Shown here: positions 1 to 61,000 of the stretch, piece after piece
Numbering within the stretch: the first letter of the stretch is position 1
Layout: each line of letters begins with the position of its first letter
Origin: Lama guanicoe
Lineage: Eukaryota
Reading direction: 5' to 3'
DNA: 61,000 nt
Assembly: GCA_013239625.1 (NCBI GenBank)
Contig: MU053911.1
Coordinates: forward strand, 122,697 to 183,696
Notes under the pieces: generated by a model
The model's input: only the letters and a program-made list of their open reading frames with translations
The model's database searches: none
Told to the model about the DNA's origin: nothing
Translations under genes and position numbers: made by a program

Positions 1-3000
1 TTCTGTGAAAAATGGCATTGGTAACTTGATAGGGATTGCATTGAATCCATGGATTGCCTTGGGTAGCATGGTCATTTTAACAATGTTGATTCTTCCAATC
101 CAAGAACACAGTATATCTTTCCAACTTTTGTGTCATCTTCAGTTTTTTCAGAGTTTTTTCGGTCTTTTGCTTCCTTACGTAGGTTTTTTTCCTAGATATT
201 TTATTCTTTTTGATGTGATGGTAAATGGGGGTGCTCCCTTAATTTCACTTTCTGATCTTTCCTTGTTAGTATTTAGAAATGCAACAGATTTCTGTGTACT
301 AATTTTGTATCCTGCAATCTTACCAAATTCATTGATGAGCTCTAGTAGTTTTCTGATAGCATAGTGAGGATTTTCTGTGTATGGTATCATGTCATCTGCA
401 AACAGTGGCAGTTTTACTTCTTCTTTTTCAGTTTAGATTCCTTTTATTTCTTCTCTTTCTCTTATTGCTGTGGATTGGACTTCCAAACTTCTATTGAATA
501 AAAGTGGCAAGAGACGCATCCTTGTCTTGTTTCTGGTCTTAGAGAAAATGCTTTCAGTTTTTCACCATTGAGAATAATGTTAGCTGTGGGTTTGTCATAT
601 CGGCCCTTTATTATGTTGAAGTATACTCTGTCTATCCCCACTTTCTGGAGTGTTTTTATTATAAATGGGTGCTGAATTTTGTCAAAAGCTTTTTCTGCAT
701 TTATTGAGATAATCATCTGACTTTTATTCTTCATTTGTTAATGTGGTGTATCACACTGATTGATTTATGGATATTGAAAAATCTTTGCAGCCCTGGAATA
801 AATCCCACCTGATCGTGGTGGATGATCCTTTTAATGTATTGTTGGAGTTGGTTTGCTAGGATTTTGTTGAGGATTTTTGCATCTATGTTCATCAATGATA
901 CTGGCCTGTGATTTTCTTTTGTGTGTATTATCTCTGGCTTTGGTATTAGGCTGATGGTGGCTTCATAGAATGAGTTTGGAAGTGTTCCTTCCTCTGAAAT
1001 TTTTTGGAATAGTTTCAGAAGGTTAGGTGTTAGCTCTCCTCAAAATGTTTGGTAGAATTTGCCTGTGAAGCCATCCAGCCTCGGATTTTTGTTTCTTGGG
1101 ACTTTTAAAATTACTAATTTGATTTCATTGCTGGTAAATGGTCTACTCATATTTTCTGTGTCTTCCTGGTTCAGTCTTGGTAAATTGTACATTTCTAAGA
1201 GATTGTCCAGTTTTTCTGGATTGTCCTTTGTGTTGGTGTGTAGTTGCTCATAGTAGCCTTATTATGATCCCTTGTAGTTCTGTAGTGTTGGTTTTAACTT
1301 TTTCATTTCTGATTTTATTAATTTGGGCCCTCTCCCTTTTTTTTCTTGATGAGTCTGGCTAAAGGTTTATTAATTTTGTGTATCTTTTCAAAGAACCAGA
1401 TTTTAGTTTCATTGATCTTAACTATTGTTTTTATTCTTTATTCCACTTATTCCTGCTTTAATTTTTATGATTTCTTCTATTAATTTTGGGTTTTGTTCAT
1501 TTTTCTAGTTGCTTTAGGTGTAAGGTTAGGTTGTTCATTTCAGATTGTTCTTGTTTTCTGAGGTAAGCTTATATCGCTGTAAAATTCCTTCTTAAGATTG
1601 CTTTTGCTGTGTCCCAGAGGTTTTGGATCATTGTGTTTTCATTTTCATTTGTCTCTAAGTATTTTTTGATTTCCTTTTTAATTTCTTCAGTGATCCACTG
1701 ATTGTTTAGTAGCGTTTTGTTTAGCCTGCACATGTTTGTGGTTTTTGCAATTTTTTTCTTGTAGTTGATTTCTAATCTCATAATGTTTTGGTTGGAAAAG
1801 ATACTTGATATGATTTCAATTTTTAAAAATTTACCAAGGCTTGTTTTGTGGGCCAGCATGTGATCTGTTCTGGAGAATATTCCATGTGCACTTGAGAGGA
1901 ATGATTATTCTGCAAACAATCAGTCCTTGATCATGTAACATCCTGTGCTTATTGCAGGAGCCTGGGAACCTGGAGCCTGGGAACCTAAATAGCTTAAGAT
2001 TATTAGCATTGTTATAATTTAGGTGGTATGTGAGGCATCATGCATGTCCTATATAAACCCTTTTACAAAAATCAATAAAGAGAGTAGCCATCAGCTCTCT
2101 CCACATATGGTGTGTTTGTGTACATGATATCGTGACACCAACACTGACTTTCAGCCTGTATTGTGTCTCCAGCTCTTAAGTGGGTCTCTTATAGACAGCA
2201 TATATATGGATCTTGTTTTTGTATCCATTCAGGCAGTCTGTCTTTTGGTTGGAGCATTTAATCCATTTATGTTTAAGGTAATTACTGATAGTTAATGTTC
2301 TTATTGCCATTTTGTTAATTTTTGAATTTTTCTGTAGATCTTCCCCCACCTTCCTTTTTTTGTTCTCTTGTGATTTGATGAGCATAGAGTTACATTTGGA
2401 TTTCTCTTTTTTGTGTGTCTATCTACTATAGATTTTTAGTGGTTACTATGAGGTTTTGGTATAGAAGTCTACATTTATACATGATTGTTTTAAATTGCTG
2501 ATCTCTTAATTTCACTTGTATTTTAGATACCCTGTGTTCATACCCTCCTCCTCTCAAGATTACTGGTTTTTATATCATATTTTACATCTAATTGTTTTGT
2601 GTATCTCTTAACTGCTTATTGTGGATACAGATGATGTCACTACTTCCCTCTTCTAACTTCCCGGTTAGTTTGTATGTAGATGATTTCCTGCCTTTACTGT
2701 ATGTTTGTTGGTGAGCATCCCCATTTTGTCATTTTCCTGTTTCTAGCTGTGGCCTTCTTTCTTCTGCCTAGAGAAATTCCCTCAACATTTGTGGTAAAGC
2801 TGGTTTATTGGTGCTGAATCCTTTTGGCTTTCGCCTGTCTGTGAAGCTTGTGATTTCTGCATCAAATCCGCATGAAAGCCTTGCTGGGTAGAATGTTCTC
2901 GGTTGTAGATTCCCCCTTTCATCTCTTCAGATATATCACGCCACTCCCTTCTGGCCTGCGCAGTTTCTGGTAAAAAATCAGGTGGTGACCTTATGGGAGC

Positions 3001-4720
3001 TCCTGTGTGTGTCATTTGTTGCTCTTCTCTTGTTCCTTTAATATTTTCTTCATAACTTTAATTTCTGTCAGTTTGACTACTCTGTGCCTTGGTGTGCTCC
3101 TCTTTGGGTTGATCCTGTGTGGAATCTCTGCACTTCCTGGACTTGGGTGACTGTTTCCTCTCCCAAGTTAGGGAAGTTTTCAGCTATTGTCTGCTCAAAT
3201 ATTTTCACAGGTCTTTTCTCTCTCTCTTCTCTTCCTGGGACTCTATAATGTGAATATTAGTGTGTTTCATGTTGTCCCAGAGGTCTCTTACACTATCCTT
3301 GTTTCTTTTCTTTTCTTTCTCTTTTTTTTTTCCTGTTCTGCAGTAGTGATTTCCAGTACTCTGTCTTGTAGCTCACTGATCCGTTCTTCTGCCTCATTTA
3401 GTCTATTCTTGGTTTCTTCTAGTGTGTTATTCATTTCAGTGATTTTATTCTTCAATTCTGCTTGGTTATTCCTTTTATTTTCTAACTCTTTGCTAAAAAC
3501 TTCCAACTTCTCTCTTTGTGCATCTGTTCTCTTCCTGAGTTCTCTAATCATCATCATGATCATTAGTTTGAATTCTTTCTCAGGTGCATTGACTTTCTCA
3601 TTACTTATTTCTTCTTCTGGGATTTCATCTTGTATGTTTGCCTGGAACATACTCTTCTGCTGCCTCATTTTGTCTAAATTTCTAGTTGCATTTTTATGTA
3701 CATTAGTTATGTTTCTCAACCTTGGAGAAGAGGCCCTCTGTAGGCGATGTCCTGTGTGCCACAGCAGTGCACTCCCCTCTCGTCACCCAGGAGCCAGGGG
3801 CCAGTTGGTCCCAGGATTGAGTAGGCCTGCATTTGTGGAGTTGTTCCACAGGCTGTGGGATCATTGTCCTCTTCCTTCTGGTGTCTGCCCCTTTTGGGTG
3901 AAGCTGGACTAGACACTTGTGGAAGAGTCCTGGCTGGAGGGGTCAGTGCCTGATATTGATGGATGGAGCTAGGTGCTGGCCCTCTGGTGGGCAGGACCAT
4001 GTACAGGGCCGTGTCTGGCGGCAGCTGTGGGCTCAGGAAGTCTTTTGGCAGCATGTCTGCTGACGAGTGGGGCTGTGTTCCCACCTAGTTTGTTGTTTGG
4101 CCTGAAGTGTCCCAGCTCTTAGGCCTACAGGTTGTTGTGTGAGGCCAGGTCTTGGTGCCAATGACCCAAGCAAATTGTCAGCCTCCAGGAAATCTCATGG
4201 AGATGAACACTCCCCAGATGTCCACCGCCAGCTTTTGTGTCCCCAGGGTGAGCTGCAGCCAAGCCCAGGCTCCTGTGAAATCGCTGCTTCTGCCCTTGGC
4301 CCTGTTGCTTGTGAGACTGTGTGTGTGCTCTGTAACACCAGAGTCTCCTTTTCCCCCAGTCCTGCGGGGCTCCTGCTGCCAAACCCCGCTGGCCTTCAAA
4401 GCTAGATGCTCTGGAGGCTTGACTTCCGCTGCCAGATCCCTGGGCTGGGGAGCCACGTGGGGCTCAGAACTCTCCCTCCTGTGTGTGAGCCTCTGTGATG
4501 CAATTCTTGTCCAGCTTGTGGGGGTAGCTCGCCCGGGGGGATGTGACGGTGCCCCTCCTGCTGTCCCGCTCCGGTTCCCTCTCTGTGTCTCCAGCTGAAG
4601 ATCTTTCTCAGTGGGTTCCAGGCTTTTTTTTTTTCAGTCAGTGGTTATGAAGCAGTCAGTGTGGTTTTGCTGTGTTCGTGAGAGGTGGTGAGCTCAAGGG
4701 CTGCCTGTTCTGCCACCCGG
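1..4720 (-). mobile_element. Decayed LINE-1 (5'UTR ~3720-4720, ORF1 ~2780-3720, inter-ORF, ORF2 N-terminal half running off the window start)
   Basis: Minus-strand ORF fragments with L1 motifs: ORF2 [62 protein letters not shown]1 coiled coil ELKNKITEMNNTLEETKNRLNEAEERISEL; many stops and frameshifts. Confidence 0.95.
1913..2143 (+). mobile_element. Probable 3' part of an LTR inserted in the L1 endonuclease region
   Basis: Non-L1 block with TATATAAA (2050-2057), AATAAA (2074-2079) and terminal ...CAACA; L1 sequence resumes on both sides with a gap. Confidence 0.5.
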
Positions 4721-4739
4721 ACAAGATCTCTGTGACATT

Positions 4740-4930
4740 CTTTCCTCTTTTAATTGACGTGTAATTGAGCGCCCATATTATATTAGTTTCAGGTGTACAA
4801 CATGGTGATTCAATTTTTTTATAGGTCAGAGTCCATTTAAAGTTACTACAAGCCAGTGGTTGTGGTTCCCTGTGCGGTGCAGTATACCCTTGTTGCTCAC
4901 TCATTCTATACATTGTAGTTTGTATCTCTT
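4740..4930 (-). mobile_element. Short L1 3'-end fragment
   Basis: tttttaattgacgtgtaattga...attagtttcaggtgtacaacatggtgattca...ccctgtgcggtgcagta is the reverse complement of a typical laurasiatherian L1 3' terminus. Confidence 0.75.
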
Positions 4931-4934
4931 CTTA

Positions 4935-6340
4935 TTTTTTTCCCCGAGATTTTATCTTGATCTTTCACTTGGAACATATTCCCCTCTTTCTTCATTTTAC
5001 TTGACTGCCTGTTGTTTTCTGTGCATTAGATGAAACAGTCTCCTCTCCCAGTCTCAAAGGGTTGGTCTCGTGTTGGGTGACCTTGTTTTTCAACCCTGTC
5101 TTCGTTCTGTGTTGTCTCTCAAAGCTGATTTTAGTTGTAATATCTGCTAGTAGTTTAGGGTGTTCCAACACCAGTCAGTGTCTCAGAGGGAGGATCTCAT
5201 TCAGTTTCCAGACTCAGGCTCATTTGAAGTGAGACTCTGCCTAACAGCTGCTGAGGAATGCACATGCGCACAGTTGTAAGGGACTGAGTGTGTGAGGCCT
5301 GCCGGCCCCCGGCCTGGCACAGTGGAGGTGGCCCCAGGACAGCAGCCACAAGAGTTGGGGTTCCAGACAAGTGTGCAGGCTCCATTTTGGGAGATACCAG
5401 TGAGCTGTAGCACGGCCAAGGGTGGGTGCAAGGTTGGCATCCTAGTCTCTGTGCCGTGATTGCTGCTCTGTAACCCAGGCGAGTGCCAAGGCTGAGGCCT
5501 GCACCGAAGGCCAGTGTTCCCTGGTCCAGCAGGTGGGGCCCTTTCACAGAGAGGCTGTGGGTGTGTTTCAGCTGCTGGCTACGCAGTGCCCTGGGGCTGG
5601 TAGCCTGCCGAGAACTGTCTCTCCGATTGTCCATCTGGTGGGACCCGAGGACACAAGCCCCCCTGGTTATCAGAGTCAGGTGGTCAGGGGGTACTCTGGA
5701 CGATGGCTTAAAACACTAGGGTGCCAGACACATAGGAGAGCTTCCCTCTGAGATACACTAGCGTCTGGAGCCTGGCAAAGGGAGAGCATGAGGACGGTGC
5801 CTGCTCTGTGACGTCTCAGGAAGGGTTTACCGTCAGCCCTAGATGTGTGTTTAGTTAGAACTTTTCCCCTCAGGCTGCAGCTGTAGTGATAGACCAGTGG
5901 GCCTCTTAGAGAAGGACTGGGCTTCCTGGGGCTGTGGCCTTTTGCTGTGCCCTGGGGGTGGTTGCTGTGCTGGTCACTGTCCTGTGGGGCTGGAAGCATA
6001 AGCCCACTGGCCACCAGAACCAGGCAATGTGGAGGTGTCCCTGGGTGTCCACTGCTACAGTCATGGCACCAGAGAAGGGCATAAGCTTCTTTCAAAGACA
6101 CCGGCGAGAGGGAGCGAGGCAGATGGGGAGGGTGAGGACTGTGCACGGGCCTCCGTTCCCCGAGTCCGGCTCTGGAGGCCCCTGTGAGCACAGAGCCAGC
6201 AGCCTGCGCGCAAAGCTCCTAGGCAAGCAGGGGCCTTGTTCTGAGCCAGACGGGGAGTGGGCTTCAGCCTGCTGTCCGTGTGGTGCCCTGGGAGCGGGCG
6301 TCTGTGAGGAACCACGTTTTTTTCCTTTCATTTTTGCTCA
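4935..6340 (-). mobile_element. L1 ORF1-start plus GC-rich 5'UTR remnant
   Basis: Begins like the ORF1-start/5'UTR junction seen at ~3640-3730 (ttggaacatattcccctctttcttcattttac) and continues in similar GC-rich UTR-type sequence. Confidence 0.6.
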
Positions 6341-8629
6341 GTTACTCTTGCATATGTAGGCACATAAATAGTTGAGTTGATTGACTTATCCAATTAAATC
6401 TTAAAGCTGTTACTAGTGAGTGGTCTGTTGAACACATCATGATTGTTTCATAGACCTGTTCACAAAGCAGTCTAGAAGCAGAAAGCCTGCGCCAGACCCA
6501 TCAGTGCAGCGTCACACTGTGTCAGTAAGAGGCTGCTGTCCAGCGAGAGTAAGAACAAACTGTGTCAGTGTTTCTTTCCAGTCGTTGACCTGAATTACTG
6601 AGAATTCAAATTCAGTGTACATGAGACTTATTTTTTTTATCTACACAGCTTAATACATAAAATTTTAGCTTATATTGGCCACCCAGAAAAGAGGAAAGAA
6701 TTACCTAGAAGCATGTATTTCTCTGCTTCATGGCTATTTTAAATAGTTCTAGATTACAGACCCAGATGAGTTGGCAAGAATTAGGTAATGAATGTAACGA
6801 CTAATCCAGTTTTAATGTCTGTAGTGATTGTTTATATTTTTAAAGCATATATGTTTTTAATGTTATATCAGAAAAAATTAGACTTTGGTTTATTTACTTG
6901 TTGCTTTATAAACTTAGGGGTTGATTTTTTCTGTCATTTATTCCTTTACATTATAAATAATGTGTGGTCACTATTATGGATATTTGAGAAGGTATAAGAA
7001 AAAGTCTTAATAATTATCTTCAGCTTTAATGGGACCATAACCAGCTTATGAACAGTGAAGAAATAGAAGCAAAGTGTGATTCTAGTATAGTGATGTGAAG
7101 TTTATGGCAGAACATGACGTACTACTGTACTTTTCCTTTGGAAACATGGTGAGGTTTAGGCTTTGAAAATGCTGGAAAGCCAGTAATTTGTCACCTGAAG
7201 AACATGAAGTGGTAACTTTTCATATAAGGTGTTTTTATAGTGTACATTTATTGCTGCTGATGAATTTGATAGAATCTTTATATATTTAGTGAGTGTCAGA
7301 AAGCAGAATCATTAACTTAAAGGTGCTTTAAAGAGAATCTCCAGTCCCTGTGAAGACGTAGAAAGACAGTCTCAGTTTCTTCCTATGATCTGTTGGAAAA
7401 GTCATGTTGAGGGGTTGTGGCAGGGTTGCCGTGAGTTACTGCTACGTGGCTGATCAGTGAGAGTCAGGAATGATAATAAGGACGTAGGAGAATGACCGAT
7501 GGGCCAGGTGGGACCGCAGACTGAGGACGGGACGTGGAAGAATAGATGAAGTTTCCTAACTTCAGGGGAAGATTATTTCAATTAAGTTTAGTTTAAATAG
7601 GGAAACGTGGGCTGACTGTCCATGCTCTGCAAGGCTCTGTGCTAGACATTTTGGGGAGTGTAAGATGGCAGCTGTGCGGTCATTGCCCTCCATGCATCGG
7701 CATCCCAGTGAGACGCAGGATGTGTGAAGAAATAAGTAGAGCACAATACAGAAGATGCATTCCACAGAAAGTTAATGAGAAGCTGCAGCAGATAGGAGGA
7801 ACGGTTGTTTCTGGCTGGACTGAGAGTAACACAGTGTTTAATTTAAGAAAGACAGTTGGGTGGATTTTAATGGGAATATGTGGAAACGGTGTTAGAAGTG
7901 CACTGAACAGTTGAAGCAAAGAGGAGTGCCTAGGATGTGCACAGTGTGCCAGGGAAAGGTCAGTTGTTACTTTTTCTGGAGTCTGTACTGAGGAGAATAG
8001 TGAGAGATAAGACATGGCATAGTGTCGTTTCAGCTTGCTAGCTTTTACAGAGTTGCCCTTAACAGCTTTAGGTTGAATATTGCTAAATAAAATAAAAAAA
8101 TCAAACTATCAAGCATATGGCACAATATTATTTATCGAACTTCCTTTTGGGTTACTTCTTAGACCCTAATAGAATTTCTGAAATACTTTCGAAAAGTGTC
8201 CCAAACCTTCAGAGAAGGGATGGAAGTAAAGTAAGGAGATCCCACCTAAGCAGACACATGGCATTGGTTACAATAAAGGACAGTTTTCGCACTTTACAAC
8301 ATTTAGCAGTTTATTTTGGCTTAGGGAATGAATTAGTGGCAAATATTTAATCAGACACAACAGATGCTAGTAATTTAGTGTTTCACTTCATGCGAGTTGT
8401 CTTTTCTTAATTGTTTTACGGCGTTGAAATTTACACCTTTTAGAAATGAAAATGTAAACTATTTGTGTTTTATTTTTAAGAGTTACACAGCCAAGCTACT
8501 TTAGTCTAAATCCTTTTTTTACGTTTTCCCCCAGTACTGATTATATTTGCTGTAAAGCACATCTGTACTAGAGAGGAATTACATTAATACATGTGCATTT
8601 CTTCTCCATAGATTAGATGATTAACTGTT

Positions 8630-8920
8630 AAATTTGCTCATTCCCTTATTCACTAAATTCATTAATTCAGCAAATATTTTTGTCACCTTCATGTGCAAGT
8701 GCTCTTTTGGGCTTTAGGTCTTACTGAGAAACTACAAATCAGGTCTGTTCTCCTGTGGTGTTGACGTTATAGTGACAAAGACTGGCAATAAACAAGTGAA
8801 ATAAATGAGCAAGGTAATTTTAGAAAGTAGTAAATGAAGACAATAAAACTCCCTGATACAGGGAGTCACAGGGAAGGATAATTTAGATTAGATGATCAAG
8901 GAAGACATTATGTGTGAAGA
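8630..8920 (-). mobile_element. Old LINE-2 3' fragment
   Basis: tcattcccttattcactaaattcattaattcagcaaatatttt...gtgcaagtgctcttttgggc resembles the L2 3' end. Confidence 0.55.
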
Positions 8921-9474
8921 AAAGGTATTATCTCATTATGAAATTAAAGAATTAAAATTATTTTCTCTTTCAAATTTTCACCAGAAGAAACTTCTACAAA
9001 TGAAAATTTACCTTGTCATTAAAAACACTAGGGGACGTCTCATAATTTCCTCAGTTAACTGTTGTGAATGGAGCATATTACTTACTAGTGACCCAAACTG
9101 CAGGCATAAGGTAGATTTTAAAGAGGAGACCTTACAAACTAAAACAGGAGAGGATACAATATCCCTTGAGCCCACTGTGGTGCTCAGCAGCTTTTTTAAC
9201 TAAACATGCTAGTGTTCCACAGCACTCCTGTGTGCACCACATTTTGTTTGGAGAGCACTTTACCCTCTCTGCATGCAGTACTGTTGGATGATCATAGCAG
9301 TTCAGACAGTTCTTCACCAGTTCATGTACTTGATCAGCAGGACAGCTGTCCAACCTGCATGGCTGTGTACCTTTGCTGGGCGTAATAATCCAGGACTTCC
9401 ATATCAATTACATGATCCCAGAAAGAAACAGCAAACTCAGTTGTAAGAAAAAATACGAAAACAGTAGCCCTGTG

Positions 9475-9954
9475 TGATGGATGCCTGAGACCACCCCCAT
9501 CACTAGGAGGATTCCCAGCACTCAGCATAGAGTAACTTGTTGCAGCAAAAGGACACAAAGCAAAGTCAGCAAGGGGAAGAATCCAGGAGACACCAGGTAC
9601 AGGTTCCCCAGAGTCCTTTTGCACTGGAGTCTCACAGGATGCTCTCGACTCCTCCAGCAGTGAACTGTGACAGCACAGGTGAAATGTCTGCAGGGAAGCT
9701 CGTTAGAGACTTGTGTAGCGCCCTCGGACTGTCATGTACCAAACCCCAAACTCCCAGGAGGAGAGCAGGTGTTCTGCAGGACCACTGTGTTGTACTAACA
9801 GTTTGGACACGGAAAACTGTTCTTATCAGTTCTGAGAATTGTAGGAACCCTCTCAAAGTCTAGGGCCCCAAATGCAGGCCAAGACTCCACCTTGCAGCCA
9901 GGTCTTTGGAAGAATAGCAGCTTAGTTTCTGCTGTTTGCACTCTTCTCTGTGCA
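9475..9954 (-). repeat. MER21-like LTR (3' LTR)
   Basis: Reverse complement starts TGCACAGAGAAGAGTGCAAACAGCAG...GCTGCTATTCTTCCAAAGACCTGGCTGCAAGG, like the recalled MER21 5' end; homologous to 17993-18507. Confidence 0.75.
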
Positions 9955-10449
9955 GTGCGTCCCCGTGGCCCTTGGCCAGGAGTAAAATTATTATCAGTGG
10001 GACCCCACACTCCAGGATGACACCAACATACAGCGTTGGTCCCAGTTAAGCCTTTTAGGAGCCCTGGACGTAGCTAGTTAAAAGAAATCCTGTTAACCAT
10101 ATCTTAGAAATCCGAGTGGCTGCCTTATTAGTTTTATAAGGGGGTACCAGTTCAGGTACTGCAAAACTCCGGCCAGTAAGTTACAGCTGACCTGAAGACC
10201 TTCCATGGCTGAGACAGTGTCATAGCCGAGACAGTGTCATGGCCGTCAGGGCACACACACAAAATATAATCACACAGAGCAGCACGTGGTACCCCTGGAA
10301 ACAAAGACAGTACAATGGCTGGAGCATCCCATGAGGACGTGCATTAGTCAGGCAGTAGCGGTAACAGGGCCCCCACATGACCTCCACCCTGGGCCTCTCA
10401 GCTCAGGGTCCTCAGTTCAGTACAGTTGATTTAGTTGTAGTAAGGTCTT

Positions 10450-13400
10450 TGTTTTATTTATTTATTTTTCTTGAAGTATAGTCGATTTACAATGTATTAA
10501 TTTCTGGTGTACAGCATAGTGATTCAGTTGTACATATATATATTCCTTTTAATATTCTTTTTTCATTATAGGATGTTACAAGGTATTAAATATAATTCCA
10601 TGTGCTATACAGTATTAACTTGTCTATTTTATGTATAGCGTTTAGTGTCTGCAAATCCCGAACTTCCAGTTTATCCCTTTCCACCCTCTCTCCCCTGATA
10701 ACCATAAGTTTGTTTTGTCTGTAAATCTGTTTCTGTTTTGTAGTAAGTTCATTTGTATTGTTTCTTTAGATTCCACATATAGGTGATATCATAGTCTTTT
10801 TCTTTCTCTTTCTGACTTACTTCACTTAATATGATAATCTCCAGGTCCGTTTATGTTGCTGCAAGTGGCATTATTTTATTCTTTTTATGGCTGCATAGTA
10901 TTCCATTGTGTATATATACCACAACTTCTTTATTTAATCATCTGTCGATGATATTTAGGTTGCTTCCATGTCTTGGCTATTGTAAATATTGCTGCAGTGA
11001 ACATTGAGGTGCATGTGTCTTTTCGAATTAGTTTCCTCCAGATATATGTCCAGGAGTGGGATTGCTGGATCATGTGGTAAGTCTATTTTTAATTTTTAAA
11101 GGAATCTCCATACTGCTTTCCATAATGGGTGCACCAAACTGCATTCCCATCAATAGTGTAGGACAGTTCCCTTTTCTCCACACCCTCTCCAGCATTTATT
11201 GTTTGGATTTTTGAATGATGGCCTTTCTGACTTGTGTGAGGTGATACCTCATTGTAGTTTTGATTTGCATTTCTCTGATAATTAGTGATATTGAGTGTTT
11301 TTTCATATGCCTGTTGGCCATTTGTATGTCTTCATTGGAGAATTGCTTTTTTAGGTTATTTGCCCATTTTTGGAGTGGGTTGTTTGTTTTCTTGTTATTG
11401 AGTTGTATGAGTTGTTTGTGTATTCTGGGAATTAATCATTGTTGTATCATTTTCAAATGTACTTTCTTATTCTGGAGGTTTTCTTTTTGTTTTGTGTATA
11501 ATTTCCATTGTTGTGTAAACAGCTTGTAAGTTTGATTAGGCTGCACTTGTTTATATTTGCTTTTATTTCTATTGCCTTGGTGGACTGTCCTGGGAGAACA
11601 CTGGTACAAGTTATGCCGGAGAATGTTCTGCCTATGTTCTCTCCTAGGAGATTCATGGTGTTCCGTATTAAGTGTTTGAGTCATTTTGAATTTATTTTTG
11701 TGTATGGTGTGAGGGAGTGTTCTAATTACCTTGATTAACATGAGGCTGTCCAGCTTTCCCAACACTACTTGTTGAAGAGACTGTCTTTTCTCCACTGGAT
11801 ATTCTTACCTCCTTTGAAGATTAATTGACTAAGCCTGTGGGTTTATTTCTGGGCTCTCTATTCTGTTCCATTGATCTATATGTCTGTTTTTGTGCTAGTA
11901 CCATGCTGTTTTGATTACTGTAGCTTTGTAGTATTGTCTGAAATCTGGGAGTGTTATTCTCCCAGCTTTGTTCTTTCTTCAGTATTGCTTTGGCAATTCT
12001 GGGTCTTTTGTGATCCCATATAAATTTTAGGATTATTCTAGTTCTATGAAAAATGTCCTGGGTAAATTGACAGGGATTGCATTAAATCTGTAGATTTCCT
12101 TGAGTAGTATGGCCATTTAACAATGTAAATTCTTCCAATCTAAGAGCATGGGATATCTTTCCATCTCTTTAAGTCATCTTTAACTTCCCTGACCAGTGTT
12201 TTGTAGTTCTTCACATGTAAGTCTTTCACCTCATTGGTCAGGTTTATTCCTAAGTATTTTATTTTTAAATACGATTTTAAAAGGGATTTTTGTTTTTTAC
12301 TTTGCTTTTCTGAAATTTCATTGTTAGTGTGAAGAAATGCAACAGATTTCTGTATGTTAATGTTGTATCCTGCTACCTTGCTAAATTCTTATTTCAGGTC
12401 TAGTAGTTTCTGTGTGGAGCCTTTACGACTATCTATATATAGCATCATGTCATCTGCATATATTGACAGTTTTATCTCTTCTCTTCCAATTTGGATCCCT
12501 TTTATTTATTATTTATTGTGTGATTGCTGTGGCTAGAACTTCCAATACTATGTTACGTAGAAGTGGTGAGGGTGGGCATCCTTGTATTGTCCCAGATTTT
12601 ACCAGGAAAACTTTCAGCTTTTCACCACTGAGTATTATGCTGGCTGTGGGTTTGTCATATAGCTTTTATTATGTGAAGATATATTTCCTCTATACCCAGT
12701 TTGGTAAAAGTTTATATCATAAATGGGTGTTGAATTTTGTCAAATGCCTTTTCAGCATCTATTGAGATGATCTTGTGATTGTTGTCGTTTCTTTTGTTGC
12801 TTTGGTGTATCACATTGATTGACCTGTATATGTTCAATCATCCTTGCGTCCTTGGGATGAATCCAACTCGATCATGGTGTATGATCTTTTTTATGTGTTA
12901 TTGGTTTCTGTTTGTTAAATTTTGTTGAGAATTTTTGCATCTATGTTCATCAGTGATATTGGCCTGTAATTTTCTGTTTTGGTAGCATCTTTGGTTTTGT
13001 TATCAGGATGATAGTGGCTTCATGGAATGAGTTTGGGAATGTTCCTTCCTCTTCCGTCTCTTAGGAGGTTTTGGGAAGGATTAGTATGAGTTCTTTGTAT
13101 GTTTGATAGAATTCCCCAGTGAAGCCATCTGGGCCTGGATTTTTGTTTGCAAGGAGTTTTTTTTTTTTTAATTGCTGATTGTATTTCACTTCTAGTGATC
13201 AGTGTGTTCAAGTGCTCTATGTCTTCTTGATTCAGTTTTGGTGGACTGTATGTTTCTGGAAACTTATCCATTTCTTGTAAGTTGGCCACTTTGTTGTCAT
13301 ATAGTTGTTCATAGTATTGTTACATATTTTTAAAATTTCAATAGTGTTGGTTGTAATTTCTCCATTTTCATTTCTTATTTTATTTATTTGTGTCCTCTCT

Positions 13401-16400
13401 CTCATCTTCTTGGTGAGCCTGGCCAAAGGTTTGTTGATTTTGTTTACTCTTTCAAAAAACCAGCTCTTGGTTTGATTGATTTTTTTCTATTTTTAAATCT
13501 CCGTTTTATTCCTTTCCTCCCAGATCTTTTAAATTTCTTTCCTTCTTCTAACTGTAGGTTTTGTGTTTCTTTTTCTAATTCTTTTAGGTAGTAGGTTAGA
13601 TTGTTTATTTGAGATTGTCCTTGTCTTTTGAGGAAGGCCTGTATCACTATGAACTCCCCTCTTAGGACTGCTTTTGCTGCACCCATAGATTTTGTGTGGT
13701 TGTTCTTACAGTGTCGTTTATCTTAAGGCATTTTAAAATTTCCTCTTTGATTTCATTGTTGACCCTTTGTTTTTTTAGCAGCATGTTGTTTAGTCTCCAT
13801 GCGGTTGTTTTTTTCTTTTTTCTCTTTCTGTGGTCGATTTCTGGTTTCTTGGCATTGTGGTCAGAAAAGATGCTTGAAATAATTTCTGTCCTCTTAAATT
13901 TATTGAGGCTTCTTTTGTGTCCGAGTTTGTGGTCTATCTTAGAAAATGTTCTGTGTACACTTGAATGTATAGTCTTTCTTTAGGGGGATGTAAGGTCCTA
14001 AAAATATCAACTAAGTCTAACTGTTCTAATATGTCATTTAGTATCTCTATTGCCTTATTGATTTTCTGTTCAGAAGACCTGTCCAATGATGTTAGTGGGG
14101 TGTTAAAGTCTCTTACTATTATATTCCCATCGGTTTCTCCCTTTATATCTGTTAGTATTTGCTTTATGAATTTGGGTGCTCCTATATTGGGTGCATATAT
14201 GTTAATGACTGTAATATCCTCTTCTTGTATTGCTCCTTTAATCATTATTATAGTGTCCTTCTTTATCTTTCTTTATGGCCTTTGTTTTAAAGTCAGTTCT
14301 GTCTGATACGAGTATTGCTGCTCTTGCTTTCTTGTCATTTCCATTTACATAAATATCTTCTTCCATCTTACTTTCAGTCTGTGTGTCCTTTGCCCTAAAG
14401 TGAGTCTCTTAAAGGTGGTATATTGTGGGCTCTTTTTTGTTATCTAGTCTGCCACTCTCTGTACTGGACAGTTTAGTCCATTGACTTTTACAGTAATTAT
14501 TGATAGATGTCTGTTTATTGCCATTTTAAACCTTGTTTTCTAGTTGTTTATTATTTATTTGTTTCTTTTTCTTACTGTTTTTTCCTTTTTGAGTTGATGA
14601 TTTTCAGTGAAGCTTGATTTCTTTTATATGTGGTTACCCTGTTTTTCAAGTATATTAACTTATTACTATATCCCTTTACTTTAGACTGGTAACCATATGG
14701 GCTCATACACATCCTAAAAAAACAAAAAATTACATTTTCTTGCTTTTCTCTCTCACATTTTATGATTTTTATGTCCTCTTTTACACCTTGATGTTTATGG
14801 GGGCTTTTTGTTTGTTTGTTTGTTTTTGCTGTTCACTGTTGTTACTACATTTCCAATTGTGATTTTCTCTTCTATAGATTCTGCTTCTTTTCTATTTAGA
14901 AAAGACCTTTCAGTATTTCTTTTATGGTAGGTTTACTATTGCTGCGTTTTTTTAGTTTTTACTTGTCTGAGAAATTCTCTCTCCTTATGTTCCACCTGAT
15001 AGTTTTGCTAGGTAGTAGGTTTTTCTCTTTCAGGACTTTTAATATATCTTGCTGCCTTCTTGCCAGCAGTGTTTCTATGGAAGGTTTCCTGGTAACCCTT
15101 TCTCTCTTGCCACATTTAGAATCTTTTCATAATTTTTAACTTTGAACGTATTAATACTAATAGGTCTTGGTGTAGCTCTGTGTTCATCTTGTTTGGGACC
15201 CTCTGTGCTTCCTGCACTTGGATACCTGTTTCATTCTTTAGAGACAGGAATTTTTCAGCCATAATTTCTTCAAATACATTTCCGATCTTTCTCTGTTCTT
15301 TCTTCCCCGTCTGGGGCCCCTGTTGTGCATAGACTGGCGCACTGTGTATTATCCCTTAGGGCTCTTGTATTGCTTTCAGTTTTTTTCTTTTTTCTGTCTA
15401 CTTTTCTGATTAGGTTTTTCCCATTATCCTGTTTTCTAAATCACCTACTTGTTCTTCTGTATTACTTGGTCTGCTTTTGACCTCTTTTAGATTGGCTTTT
15501 ATCTTGGCAGTTGAGTTTTCTGATTTTAATTTTCTCCTCTTTATAGTTTCTATTTCCTTTTTCAAATATTCTGCATTTTTGTTGATAGCTCCTTCTGTGT
15601 CCTCCAGAGCATTTATCCCCTCCTTTTTTAACTCAAGTTCTGGTAGACTGTAGAGGTCTATCTCTTGGTTCATTCTTTCGGGGGATTTCTCTTGTTCTTT
15701 TAACTGGGAGTGATTCCTCAGCATCTTCATTTTACTTTCTCTAACTCTATGGATTTAGGAATAATAGTTACCTACTGTAGTCTTTTTATGAGGACAAGCC
15801 CGCGTGTAGACTGTGTGCATCTGATATTTTTGTTGTGAGAGCTGCTTTTAGTGTGGATGGTTGCTGTGCCTGTCCTGCATGTGTGCTGGCTGCTACCCAC
15901 TAACTGGGGATGTGGCTGGTGATGAGTTTTCCAGAGCCTGCCCTGGGATGTTGGGTGGGGCCTCCTCTTTGCTCTGTAGTTGTCACATCACTGTTAGTGG
16001 CTGGGTCTGCTCCCCAGTTCTTGGAGTAGAAACCCCTAGGTCAGTTTGACTGCTGTGCGTGGTTGGTGGGGCTACCCTGCTTCCACCTGGAGAGGAGATG
16101 TCCCCTGGGAGGTGCCCTTTGTGGTGTCATCGCCTGTCCCTCATTACACACAGCTTGTTAATAATAGGGCTTTCAGGATCAAGCCACACCCTGTGGGCTT
16201 GCAGAGAAGGAGTTTGCCATGGGGCTGTTGCACAGCCCCTTTGCGAGAGTGCATTCACCATGAGGTCTTCATGGCCGAGCAACGCCCTGTGGGCTCGTAG
16301 AGGAGGAGGCCGCTATGGCAGCGTCACCTTAGTCAACTGGGGAGTCTCTCCAGTGGGCCTGGGCTCTCCTGGACACACTCCCCCCGATGCTGCCTCTGTG

Positions 16401-16862
16401 CCGTCAACCCCAGGTCTCTTCCTGGCTCCATTCTCTGCAGCCCGAACTCAGCACTCCATCCCGGCACAGCCTGCTCGCCCCTCGGGCTAGGGACCCCATG
16501 GACTCCCTCTGCCCTGGTTTCTCTCCATTTTGTCTGCCCCAAAGCGGGCCTCTGCTCGCCTCTGGCCTCTGAAGCTTTCCTTCCGTCCTGTGACCCCCTG
16601 CTGCAGAGGGGGCTCTAGTGTGAGGGCGCCCTTCCTCCTCTGCCGCTCCCTCCCCAGAGGACAGGACCTGCCCTGATGTCCTTTTGCTTTTGCCTTTTTT
16701 TTTTTTGGTAAAGATTTACATTGTAGTTCCACTTGCACGAGATCTTCCGTCAGAGCTTGGTGGGTGTTGTGTGAAAACTATTCCACGTGGAGGTGTATTT
16801 TTGATGTGTTTGTCAGGGAGGTGAGCTCCATGTCCTTCTACTCCACCTTGAAGCCCCTCCCC
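10450..16862 (-). mobile_element. Near full-length (~6.4 kb) decayed LINE-1
   Basis: T-rich tail at ~10450; ORF2 fragments (MIKGAIQEEDITVINIYAPNIGAPKFIKQ endonuclease; [17 protein letters not shown]); ORF1 fragment 15410-15730; GC-rich 5'UTR ending in reverse-complement GGGGAGGGGCTTCAAGGTGGAGTAG. Confidence 0.95.
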
Positions 16863-17992
16863 GAGGCTTAGAAACAGATAGCCTTATTCCAGCCGACAGT
16901 CAAGGCTTTCCCAAGCTGCATTTCTGTCAGTTTTAGAGCCCAAATGGACTTGCTCAAAAATGGGCACGTTGGGATGGAGAATCATCATATTCTAAGGATC
17001 AAACATCTATTGGCAACTGAAAGTGCTTTTTAAAACCCCAAGAGTATATCTTCAGTTAGGGATTGCCTCTTTTGTTCCTGTTGTCTCTCTTTTCTCAGAG
17101 GTTCCAGTAGGCAAAAATCACGAATTATGGAGTCTTGTCCTCTTTTCAATATTCAAAAAACCTAAATAACCAGCCACCCCTGGTGTGAAGTGCCAGGAGG
17201 ATGTGTCCTGTTAACACTTTCCTTTGCAGCTTTCCCTGATCAGGATGATGTCTAGCATTTGTGACATTTAAAACATGGAACATTCCATGTCAATTTTTAT
17301 CATATATTCACATCCAGTAGCTACAAAATACAAAGCCATGAAAATAATTCCCCTTTTGTCCTCGTTGCACATTTATACTAGCTGCAAACTTAGCATTTAC
17401 AGGGTTAACATTACGGCTGCAGGGGAATCACAGGTGAGACTCACGGGAACTGGTCGGAGCTTCAGCAGTGGCAGGGCGGGGCTGAAGGGAACACTGGCGT
17501 CCCTCCTCCTCCACCTCCATGCCCGCGTCTTCCTCTGGTTTATTTAAAGCGTTGTTTCAGCTCTAGGAGCTTCTGTAACTTTTCTTTTTCCACCCAGAGG
17601 AGAGAGAAACAACAAACTAATTTTTATTGCCTTTGGCCCATCCAGGGCTCACTTTTGGGAAATTTTCCGGTCCTCTCTCCTCCCACTTGGTGGAGAGAAC
17701 AAAAACCAGAGACGTCACCCAGGCTGCACCTTTTCCCCTCGCTTTACTCAGCGCCAGAAGAGCAGCCAGGGGATCCAGTAAGTCAGTTCTTCTGGAGTTG
17801 AATGTACCCTTTTCAAACTCCGTAGGTACCTTTACCTCTCACACCAGGCAGCGGCCCAGCTGCTGTTTCATACAGAGCAACTGCCTGGTGGTCAAAAGTT
17901 AGTCATATCCCATCCCAGCCTTTCATGACTCCTTTCCCCCCTATTGTAGTGAGTCAGGGGCCATTGTAGTGAATCTCACTTCTGATGGCAGC

Positions 17993-18507
17993 TGTTTTGG
18001 GGATCCCCAAGAGCATCCTTAGATACAGTGATTTGCTAGGAGGAGTCAGAGGACGCAGTACACAGTCATCATGGTGTTACAGGGAGAGGATACAAAGCAA
18101 ACTCAGTAAAGGGAGAAGGCATGTGGGGCAAAGTCTGGGAAAAATCGGGTATCGGCGTGTCTGAGTCCTGTCTCAGTGAAGCCACACTGGATGCTCTTGC
18201 TCCCTCCAGCAGTGCACTGTGACAGCACAGGTGCAGTGCTGTCCACCAGGGAAGCTCCTGAGACACTCAGTACCCAGGGCTGTTACTGGTGGGTGGTCAA
18301 ACAGACCGAAAACCAGACTCCTAGAAGGAAAGCAGGTGTTCAGCACAAACCCCATTGTTTGTACAGTCTGGGCCCAGGGAGGCACTCTGGCAAGTTTCAG
18401 CGTGGTGGGAACCCTGGCAAGTTCCCGGACGCCAGCCGGGAGCCAGCCTTATAAGGAGGACCTCCCGAGGCTGGATGTCTCCACGCGGCTCACCTCCTTT
18501 CTGCACA
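17993..18507 (-). repeat. MER21-like LTR (5' LTR)
   Basis: Shares ctccagcagtg(a/c)actgtgacagcacaggtg, agggaagctc and agcaggtgtt blocks with 9475-9954; adjacent PBS. Confidence 0.75.
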
Positions 18508-18924
18508 CTGTGTAAGACTCTCAGTGCAGAGTAAGCGTAGGGAGGCTTGAGGTCTCAGCCTTGGGGAAGCTGAGGAGGACAGTGCTGCAGCTCCAGCCTC
18601 CGTCTCAGTTTGTTCTATCTGTAACTCTTAACAATCATGTCAAACTTTGTATCAACCCAACAATTTCCCTCCCTTCTTTTGCTGCAGAGGCCAGCTGTAG
18701 AGCAGCTCATCCCGGCAGTTTTCTCCAGCCCCTTTCAGGCTTTGGTGTTGGCCTGGGAACTGCCAGCCATACTCATGCCATTTTTTCCAGACTTCACTGA
18801 ATCTGACCTTTTTCTCCTTCTTTAGGTAAAGAGTGCTCTAGCCACCTACTTACAACTTACTGCTCCACGTTTGCCTTTTGTAGCAAATCTCTTGCTCAAG
18901 GATATCTAAGAAATCTTCCTCTTT

Positions 18925-19915
18925 CTGGGCTCTTGTCTCTGGATTGATTATGTGGCTGTCCCATCTACCTGGGAGTCCCAAAGCCAGTGTTTGCTCATTT
19001 TGGTAGGTTGGGCTGGATCCCAGAGTTACTGGCTGAAGGGCCGTGGTGGCCTGGAGCTGGTGTCTGCTTGCTGGTGGGTGGGCTGGGTCCTACCACGGCA
19101 GGCTGTAGGCTGTGGTGGTCCTGGGGCTGGTATCTGCTCAGTGATGGACAGGGACATGTCCCAAGGTGGCTGTGAGCTCAGGGGGTCTTAAGGCAGCTGG
19201 TGGTATGCTCCTGCCTGGAGAGCTTCCTGTTACTAGGTGTCTGAATTCTGGTGCTGACAGACGGGTGGGTAGGGCTGGGTCCCAGTGCTGGTGAGCTAGA
19301 GGCCGTGTTCCAAAGTGGCTCCCGGCACCACCAGTGCCACGTGATGGAATGAGCTCACTCAAACGGCCGCCAATGTCTGTGTCCCCGTGGGGAGCTCTGA
19401 TGCCTCCTGCCTCTGCAAGGCTCTCCAAGATTAGCAGGTAGGTCTGACCCAGGCTCCTTTCAAGTTACTGCTTCTGCCCTGAGTCCTGGGGGCATGAGGT
19501 TGTGTGTGTTTCCTTTTAGAGTGGAGTCTATCTCCCGTAGCCCACTGACTCTCCCCAAAGTGAGTCCCACTGACCTTCAAAGCCACATGCTCTAGGGCTC
19601 ATCCTCTTAGTGCATGACCCCTGGGCAGGGGAGCCCGAAGTGGGTTTGGCCCCCTGGCTCCTCTGGGAGAACCTGTGCACACATAACTGTCTTCCCTGTG
19701 TGGCCTGTCCGCTCGGGGTGCACGTCTGCATTGTACCATGACTCTGCCCTTCCTGCTTATTAGCTTGTCGTGGTTCGTCCTTTGTGTCTTTAGTGGGTCT
19801 TTTCTGTTGATCTTCCTGCTTTTCCCATCAGTAGTTGCTCTGTAAATAGGTATGATTTTGGTGTTCCTGTGAGGGGAGGTGAACTCAGGGTCTCCCATTC
19901 TGCATCCTGGCCACG
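18925..19915 (-). mobile_element. Isolated L1 5'UTR remnant
   Basis: Resembles 3900-4720; ends with the same motif (gtgaggggaggtgaactcagggtctcccattctgcatc vs gtgagaggtggtgagctcaagggctgcctgttctgccacc). Confidence 0.75.
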
Positions 19916-20115
19916 CTGAGCCCATGTGTGTGTCTGGAAGCCCAGCAGGTGTCTTGGCTTCCTATCCAGCATCCCTTCATGTTTGTGTTAATACTCAGTA
20001 ATGAACACCTGTAACTGTGTATTCACTATTCTTATAGATTGTGAACATGAGTCTTCAGTTATAAATAAAAAATGTTCTTCAGGTAACCTAATACAGACGT
20101 TTAGTAATTCTAAAG

Positions 20116-20410
20116 CTCAGAGAAGGGAAGAGCTAGCCCTGATACTTAAGATCTTTCACAGATCCTCGAGTCTCAAGATGGATCACATTTTCTGAAGAGT
20201 TCAGATGACGTTTTAGCTGATGGAGATCTCTTCCATATACTTTCATCAGAGACCCGTGGTAAATCATTTACAAGAGTATTACCGAGCAAGGAAATGAAAG
20301 ATTCAGAGTCTCCCAGAGCATCACTTCCAGGGAGTGACAGACCAGCAGTACCATTCGTCGCCCCCACTGTTGTTATTAAAAGAAAGCCACTGGAGACTGA
20401 CATCTCAAAG
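20116..20410 (+). CDS. CCDC7: CCDC7 exon (295 nt, phase 2 to 0) with in-frame stop: (S)[64 protein letters not shown]...[11 protein letters not shown]
   Basis: Acceptor taattctaaAG|C at 20114-20115; donor AAG|GTgaga at 20411; TAA at 20147-20149; rest of the frame is open and resembles recalled human [30 protein letters not shown]. Confidence 0.82.
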
Positions 20411-23400
20411 GTGAGACACAGTGCAGTAACTTGGAAGCTATTCATTTTGTGTTGCTAGACCCCTTCAGTGCTGTTGGTAAATGCTATTCAAAACATCAAT
20501 ATTTCTTACTTAAACAGAATAAAACGTTTGCCTTTGGATACAACCTGTGTTACGTTTAGGATTTTAAAGTGATACTTGGGAATCAAGGGAATAGTTTGAA
20601 ATAAAAATTGTAATCTGTATCAACAAAGAAGTTGTGGCTTAGAGCTTTAATGATAAATTAAAAGACACAATTTCTGACTGAGACAGGGAAATTTTTATTT
20701 CACGTTAATACACAAAAATGAGTTTTCTTTGTTAAGGTATTTGTGAAAGCATAGTCATTTTGAAATAACTTTATATGCCTTAAACGAACCCTAGAAAATT
20801 ATTAGAATTGCTTTTGTTAAAATAGTGTTTAATTAAGAAATTCTTGGTGTAAAAATTCTGGGAAGAAGAGAAGTGAAACTATGGCCATACATATTTAACA
20901 TATGGTCACAATGTTTTTACTGTAGAAGTTATTAAAGTGGCCTTATAAAAATAATTTTGTAAAGCTGCTTGAGTTTGTCTAGAGATTGAATCACGTGAAG
21001 ATATAAATCTAAGCTAGAATCATAATAAAAAGTTATTGACACGATTTGTTTGGAATGATTTAAGAGGAAGAGCCCAGTAGTGCTCAGGACCCCGCCACAC
21101 TCCTAAGTTTCCCAGATGCCAGGAAGAAGTGAAAAGTCAAATGTTTCTGTGATGACAGAGCAGATATCAAAGATGGTAATTAGAGTTCTGAAATGTATAA
21201 TCTGTGGTTATTTTAACTTTTGTTCTTAAGGCTACCATTTCAGAAGAGAATTTACAAAGTAAGACTGAAAAACAGACTTACCAAGAAGAAAGAGAATTGG
21301 ATGGTAAGAAGATTTCCTGTTTCATAAGATAAAAATGTTAATGATTGTGTGTTCCCATATTATAACTCTAAATAAATGAATTGAGAACATGACTTAAACG
21401 GAGAAATAACTTCTTAGATAGTCGTAAGGTAATATACAAGTATATTGACCAGTATATAAAAACTAACCTGCCGAGTTAACATATTACTCAGTCTATCTCC
21501 ACTAAAATTTATGTAAAAGGGCCTTGATGGCTCTGCCTCAACCAAATGACAGCGTTGAGTGTTGTGAGTCCTTAACGTGGTATTACGCCAGAGGCCATCA
21601 GGGTACAGCAGGAAAAAAGGTGACTTGAGTAATTACTTCTTTAGCTTGATTCTTTAGGTGTTTTATGTATAATATATTTTTTAAAATAGTAAATCTGTTC
21701 CTTTTTTCCAACATACATAGCTTTTGTGACCAACCCTTGTCTGATTGCATTGGCCTGGACTTCCAAAATAGAATTAAATGATTGTGATGCAGAGGGAAGA
21801 CTATGCTCTTCTTTTGTGCACTGAAGCAAGAATGCCTTTACCTGTCCCCCTAGGATGATTGGTTGTCTGAGATGAATATGTCTTCTTATGGTCAGGACAC
21901 TTTCTTTTGTTCATGGTTTTTAAATGAATTTTTACCAGTAGTTGAACAGAATTTATAATCAATTGACAAAAAAATTTTTTTCATTGTGGTAAAATATAAT
22001 AACATAAAGTGACATTTAATCATCTTTAAAGTATATGATTCAGTGGCATTAAGTACATTCACAGTGTTGTGCAGCCGTCACCACATCTGTTTCCACCACT
22101 TTCCGTCACCCAGTAAGGAACTTGTTGGGCAATGACTCCCATGCACGCCTCCATCCAGCCCCCGCTCACCTCTAACTTGACTTTCTGTCTCTATGAACTT
22201 GCCTGTTATGTTTCATGTAAGTGGAATCATACAATATTTGTCCTTTTGTGTCTGGCCTGTTTCACTTAGCATAATTTTTTCAAGGTTCATCCACATTGTA
22301 GCATGTGTCAGAATTTTATCACTTTTTATGGCTGTATGTACATACCACATTTTGTTTATCCGTTCATCTGCTGATGGACTTTTAGGTTGATTCCCCCTTT
22401 TTGGCTATTGTTCATAATGCTGCAGTGAACATGGTGTACTGTATCTGTTTAAATCTCTGTTTTCAGTTGTTCATATAGGAGTGTAACTACTGGATCATAA
22501 GGTGATTCTGTTCGGCTTTTGGAGGACCTGCAACAACTGTTTTCCATAGCGACTGCACCATTGTGTGTTCCAGTAGCAGAGTACAAGGAGTCGCATCCTT
22601 GCCAGCGCTTGCTTTCCTTTTTCTTTAAGTTGTGATTCTCGTAGGTGTGAAGTATATCTCATTGTGATTTTGATTCACATTTCTCCGATTACTAAAGATG
22701 TTAAGCGTCTTTGTGTGTGCTTGTTGGGAATTTGTTGGTAATCTTTGGCAAAAGATTGGAAAAAATGTCCATAGAACTCCTTGACCCATTTTTTAATTGA
22801 GTTGTTTGTTTTGCTGAATTGTAGAGGTTCTTTATATATTCTGGATATTAAACCATTTTTGGCTATTAGGGACCCTTTGCAATTGCATATGAATTTTTGA
22901 ATCAATTTTTTTTCCATTTTTGCAAATAGGCCTTTCAGATTTTGATAAGGAATGCACTCAATCTATAGATGGCCTTGGGAAGTATTGCCGTCTTAATAAC
23001 ACTAGTCTTCCGATCCATGAACCCAGGGTGCCTTTCCATGTATTTAGTTTACTTTAGCAATGTTTGGTAGTTTTCAGTGTAGAGTTCTTGTAATTCCTTG
23101 GTTAATCGTTTTCCTAAGTATGCTACTCTTTTTGATACTCTAGTAAAGAGAATTGTTTTCTTTATTTTTAGATTACTCATGGCTGATGTTTAGAAATTAC
23201 AACTGATTTTCCGTGCTCATCTTGTATTCTGAACCTTTGCTGAATTTATTAACTTCAGTGTTTTTATGCAGGGTCTTCGGGGTTTTCTGTACATAGGATC
23301 ACGTTACTGTGAATAGAGATAGTTTCACTTCTTCCTTGCTATGTTGGCTGCCTTTGATTTCCTTTTGTTTTCTCATTGCTCTGGCTAGAACGTCTAGTAC

Positions 23401-26304
23401 AGTGTTGAACAGGGGTGGGAGAAATGGAGGTCTTTGTCTTGTTCCTAGTCTTCGTGGGGAAGTTTTCAGTTCTTCAGCATTGAGTAGGATGTTAGCTGTG
23501 GGTTATCATAAATGCCTTTATCATGTTGATATTTTATTCTCAGTGTCTTTTTTTTTTTTTTAAAAAAATCATCACGGGGTGTCAGATTTTGTCAAGTGTA
23601 TCTTCCGCATTTGAGATGGTTACATGTTTTTTCCCTTTGCTCTCTTAACGTGGTGTATTACATTGGTTTTCTTATGTTGAAGCGCATTTGCATTCCTCGA
23701 GTAGATCTCATTTGGTCTTGGTATATAGTCCATTTAATATGTTACTGGATTTGGTTTTCTGGTATTTTGTTGAGTTAATTTTGCATCTGTATTTATAAGG
23801 GATATTGGTCTGCAATTTTCTTTCTTTCTTTTTTTTTTAATAGTGTTTTTATCTGGCTTCAGTAACAGGTAATGTTGGACTCCTAGAGTGATTTAGGAAG
23901 TTTTCCCTACTACTCTGTTTTTTGAAAGAATTTGAGAAGGATTGGTATTAATTTTTCTTTAAGAGTTTGGTAGAATTAACCAGTGAAGCCATCCATTCTT
24001 AGACTTTTTTTCATTGGGAAGGTTTTGACTGTTAATTCAGTTCCTTACTAGTTATAGGTATTTTCAGATTTTCTCCTTCTTCATGGTTCAGTCTTAGTAG
24101 GTTGCTGTTTCTAAGGATTTGTTCATTACATTTTGATTATTCAATTTGTTGGCGTACAGTGATTCACAGAATTGACTTAAAATCTTTTTTGTTTTGTAAA
24201 ATTGATTGTAGTGTTCTGGCCTGCATTTCTTGTTTTAGCTGTTTGAGTTTTCTCTCTTTTTCCTTAGCTAATCTAGCTAAAAGATTTTCCGTTGTATCCT
24301 TATGTTGAATTTGGCTGGCTTGTACCCATTTCCATGAATAGAATAAGGTTTAAGTGATGCCCTGCGCCTTCTTCATGGCTCTTTTGGAATTTGCTCAGTT
24401 TCGGCAAGCTCACGTTACAGGGAAGGCCACACACAGGTCTTCTGATCAGTAGTCCCAGTTGAGGCAAACATGTGAGTGATGAAACTTCTAGCTTACATTG
24501 TACTTCCAGGTACAAAAGTTTTATTTTGATTAAGTCCAGTTTATCTGCATTTTCATTAGTCACATGGACTTTTGGTGCCATATGCAAGAAACTATTGCCT
24601 AACCTAAGGTCGTAAAAATTTACCCTTATATTTTCTTCTAAGAGTTTCATTATTTTGACTCATATTTATGTGTACGATCCACTTTGAGTTGTACATAGTG
24701 TGACACTGGGATCCACTTCATTCTCTTGCATGTGGGTATTTAGTAGTTCCCACCATCATTTGTTGGAAAGAGTCATCTCTCCTCACTGATTTTCCTTCGT
24801 GCCCTTTTGGAAAATCAGTTAATCATAAACATGAGGGTTTATTTCTGAACTCAGTTCTATTCCATCAGTATCTATGCCTGTGCTTTATTGCTAATATCAC
24901 ATTATTTTCATTATTATAGTAAGTTTTTAAATTGGGAAGTGGGAGTTCTCCAACTTTCTTCTTCTTCGAGATTGTTTTGGGTATTCTAGGTCCCTTAAAT
25001 TTCCGTATAAGTTTTAGTATCACCTTACCCTTTTCTGCAAAATAGCCATCTGGGATTTTGCTAAGGATTAAACTGAGTCTGTAGATCATTTGGAGTGTAT
25101 TGTGATTTTAACAATATTAAGTCTAATGTATCCATAACCAAGGATGTCTTTCATTTTATTGTATCTTATTTAATTACTTTCAGTGATGTTTTGTAGTTTT
25201 CAGTGTACAAGTCTTAAACTTTTTGTTAAATATAGTAAGTGTTTTGCTGATTTTGATAGTATTGTAAATGGGATTATTTTTCTTAATTTTATTTTCCAGC
25301 TATTTCTAGTGTATTGAAGTCCAATTGAGTCAGTATATTGATCCTATAATCTGAAACCTTTGCTAAATGTATTTATTGAAGTAGATTTTGGGTCTTTTGA
25401 TTGTGTGTGTATTTCTATTTACAACACCTACAAGAAGAGAGTTTAATTTTTTTCTTTACAGTATTGCTCTTTTATTTCTTTTTCTTGCCCAGTTGTCCTA
25501 GCTAGGAACTCTATTACATTTTGTCTTTTATTCTGTTAATAAGGTTCAGTACATTTAGTGATTTATTTTTGCTTATTATAAAGCAACCAAGTGTTTCTGG
25601 GGTTGTTAATTTTCTCTGTTGTTTTTCTCTTCTCTATTTTACTTATTTCTGCTCTGGTTTTTGTTTCTTGCTTCCTTTTGCTTGCTTTGGGTTTAGTTTG
25701 TTTGCTGATTGTGGGCTCTCTTGTTTTTCAAAATGAGGTGTTTGAAGCTATACATTTTCCTCTAAGCACCACTTTAACTGTTCCATGAATTTTGGTATAT
25801 TTTTGTTTTCCTTTATTTCAAACTGTTTCCTAGTCCCCTTGTGATTTCTTCTTTGACCTATTGGTCATTTAGGAGTGTGCTGTTTAATTTTTACTTATTT
25901 GTGAATTTCCCTGATCTCCTTCTGTTACTGACTTCTGATGTCATTCTACAGAGTGTAAAGAACCTACCTTATATGATGTCAATCCTATTAAATTTATCGA
26001 GGTTTGATTTATAGCCTAGCATAGTGTGTATCTTGTCGACTGTTCCACATGCATTTGAGAAGAACAGGTGTTCAACTTTTGGTGGAGGGATATAAATATC
26101 TGTAGACCTCTGCAGGGCTCTGGTTAATTTATAGTGTTGTTCAGTCATTCTGTCTCCTTCTTGATCTTAGTTGCTTTATCCATTAAATTGGGGGTACTGA
26201 AATCTCCAAATATTATTGTTCAAATGTCTGTCTGTAATTGCGTATGTTGCGTATGGTGAACGTGAATATCACACATAAGATTTTGGCCTGGAGCCGGACT
26301 CCTC

Positions 26305-26349
<45 letters not shown>

Positions 26350-29300
26350 TCATACGTATATATACCTACATGCACATATATGCGTATACATATAAATAGC
26401 CATGTTTAGAAATCGAGAGTTCTCATGAGCATCTTCAATTCAGTCCACCCCCTCCGGTCGTGCTTTTCCTTTCCTTTCTTTTGTATGTATATGTCCTTTC
26501 TTCCACAGTGCACTGTGCTTGACTCTGAACAACAGCATCACATCTACGCATCTGATGTATCCTATAATGCTGCTAAGTTTGTTTCAGAGTTGCTCACCAC
26601 ATCGCCTTAGGAAAACCAACCTGCTAGAAAGATTTCATGACTCTGTCTGCATCTCGCGCTCTTGACTCAGCCAGGCTGTGCGCCAGATTTGTACTCTTGG
26701 GTTACTTGAATTAGTGCTTTGTTTGTCCCTTCAGAAGATTTGTTTGTTTATTTATTTTCAGTTTTGCTTCCCTTTTATTATTCTATTGATTTAATTTTAT
26801 TTTGGGGGGAATATGTACAACATTAACCTACTTCTCAAAGTATAATTATGCAAAAGGTATGTAGTTGCCCCCTCGGTATCCACAGGGGTTGGTTCCAGGA
26901 CCCTCCTGGGTACCAGTGTCCACAGATGCTCAGGTCCCTTGTGCAGAATGGTGTAGTGTTTGCACAGGACCTGTCCTCATCCTCCATATACTTTATTTTT
27001 TTCTCCCATGTACTTTAAATCATCTCTAGATGGTAATACCTAAGACAATGTAAATGCTATGCAAATAGTTATAAATACAATGGAAATGTTATGTTGCTGG
27101 CACATGGCAAATTAAGGTTTTCATTTTTGGAACTTTCTGAAATTTTTTTCTGGGTATTTGCAATCTGCAGTTGGTTGAATCTGCGGATGTGGAACCTGCA
27201 GATGCAGAGGTATTTCTCTAAGGTATTTCCTTAGAGAAATACCTCTGGCATTCCTTCCCTTCACAGTCCCCAGGCCTCCTGTACCACCCCCTTGAAGGGA
27301 ACTAAGTATATTGCTTTCTGACTTATCTTTCTTGTGTTTCATTTTGTAAAAGTAAATGTCTGTTTCTTTCCATTCCACCCCCCTCCTTTCCCATTTGTTC
27401 TTACTCAAAAGATAGCATACTGGGTGTCCTCTTTTTCATTTTTTTCACTGCACATTATGTCCTGGAAATGATAAAACAGCTTAAAACACAACCTCATTAA
27501 AACTGTTCTCACAATTTTCGTGCCAGATCTAGCATTATGGTAAATTAATTATAACTATAAAAATGAAACAAAATGCGGCTGTGTACTTGTTTTACATCTA
27601 GAGATTTCTCAGTAAGTCTGTTTTTCTGTTTAGTGGACTAAATGAGTCTCTTTATGCAGCTCAGGATGAGGAGTCAGATGGCAGCCTTCTGCCTGAGAAT
27701 GAATTACTGTCAAAACCTGACACAGCAATGTTGAGACAAAGAGGAAACAGACGCACTGGTAAGAATGATAATCATGGGTATCTTTAAATTATTTTAAGTT
27801 AAGTTTATCAAAAGATCTTTTTTTGCTTTGGATTTCTTTAAATAATGGGTAAAACAACTAAGATCAAGAAGGAAATAGAATAATTGAACAACACTGTAAA
27901 AAATGTTTGTTTGTGCATGTATTTTGTAGACAGTTTACACTTTGATGTTAATTATGAATACCCTAAGATAACTAAAGAACTGACATGGAAGCTTTGGTAC
28001 CTTTTGTTTGGTATTTGCGTGGTGAGTATAACAAGACTGTGTAGCAAGACTGCCTCCACACACACTCGTGAAAACTACTCACACCAGTTTCCCACTTGAC
28101 TATCATGGTCTGTTCAAGTAGATAGTTTGCTGCTGTAGCTTTGCAGTCCTTTTCCTGTAAAGTTGCACAAATTAGAAGACATTTTGCTGATTACTTGGCA
28201 TATCCAGAAGTTTCATAATAGATCTGTTTTTCTGTTTAGGATTTCTTATAACTAAGCCAAATGATACGCTGTCTGTTAAAGATCAATGGCCTGAGGACAT
28301 AATTTTAATGTTAAGAAGCCAACTTCAAATTAAGAATCTCAGAGCTGCCGGAAGTGACAGTTTTGATAGTAAGTAACTAACTTAAACTCTTGTAAAATTA
28401 TTTTCAACTAAATTCAGCAGAGCTTTGTTCCATGGTTCATGGATATGTCTCCCACTATTTTGCTCATTGGTGATTTATCTGTGTGCTCTATAATTCCTGA
28501 GTTAGCTGGGTTAAATTCCCTGCTAAGATTATGGATTTCTCTCTTTCTTCTTATGTTTGGTCAAGTTTTGCTTTATATCTTACCATACTTCATTATTGAC
28601 ATTTACATAAATTTAAAATTAATAGCTCTCCTAAAGGACAGATCTTTTTATCCCAGTGAAGGGATCTCCTTTATCATTTTTACAGTTTTTGTTTGTATTT
28701 TTTTACCTTAAAAAACTACCATGCTTGCTAGTAATGTGACCCTAACGTCTGGCTGGTTGTTTGCATGACACATTTTTTCTATCCTGTTGCTTTAACCTTT
28801 TTGTATCATTACGATTTTTCTGTGTCTCTAGTATATAGTATAGTATATAGTATGTAGTATAGCTTGTACTGTATATTTTTCAAATTCAGCCTGATTCTTT
28901 GTCTTTTAATTAGCACTCATAATCACACTTGGTCAAATTTTGATATTCTGAGATTTAAGTTGTACCATTTTCTTTGTGCTTTCTGCCTGATAAGTTTCTT
29001 TTAGTCTCGTTTCTGCTTTTTATTTTTAAATCGTTAACGTATTTTTTCTTAGACATATCTGGTAACCCTAGTTTAAACTTTATTATAAAGTGTGAACATG
29101 CCAAGAAAACTAGAGAATATCAACCGATATTAAATGATTAGTTAAAATTTTTTGATATGCCAGAGTATCTAAAAAATAACAAGACTGGTTCTGTTTGCAC
29201 AAGTGAAAACACATATACTCACGCATGTTTATAATTAAGTAGGTAGTGTCTTTTAGTAGTTTATTACCACAAAGTGTGCTTTGCTTGTATCATTGAGCAA

Positions 29301-32300
29301 TGTGAGAAAGTATTATTGGGTAATTAACGTGTGCTGCGTATGGTACTGATGCCACACATCTGGTTCTCTGCTTGGTGCATTTGGAAGTCTTCTTACAGCT
29401 CAGAGTGTGAGTAAAGTATCAGATGGAAGTATTTTGCCTAATACTTGGAGCTGCTAGAAAGAAAAGACTCAGTAGTAAATATGATCATTGTAAAAATTAC
29501 TAATTTATTTGTTAAATTAATTGATTTTAAATTAAGTAAAATTTGAATCATGAATGTATAGCCCAATACAGCCTTATGAACATCACTGTAAAGTTTTTAA
29601 AACTTATGTTATTTAAATTTTTTATTTCTTGGTATTCTTAAATTTGTTGTTTATTCTACCATTTACTGAGTGAAGCACATTGAATTCTGTTACTATGATT
29701 TTGGATTTATCTATTTCTCCTTGTAGTACTGGGCTCTTTATACTGCCTGTGTTATTAGCTGTATACAAATTTTTAAAAGTACATATTTCTGCTGAATTCA
29801 ATGTTATATTTATATTGAAGAGACCATCTTAATCTTTGGTAAGGTCCTTGATCTTAATTTCTACTTTGTCTGACATTGACAGAACTATAGAGGATTTATT
29901 TTGGTTAATATAGGCATAACATATCTTTTTTCATATATTTTCTTTCCACCTTTCTGTATTTTGTATTTTCTACACTTCTATATGTAAACTTTGGTGGTAT
30001 GTCTTACAAGCAGTTTTTAGTCAGATTGCTTATAAATCCAATATGAATTTCCTTGTTTCTAGAACATGTAATCTGTTTACAATTATTATAACTATTGATA
30101 TATTTGAATTTAAATATTTTGAAGTACTTTCTGTTTTTTCCCCACTAATCCGTTTTTCTTTTTAAAATATATGTTGAGTCATTATTTTTACTTATTCCAA
30201 TTTCTAAATCAGTTATGTTTTAAAATGTGGAAACTTAAAAAAACTCAGTATGCTTAGAAAAATGAAGTCTGTTTTCAGCTTTCTAAGTGTGTGTATGAAA
30301 CAGCAGTGCCTACTCCTGCTTTCAGTAAAAACACTCTCATGGTCAGTTACACTTCAGAGTCCGGACTTACTTTTTAATCATTTAAAAAATTGTGGTCATT
30401 TGCTTAAATTACTGTAAAAATGAAAGGAAACTTTGGTGCTTCTTAATAATTCAGAGGCTTCAGAATAAAACAGTTTAATGTTTTAGTGGATCACCAACTC
30501 CTGAAAAAATGGACATCAGGTGGTTTTTAACCTCAAAAATCCCATCTCAAATTAAGAATCGTGGAAGCTCAAAAACTGGTTTTGACAATTTCACTATGAT
30601 ATGTTTGCGTGTGGATCTCTTTGAGTGCGCTTTGAGTTTGTTGAGCTTCTTTATGTGAAGATTAGAGTTTTTCATAATTGGAGACGTTAATGATTATTAT
30701 TTCTTCACAAATTCTTTCTTTCTTTGCTGTTCCTCTGAGGTTCCCATTACACATATGTTGGTACTCTTGTTTCCGCCAGTCTCTGAGGCTCTGTGCATTT
30801 TTCTTCATTCCTCTTTCTTTCTGATCCTTCGACTGGACAGTCTCAGTTTACCTGTTGAGTTTCACTGATTTGTTGCCTCTTTAGCCCTGCCTTTGGTTCC
30901 CTCTTTGCATTTCAGTTATTGTTCTTTCTGCTCTAGAATTTCTTCTTGATTCTTTGAAAGATTTCTGTCATATTATTGATATTCTCTTATGGTGAGATAT
31001 AATTTTTATACTTTCCTTTAATTCTTTACACATGGTTTCTTTTAGTTATTTGAACATATTTATAAAAGCTGGTTAAAAATCTTTGTCTAGTAAGTTCAGT
31101 GTTTGGGCTTCCTCACTGAAAGTTTCTGTTGACTGCTTCTATTCTGTACCGTGTATTGGCTGCTTTGTTTCTTCTCATGCCTCATTTTTTAAATTGAAGA
31201 CTAGCCATTTTAAATATAATATGCAACTATGGAGATCAGGTTACTCCCCTTCCCCAGGGTTTGCTGTTATTATTTATTTTATTGCTTAGTGAGTTTATTG
31301 GACTAGTCTATAAATTCTGTGCAGCTATAGTTGTAAGCCTGTTGATTTACAAGGGAGCAGTGGACCTGGGAAGAGGAGAGTGGAATTAGGGGATAGTCAC
31401 ATGCTGGAAGGCTCACTGGTTTTACCCAGAATCAGCCATTTAAAAAAAATGCTTCTCAGATTACTGCAAGCCTTTATTTAAAACATGGAGTTCTGAAAGT
31501 GCTGACTTTGTTGGGTTTTGGCCAGTATTTTCTTTGCTTCCACGGAGGAGTAGGTTTCAGACTGTTTTTATTCTGCTAATGTATCAGTACTTTTGAGTGT
31601 TACCTTGGATGGTATGAATATTACCATTTTTGATTGTGGTTATCTTTTAAGAAGTTTTTCTTCAGAAATAATTTTAAATTTATAGAAAAGTTAAAATAAT
31701 TAATACAAAGAAAACCTATATGTCCTTCATCTAGATTATTAAAACTTTTTCCACTTGGTTTTTGTCTTTATCATTTGCTCTTTTATGTAGTATAATCTGT
31801 TACGTATGTGTACATGGCATGTTTTTTCTGAACTATTTGAAAGCAAGTTGCGTACATCATAGCCCTAATGCTTCAGCATGTATTTCCTAGGTTTAAGCTT
31901 ATTTTCTGTATAGCCACGATACAATTTTCAATTGCAGTAAACTTAAGATTAATATAATACTTTTTTAAACCTACCATTCATAATCCAACATTTGTCATTT
32001 TACCCAATATTATCCTTTATGACATTTTTTTCTTTCCAGTACAGAATCTAGTCTAGTGTCAGGTGTTGCATGTAGTTGTTATGTTTCTAGGCTTCTTCAA
32101 TCTAGAATATTTCCTTAGCTTTTCTTTGTCCTTTTTTGACATTAACATTTTTGAAGGATATTGACTAAAGAAAGGGTCCTCATTTTGGACTTGTCTGATG
32201 TAATTCTTAGGTCATCACATCCAGCGCTGCACTGTGTATATCCGTCGTTAATTTGTGATTTTAATAATGATCACCTGTCAACGTGCTTTCTGATTTCTCT

Positions 32301-35300
32301 ACCTTACTATTTTTTTCCTTACCTACTAATAAGTAATCTATCAAAGATACTTTAAGATCATGCAGATATCCTATTCCCTGTCAAAATTGCCTAGATTCAG
32401 GATGTGTCACAGTGCTTCCCTGAACTAATCTCTGCTTTGAAGCTTCCACAATGGTGGTTCCCCCACTCTGGCACCACCCCTGCGTTTAAGCAGTTGGCAC
32501 CTGGTCTGCCCTGCCCTCACCCGCACTTCTTTCTTCCTCCACTTACTGTTTTGCTGTTGATATGAAGCCATGGATTCTCGTTTTCTCAGCGGTTTTATAG
32601 CTCATACTTTTCTTCTTTTTTAGTTCTAGAATTATCCTAGCCTTGGCAAGAAGGAATTTGTTCAAGATAATTTCTGTGTCCTTATATGACCCCAGTGCTC
32701 CTAGTCACTGAGAAACGCCCTGCTATTTAGTATGACAAGACGTCCCTCGCCGACTTGCACGTTTCCTGTCTCATAGCTGACGTCAGCTGTTGTTCCTAGG
32801 AGCCTTGATGGTTTTAAATGGGAAATGTTGTTAGAAACAAAGATCTGATTGTGCCCATGGAGTGTCTTTGAGGTGTTCTGAGCACCCAGACTAGAAAATA
32901 CACACAAACACGTGCGAATATACTAACATACATGTACATATTCATACACACATAGACCTGCACACACACTCGTGCGTATGTGCATGTGTGTACACACAGC
33001 CATATTTAGAAGTGATGAATTCCTGCAGATGCTTCTGGTTGCGGTCCACCCCTCGGGCGTGTCCTTTCCTCCCTCTGTGCATGGCATCCTTTCTTTCATG
33101 GTGTAAACCCTAACTCTGTACAACACCCGCCTGTTTACTTACTTGCTCAGTCCTGTGTGGCCCTGGCGTTGCTTGTTAACTGATTAGCTCACAGCAGCAG
33201 AGAAGCAAAGCAGGTGGAAGAGTCCGTGATTTTCTCACTCTTCCCGGAGACGGAGATACGGCGCTGTGTTCATGAGGTGGTTGGATCAGGGCTTGCTTTC
33301 TTTTTTAGTTCATTTGGTTCAGTTCTTAAGTTGCTTTCATGTTTACTGCCCTCTTCACATCCTTGTTAGTATAATTGGGGGGGGGATATGCAGAATATTC
33401 ACCTACTTCTAAGAGACACAGAGAGAGCTAGAGCGCGCGCATCCTGTCCTGAACCCCTCCGCCTGCTTCCTCCGTTTGCCTTCTGTTGTGTGGGACTGCC
33501 GGTTTATTGTTTTCTGTTTCATTGTGTAATGTAAGTGCTTCTGTATTTTTCTCAGTTTTCCGCCTAACTTCCCCTCCTTTCTTACTTACCTCAAAGGTAT
33601 TACACTGGATACCTGCTTTTTCACTTTTATTTTTCACTTGACATTCTCTCTTGGAAATTCTTTCATGTCAGTTTGGGAGAACTTTTTTATTCACTTTATG
33701 GCTATGTGTACAGCTGTTTATGTCAGATTATGTACCATTATTTATACCACATCATAGACTATAGTATATATCTTGGGTTATTTAAAGAATAAGTGATGGA
33801 TATTTTAGGTGGTTTTGAATATTATGCAATTATAGATGATGGTATAATGAGTAACCTTGTGCATATGTGTTTTCATTATTTGGCCTATGATTATATAGTA
33901 ACAAAGTATAAATAACAAAACATGAGATTTACAGAAATGTATTCAAAACACTCATTAAAACTTCTCTTGATTTTCATGTCGTATCTAGCACTATGGTAAT
34001 TTATTTTTAACTTTATCAAAATGAAGGATAATTCTGCTGTACACTTGTATGAAGTTGGAGTCTAGGTATTTCATAGTAGATCTGTTTTTTGATTTAGTAG
34101 ATTCAATGCATTTCTTTATGTAGGTTATGATGAAGTGTCAGATGAAAAGGATTCAGTAGCAAAAACTCAAATGCCAGTAAAGAAACAAAGAACTCTCAAG
34201 AGTGAAAGACTCTCTAGTAGGTTTAGTGATCATCAATATTATCAGACACACGGTTTGCAAATGTCTCCCTCTATTCTGTAGGTTGTCTCTTTACTCTCCT
34301 GGTTGTTTCCTTGGCTGTGCAGAAGCTGTTTAGTATGATGCAATCATGTTCGTTTTGTTTCTGTTAGTTGTATTTTGGGGGTTGTTAAAAAAAAAGATCA
34401 TAAATAACTTCACATTATTTTAAATTAAACTCCTCGGAAGATCTTTTTTATTTGCTTCCTGGAGATGTATTTCAGCTTATACTTTGTGGAAATTTTACGT
34501 GTTGATTTGAAGTGTGAGTACCCTAAGATGACCAGAGAAGAGAAGTGAAATTATTGATACAGTTTAGTTGGAATTTCTGATCATAAGACTATTCCACGTT
34601 CAGTATCTGTTAAGGGCAATCCCTTAACAGGTGGATAGTTGACTCACAAAGGGTGTGTGTGCCTTTCAGCCAGCCCTGGGAGATTCCTGTTGCAAAAGGC
34701 CAACAGACCTCTGACCTGTGTTAGTGTCCTTTTGCAGTAGTTCCAGTGGGTGAAGAGATGTTCCTGAGCTCGGTAACCAGAAAGCAGCAGGGGTCAGAGA
34801 GGCCCAGGGAAGGCAGCGCAGGTGGCCTGTTGGAAGTCCTCTGGAGCGTCTTGCTGGTTGGGTTTCCACTCAGAGGGAACAACCCGTATGCTCACCCCGT
34901 CCACGTGAGCCGTCAGGTCCCTGCGGGAAGAACGCAAGTATGTTAGTAGTCAGAGTCCCACCAACCTTCAGGCTCTGTATAACTTGGGGAAGAGAGGGCC
35001 AAGAGATTTGCAGAGGTCTCCTCTGGAGTAAGATGTTACATTTGCTGTAGGTCACATGGCCTGGAGTTTCACTTGGACATGAGGCCCTTGCCTGTATTAA
35101 TGGCCCAGCCGCGTTGTCCCATGTGGATGAGCAGGAGTGCAGCCCTGTGGGATGGCGCCTTCGTCTGGGCCCCGCAGAGGGATGCTGTCAGTGTAGTGGA
35201 AGGCTGGGAGTCCCTCTGAGCGGGCTTTGTCCACGTCCTGCCCGACTGGCTGAAGACACGCAGATGGGGAACTTAGGGAGCCCTGGGGAAGGACGTTAGT

Positions 35301-38300
35301 GGCATATTTCAGTTACCCCTACATTAGGGTTCACTGATCCTGTCATGTGCATGAAGAGGGCTGCTGTGTGCTGGGTCTCCTCCTCTTGGGCGACAGCGTC
35401 CACAGCAGGCACAGCGTTCGTGCCTCCTTGGTACTGGCACTTTGTGCAGCCTTAATCAGCCCCCAGACCGTCGTGCGTAAGCCACGCGGGGCTGCTGAGT
35501 GGAGAAATCGTCCATGGAATGTGCTGGCTTCTGTAAGCTCAGCAACAAGGACACGTTTGTTGTTTACACCCAGGTAGTCAGTGTTGCTTTTGGAATCTGG
35601 TCATTGGGTGGCTAAAGATTCTCCACCTGTTAACATATCCTAACTTCAGCAAATCCCATCAGAATTTAGAGTGAGTGAGAGTGCTGGGTCACATAAATGA
35701 CACATCTCTGCCAACAGTGCACTCAGTAGTAGAGGCGGTAACAACGGCATGGACCAGAGTCTGGCCGGAGAAGGTTTCTGTCGGTGCTGGTGGCCCCAGA
35801 TCAGACAGCGTGGTCTGTTTTCCCCTCATCCTGTTGTGAGGCTGGCAGGGACTATGGTTACTAGTGTACAGGTGTCCAGAAGGCCCCAGAAGTACGATTA
35901 CCCTCCACCTGCATTGTGAGCTTCGTCCGTGGAACAGGCCCTCGTGTCTTCACTGGGGACGTAGGTGCCTCGGTGTAACCCCATGCTGTTTGTTTGGATC
36001 GGCAGCTGCAGTCGGGATGAGTGTGTGTGGCGGCCTCTGATGCATCTCGGGGTTGACTGAGGGGGAGCAGCACCTGCTGTATACACGGCGGCCACCACAG
36101 AGCGGGCCCTAGTGGGGCTACGCGTGGGGTCCTCACAGCCCGTAATCTGACCAGTGCTCTGCCTTGGCGGGGAGCATTACTTTACTCCTCCGGGGACCCT
36201 AAGTTATGGCAATTGCCCATGTCATCCAGGAGAGGGAGCATTATCACCATTTTTACGTCACTTTTCCTTTCTGGGCAGCAGCCAATTTTTGTGTGCCTGA
36301 AACTTTGCCTGACTAAGATCTGACTGTGTGACAACTGATGGCCACAGCTTATGGGGAGACTTGATTGAGCTTGGTGACCAGCGAGAGTCACAGAAGCGAA
36401 CCTAGTAATCTGGGTCTGGTGCGACCCACTCTTTGGGGTTCTCTCTGGGTCAGCGGAAGAAGTGGTTCCAGAGCCCTTTTACGATCTTTCTCACTGAAAG
36501 AAGGAGTCTCACTGTCGGGCCTCACAACTAACAGGGGTCGGAGAGTGTGACTGAGCTTGCAGGGTCTCTGATGACATCTGGTCCACCTGGAGAACCGTAG
36601 CCATTAACCTGGGAACTGCTGCCCTCACTTTCTCAGCCCTGAGGTCAGAGGGACATCAGGGGAAGTTGACCAGAGCTTGGAGGCTAAAGTGAAGGACCAG
36701 CGTTCCCCTCAAATGGACAGTCGTATTTAACAGTTCTCGAGAACCTTCTGGGGTGCTCTGTGGCCTCACCAGTGCTCCCCGAGATGCACTGGCATGACTG
36801 GCAGAGGGTCCCATTGGAGCCTCACCCTCTGCAGTGATGCTTTTGCCCAGCCCCAGTGACCCACCTGTTCCCCGGCACCTCCTGCCCCAGAATGAACCAC
36901 CTGTTCCCGGACACCTCCTGCCCCAGTGACCCACGTGTTCCCCGGCACCTCCTGCCCCAGGGTGACCCACCTGTTCCCCGGCACCTCCTGCCCCAGTGAC
37001 CCACCTATTCCCCGACACCTCCTGCCCCAGGGTGACCCACCTGTTCTCTGACACGTACAAGTGCTGTGTAGGGTCTACAGGGATTTTACTTTTTTGGAAA
37101 AGCATTTTGTTCCATTGATCAGTTTGTTCACTGTGCCAGAGAGAGAGCTGCCAGTTGCCAAGCTGGCCAATTAAGATAACAAACCAAACAAAGTAAAAGT
37201 AAGCATTCATTCACTTAGCCTGATAGTATAAGCAGGAATCTAAACAGAAAATGGCTGAAGCTCTACCAGTCTGCATTTTCCAGCACTGGGCAAGGGTCAG
37301 GTGTGTCATCAGAGACAGGAGAGGGTGGGGCAGCATTTCCCTGGCCCACACAAAAGGCTCCTGCTGTTTGAAAGAGTCCTGGGCCCTGGGCCCTGAAGGT
37401 TGACAAGGCAGAGTTAAGAGTGGATGGGTACTTTACCCTGAGTCAGACTGCGAAAAGTGTCTTCCAGGTGCACCTATTAAGGTGGTCTAGGCAGAGGCAT
37501 CTGAGCAGTGCAGTGTCTCAGGAGGCCTCCGAGTGGAGGTGCCTGGGCTGGAACGCAGGTGTGTGTGGGACCCCGGTCAGCTGGAGTGGGGCTTGGGGTC
37601 GGCAGCGGTACACGCAGGACTGCGCGTCACGTCAGCGTGGGCTGGAGGCTTCCGCTATGCGGACTCCATTCATTCTGTGACTGCCTGTGAGGCTGAGAGG
37701 TCACACACAGGATGTGCACACACACATCCATCCATACGTATACCTGCAAACACAGACACACTTAGGAATCTGCGCTCTTCCTGGCCCCTCAGCTCCAGCT
37801 GGCCCCTCAGGGCTCGTTCCTGCCTCCCTCCACCCTCTGTGTGTGTCCTTGCACAGTGGCTTCCAGCAGCGTCAGCACGTTTAAACGCTCACTCCTTCCT
37901 GTAACACTTCTAAAATTGCTCACAACAGCCTAGCTGACGCCACTAGGAAAACGCCCACTGACATTTTTGTGGATGTTTTTTACGTCCCACTCTCTTGCTC
38001 AAGACTGAGAGTGTGTCGAGTCCTGTTGGTAAGGTGCTTGGCTTTGTGCTTCTCTTTTCCTTCAGCAGGTTCGTTACGTTTGCTTTCAGTTTTAGTCTTC
38101 ATTTTTATATTTTTTAATTAAATTTAATTTTCTAGTGTGTGTGGCTACTTTTAACTCTTTTCCTAGGAGTCTCTCTCCTGCTTCTTCTCAGGAACTGTGT
38201 TGGTGGTTTCTGCTACGTTCCTCAGCCTGTGAGCTCCTGCTCCTCCATCATTTGCACAGCTTCATACTTCCCGCAGCTCTAATGTGTCATGGCACTTGCC

Positions 38301-41300
38301 TTTGTTTTCAGCAGCCTTTAACTTGGGACCCAGCTCTGCAGCTGTCCCCATCCAGCGCGCCAGGTCAGGCAAGACAGAAACCAGTGCCGCAGGCACTGCC
38401 TAGACATGCCAGAAAGTTGCATGCAAGTTTCACTCTTTTTATCCCAGTGGAGGAGCTGGAAATTAGAAGGCTTCCTTGTGATTGTGGCGCACTGTGCAGG
38501 GGAGGAGGGGAGGGCTACGATGGGCAAGATGCCATGAGCTTTCCTACCCTTTTTGGTGCAGGTTTTCTTGGTAAATAATCCACGTAAGTGATGCAGATTC
38601 TTAACTGGTTTCTAGAGTTCACATAAAGGTATTTTGGCTGGTGTATGTTGTTAACTCTGTGTCTCCATGGGGGAATGGGGGCCTTGGAACTTCTTTAGTC
38701 CTCTGTCTTGCTGGTGTTTTATGCTGTATTTAAGTTTTAACTTACGTGAAAAGCTTAGGAAAAAGAGAAAATGATATAAAGTGTATTTGATGCCTAGGAT
38801 TTTTAATAAAATGTTGAGACACTTTCAACATTTACTAACTAAGACTCTTCTATTTTCATAGTAGATCTGGCATTATGGTAATCAACATATGACTATAAAA
38901 ATGAGGAAAATGTATGCTGTGCATGAATCTCTGTAAATGTGAGTTAGGGGTCTCACAGTAGATCTGTGTTTCTGTTTGATTATGTGCTTCTCCTTAAGTA
39001 GCTCAGGATAAGGTACCAGACGGAAGTCTTACATATGAGCATCAAGCCTTACCATCGACAACACAAGAGCAAGCAAACACACAAAGGACGCCTGGAGGTG
39101 AAACAGACGTTAGTAAGTATGATAATTTCCGATAAATTTAAATTATTTTAATTAAGCTCAGAAGATTTTTTTATTTCATGAATATGTGTCTGATGTTACA
39201 TTTTATGCAACATTTCTCGTTTCTTGGACCATCGTTGTAAATACGCTAAGACCATTAGAGAACAAAAGTCAGAGAGTTCATAGCTTTCGCTGGTATTGCC
39301 AGCTGTATTGTTTCACAGCCGTGGGGCATACAGTCGGACACTCAGTTTCAGAGCAATGATTTTCTTGCAGAGGGCGCCGCACCCTGTGGCAGTAGTCTGC
39401 TGCCACAGACTGTGACTGGTGAACAGGACTGCTGCTGAGAGCTGTAGCTCAGACAGCAACTGGGGATCAGTGGGTCCAAGGGAAGAGTATCCTGAGAGGC
39501 CTGTGGGGGAGCCTCAAGTGCCTCCTCTGTGGCTCCACTGAAAGGAGTGGTCTTTGTGGTAACCTAATGAGTAGATGCCACCAAGAACCCCCATAAGGAA
39601 GATGAGAGTGCAGGTAGCCAAACCTCCCCACTCGCCGCGGGGCCTCGCTTTCATTTGCTGAGGTGGAGGGGGCCGGGGCTTGACAGGCTTCCTCTTTGGA
39701 GTGGGAGGCTACAGGTCACGCCCAGGGGCTTCGGTTAGGTGCTGGGTAGCTGTAGTAATGGTCCAGTCACGTTGCTGCATGTGGGTCAGGAGGACCGCTG
39801 GCCCTTGCTTGGTGGTGCCCTGGGGGGGATGTGCTCCCTCTGGGTGCAGGAGGTTTCCCAGGCATGGCTGTTTGAAGACAGAGAGTTGAGTTCATGTAGC
39901 TTTCTGGAAGGACATCAGTGAGGCGTTGCAGTCCATTCCCCACGGGGCAAGCTGACCGTGATCTCCATGTGGACAGAGATGCTGCCTCGGGTGTGTCATT
40001 GTCTGTTATAAAACACCGAATCCCCTCGCCTGGACAGTAGCTTCTGTGGCAGTCACAACGTCACAGACAGCTGGTGCCCGGGACTGCGTCACTGAGCTGC
40101 CAGTTGTCACTGGAGCTGTGCACACACAAGGACCTATGCCCAGGTCCACTGAGCTGTTGAATGAAGAAGCAATCTCAGGGACAGTTTCTGCTTCATTAAG
40201 CTGATCAGTAAGGACAATTATTTATTCTTCTTCCTTAGGCATTTCTTTTTGAGAAGCAAGGCACTAGGTTCTGGTAGTTGGATGGTGTCACAGCCTTCCG
40301 CCCGTCTTGCTAAAGTGGCAGGTTCCATCAGGACTTAGGGGTGGTTCAGGTAGGAGTTCGTGTTAGCAGTACATCTATCCCAATGATATGTTCTGTAGTG
40401 GGGGCCACAGCGTAGGGATTTTGAGGTGGCCTGAGTGGACGCACTGTTGATGTGGGGTCTGGGGAGTTTTCCCGTGGTTGGTGGCTTTGGACTACCGCCT
40501 CAGCATTATCACTCCCCCCTCACTGGGTGTCGGGGGTTGTGGGGAACACAGTGGTCAGAGCACCAGCACCCCAAAGGCCTGGGTGTGCAGTTCTCCTGCA
40601 CGTCTCTGCTGAACTCTGACTTCAGCACAAGTCCTCACACTCCCCCTGGGTACCTGGGGCCTGCCCTAACCCGTGGTCTTGTTTATTCTGAAACCCATAG
40701 CATCTTGGTAGAAGCTGGGAGAGTGCTCTGATTCGTGGTGCGTGTCCCTGGGAAAAGCAGAAGCGTGGTGTCTGCGTTAGTCCGGCTCGCCTTACCCCAC
40801 TGCCTGGTCATTGGCACACAGCCCATCAGTCTGCTCCTCTGAGACCCTGTTTTGGGGTAAACACACGCTTTGATCTCTTTAAGTCCTTTGCCCGCATGGT
40901 CCAGGAGGGGTTACTAGCCTGCCGTTTTTACATCACTCTCTCTTCTGATCAGTCCTTTCTTCCTGGTGTTATCCACTACTACGTGTCCAGAAAGTTGCCA
41001 GTTAAGGTCAAGGTTATGCTGTGTTCCACTGCACATATGTGCTACATCTTCTTCATCCGTTCATCTAGTGATGTGCACTTACGGTGTTTCCGTATCTTGG
41101 CAGCTATAAATAGTGTTGCTGTTAATAGTGGGGTGTATATATCTTTTTGAATTAATGTTTTTGTTTTTCTCGGATATATGCCCAGGAGTGGAATCACTGG
41201 GCTATATGGTGGTTCTACTTTTTGGTTTTTGAGAAACCTCCATGTTGTTCTCCGTAGTGGCTGCACCAATTTGCATTCCCACCAAGAGTGTACAAGGGTT

Positions 41301-44300
41301 CCCTTTTCTCCGCATCCTTGCCATCATTTATGTTTGTGTTGTTTTTGATGGTGGCCATTCTGACAGGTGTGAGATGGTGTCTCATTGCGATTCTGAGTTG
41401 CATTTTCCTAGTATTAGTGATGTTGAGCAACTTTTCATGTTCCTGTTGGCTGTCTGCTTTTCCTCTTTTGGAAAAGTGTCTGTTCAGGTCTTCTGCCCAT
41501 ATTTTAAATGGGTTAGGTTAGTTGGTAGTTTGTTTGCTTTTTAACTGAAGTACAGTTGATTTAAAATGTTGGAAAGAAGATTATGTTGTAGACCAATTTC
41601 CCAGACCTTATGAAGATGTTTGATTGAGTTTGGTGTCCAAGAGTAGTGGCACAAATGAACTGAGAAACCTGAGTCTGGTTAAAAAAAAAAATTCTCGTCA
41701 TCTACATCATTATTCCTTCACTGTGTATCCTGGTACCACCAGGGTGGCTCATGGAGTCCCTGTGGTCTTTTCAAGTACACTTAGAACAGGTTCTACACAG
41801 ACAAAGATGAGCCATCTGTCACATCCTGACCAGGACCCAGCCAAGGAAGGAGAGAGTCTTGGATGCTGGCTGTGTTTTTTCGTACTCCTTTCTTGCACCT
41901 CCTTGTGCGATGTGGCCGCTGTCAAGTCCTCCAGGAAAGGGTTTCTGTATTAGCAACGCAACAGGTTTTCAGGATCACTTCCTTAACAAAATACTTCTTT
42001 AAATGTGAAGATGAGCTACCCACATCTCTAAGGTCTCCTCAGGTCACTGGGAGAATTGGTGCTAAGGACTCTGCCTTCCTTTTCATTAAATCTTGCATCT
42101 CAGGAGTCACTGCGTCACGGGCCGAGCATCAGTCCCAGGAGCATTAGAACTAACGGTAGTCATTGAGTGCAGGGTCGCCAACAGCTTTCAGGCCCATGAC
42201 TGATGGAACTGTCATTAACCTAGGAATTGCTTCCCAGTTTTGTCAAAATCCCTCTGTTTGATGTTTAATTTGACCCAGCCACTGGGCATCTTGGCCAGTA
42301 AAACAGGGCCGTTAAAATAGAAGGACTGTAGTTCCTTCAAAGAACAAACAAGTAGCTGTAACGATAAAACAGGGCTCTCCTAAAGCACGTTGCACAGTCC
42401 GCCAGCACCTCCTGAGACGCGGTGACCGGAGTGCTCACGTGCCCGGTGGGCCTCTGACTCTTGTAGATGAGCTGGTCGTGCCCCTTACAGAGCCCTGAGG
42501 ACGCACTGGGGCTCCTTCCAGGAGGGGACTGTGCTCCACTGACCACTCTGATGGCTGCGCTGATTTGTCAGGGAGAGGGCTGCCGGTTCTTGAGTTGGTC
42601 ACTTAAGATAGAAAGTAAACTGAAAGCGGGAGTAAGCGTTAATCACACACTGTGGTAGTAGAAGAGTCTGTACTGGCTGGTGCCAGCTGCACCAGTGCTC
42701 CGTCCCCTGAGAGCAGCCTCGATGGGGGTCAGAGCTAGCCGTGCCGACAGGGCTGGCTGGAGGATGGTCATCACAGCTGGGGGAGCCCCAGACAGAGAGC
42801 TGCTTCTGCCTATTGACTGGAGGCTGAGATGAGGTGGAGGTGGAGAGGGCTAGGAATGCGAAAGCACTGGGGACGGAGTCAGAACCAGTGAGAATGTCTG
42901 CAGGGGCCGGTGGAAGGCGGTCTGGGTCAGTGCGCTGCCCGAGGGGACCCACCAAAGATGCCTCGGCGTCGAGGTGCCCAGACAGAGAACGCAGATCCCG
43001 CCAGCCTGGAGGGGCCTTAGTCCATGACTGCAGCTTCCTCTGGTGTCTGCAGGTCTCTGGCCGTGCCTTGAGTGCAGTGGGGGTGGGGGAGGACTTCCAA
43101 GAAAGACAGCTGCCAGTCAAGCCTTTGTGATTGTCTGAGGTTGGGCCTGAAAGATCACACGGAAGATGTTGGCCTGGGGTCAGTGCCTCAGTTTAAACAC
43201 ATGCGCATCCACATACGGGTGCATGTAGTGAGCTTACCCATACAGTCATCCTCACGTGTGCTTCCATTCCACGTAAGGCAGACTGATCCTGGTCTTTTGC
43301 GTGAACAGGAATATTTAAAAGGGCACTTGTGATATCAGCTGCTGCATACCTGCTTCTCTCAGCTGGACAGTAAACCTCTGTGGAGGTCACAGCAGCATGT
43401 GACACCCGGGTCCAGAGCTGTACTGTGGCCTTGAGCCACACGCATCCATTAAAAAACCCTTCTCACCATTTTTATATCACATCTAGCATTATAATAATTA
43501 TAATTTTTTAAAATGGGAGAAAGTGCTGATGTACGTTAGTCAGTAATTTGAAAGTATAGAGTCAAACAGTATTTCTGTTTTACCACTTGTTGCACTGAAT
43601 ACCTCTCTTTATGTAGCTCATGATGAAGGACCAGCTGAAAACCCTATGCTTGAGCATCAGGGCTCAGTGTTGGAAACCCAGCTGGAAGCAAAGAAACAAA
43701 GACCTTCTGAAGGGAAAAGACTCAGTGGTAAGTATACTAATTATAGATAACTTTAAATTATTTTCAATTAAACTCCTCAGAAGGTCATTTTTCTTTGGTT
43801 CGTGAATATGTATTTGAATATATATTTTATAGAAATCTTATATCTTGACTTAAAGTGTGAATACCCTAATTTTAACTAGGGAACTAAGACAAAATTACCC
43901 GTACCCTTTGGTTGGTATTTCTGGCCCCGTGGGTGTTCCGTGGTCATAGGTCAACCACTCAGTATCCACCATGGTTCTGTAATAGGCCAGTAAATGTCTT
44001 GTAAAGATTGTGTACCTCCCAGCTGGCTCCTGGAGATAGGAGTTTGAAAGCCCAAAGGGGGGCCTCTGCCCTATGTTGGCGGTCTTCTGCCATAGCCTCC
44101 AGTTGGTAAACAGAGATACTGCCGAGTTCTGTAACTCAGAGAGCACGTTGGGTATAAGGGTGCAGGGGGAGGCAGGGCCTCGCAGGGCCTCCATGGCAGC
44201 CTCTTGGTCGTGGCCCCACTGAAGGGAGGTGCCCTCACGGACCCTCCATGGGGAATAGTAGTGTGCACGTCGTGTGACTGCCCCGCCGACACTGGGCCTT

Positions 44301-47300
44301 CTTTCCACTTGTTGCGGTAGAGAGGACCAGCGCCTGGGACTCATCTCTGTAGTGAGGTGTCTGCCCCTTACAGATCATACTCAGGAATTTTATCAGGGCA
44401 CCAGGTAACTCTGCTTTGTCTGTAGTAAAGGCCCCACTGAGTATCCAGCCTTTGGCAGTGCCCATGTTGGGCCCACTGAGAGGATGTCATCAACAGAGAG
44501 GACGTCTGCTGTGCCCTGAGTGGGACTGTGAGCGTGTGTGTAGTGAGCTGAAGGGCCACGCCCTCCGTTGGATCTGGGTAAGGAGCCCATTGATAATAGC
44601 CTCCGACCTAATGGCCAGACCCCTTACCCAGACCCCTTACCCTCACCTAGTGAACACTGTGTCTCTACCTCACCCTGGTGTCAGGGGCTGAGATCAGTCA
44701 CAGTCCCGTTATCCAAAAGGCCCGAGAGATCCAGTTCTTTCCCGCCTCCCCATTAAACTCTGACCTTAGCCTAGATCTTCATGCTCCCACTGAGGACAGA
44801 GGAACCTGGTCTAACCCACTGTCTTGCTCATCTTTGAAAGTGGAGAGTGCTTGATAAAGGCTGGTGGGCTCTCAGATTCTGGTGAAGATTCAGCAGAAGG
44901 AGATGATGAGCAGCACATGTGTTGCTCACAGGGGCTGTCAGCACGTGGCCCCCAGGTCAGCCTCCTTCTGGGCATCCCTCGGCCCCTGCAGGCCGCGGTT
45001 CCTTGGTAGCGAGCCCTTTGGCCTGCTTCTTTGACCCTCATCATTGGATGTTCCTGTAGGTCTCTTTTAGAGACCTAGGCCCGGATTGTCTGGGAGCAGG
45101 TTCCTGGGGACCATTTTCACGTTGCTTTATGGTTGGTAAGCCGCTGCTGCCCTGGCAGCAGGGCCACCAGGTTGTCAGTTAATGCCCAGGTTGTGAGCTG
45201 CCCCGTGACCAGACCTTATGAGGAGGTTTACTTGAGTTTGAAATTAGAAAGACTGGAATAAATGAATCAAGAAGTCTGGGTCTGGTGAAGAATCTCCATC
45301 CTCACTCCATCGGTGTAGACTCTGGGACCACCAGCGTGGCTCAGAGGGACGCTCTCATTTCTGCACTGGTGGTGTGGACATGGTTTTCGGTGGCGGGGAA
45401 CTCATACTCATCAGAGGTGGGCCATCCTGTCAGAGCCAGAACTGGACCCAGCTGAGGACGGAGGGGGTCTCCAGTGTTTGCTCTTTTCATTCCCCCCTTT
45501 CCCACCTCGTCAGCAACGTGACTGCTCCCAAGACTCTCTGAAGAACGTGTTGTGTAGTGACAAGCTCAACAGTGCGTGCGCCCTTTTCCACTAAGTTTAA
45601 CAAGATGAATTCCTTCAACATGGAGGCAAGCTACCAGGGTTTAAGATCTCTTTCATAGCTGGGAAAAGTGACCCCGTGGTTCTCATGTTTGTTTTCACTA
45701 AAGCACGTGGCCCAGTAAGTCACAGGCTGACCTCAGTTCCAGGAACAAGCTCAGAGCCGAGCACGGTCCCTGGGCGCACCGCGACGAGGGGTGGCCCCGG
45801 TGACGTTGGCCCCACCGCTGGCAGCACTGCCGGACCCCCAGCAGTCGCCACAGGTTGTGTCCCTGGGCTTCTCAGAGCCCCTCTGCCAAGTCTCTAACTT
45901 GACTGCCCTGCAGGTGTCCTGGCCAGCGGATCGAGATCTGAAGGGAAGAACCTTTGCCCCCCAAGCTGAAAGCCCGTCTGCAAGTAACCCTTGCCCGCCG
46001 GGAGCGCCCTCGTGGCCGCAGCGCTGTCGGCACATGCTGGCCCCCTGCTGATGGCCCTGCAGCGCCCTCCGCCGCCCCAGCCCGCCGTGGCCCCGGACTC
46101 ACTACGCCCCCTGAGCTCTGCCTTCCACAGGGCACTGGGCTTACCGCCCCTGCTTGCTGCTCCAATTTGAGGGGGAGGTGCCGGTTCCCGGGATGGCCAA
46201 TTAAAGTAACAAGCCAAACTCAAAGTAACAATCAAGCCTTTATTCACGTACTGCAATAGTGCAGGCGAGAGGAAAGGCCCCGGCTCCAGCAGCGCTCTGT
46301 TTCCGCTCTTGAAACAGCAGGGGTGAGGGTAGATGCACCAGTGCAGACTGGACTGAGACGTGGGAGAGGACGGTCCCACGGCTGAAGGAGCCCAGACAAA
46401 AGGCTCTTGCTGTTTTGTGGGTCCTGTGTCCTTGGGAGGTAGTGGTGGGAGGGCTGGGCGGAGGCTCGTCCTGAGTGCCAAGTCGGGCCTGAGGAAAGGG
46501 TCTTCCAGCCCCACCCGCAAGGCAATGTAGGCAGTGTGGTGCGTGAGTGGGCCGCTGCACAGGTCAGTGCCCAGTGAGCCCCCGCTTACCCCCACCCCTG
46601 CCAGGAGGCTTCCCATGAGGTGAGCGGACTCGGAAAGCAGCGGGATGAGAGCGTGGCGGGGAAGGCAGCGGTGTCCACAACCACAGCTACCTCGAGTCTC
46701 TTGTGGGCTGAGGCGCTCCTTTCCCCGTGAAAACTGCCGGGTCGGCCTCTGATTGTCTCAGATTGTGCCCAGCCTGGAGTCGGCCTCCTTCAGTACATTC
46801 ACGTGTTTACATAAACGTATATACGTATCCACATATGATCCATACACACGTGTGCCACAGACTTGCATGTGTGCATACAAACCTGCGTAGACGCGCTTAG
46901 AGTTCATGATACATCTTGGAAATCTTCGATTTGGTCCATTCCCTCAGGGCTTATTCTTGCCTTCTTCTGTTTCCTGTGTGTGTATTTCTTCCACGTGTGA
47001 GTCCTGACGGAATAACATAACACGTTCACTCATTTGTTCCATCTCGCTGTGCTTCTAACATGATTTTGGAATTGCTTAGCACAGAGGTCTAGAAACACCA
47101 GCCAACTGGAGATGCTCGCCGTGTGTTTACAATCTCCAGCCTCTGCCCGCTGGCGAGGGTGTGTGTCAGACACTGTGCTGATGAGTTGCTGGCCTTAGTG
47201 CTTTTCTCTCTCACTAGGCTCATTTCTTTAAGTTTGCTTTCAGTTTTAGTTCCTTTTTTGTGATTTAATTTATTTTTGAAATATTTGGAAGATGAACCTG

Positions 47301-50300
47301 TTTCTCAAGGTAAAAAGCATGCATCCAGGTGTCTTAGAGGAGAGCTGTCTCTCCCCCAGCTCTCTCCCTTTCGTCCTGCAGGTAACCAGCTCCATTATTT
47401 TCTGTCTCACTTATTTCATTTTGTAAAGGTAAGTATCTCTAATTCTCTTTCTTATTTCCCCTTCTTCCTTATCTAGTATGTACCTTGCAAGATTTTCCCT
47501 TTTGGGTTTTTTCCCCTGCTTAATATTGTCTCCTTAAAATCTCTCCAATTCAATTTATAGAGGTTCATTTGATTCCTTTTAACTATCTACACACAGCTGT
47601 TTGAACCATATTTACTGTAATTTATGAAGTTTGTAGTACATACTAGCTTATTCACTCCCATGCATGAACATTTATGTGCAATTACAAGTAATGCTGTAAT
47701 TAGCAAATTGTACATATGCGTTTTATTGGTTGGTCTATGAAGTCAACATGATCTACAAAACATATAAATAACCTAAGAGAAACAGAGACAAATATAAACT
47801 ATATGTAATGCCTAGAAATGTTTATGAAGTAATGAGAAAGCTTCAAAACACATCTATTAAAATGCTTTTCACAATAACCTTACTAGATCTAGCATTATGG
47901 TAATTTAGTTATAACTTCATAAAAATGAGAATATTACTGTGTGTTTGTTATAAATTTGACATATAGAGATTTCACAATAGACGTATTTTTCTATTTAGTG
48001 GACTAAATATGTATCTCACGTAGGTTATGATAGAGCATCATATGAAAATCGTACGCCGGAGCACCAAGAACCAGCGTCAGAAACCCGACCAGAAGCACAG
48101 AGACAGAGAGAGAAGAGACTCCGTAAGTGTAGGTACAGGTAGCTTTAAATGACTGAATATCCATTACAGCCAAAGACCTTGTCCTCTGGCTCATAAATCT
48201 ATTTCACTGTAGATCTTGTGGTAACGTTACGCTTGGACTCGAAGCATAACCTGCCCTCAGGTGACCAGGGCGCCAAGGCTGGAGCGTCCGCAGCTTTGCT
48301 CGGGATTTCCGGTTGTCGTGCTTTTCGTAGCCGTGGGTCATGTGCTCATTATCCACTAACACCAGTAATAGGCAAATAATTGTCCTTCAAAAGGTGTGTG
48401 CCTTTCAGGTAACTCCCCGAAGTGAGGAGCCCACCAGCCCAGTTCAGTCCAGTGTCCTGTGCAGCCGCCTCCTTCCAGAGACTCTAACTGCTGGACAGAG
48501 GAGGTGCTGTGAGCTGTAACTCAGCAGCAGGTCAGGGGCCTTGGGGAAGAGAGGCCGGGGAGGCCCGTTCGCTGGCCTCCAGAGCATCCTGTTGGTTGAC
48601 AGCCACTTAAATGAAGAGGCCTTTTGGGTAACTCAACAGATGGTTGCAGTTAGCACCGCACTGGGGAGCACGTGAGTGCGAGCAGTGGATAATCCCACAG
48701 GTTTCCGGCCCTTCCTGTGTGTGTTGGGGCCGAGAGGACAGGCGCTGGCAGTTGTCACCCCTGCAGTGATGCACGTTGCCATTTTCCCTGGGTTCGCCTG
48801 GGTGCAAGGTCCTTGTACCACATCCCCGTTAATGACCCGGCTGTGTTGCAGAATGCAGGTGAACGTAGTGTCCAGTCCTGGTTCGGTAGTTCCCTTGCCT
48901 GGGCCCACCAGGACGATGTCACCAGTGTAGTGGGAGGCTAATGCCCCATCTGGGAGCGGGACTTGTTTCTGCTTGTGGCCTTGCGAAAGGATGTTTCAGG
49001 TGTATTGCAGCCCATTACACACAAAACTGACCCTGATCATTTACGTGGACAGGGTGCTGCAGAGGGCATTTGCGATACGAGTGGCTTCGCACCTGCTTCC
49101 CTGGGCTCAGGCAGTGGCCTCTGTGGCCGTCACAGTGGCAAGCGGTACCAGCGTCCTGATCTGTCTGCACCACAGGGTTAAACTGCCTGTAACCAAATGA
49201 GTTGACAGGCACCTGAGGCCGTGTACGCAGCTGACTTAGGTACTGACTGGAGGAGCGGTCTCAGAGAGGTCATTGGCTTGCTTAAGCTCAGCAAAGAGGG
49301 CAGTAATTTCTTTCTCTTCCCTTAGTGGCTGTCTTTGAAGGCAGATGTCTAGCACTGGTGGTCTGGTAGGTTTTCAGCCTTCCATCTGCCCCACTGCCAT
49401 GGCCCCAATGGCAGCGCTGCTCCCCAGGGCTGGGAGCTGATGCGAGTTGGAGTTCACAAAGAAGATACGTCTATACTAATAACACACCCAGTCGTGGGAG
49501 CTAGAAAACGAGAGGCTTATGGTGCCCAGGGGAGTCCCCCCAAGCCCATGGCCGGGTGTAAGTGAGGGTCAGGTGGCACCGACTACCCCTCCTCCTGGTG
49601 TCGGAGCTGTGGAGATAACAGTCATCGGCAGGCTGGTATCCAGATGACCCAGGGAGTGCAGGCTCCTCCCACTGCCTCTTGGAAGTCTGAGTTGGCGTAC
49701 ATCCTCAGATGCCACTGGGGACATAGGGACCTTGGCCCAACCCCTAATCGGTTTATTCTTAAACTCAAGCATTCTGGGCAAACATAGGCTGAGCTCTCTG
49801 ATTCTGGGAGGGGCAGAGACAGGAGCACGTGTCCTGGCACTAGTGTCCTCACCGTTTGGTTCTCGTGGGGCTGCGTGTTGGCCCCCGTGGCTTCCTGGCA
49901 TAAGATGCTCGGTGGAGAGTCCGTGCCTCCCATCCTCGGGGTGCTGTCGCTGAGGAGTTAGGCAGTGCCAGGGTGCTCGTTGTGGGGGGTGAACCTCTCA
50001 GGAACCAAATGTCAGCCAGCAGCAGGAGGACTGTGTCAGGTGTTGGTGTCTTTTCCCTGTCCCTTTCCTTGACCTCTCTGGGCAAAGTGGCCCCTGCCGG
50101 GGCACTCAGAACCCGGGGTCTGCAGTGACGTGGCCAGCAGCTGCCGCTGTCCCTCCCCACGTCCACAAGGGGCGCGCCTCCAGGGTGGCGGCTCCGTCTC
50201 CTCAGGCTGCTGGTCAGGTGAGACTGAGAGATCTGGATTCTTTTTCATTGAACACGAGTCTCAGAAACGCTGTATCACAGCCTGTCCACCAGTGCTACAG

Positions 50301-53300
50301 ACGTGCTGAGAGCTGCCCGGAGCCACTGGCGCAGCTGGGCCGGCAGTGTCTGCAGTGACTCGTGTGCGCAGCGACACGGCTGAGTGGTGTTTCACTTTGT
50401 ACAGCTTCCCTTTCCTTCTTGCTCGAAAGGCAGCATGCTGGATACTCTCTTCAGGTGTTTCCCCACTAGGCATCATTCCTGAGAAACGTTTCCAGGTCAG
50501 CTTGTTGGGGTCCTTTTCGCTCCTGTTAGACGTGTATGTGCAGCTGCTTGTACCGCATTACGTCCCGTGTCTGTGTTATCACGGCTTCCGTACGGTACTC
50601 AGTCTCAGTCTCCTGTGCTTGGGTGTTCAAGTCATTCTGAGTGTCCTGCCGTTACAGGTGTGCCGTCATGAAGAAGCTTGTGCACATGTGCTTTCATTGC
50701 TTGGAATATATAGTAACTAAGAATATTAAAAAACTAAGAAAATCAGGACCAATATAAAACATATTTAAAGTCGAGGAATATTAATGATTTGATAAAACAC
50801 CTTACACACACACAGCCATCTAAACTTTTCTCACAGTTTTCATGTCAGATCTCCCATTATGGTAATTTAATTACAACTTTATAAAAATGAGAGAAAGTGT
50901 GGCTGTTCACTGGTAATAAATTGAAATATGGAGATTTCACCGTAGATCTCCTTTTTATTTTGGGGACTGAGTTCTTCTCTTCATGTAGCCTGGGATGGAG
51001 GACCAGACGGAAACCCTGAGCTTGAGCCGTGGGACTCAGTGTCACAGCCAGAAATTCCAGTGAAGAGCGCGCGCTCACAGAGGGGAACAGCTTCCAGTCA
51101 CAGAAAGCATTCAGTTATTTTACAGTAACCCCGCTGGAAGATTTTTGCATCTGGGTTCACACATAGGTGTTTGGGGAAACGCTTATAGACGTTTAGGCTC
51201 TGACTAAAGCGTGAGTGCCACCGCTGTTCCGAGGTCTGTAACGCAGGCGCCGGATGAGGCACGGGAGGCCTGGTCGAGGGCCTTCCGGGGGTCCTCTTGG
51301 ATGTGTCCTTGCTGAGAGGACAGCAAGGGCACCACACAGGAAAGTGGAAATGCAGGTAGTTGAAGAACTCTTCACTGTCTTTTTGTTTGTTGCGGTTGAA
51401 TGGCCAAAGCGTGGCCGTCTCCTCCCCTGGAGTGAGGTGTCACGCCCCGTAGAGACCATGGCCCGGAATTTCACTAGGGTGCCAGGCAGCGGGGCCCTGT
51501 CTGTGCTGACGGCCCGGCCAGGAGCTGTGGGCGGTCGGCAGGGCGTCTGCTCCTTCTTGGTTGGTGGCCACCTCAGGTTTACTTGGGCAGCGGGCAGCAC
51601 GCCCTCTCGGAGCAGGCCCCTCAGAGGTCATGACTATGCGTTAACTGAGTCTCTGCACTGATGGCAGACGCCTGAGCGGCCTGTAGCCACGTGGAAGACC
51701 AACGTGGGCTGCTGCAGCTGACTCCATGTGAGTTAAGCTGCCCTTATCATTTGTGTGCAGAGGGATGCAGCAAAGGGCATTTGACTGGTCGGCTGCTGGA
51801 CGTCGAGTCCTTCTGTTAGGAAGACAGCCTGTGTGACAGCTGCAGTATCAGGTCCCATCAGGACTCGGGGCTGCACTGCAGACCTGGCCTGCCAGAACCG
51901 TCCACCGAATCACCTGCACCCGAGGCTGTGTGCGAAGGTCAAGTTCGTTATTAGAGTTTTCTCTTCGTTGAGCTCAGCAATGACAGCAGTTATATCTTTT
52001 TGTTCCAGGAATGTGTTTTGGGGGAGACAGGTGCTGGGCACTGTCCAGTGTGGAGGTTTACAGTCTTCCACGTGCCCCACGAGCAGTTCCCCCAGGGCTT
52101 AGAGCTGAATACATCTGCACCAATCCGCACTCAGTAGTGAGGGCTATAAATACGGAGTCTTGTGATTGAGAGGATGTACTCAGAGTAGTGTTTAACTACC
52201 GGTTGTCTCGGTGACGGCCTCAGATGGAAAAGCAGGGAGCGTTACCTCTTTCCGCCAGTACGTGGGCTCAGATGTTATGGGGGTCAGTCACCTGTGCAGT
52301 GATGTCCTAAAAGGCCCTAGAAATGCAGTACTCCCCCACCCCGCTTTGAATTCTGACCTTGGCGTGTGTTCTCAGACCACCACTGCTGACGTAGGAATCT
52401 TGACCTGGCACCTATTTTTTTTTTTTTTGGAGCTGAGAAGTCTGGGTGGAAGGAGTGAAGGGTTCTCTGAGTCATTCCAGCGGCACTTGGAGGAGCAGAG
52501 GGAGGAGCATTAGTATCAGTCACAGGGGCGTCACAGTTTGGCTGTTAGCTGGGGACGTGTGCTGGGGTCCACGGCCAGTGCCTGGCCTGGAGGTCTTCAG
52601 TGGGAAGTCCAGCAGCGTTCTCCTGAGAGTCCACTGTTGAGTAACCAGACCTAGAGACTTGGAGGGGTGGCTCTTTAACCAGATCATCCTGGAGTGGGAG
52701 CCCTTTACCATCTTCAGGTCTGCTCAGTGGTCAGACAGTACTGTCTTGTACTGCTGCTTTTTCCATGCCTGGAAATCTGCCAGTTAAGATCCGGACGGTG
52801 CCGTGAGCCAGCTGACGCCGCTCTGTAAGTAGGTTTAACGGGGCTGGGGAATCAGCACGGTTGGCCTGGATGAGACTGGAAATCTAAGTCTGGTTAAGGT
52901 CTGTACTATTCCTGTGATCCCTCCGTGTGCCACTTGAGAAACCAGTCTGGTGCTGCACGGAGACTTCAGAGCCTCCTCATGTGGTGATCCAGATGTGCTT
53001 TCAGGGGCAGGGACCTCACAGTGGGTGGGCTACCCTGTTGGCGCCAAAGTAGTACCCAACGAAGGAGTGAGGAAGGTCTCAGATGTGCGAGTCTCTCGTC
53101 TTCCTTTTCCTCTGCCCCCTGGGGCAGTATGGGGCTGTCAGGTTCTGCAGTGGGGTCCTGCAGTGACAAACCCTACGCTAAGTTGAGCAAGATCACCCCC
53201 TTTTTCATGCTACCTGAGTTGCTAAGCAAAGCAATCCTCAGGACTCCACGTGCTTTCTCATTTAAGTGTGAGTCTCAGTAACTCCCTGCATCAAAGGCTG

Positions 53301-56300
53301 TCCCTTAGTCCCAGGGGTGTGCTACAGCTAACAGCAGGCACTGGTGCAAGTCAGCATGCAGGGTCTGCAACGTTTTTGGACCCATCAGTAGCTATACAAC
53401 TGCTTCCCTAGTTTTCTCACAGACCATCTGTTGAGTCTTCCATTTGACTTACTGAGCATCTTGGTTGGTGAATCAGGCTAAAGAGAAAGACAGTTGTTTT
53501 CCTTCAGAACTGAAAAGCTTATGGAAGCAACCCATTGACAGATGATTGGATTAAGAAGATTTTATACACACACACACTGTAGAATATTACTCAGCCATAA
53601 AAAAGAATGAAATACTGCCATTTGCAGCAATGTGGGTGGACCTAGAGGATATTATATAGTGAAGTAAGTCAGACAGAGAAAGACAAATACTGTATGATAT
53701 CACTTATGTGGAATCTAAAAAATGATACAAATGAATATATATACACACAAAACAAACAGACTCACAGATACCGAAAACACACTTGTTATCAAAAGGGAAA
53801 CAGAAGAGGACAAAGACAAATTAGGAATATGAGATTGACAGATATAAACTGCTATGTGTAAAATAGATAAGTAACAAGGATATACTGTATGGCATGGAAA
53901 TATACCCATTCTTTTGTAATAATGTGCCATGGAATATAATCTGCAAAATACTGAATCGCCATGCTGTATACTTGAAACTGACACAGTATTGTGAATCAGA
54001 TACATTTCAATTAAAAAAAGCGCGTGTGAACAATGCGGTGGCTCTCTCCAGAGCCCCTCTAGTACTTCACGGGACTCGTTTACCTCACAGGCAAAGTGCC
54101 CTGTCGGTGTCCTGCAAGTCACCTGGTGGTGCCTCCCTGCCCACCAGTCCTGCCTCCTCCTAGCACCTCTCAGAAGAGCATTGTGCTTCACGGACCAGCC
54201 TTCTTTTTGTACTAATTTGCAAGGGAGACAGAGAGAGAGAGAGAGACAAGTTTCTTGAGTTGGTCTATTCAGGTAACAAGCCAAACAATTGCACAAAGCA
54301 ACAATTAACCCTTATTTACCTATTGGTTTTTATTTTTAGTTCTATGAGTTTGTGTTAGCGTAAAGAGAAAAGTGGCACCTGTGCATGCATATTAGACGCC
54401 TGGAGATGTCAGTGTCACAGCCTCTCTTGACCCACGTGCCCCCAGAGCACAGGCGGTGGTCCCGACGGGGGCGCCGGCTTCACGGCTGCTCTGTTCCAGC
54501 CCTTGGAGAAGCACTCGCCAAGGGCTGGACCCAGCAGTGCAGACAGAGCTGAGGGACGGCCTCACAGCAGAAGGGACCCCGACAGAGGCTCTTGTCACGT
54601 TTAGGGACCCTACGCCGGGGGAGCTGGATTCTGAGTGTCATCAGCACATCTGCTCATTTGCTCAGTCCTGTAATGCTTCTCAGACGGTTTCAGAATTGCT
54701 CAGCACACACCACTAGAAAAACCAACCAGGGTTTAAAGGATGTCATGATTTGTCTGCGGTCTGCCTCCCTACGCGCCCGACCCTCCTGTCCGAGAGACGG
54801 CTTGTGTTAAATGTTGCATGGATGGGTCACTGCTTTTATTTTCCCTTCAGCAGTTTCGTTTCATTTGCTTTCTTGTTTTCATCCCGTCTTCTTAGCCTTC
54901 TTGATTTAGGTTTATTTTGAAATACATAGAAATGAACCGAAAAGCTGTGCTTAGAGGGCTGCCGCCCCTCCCTTGGTCCTCCCTCTAATTCTGGGGGTCA
55001 CCAGGCATGCTGTTCTGTGACAGCTTTCCTGTGTCTCCTCTGTTTTTTCTGTTTTTCTCATTTCTTTTTTTTTCTTACCCAGAGAATACAAGTTTGCCCC
55101 TTTTCAATTTTCATTTTTTAACTTCCTGTTATTTCTAGAAATTCCTCCAAGTCAGTTTATGGAGATCTGTTTCATTGGGGTTATAGCCCTGTGTACAGCT
55201 ATTTGTTCCACATTATTTACTGTACTTTGTATTATACCACAGTGCATAATATATACCTGATTTATTTAACTAATCTCTGCTTGAAAATTTATAGGTTTTG
55301 AATATTTTACAATTGCAAATATGTTATAATGAGTAACTCTGTACATAATCATTTTTATTTTTAGTTCTATGAATATGTATTAGCCTAAAGTATAAACAAC
55401 CTAAGAAAATTAGACTGTATATATATTTATATATGTTTATATATATGTAAGACACCTAGAAATATTAGTGATACTTTCAACATAAACGCATTAAAAATGC
55501 TCTCACAATTTGTATGTCACATCTGACATTATGGTAATTTACTTATAACTTCATCAGAGTGAGAGAAAAATTTTGCTGTATGTTATCAATTTAAAATTCA
55601 AAGATTTCACAGTAAATCTGTTTTTCTGTTAAGCAACTAAACACATCTCTTTATGTAGCTCGTGACGACGTTCCAGACAGAAACCCTGTGCTTACGCCTC
55701 AGGACTCAGTGTTAAAGCTCCAAATGCAGGTACAGAAGCAAGTAACGTCTGGAAGGGGAAGACCTGATAGTAAGTATAACAATTAGAGGTGACTTAACAT
55801 TTAAAAAAATTAATCAGATCTTTTTTCTTTAGTTCATGAATATGTATTTGACCATATAATTTATAGAAATTTTCCATTTTGATAGAAATGTGAATACCAT
55901 AAGACAACTAGAGAACAAAAAGCATGTAACATTTGGTTGGAGGCTATTTGCTGACATGACTTCTGCGCTCAGTGTCCACCAAGGCTCGGTAACCAGTCAC
56001 GGGTCCCCCAGGAGGTGTTTGCATCCAGTCCTCTGGGAGATCATGGGTCTCAAAGCCCAGCTGGCGCCTGGCTCGTGAGGCAGTTTTCTTTCACCCCAGG
56101 CTCCAGTTGGCAGAGAGACGGCTGAGACCGTCGACTTAAAAGGCAGTGGATTCAAGGGGGTGAGGAAAGGGTTGCCTGTGTAGCCAGTTGGAAGGTCTCC
56201 AGGGCATCCTGGTGTCTTTTCGGTACTTGATTGACGGGTGCTGTCATCAGGGTGGCCATGCAGGGATCCATGAGGACGGGTAGCTGAACAGCCGCATCAA

Positions 56301-59300
56301 CTGCTGGGCATCCTTCATACTTGCTGGGGCTGAGAGCTTGAGCATGATAAAAACTTGGCAAATTGTTGCCTCTGGAGAGGGATATACTGCCCCTTCAAAG
56401 TTTATTCCCAGGAACTTCACGTGGGTCATAGGTGCTTGTGCCTTGTCCGTATTAATGTCCTGATGTGTTGCTACGTGTGGGTCGGAAGGGCGTCCAGCCT
56501 GGTTGGGCAGTACCCTTGTCTGGACCCACCAGGAGGGTGTTACCAGTGTTGTGGGAGGCTGGCGCCCTGTCTGGGAGTGGGACTCCTTCCTGCTTGTGGC
56601 CTCGTGGAAGGACATTATAGGTGCATAGCAGCCCATTAAGCACGAAGCTTGCTGACCGTGATCATTATGTGGACGGGGTGCTGCAGAGGGCATCTGTGAT
56701 GTGAATGGCTTCACACCTGCTTCCCCGAGCTCGGGCAGTAGCCTCCGTGGCCGTCAACAGCGGCAGGCAGTGCCTGCCCCGCGTCAAGGGCCGTGCTGCA
56801 CTGATGAGCCATGGATGCCTGACTGAGTTTCCAGGGGCCTGAGGCCTTGGGCGAAGGTCAGATGTGAACCTCGGCTTCCTTAAGCACAGCAGTGAGGGCA
56901 GCTTTTTTTTTTTTTTCAATTCCTGAGATAGCTGGTGCTGTTTTGAGAGACAGAGCGCTAGCACCAGCAGTGTGGTAGGTCTCCAGGCGTCCATATGCCC
57001 CACAGAGACGGTCCCGCCTGCAGCAGCTTCCTTCAGGGCTTGGAGTGCCTGCAGTCAGGGGTGCACACGACAGGGCACCGGCCACAGCAGTCCCTGCAGT
57101 GGGGGGCGCCCCTGCAGGAGTGGGGGGCTGCAGCTGCAGTCAGGTCCGGGTATGGGGCTTGGTGGTGGTGTCTTCAGACAGGAAGTCAGAGAGTTTTGTT
57201 AATTTCCCCCTCATTCACATGCAAGGGGGCTTGGGGGTCACAGGCCCCTGTACACCATTGTCCAAAAGGCCCAAGAAATGCAGTCCCCACCCCCACGTCT
57301 GCTTTGAAATGTGACCCTCGGCATAGGGCCTCCATTCCTCACTGTGGATGAAAGGACACTGGACGTTTCATCGTCTCATTTTCTTTAAGCCAGAAAGGCT
57401 GGGTAAAACTTGGCGGGGGGCTCTCTGACCCCGCCGGAGCTTACAGGGCGAAGGAGAAGAAACCGCCCTTGCGTTAGTCGTAGGGGTCCCTGCCGGGTGG
57501 CCCCGGAGCAGCTGCCACTTGGCCCCTAATGGCACCCTGCGTGGCCGTGAGCTCCCAGGTGCAGAGCCCAGTCGCCTCTCCTTTTGAGCTCCCATTGTGT
57601 GAAAACCAGACCCGGAGGTATATTTGGGAAAGCCCTTACCTGGATCCCCCGGGAGTGTGTGCTCATAGCATGGTGATTTTCATGTCACTCTCTGTGACAT
57701 TCCTTCTCCGCTGTTTTGGCAGGAGTCACTTTTTTCCTGCCCAGGGATTTGTCGGTGACAGTCTGGATTATGTCACTGACGAATGGACAGGCTTAGAAGG
57801 AGGTTTATTGAGCTTGATAACCAGCAGGGGGCGCACTGGTGAGCTAGAGTCTCGTTAACAGCCTTCCCGTCCACAACTGTCACTAAGGCCCAGCAGTGTG
57901 GCTCACAGTGTGCTGTCACCTCTGGAAGCTCAGTCCAGACACTCGTCTTAGTCCTAGGGAGCCCATCGTGGTGGGGGGGGGCCAGAGCTGTCAGAGCCCA
58001 GGTGGTTCCCAGCTGGGGAAGAGGGGCTTGTCTGCTCACCGCAGCCTCCTTGAGCTGACTTTCTGCTGTCAGGACACTCTTAAGGAGGGAGGGACTTTAT
58101 AGTGACACAGCCCACAAGTTACACTGTCTCTCACTACCTGTAAGATTACCTCCTTGAAATCAGTGCCTTCTGTACTTTGCTTGCTTGCAAACCTTATGAA
58201 TTAAACAAATTATCAGACTAGAATTAGAAAGTACACAAAAGGAAGAAAAGGAAAGAAGATCACCTCCCTCACCATGCAATCCGACCAGGTCTCTGAGGCC
58301 TCTTTACACCCCTGGGCCTGTGACCCAGGGTCCTGTCCTCACTGCGCTAAGTCATGAGTGTCAGCAGCGTGCTGTGCTGTGGCCTGCCTGTCGTCGTCCG
58401 GGGCCTCTTTAACATGCAGCAGTTGCTGGGTGCGCTTAGCTTGCAGAGTACGCGGCAGGTTTTGTCCCGTCATCAGAGGACAGTAGCAATAGCCAAGGAA
58501 TCGCTTCCCTAGAGTTCCCAGAGCCCCTCTGTTGCATCTCTGATTGGACCCCCCGGGCATGTGGGCAGGGAGTCTGGGGCTGAAGAGAAGGACCACTGGT
58601 CCCCTGCCACCCAGAAGCTTCCATAAGCAGCCGGCTAGCGCTCCCCAGAGGGCCGCACGGCATCCCTGACTCAGCGCTTCTGAGCCTCGCTGGTGTGGCT
58701 GGCCAGGCGTGCTGCTGCACCCTCAGACTCTTGCAGTTGACCAGCTAGTGCTCCCCAAGAAGCCAGTAGACTTCCCTAGCATCTCCCCAAAGTGCCCTGG
58801 GGGATCTCCATGCTTTTTGCTTTTCCAGAAAGACATTGTGCTGAATTGGGCCACCCCGCCTGCCGCCATCTGTCAGTGAGAAGGAGCTGCCAGTTGTGCA
58901 GGTGGTCTGTAAAGACACCGAACAGAACTGACAGTAGCAGTTAAGCCTTTATTCAGCCACTGCAGTAATATAAGTGGGAGTCTAAACAGAAAAGGGCACC
59001 AGCTCCACCAGTGCTCCAGCCAGTCTGTCATCTTTGCATGAAATGATGGCGTGCAGGCGCCCAGTGTATGAGTGCGGATGGGAAGCGAGTGTCTCGCTCT
59101 GTGTACAGATGCTTACGTCTGACGTAAATACCCTTGCCTCCCATTGCAGCAGTACTTAGTTGTACCGGCGCATAGCTGTGGTGTGTGTGTATCCAGCTTA
59201 TTCCCCCAGTCTCCTGTGCTTGAACACTTGGATGGTTGTGAAGTGTGTTGCAGTTAGAATGACCTTGTGTGCGGCATTTAAATTGCTTGTTCTGTTATTA

Positions 59301-60136
59301 TGTATCAACCTGACATAAACAGCCCGTGAAAGCTGAAGACCAGTATACAATGCATTTGCTGTTTAGGGTTATTTATGAAATAATGAGACTGCTTCAACAT
59401 CATCCATTTTTGTCACAGATCTAGTATTATAATAATTTATTTTATAAAAATGAGAGAAAACGCTGTTGAATACTTGTTATAAATTTGAAATCTAGAGATT
59501 TCACAATAGATGTGTCTCTCCGTTTAGCGGACTAACTGCACCTCTTTATAAAGGTTACTACGGAGCACCAGATAAAGACCTTACGTTTGAGAATCAGGAT
59601 TCAGTTTCAAAACCCCAAGTGCAAGTAAAGAAACAAATAACTTCCAAAGGGGAAAGACGCCACAGTAAGTACGATAATTAAAGGAAATTTCACATTTTTA
59701 AATGAAACTCATCAGAACATTTTTTTCCCCTTTGGTTCATGAATATGTATTTGAGCACATATTTTATAGAAATAAAAATAAATGACCTAAGGTGTGAATA
59801 CCCTGAGATAATTAGAGAACCGAAGTAAACGCAATGATCCCGTTTGGTGGGCATTGGCATAGTCAGTAATTACTAAGTAACAAGACACACACTTGTGAAA
59901 ACTCTTCACCTGATTTTTCTCACGTTACCTACCTGGAAAGAAAAACTGATGATTATTTGGCATATCCAGATGTTCCATTACACATGTATTTTTTTTCTAC
60001 TTAGCATTTCCTCTTGAAAACCAGAAAAACAACACGACAACACTTGGAAATCTCCCTCCTGAGAGGGAAGATTTATTTTCGAGAAACCAGTCTCAGGCTA
60101 CGAAACTTGGAGCTACCAGAAAGGAGGATCTGGATA
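20116..60136 (+). CDS. CCDC7: Internal multi-exon portion of coiled-coil domain-containing protein 7 (long isoform, C10orf68 region); 12 exons in this window, gene extends beyond both ends
   Basis: AG/GT-bounded exons with mutually compatible phases (2-0, 0-1, then ten 1-1). Translations match, in colinear order, my recollection of human CCDC7: [10 protein letters not shown]~[26 protein letters not shown]~[34 protein letters not shown]~[26 protein letters not shown]~TFPLEIKK. Identity is from memory, not a search. Confidence 0.9.
21231..21303 (+). CDS. CCDC7: CCDC7 exon (73 nt, phase 0 to 1): [24 protein letters not shown]
   Basis: ttttaacttttgttcttaAG| acceptor, G|GTaaga donor; open frame; phases fit both neighbours. 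Confidence 0.9.
21640..26230 (-). mobile_element. Cluster of nested older L1 (L1M-type) fragments
   Basis: L1MB-like 3' end at ~21975; ORF2 fragments [22 protein letters not shown] and [19 protein letters not shown]. Confidence 0.85.
26308..26348. repeat. (CA)n microsatellite, about 20 units
   Basis: Directly visible. Confidence 0.97.
26862..27210 (+). mobile_element. MER2-like non-autonomous TcMar-Tigger DNA transposon
   Basis: ccctcggtatccacaggggttggttccaggacc...tactttaaatcatctctaga...ggttgaatctgcggatgtggaacctgcagatgcagagg matches recalled MER2 ends and core. Confidence 0.85.
27660..27758 (+). CDS. CCDC7: CCDC7 repeat exon A1 (99 nt, phase 1-1): (A)[32 protein letters not shown]
   Basis: ctctttatgcAG| acceptor, |GTaaga donor, shared upstream flank of the A-exon family. 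Confidence 0.88.
28240..28368 (+). CDS. CCDC7: CCDC7 repeat exon B1 (129 nt, phase 1-1): (G)[42 protein letters not shown]
   Basis: tgtttttctgtttAG| acceptor, |GTaagt donor; resembles recalled human [28 protein letters not shown]. Confidence 0.88.
30585..32900 (-). mobile_element. Old L1 fragments (ORF1-like region ~30590-31100; L1MC-like 3' region from ~31660)
   Basis: tttgacaatttcactatgatatgtttgcgtgtggatctctttgag and agaaataattttaaatttatagaaaagtt are typical antisense L1M segments. Confidence 0.6.
34124..34216 (+). CDS. CCDC7: CCDC7 repeat exon A2 (93 nt, phase 1-1): (S)[30 protein letters not shown]
   Basis: tttctttatgtAG| acceptor, |GTaggt donor; open; 18 nt shorter than the 111-nt copies (in-frame). 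Confidence 0.85.
34234..34395 (-). mobile_element. ~160-bp internal L1 ORF2 fragment inserted just after exon A2
   Basis: tttgcaaatgtctccctctattctgtaggttgtctctttactctc...gctgtgcagaagctgtttagt is antisense L1 ORF2; absent from the other repeat units. Confidence 0.8.
34590..37700 (-). mobile_element. Class III (ERV-L-like) provirus remnant, copy 1 (pol, gag region, LTR ~37130-37700)
   Basis: Shares blocks with other copies (aagggtgtgtgtgcctttcag cf. 48390; gccaattaagataacaaaccaaac cf. 46196). Confidence 0.7.
36851..37054. repeat. GC-rich minisatellite: alternating 34- and 36-bp units forming a 70-bp dimer, about 3 copies
   Basis: ccccagtgacccacctgttccccggcacctcctg starts at 36851, 36921 and 36991, with 36-bp variants between. 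Confidence 0.95.
39002..39112 (+). CDS. CCDC7: CCDC7 repeat exon A3 (111 nt, phase 1-1): (T)[36 protein letters not shown]
   Basis: cttctccttaagtAG| acceptor, |GTaagt donor; open. Confidence 0.85.
39290..43180 (-). mobile_element. Class III provirus remnant, copy 2 (interrupted by L1 at ~41030-41575; LTR from 42566)
   Basis: cagtagcttctgtggcagtcac (~40035) cf. 49110 and 56737; LTR end tgtcagggagagggctgccggttc cf. 58871. Confidence 0.7.
41030..41575 (-). mobile_element. L1 ORF2 3' fragment
   Basis: Minus ORFs [14 protein letters not shown] and [13 protein letters not shown]...[13 protein letters not shown]. Confidence 0.9.
43617..43727 (+). CDS. CCDC7: CCDC7 repeat exon A4 (111 nt, phase 1-1): (T)[36 protein letters not shown]
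   Basis: ctctctttatgtAG| acceptor, |GTaagt donor; close match to the recalled human repeat [20 protein letters not shown]. Confidence 0.9.
43905..46790 (-). mobile_element. Class III provirus remnant, copy 3 (best preserved): pol tether/RNase H region, PBS-Ser, LTR from 46168
   Basis: ORF 43895-44344(-) [54 protein letters not shown]...PEIP aligns with the recalled ERV-L pol motif WSLWQ..QRRPLGFWSK..Y.PFEKQLLACYWALVETE.LT.GH...PELP; PBS at 46147-46164. Confidence 0.85.
48024..48122 (+). CDS. CCDC7: CCDC7 repeat exon A5 (99 nt, phase 1-1): (G)[32 protein letters not shown]
   Basis: tatctcacgtAG| acceptor, |GTaagt donor; open. Confidence 0.85.
48300..50520 (-). mobile_element. Class III provirus remnant, copy 4 (no LTR seen)
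   Basis: ORF 48633-48908(-) [18 protein letters not shown]...[15 protein letters not shown] resembles ERV-L RT (WEINP.KIQGP.TSVKFLG...PPTTKKEAQRLVGL); 48960-49135 is closely similar to 56580-56760. Confidence 0.8.
50989..51096 (+). CDS. CCDC7: CCDC7 repeat exon A6 (108 nt, phase 1-1; weak donor, possibly a decaying pseudo-exon): (P)[35 protein letters not shown]
   Basis: Same upstream flank and ttctcttcatgtAG| acceptor; frame open; donor is |GTcaca instead of GTaagt. Confidence 0.55.
51300..54320 (-). mobile_element. Class III provirus remnant, copy 5 (interrupted by a sense L1; LTR truncated at ~54320)
   Basis: gtcctaaaaggccctagaaatgcagtactcccccaccccgctttgaattctgacct (52304) cf. gtccaaaaggcccaagaaatgcagtccccacccccacgtctgctttgaaatgtgaccct (57260). 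Confidence 0.75.
53530..54019 (+). mobile_element. L1 3'-end fragment in sense orientation with short poly(A)
   Basis: gaatattactcagccataaaaaagaatgaaatactgccatttgcagcaa...catttcaattaaaaaaa. Confidence 0.9.
55659..55769 (+). CDS. CCDC7: CCDC7 repeat exon A7 (111 nt, phase 1-1): (x)[36 protein letters not shown]
   Basis: ctctttatgtAG| acceptor, |GTaagt donor; resembles recalled human [28 protein letters not shown]. Confidence 0.9.
55940..59020 (-). mobile_element. Class III provirus remnant, copy 6 (RT region, LTR from 58871)
   Basis: ORF 56247-56714(-) [23 protein letters not shown]...[21 protein letters not shown] is an ERV-L-type RT C-terminal motif. Confidence 0.85.
59554..59664 (+). CDS. 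CCDC7: CCDC7 repeat exon A8 (111 nt, phase 1-1): (S)[36 protein letters not shown]
   Basis: ctctttataaAG| acceptor, |GTaagt donor; open. Confidence 0.88.
60005..60136 (+). CDS. CCDC7: CCDC7 repeat exon B2 (132 nt, phase 1-1): (T)[43 protein letters not shown]
   Basis: ttttttttctacttAG| acceptor, |GTaagt donor; resembles recalled human [34 protein letters not shown]. Confidence 0.9.
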
Positions 60137-60764
60137 GTAAGTAGTTAAATATAAATCTTACAGTTATTTCTAATTAAACCCAGATCACTGTTTTGTTTAT
60201 GACTGTGTTTTCAACTCTCTGCTTCTGTAGTAATTATCACAATGACCTTGGATCTTTGCTGATGATTTATCTGTTTCTGTTAGAATTACTGAATTTGATG
60301 CCTTAAACCTCACACTTGGTGGATTTCTCTTTCTCCTTGTACTTGTGGCAGGCTTTGGTTTATATCTTATGACACTCTATTATTTACGTGCATATAAGTT
60401 TTAAGTTGATAGTATTTTCAGGAGACAAGACATTTTGTCCTAATGAAGAGACTAACTCCATCATTTTTATAGTTTTTATTTATTTTCCTTTAAAACTGTC
60501 TTATCTGCTGTCAGTGTTTCTTCTGGTTGGTGTTTGCATGATACATTTTTTTCTGACCTTTAATTTTCCTGTATGTTTATGATTTTGCTGTATCTCTTAC
60601 AAAGAAACTTATAATTATATGTATTTTAAAGTTCAGCCTGATTCTTGTCTTTTAATTACCTCTCCTAATCATCTGTGGTTTAATTACTGATATTTTTAGG
60701 TGTAATTCCACCACTTTCTTCGCTCTTGGCCCATTTTTCCTATCTGATATGTTTCTTTCACTCT

Positions 60765-61000
60765 TTTTTTTTTTTACATTTTTTATTGATTCATACTCAT
60801 TTTACAGTGTTGTGTCAAATTCCAGTGTTCAGCACAATTTTTCAGTCATTCATGGACATATACACACTCATTGTCACATTTTTTTCTCTGTGATTTATCA
60901 TAACATTTTGTGTATATTTCCCTGTGCTATACAGTGTAATCTTGTTTATCTATTCTACAATTTTGAAATCCCAGTCTATCCCTTCCCACCCTCTACCCCC
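60765..61000 (-). mobile_element. L1 3' end (younger, poly-T tail), continues beyond the window
   Basis: T-run followed by acattttttattgattcatactcattttacagtgttgtgtcaaattccagtg...ttccctgtgctatacag. Confidence 0.85.

Follow-up and report, generated by a model that had tools for sequence, protein, structure and literature searches.

Does the guanaco carry a damaged CCDC7 gene? We analyzed 61,000 nucleotides of Lama guanicoe DNA (the window, G000:C1924:122697-183696), in which an earlier note had flagged a TAA codon of CCDC7 at 20147-20149 on the forward strand. The TAA is present in the context quoted (CCT GAT ACT TAA GAT CTT TCA CAG), and an ATG follows at 20294-20296 within GAA ATG A, as described. 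The note had given a serine at this codon of the human protein, and this was right. Human, carnivore, and primate proteins read AISDLSQ or ALPDLSQ at the site, with Ser as the codon replaced, and horses agree (Ser is opposite the TAA in the protein alignment for zebra and donkey). The exon itself is 99% identical to alpaca CCDC7 and 93-96% identical to Camelus protein models. Whether the TAA matters depends on whether it is read, and so we examined how this exon (exon Z) is joined to the one before it. The features are listed in Table 1.

Table 1. Features of the CCDC7 locus, numbered by position in the window
Feature	Position	Strand	Remarks
Old L1 5'UTR remnant, antisense to CCDC7	19010-19916	-	5' end ~250 nt upstream of used acceptor
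Ancestral acceptor AG of exon Z	20114-20115	+	In frame only with a phase-2 donor (exon Y); AG>AC in camel-type RNA
Former coding stretch, 46 nt	20116-20161	+	Intronic for long isoform
TAG ending short LREGKS product (exon X + old acceptor)	20134-20136	+	Precedes the TAA
Candidate branch point CTGAT	20139-20143	+	A 19 nt before used acceptor; inferred from yUnAy consensus
Flagged TAA (TCA in camel-type RNA)	20147-20149	+	A in DNA run X14, C in 3/3 RNA runs
Minor acceptor AG, out of frame	20149-20150	+	CAG to AAG here through C>A change
Long-isoform acceptor AG	20160-20161	+	RNA contigs X16/X15; 5/6 camelid models; sole frame-keeping AG of 10
Coding exon Z', 249 nt, phase 0-0	20162-20410	+	Joined to exon at 21231 in X15 and X16 RNA
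Internal ATG, camelid specific	20294-20296	+	Start of older alpaca "CCDC7-like" model
Coding exon	21231-21303	+	Camelid models, RNA contigs
Coding exon	27660-27758	+	Continues the loose ends of X15 and X16 at 21303
Coding exon	28240-28368	+	Camelid models
Repeat-type exon, 93 nt, open, AG/GT	34124-34216	+	Absent from camelid models
Coding exon, 111-nt repeat type	39002-39112	+	Camelid models
Coding exon, 111-nt repeat type	43617-43727	+	Camelid models
Coding exon	48024-48128	+	Stronger-looking in-frame donor also at 48122
Diverged repeat-type exon, open, weak donor	50989-51096	+	Absent from camelid models; probably A6 of the earlier note
Coding exon, 111-nt repeat type	55659-55769	+	Camelid models
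Coding exon, 111-nt repeat type	59554-59664	+	Camelid models
Coding exon	60005-60136	+	Camelid models

The preceding exon (exon X) lies upstream of the window, at C1924:116660-116881, and ends CAG/GTAAGA (the slash marks the splice boundary) in phase 0. There are 10 AGs in 20100-20165, and when they are read from exon X the frame stays open via 20160-20161 only. Entry at the old acceptor, 20114-20115, yields a product ending LREGKS, with its TAG stop at 20134, ahead of the TAA. The same ending occurs in goat and Kogia models and in two Logan contig proteins. Entry at 20149-20150 causes a frameshift (IFHRS...) and a stop at 20193. Two AGs in purine-rich sequence, 20121-20122 and 20124-20125, would put the TAA in frame, and the remaining five near exon Z lead to early stops. 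The flagged TAA is not a stop in the frame of the likely main mRNA. Calling it in-frame is correct for the ancestral frame set by exon Y (see below) but not for a frame read from exon X via any acceptor seen in use. Another TAA that is in frame upstream of the old acceptor, absent from the earlier note, lies at 20111-20113, immediately before AG 20114-20115.

Two acceptors had been suggested as a bypass of the stop, 20149-20150 and 20160-20161. The second is borne out: it keeps the frame, is used in protein models, and forms the junction in camel-type RNA. The first, with its frameshift, does not serve; its equivalent is used in the Delphinus X16 model. At 3' splice sites, CAG is usually preferred over AAG. 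Therefore, the C>A change at 20148 would be predicted to weaken this competing acceptor, making TCA>TAA neutral or slightly favorable for splicing. Branch points follow the consensus yUnAy, and a candidate lies inside the 46-nt stretch between the old acceptor and the one used. The 5' end of exon Z is splice-labile across mammals. Models of true seals and of one dolphin enter it further in (Q/T[QH]DKSL), and one porpoise isoform enters at Q/SVGTLL. We rejected a 45-nt exon at 20038-20082, which needs a 33-nt intron and where camel-type RNA has a 1-nt insertion and has lost the GT.

The RNA evidence comes from assembled contigs of three runs (X15, X16, and X18), all with alleles that match Camelus proteins and are therefore of Old World camel type. 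Record 19 of X16, at a depth of 143, matches the window from 20159 and continues spliced to the exon at 21231, and 29 of the 30 letters of its loose end are the end of exon X. Because CAG 20159-20161 is common to both sides, the junction is exon X to 20162, and this camel-type contig is where use of the downstream acceptor was seen in RNA. Of the X15 contigs, one (depth 353) begins at 20159, and an unspliced one, which runs unbroken through 20116 and 20151, ends at 20188; such an overlap is expected where two paths meet. All three runs have C at 20148 (TCA), and both runs that cover the old acceptor, X15 and X16, have AG>AC there (G>C at 20115). Therefore, Old World camel-type alleles keep the Ser and have lost the old acceptor, whereas the guanaco genome keeps the acceptor and has the TAA. 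The 46-nt stretch has been altered separately in each lineage. The X18 piece (20124-20527) is unspliced and served for the allele only; its loose end resembles what we take to be a template-switch adaptor. Within 20162-20410 there are seven differences from camel-type RNA, six of which change a residue by our reading, a sign of the fast evolution that is common among testis genes. At 20306, the guanaco window and DNA run X14 encode Glu, and camelid models have Gln.

In horses, carnivores, and primates, exon X is followed by a small exon, exon Y, and then by exon Z from 20114-20115. Exon Y is 35-38 nt long and runs from phase 0 to phase 2 (11-12 codons plus 2 nt), as deduced from the proteins. 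The peptide after it, SEKK...AISDLSQ, maps to 20116-20161, and the Ser of AIS corresponds to the TAA. These outgroups translate the 46-nt stretch from the upstream acceptor. We classed the junction after exon X in stored proteins that could be assigned to a group, most of which are computed models and many of which are isoforms of one gene. Exon Y was present in 3 of 3 perissodactyl, 19 of 24 carnivore, and 108 of 113 primate proteins, and in three of four tree-shrew proteins (the fourth ends within Y). Four bat and anteater proteins had no anchor and were left unscored. The cetartiodactyl set comprised 41 proteins (6 camelid, 12 ruminant, and 23 cetacean, with three Logan proteins placed by cluster and no pig), and exon Y was found in none of the 41. 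Their junctions were at the equivalent of 20160-20161 (23 proteins), at the old acceptor with the LREGKS ending (4), at the 20149-20150 acceptor (1), or elsewhere (13).

Searches for exon Y gave a similar picture. With the zebra region that contains Y as the query, there was no cetartiodactyl among the best 120 of 274 matches, although such a query favors Y-bearing proteins. The Y peptides of 13 proteins were combined into a profile, whose best score in the 25.9-kb intron between X and Z was 15.9 bits. This is within the range of shuffled sequence (maxima with a mean of 11.6, an SD of 2.9, and a highest value of 21.5), and a diverged 38-nt exon could be missed by such a search. That best match, near 7738-7773, was dropped because it falls inside the shuffle range. 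A candidate at 6755-6786 (32 nt, AG/GT ends, and the right phases) scored ~0 against the Y-peptide profile, and a BLOSUM scan of all AG-GT mini-exons gave no candidate for Y. From 1 to 19916, the window is intron, much of it minus-strand L1 in several pieces, and one L1 insertion could have removed exon Y. The genome also has a partial CCDC7 duplicate on the minus strand of another contig (G000:C7565:17889-40553, 87-91% identity; L003, L005, L006, and L008). It has copies of exon X, the preceding exon, and the intron as far as window position 6317, with one 1.26-kb piece twice in tandem. It ends there and contains neither Y nor Z. No second copy of exon Z was found in the genome, and so there is no retrocopy that records the junction.

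We propose that the TAA arose as a harmless substitution in sequence that had become intronic, in a gene where the loss of exon Y was compensated by an acceptor shift. We put the probability of this reading at roughly 0.88. By parsimony, we infer that the common ancestor of camelids, ruminants, and whales lost exon Y or stopped using it. A shift of 46 nt into the exon, to acceptor 20160-20161, would have kept the frame, with the long protein becoming shorter by 27-28 residues and the released 46 nt ceasing to be translated in the old frame. The gain of TCA>TAA in South American camelids would have come later, and Old World camels would separately have lost the old AG. The reading builds on the exon phases, the open frame, the two lineage-specific changes, and the X-to-20162 junction in camel-type RNA, all of which were observed, and it supposes that TAA-bearing species splice in the same way as that RNA. 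Because camelids, like cattle and whales, would splice past the TAA, the stop is most likely harmless. CCDC7 in this camelid is probably neither broken nor split. The idea of a recent, damaging nonsense allele lacks support, since the codon is not read from exon X.

One comparison fits this proposal less easily. The released stretch has the TAA here and AG>AC in camel-type RNA, but in a takin model 14 of the 15 old-frame residues are identical to zebra, which suggests more conservation than free decay of the stretch predicts. Overlap with splice signals, the LREGKS route in ruminants, or an unseen ruminant exon Y could account for it.

The frame beyond the TAA is intact. The earlier note had described eleven open exons downstream with good splice sites, except for one that it named A6, and we agree. 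All eleven are in the window, and nine match camelid RefSeq models, have AG/GT ends, and are free of stops; the weak donor is that of 50989-51096. Joined to 20162-20410 and 22 more exons, the last near 230,000 of C1924, exon X gives 980 codons to the first stop, of which 906 stop-free codons follow exon X. There were no stops or frameshifts in the 2718 nt of downstream coding sequence, and 898 of 972 aligned residues (92.4%) are identical to a Bactrian camel model (P0006). The X15 pieces diverge from the introns here by 2.85% substitutions and 0.33% indels. Had the downstream exons been neutral since the split of camel and llama, ~5.6 lesions would be expected and the chance of none would be 0.004, a rough figure. 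Over one fifth of the branch, 1.1 lesions would be expected and the chance of none would be 0.32. Therefore, if the TAA is young, the neutral-decay test loses its power. Neither frame of the exon matched a Pfam family. The CCDC7/Biot2 family, PF15368, is precomputed on the matched proteins.

Several observations concern the gene models and the assembly around these exons. In the part of the gene that corresponds to window 55770-59553, the newer alpaca model (P0001) includes 64 residues (805-868) that lack a close match anywhere in this genome; the window contains no N. These residues are also missing from Camelus models and from the older alpaca model, and the block is possibly a copy-number difference of repeat-type exons. 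The tail of P0001 (residues 1063-1121) matches dozens of places in the genome. Therefore, it is repeat-derived, probably from L1, and the end of the model is doubtful. An N run directly follows the window (C1924:183697-190029). Another lies upstream, at C1924:59418-60696, where the exon for residues ~155-170 was not found.

CCDC7 has short (~480-amino-acid) and long forms across mammals. The short forms of primates and carnivores terminate within exon Y. In contrast, cetartiodactyl models lack Y, and some of their short forms end in LREGKS via the old acceptor, a path that camel-type alleles no longer offer. In even-toed ungulates and whales, the switch between short and long CCDC7 may have been rewired after the loss of exon Y. 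The choice between LREGKS and the long form would then fall to two acceptors 46 nt apart, Old World camels would have closed the short route and South American camelids kept it, and in camelids an exapted L1 antisense promoter together with the internal ATG might further supply a C-terminal-only protein. The short product would be a BioT2-only protein ending in LREGKS. We regard this scheme, taken as a whole, as unlikely.

Its last element bears on the note's suggestion of a real split into two products. This locus was formerly annotated as two genes, CCDC7 and C10orf68. In the older alpaca RefSeq annotation, the gene was split into a 528-amino-acid CCDC7 and a 482-amino-acid "CCDC7-like" protein that starts at the ATG at 20294 (XP_031526848.1 and XP_031526847.1). 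However, the newer alpaca model, XP_072811194.1, joins both halves, and the Met is camelid specific, aligning with Ile in whales and cattle. A split lacks support as the main product. A second product beside the long mRNA is a different matter. An internal transcript might start in the antisense L1 5'UTR, run unspliced into exon Z, and encode, from ATG 20294, a C-terminal product. In that case there would be a real split, but one independent of the TAA. L1 antisense promoters reportedly drive chimeric host transcripts (PMC4908685, PMC3985663), and the likeness is that here, too, the 5'UTR of an L1 within the intron faces away from the gene, with its 5' end just upstream of an exon and RNA cover across the interval. 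The remnant gave 40 scored matches among 1103 candidates; the non-self matches have 69-73% identity, and many end at query 640-668. ORF1-like sequence lies downstream in the same orientation in one of five L1 copies tested (L017). The unspliced X15 contig (757 nt) covers 19850-20188 at a depth of 84.7, compared with 8-10 in the next introns, and the unspliced X16 contig (626 nt) covers 19850-20175 at 9.2, compared with none. If collinear, these contigs begin near 19430 and 19550, inside the L1 5'UTR. However, contigs give no start, strand, or level, and retention of the 3' end of the intron accounts for the same data. The element differs from the described chimeras in being old and CpG depleted (observed/expected, 0.21), it is known here from sequence and contigs, and 13 other ATGs lie between 19433 and 20294. 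We find such a transcript quite improbable.

Still less can be said for translation of the TAA in South American camelids, with truncation of a real share of transcripts. The route would be a phase-2 upstream exon joined to the old acceptor, or AG 20121-20122 or 20124-20125. The old AG is intact in this genome, and the exon three further upstream ends in phase 2, such that a three-exon skip would be in frame. Against this, no exon Y was found in the 25.9-kb intron, none of the 41 cetartiodactyl proteins has such a junction or begins exon Z at 20121-20122 or 20124-20125, the newer alpaca model enters at 20160-20161, and the downstream frame is intact. We consider this route highly improbable.

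Finally, an assembly error or a rare private allele is barely tenable: the base at 20148 is C in camel-type RNA, the C allele could occur in runs X12 and X13, which contain 0.95 of the words, and rare variants get dropped from contigs, but DNA run X14 has A at 20148 and ten other DNA runs agree with the assembly. The X14 contig (depth, 33x; a different organism label, and possibly this assembly's own source) spans the whole stretch with one other difference in 1651 nt. All 41 sampled words are present in each of X1-X10, which carry four organism labels and come from three studies. Each of these ten is flagged as a possible source, yet not all of them can be. Assuming random placement, there is a ~4% chance that no sampled word covered 20148. 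Contigs were compared base by base for 4 of the 24 listed runs; X11-X13 have a word share of 0.95-0.98, and the site may be polymorphic. Runs X20 (share, 0.07) and X21-X24 (0.00) were given no weight as evidence. The TAA is real DNA. An assembly error, one of the explanations that the earlier note had left standing, is contradicted by these runs and is very unlikely as its source.

With the compensated loss of exon Y as the preferred reading, the locus can be set beside known cases. CESAR addresses evolutionary splice-site shifts in conserved coding exons, with 360 real shifted exons used (Sharma et al. 2016, PMC4914097), and a 429-bp acceptor shift in SPATC1 is cited there. The cases are alike in that an acceptor is displaced into its exon, which becomes shorter, and a conserved gene seems to carry an inactivating mutation when the human gene is projected onto it. 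However, the simulated shifts in that study were multiples of 3, whereas the CCDC7 acceptor moved by 46 nt, which preserves the frame only if an upstream phase-0-to-2 exon is lost as well. The CCDC7 case is thus a splice-site shift of the cataloged kind coupled to the loss of a frame-changing exon. We found no publication on the cetartiodactyl change in exon Y or the acceptor, or on this junction, although supplements could hold TOGA-type calls. As for the gene, passages in the literature report Biot2 as testis enriched (PMC7838428), a CCDC7 phosphopeptide in boar sperm (PMC8322956), and CCDC7-C10orf68 junctions as "fusions" in human cortex (PMC6987184); in the passage of PMC12019854 that names it, CCDC7 is solely a STRING neighbor. 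The literature that we read establishes no function for the long C-terminal region, and so the biological consequence is probably small.

For annotation, the locus calls for caution, because projecting the human protein onto this genome gives a false nonsense call. It also provides an example of compensated exon loss, with the freed stretch altered differently in two sister lineages. The side result is a change in CCDC7 shared by cetartiodactyls, in which exon Y is absent and the acceptor has moved by 46 nt. Further along the gene, two 84-nt exons (C1924:214501-214584 and 222109-222192) have identical translations, a recent exon duplication within a series of 84-nt repeats.

Follow-up and report, generated by a model that had tools for sequence, protein, structure and literature searches.

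One truncated retroviral fragment was, with a probability that we put at about 85%, amplified together with a coding exon inside the gene for coiled-coil domain-containing protein 7 (CCDC7) of Lama guanicoe. The window, that is, the whole stretch of 61,000 nucleotides analyzed here (contig MU053911.1, positions 122,697 to 183,696), forms part of camelid CCDC7, with the gene on the forward strand; all coordinates below are window positions. The copies of the fragment, hereafter called the cassette, are held to have been amplified together with the exon because all of them end near the same internal point of a dispersed relative (L025), without the rest of the RNase H region and the integrase. 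An original prediction, made from the letters of the window, had proposed that a fragment of a truncated provirus was captured in an exon-bearing unit and amplified with it, and this core inference was upheld: orientation, register to the exon and truncation point are common to the copies, and the flanks are colinear. Full-text literature searches on CCDC7 turned up no account of the array or of its retroviral cassette, and passages of PMC13035864 deal with a chimeric RNA, not with gene structure.

The open frame through the exon at 43617 matched coiled-coil domain-containing protein 7 of Vicugna pacos at 97% and of Camelus at 90-92%, and the alpaca CCDC7 model contains the peptides of window exons letter for letter. 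Alignment of eight regions gave eight copies of one exon type, called A, with conserved splice flanks, all on the plus strand: c27 (27660..27758, 99 nt, a 100% match to CCDC7 models), c34 (34124..34216, 93 nt), c39 (39002..39112, 111 nt), c43 (43617..43727, 111 nt), c48 (48024..48122, 99 nt), c51 (50989..51096, 108 nt), c55 (55659..55769, 111 nt) and c59 (59554..59664, 111 nt). All eight lengths are multiples of three, and all eight copies are open in one common phase. The seven exon starts predicted earlier (34124, 39002, 43617, 48024, 50989, 55659 and 59554) were each exact, directly after an AG, and c27 is an eighth copy beyond the region considered then. Six of the eight (c27, c39, c43, c48, c55 and c59) are included in camelid CCDC7 protein models, with six exon copies matching such models at 95-100%. 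The remaining two, c34 and c51, are recognized by alignment and open frame and are present in none of four camelid protein models. The donor of c51 is weak (GTCACA) and that of c34 reads GTAGGT; the best match of c34 is a coded repeat in the CCDC7 of gray whale and hippo. For annotation, this means that camelid models leave out two exon copies that look intact. One gene model draws an exon from within the cassette.

A second exon type, B, unlike A, follows c27 (28239..28367, plus strand, located by tblastn) and c59 (60007..60159, plus strand, located by model match and colinear with 27.6-29.1 kb) in camelid models. Neither c27 nor c59 has a cassette behind it, and in the resulting layout an A-B pair stands at either end of six units of A plus cassette. 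Among the four 111-nt paralogues, codon positions 1, 2 and 3 differ about equally (0.36, 0.44 and 0.36), and the exon itself (59%) is less conserved than the 200 nt upstream of it (64-66%). The exon copies have kept their frame and their splice region but not their amino-acid sequence.

The six units, U34 to U55, are the stretches between the exons at 34124 and 59554, and were compared by permissive blastn. All 15 unit pairs were colinear, in chains of 2-6 blocks that covered 13-56% of the shorter unit at 59-66% identity. No chain was formed in 15 comparisons with reversed units, and two were formed in 30 comparisons with five other window stretches, both from one younger dispersed repeat at ~10.9-11.4 kb. 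That the units are homologous along their length, as the original prediction had described, is borne out by these counts, and the motifs that it had quoted as common to two of them were found exactly at 49056/56680 and 49082/56706, with chance expectations of 0.01 and 0.00. Long single alignments joined c48 and c55 from -995 to +1434 and c39 and c48 from -251 to +1732. The outer copies c27 and c59 have in common with the inner units the exon, ~150-1400 nt upstream of it and ~190 nt downstream only; with each other they have 1.5 kb in common, the B exon included. The units are 3.0-4.9 kb long and 35-50% diverged, each with private insertions. A conserved flank precedes the exon, for example at 46767..48023 (plus strand), and likewise at 32884-34123, 54778-55658 and 26288-27659, as seen by self-comparison. 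An origin of this flank from L1, also proposed earlier, found no backing, since the DNA search of the genome assembly (2.05 Gb, 55231 contigs) returned array-internal matches and two short dispersed ones only.

Beginning ~190 nt after the exon, each of the six units carries an antisense segment of ~1.3-1.8 kb. That this segment is an antisense retroviral pol remnant had been predicted, and all six units indeed matched dispersed retrovirus-like loci (blastn E < 1e-3). The remnants lie on the minus strand at 34621..36000 in U34 (by homology and motif, with the clearest reverse transcriptase (RT) palm motif at 35170-35312), 39383..40697 in U39, 43943..45477 in U43 (homology from L025 position 4345), 48297..49782 in U48 (homology from L025 position 4344), 51250..52796 in U51 and 56004..57767 in U55, each by homology to dispersed loci; in U51 such matches cover 51973-52796, and the lower part is assigned by colinearity with U48 only. 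At least three dispersed loci on other contigs aligned with the cassette over 1.1-1.8 kb at 56-63% identity, and none of them aligned with the exon or its flank. On the strand of L025 equivalent to the minus strand of the window, RVT_1 (E 0.0096), RT_RNaseH_2 (E 0.0016) and rve (E 7.5e-5) were found in pol order; all of these Pfam hits are below the curated cut-offs, and ~0.6 false hits of any family were expected among the 58 frames. The order of RT, RNase H-like region and integrase is read in the dispersed L025 only, the array copies being devoid of the integrase part. In a second dispersed copy, L026, inspection by eye showed motifs of protease, RT, the end of RNase H and integrase in order.

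Intact betaretrovirus-like and gammaretrovirus-like pols from the same genome served as references for alignment. By Smith-Waterman alignment, the frame at 34602-35330 (minus strand) fell on the LPQG...YxDD region in nine of nine motif-bearing references, with z 2.6-6.3. For the dispersed copy L024, RT motif A gave z 7.2 against a beta-like reference and 7.3 against a second, compared with 0.4-0.7 against two gamma-like ones, and motif C gave z ~5 against two gamma-like references compared with 1.1-2.7, at another site, against the beta-like. None of 200 shuffles scored as high as the best matches of L024 for motifs A and C. Direct searches returned little. Among 238 open frames of at least 55 aa from 33184 to 61000, Pfam gave RVT_1 at E 0.077 for one ORF, which is noise level; Pfam found nothing in the long array frames with stops read as X, and nothing in L024. 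Sequence searches of the PDB with array copies returned nothing or chance matches such as kinases, apart from one retroviral polymerase at E 0.82. With 35 open frames of intact retroviruses, from 14 loci around strong integrase hits, tblastn gave nothing below E 0.049, and a homologous-protein search with a 71-aa RT frame gave no scoring candidate. The ESM Atlas returned RVT_1 clusters with scores of 0.83-0.86, which are taken as a lead only. The retroviral case thus leans on the dispersed relatives, as the direct searches with array copies were weak; on the sequence comparisons taken together, the cassette is read as a retrovirus-type pol remnant.

The junction between host and retroviral sequence could be placed from both sides. 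Homology to the cassette-free c59 stops at +299 (U39), +302 (U43) and +301 (U34, after removal of a private 150-nt insert) from the exon start. An exon flank of about 190 nt had been predicted, and the stops in three units, at +299 to +305, correspond to ~190 nt past the 111-nt exon. In the alignment the six inner units are alike on both sides of this junction, and c27 and c59 diverge there. On the retroviral side, homology to L025 starts at its position 4344 in U48 (+305) and 4345 in U43 (+326), and the L025 registers of U34, U39 and U55 agree with this start. The array copies span L025 from 4344 to ~6170-6308, a stretch that takes in the RT connection, RT and protease and ends a few hundred bases past the latter. 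L025 itself continues for ~1.5 kb with the rest of RNase H and the integrase, and this part is absent from every array copy. Because the copies agree in orientation, in register to the exon and in truncation point, with flanks colinear on both sides, these comparisons can reasonably be read only as a junction that arose a single time. An extra fragment of the RT region of the cassette, 176 nt long (43264..43439, minus strand), was found by self-comparison and homology just upstream of exon c43.

A maximum-likelihood tree was built from the six array copies and three dispersed copies. In this unrooted tree, array and dispersed copies were split at 98/98, with inner array branches of 0.02-0.07, terminal array branches of 0.26-0.57 and terminal branches of 0.26-0.29 for the dispersed copies. 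The tree of the exon flanks was a star, with terminal branches of 0.24-0.45 and near-zero inner branches. U48 and U55 were the sole clear sisters (99/98); they are 77% identical over 360 nt, U55 holding the closest relative of the U48 copy in the genome. Separate trees of cassette copies and exon flanks, proposed earlier as a check, were star-like and told nothing about congruence beyond the pair U48-U55. By raw identity, the array copies (47-59.5%) were no closer to one another than to the dispersed copies (47-59%), the outcome that the original prediction had named as speaking against it; the dispersed copies are 62-65% alike. Amplification of cassette and exon together is left standing by this result because the phylogeny is star-like and divides array from dispersed copies at 98/98. 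A single origin of the array copies is compatible with the unrooted split, not proven by it. Since the junction and the truncation are shared and the flanks colinear, this pattern of identities is taken to mean that insertion, activity of the family and amplification were close in time, and not that the copies arrived by separate insertions.

At neutral rates usually given for mammals, terminal branches of 0.24-0.45 changes per site in the exon flanks and 0.26-0.29 in the dispersed copies correspond to something like 100 million years. Repeats were counted in proteins of other mammals with a profile of eight exon peptides (E < 1e-4), which gave 8 A-type CCDC7 repeats in human, horse and otter, 9 in gray whale, 7 in hippo, 10 in tamandua and 13 in Bos. 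The best matches of the window exons follow the repeat order in whale and hippo, with c34 and c51, both coded in these two species, included; in horse, human and anteater this order is less clear. The array is accordingly at least of cetartiodactyl age and probably of placental age, with a probable later gain in ruminants, an age that rests on protein repeats and branch lengths, the introns examined being those of the one species in the window. In one annotated alpaca protein there is an additional repeat, for which no counterpart was found in this assembly.

The array might instead have come first, with six retroviruses of the same family inserted later, one per intron. The family is dispersed in the genome, and the lack of any closer likeness among array copies than between array and dispersed copies is what this history would leave. 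It would also have to give six copies one orientation and one register to the exon, with two readable limits within 1 nt of the same internal point, agreeing registers in the four others and colinear flanks on both sides; six events with identical truncation are not credible, and we give this alternative hardly any credence. A little more weight, though still very little, goes to the view that the GC-rich cassette is not retroviral at all and that its RT-like motifs arose by chance in an old unique intron. The noise-level outcome of the direct Pfam, PDB and tblastn searches with array copies is in its favor, but a unique intron would not align over 1.1-1.8 kb with dispersed loci on three other contigs, one of them reading RVT_1, RT_RNaseH_2 and rve in pol order, nor would chance motifs be expected to align at the proper RT positions with z 5-7. 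That the repeats are an artefact of assembly is the least probable of the alternatives, to the point of being negligible: although the assembly is fragmented (55231 contigs) and an annotated alpaca protein has one extra repeat compared with it, units that differ by 35-50% and carry private insertions each could not be one mis-assembled sequence, and protein models from other assemblies and species have the same repeats.

The manner of growth leaves more room for doubt. Multi-unit blocks, such as U34+U39 giving U43+U48, rather than single units may have been the main step, given that several colinear matches occur at offsets of 9.0-9.15 kb (U39 against the U48 side) and 9.3-9.5 kb (c34 against c43), and that U48 and U55 are sisters at 99/98. 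Yet neither tree joins U34 with U43 or U39 with U48, the inner branches are 0.00-0.07 and mostly unsupported, and equal offsets follow from any colinear pair of adjacent units. Growth mainly by blocks is accordingly considered unlikely, although of the four alternatives it is the one that retains real weight. Amplification of a single truncated fragment along with its exon is retained as the account of the array.

The original prediction had assigned the cassette to ERV-L (class III); what the comparisons show is a retrovirus-type pol, and ERV-L is a putative class for it. Some motifs of the cassette may look like those of ERV-L, which we take as an impression. Scores of the RT remnant were slightly better with betaretrovirus-like pols than with gammaretrovirus-like ones, a difference that does not settle the class, and the genome matches to integrase and dUTPase that were examined or paired are beta- and gamma-like elements. 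A dUTPase downstream of the integrase is a feature of ERV-L and class III; no dUTPase hit was obtained in the ORFs after the integrase of L025 and L026, copies that are decayed and may be cut. Wherever a genome dUTPase hit was paired with an integrase hit on one contig, the dUTPase lay, in our reading, upstream of the integrase. The gag-side sequence that had been predicted is present insofar as the cassette reaches the protease region and a few hundred bases more, but it extends no further toward gag. The unit tails share a block of 80 nt, at 46169..46275 (no strand assigned) and likewise at 37134-37270 and 58871-59012. Dispersed copies of it, at least seven in number, are 77-88% identical, and in L026 a match to it is found just 3' of the integrase, 230 nt past the point where the internal homology ends. 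This tail block is possibly an LTR fragment; no LTR pair or target-site duplication was defined around the cassette.

A history of the array can be proposed on these grounds. An endogenous retrovirus (ERV) that was still active in an early ancestor of placental mammals would have been present there as an antisense copy within a CCDC7 intron. A rearrangement would have left the protease, RT and RT-connection part, abutting a site ~190 nt downstream of a 111-nt phase-symmetric exon. Pre-exon flank, exon, 190 nt, truncated retroviral fragment and tail would together have made up one unit, from which a rapid series of several head-to-tail duplications would have produced the array. Each duplication would have added ~37 residues in frame, with the dead retroviral piece carried as a passenger. 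The copies would then have decayed independently, younger repeats and deletions bringing the units to 3.0-4.9 kb, and c34 and c51 would have fallen out of the camelid gene models. The exon copies, the colinearity of whole units, their common junction, the retroviral pol character of the cassette family and the old, star-like divergence are observed; the order of events, the non-allelic (unequal) recombination and the passenger role are what we infer from the present arrangement.

The six cassette copies and the dispersed copies of the family act as an internal clock for the amplification. This clock ties the amplification to the time at which the virus family was active, and makes the array a clean, datable example of protein-repeat growth. 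The ~2-kb cassette might further have been the homologous substrate that let CCDC7 gain and lose repeat exons by non-allelic recombination. Hints in this direction come from repeat numbers, with 7-10 in most placentals against 13 in cattle, and from the extra alpaca repeat; the idea is put forward as a conjecture that is quite improbable at present. If it were true, a retroviral fossil would have set the pace of length evolution in the CCDC7 testis protein.

Three known systems lend themselves to comparison. ERV-L and its relatives (class III) are ancient mammalian ERVs with a foamy-virus-like pol. The cassette family, a possible relative, resembles them in its pol, which is of the retrovirus type and in the dispersed copies runs in order from protease through RT and an RNase H-like connection to integrase, and also in its age, near the placental radiation, and in surviving as decayed copies only; unlike ERV-L, it has no dUTPase seen next to the integrase in its two longer dispersed copies, which are decayed. 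Human salivary amylase gene copies with a retroviral insert are a case of a passenger retroelement. As there, a single insertion was copied with host sequence, and the junctions are common to all copies; unlike there, what was copied of the host in CCDC7 is a coding exon within a single gene, not an entire gene, and nothing points to a regulatory role. The LPA kringle IV-2 unit and the NBPF Olduvai exon doublets are intragenic tandem exon arrays produced by segmental duplication. The CCDC7 array is like these in its head-to-tail units of exon and intron, in its phase-symmetric exons and in a protein repeat number that varies among lineages. It differs from them in that its copies are very old, 35-50% diverged and with no sign of recent homogenization, and in that its unit is one exon of ~37 codons, with about half of the recognizable unit retroviral. 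Since tandem duplication copies any mobile element inside the unit, no new mechanism is called for: the cassette is a passenger in a tandem duplication within CCDC7, as is to be expected when segments are duplicated in tandem.

The repeated CCDC7 exon (the A exon, 93-111 nt) was compared among its paralogous copies together with the sequence preceding each of them (33900-34123 and the equivalent stretches upstream of the other copies). Identity between paralogues was higher in the 200 nt upstream of the exon (64-66%) than in the exon proper (59%), and the differences among the exon paralogues were distributed equally across the three codon positions. Because the pre-exon 200 nt are more alike than the exon and no codon position is favored, the sequence comparison suggests that selection has been confined to splicing signals and reading frame.

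Several features concern single units of the array. The copy of the exon starting near 34 kb is followed directly on its 3' side by an insertion of about 150-170 nt (34217-34400) that is missing in the other seven copies. Among the units, only the one that begins with this exon contains a tandem repeat with a GC-rich unit of 34-36 nt (36850-37054; 5.6 copies, 87% matches). A second piece of the retroviral reverse transcriptase region, 176 nt long (43264-43439), lies just upstream of the exon copy near 43 kb and shares about 70% identity with 49026-49164. Younger dispersed repeats occur both in the window upstream of the array and in individual array units (1-1895, 12042-13964 and 22942-24119; 10800-11411 and 40957-41553; 53515-54225), and their presence in single units accounts in part for the differences in unit length. 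A dispersed repeat is matched at 49-73% by the C-terminal end (residues 1064-1122) of the annotated alpaca CCDC7 model, P0001, on the minus strand at 11073-11248 and 41208-41372. These residues may be repeat-derived.

The same alpaca model carries, between the repeats corresponding to the exon copies near 55 and 59 kb, one additional A-type repeat plus 27 more residues (residues 806-868). The corresponding interval of the window is 55770-59553. Only weak, paralogous matches to these residues (43-53%) were observed in the window, and a search of the whole guanaco assembly did not find the additional repeat; it is also absent from the Camelus CCDC7 models. Assemblies that differ in copy number could explain this, as could a gap. 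Of the 210 aa in a single dromedary gene model (P0003), 46 match 57703-57840 on the plus strand at 78%. This segment is located at the far end of the retroviral remnant between the exon copies near 55 and 59 kb and is antisense to the virus; the window sequence offers a plausible splice acceptor for it, as well as a donor, GTGAGC. Its inclusion in the model is possibly an exonization of the retroviral cassette, or else a prediction artifact.

The gene region is AT-rich (GC 0.395 across 1-33000), and the array (34000-59500) stands out in it as a GC-rich island (0.50). The retroviral copies of the array have a GC content of 0.55-0.57 and a CpG observed/expected ratio of 0.28-0.45, whereas the three family members dispersed on other contigs have values of 0.47-0.52 and 0.11-0.25, respectively. 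The branches of the array copies are longer than those of the three dispersed copies.
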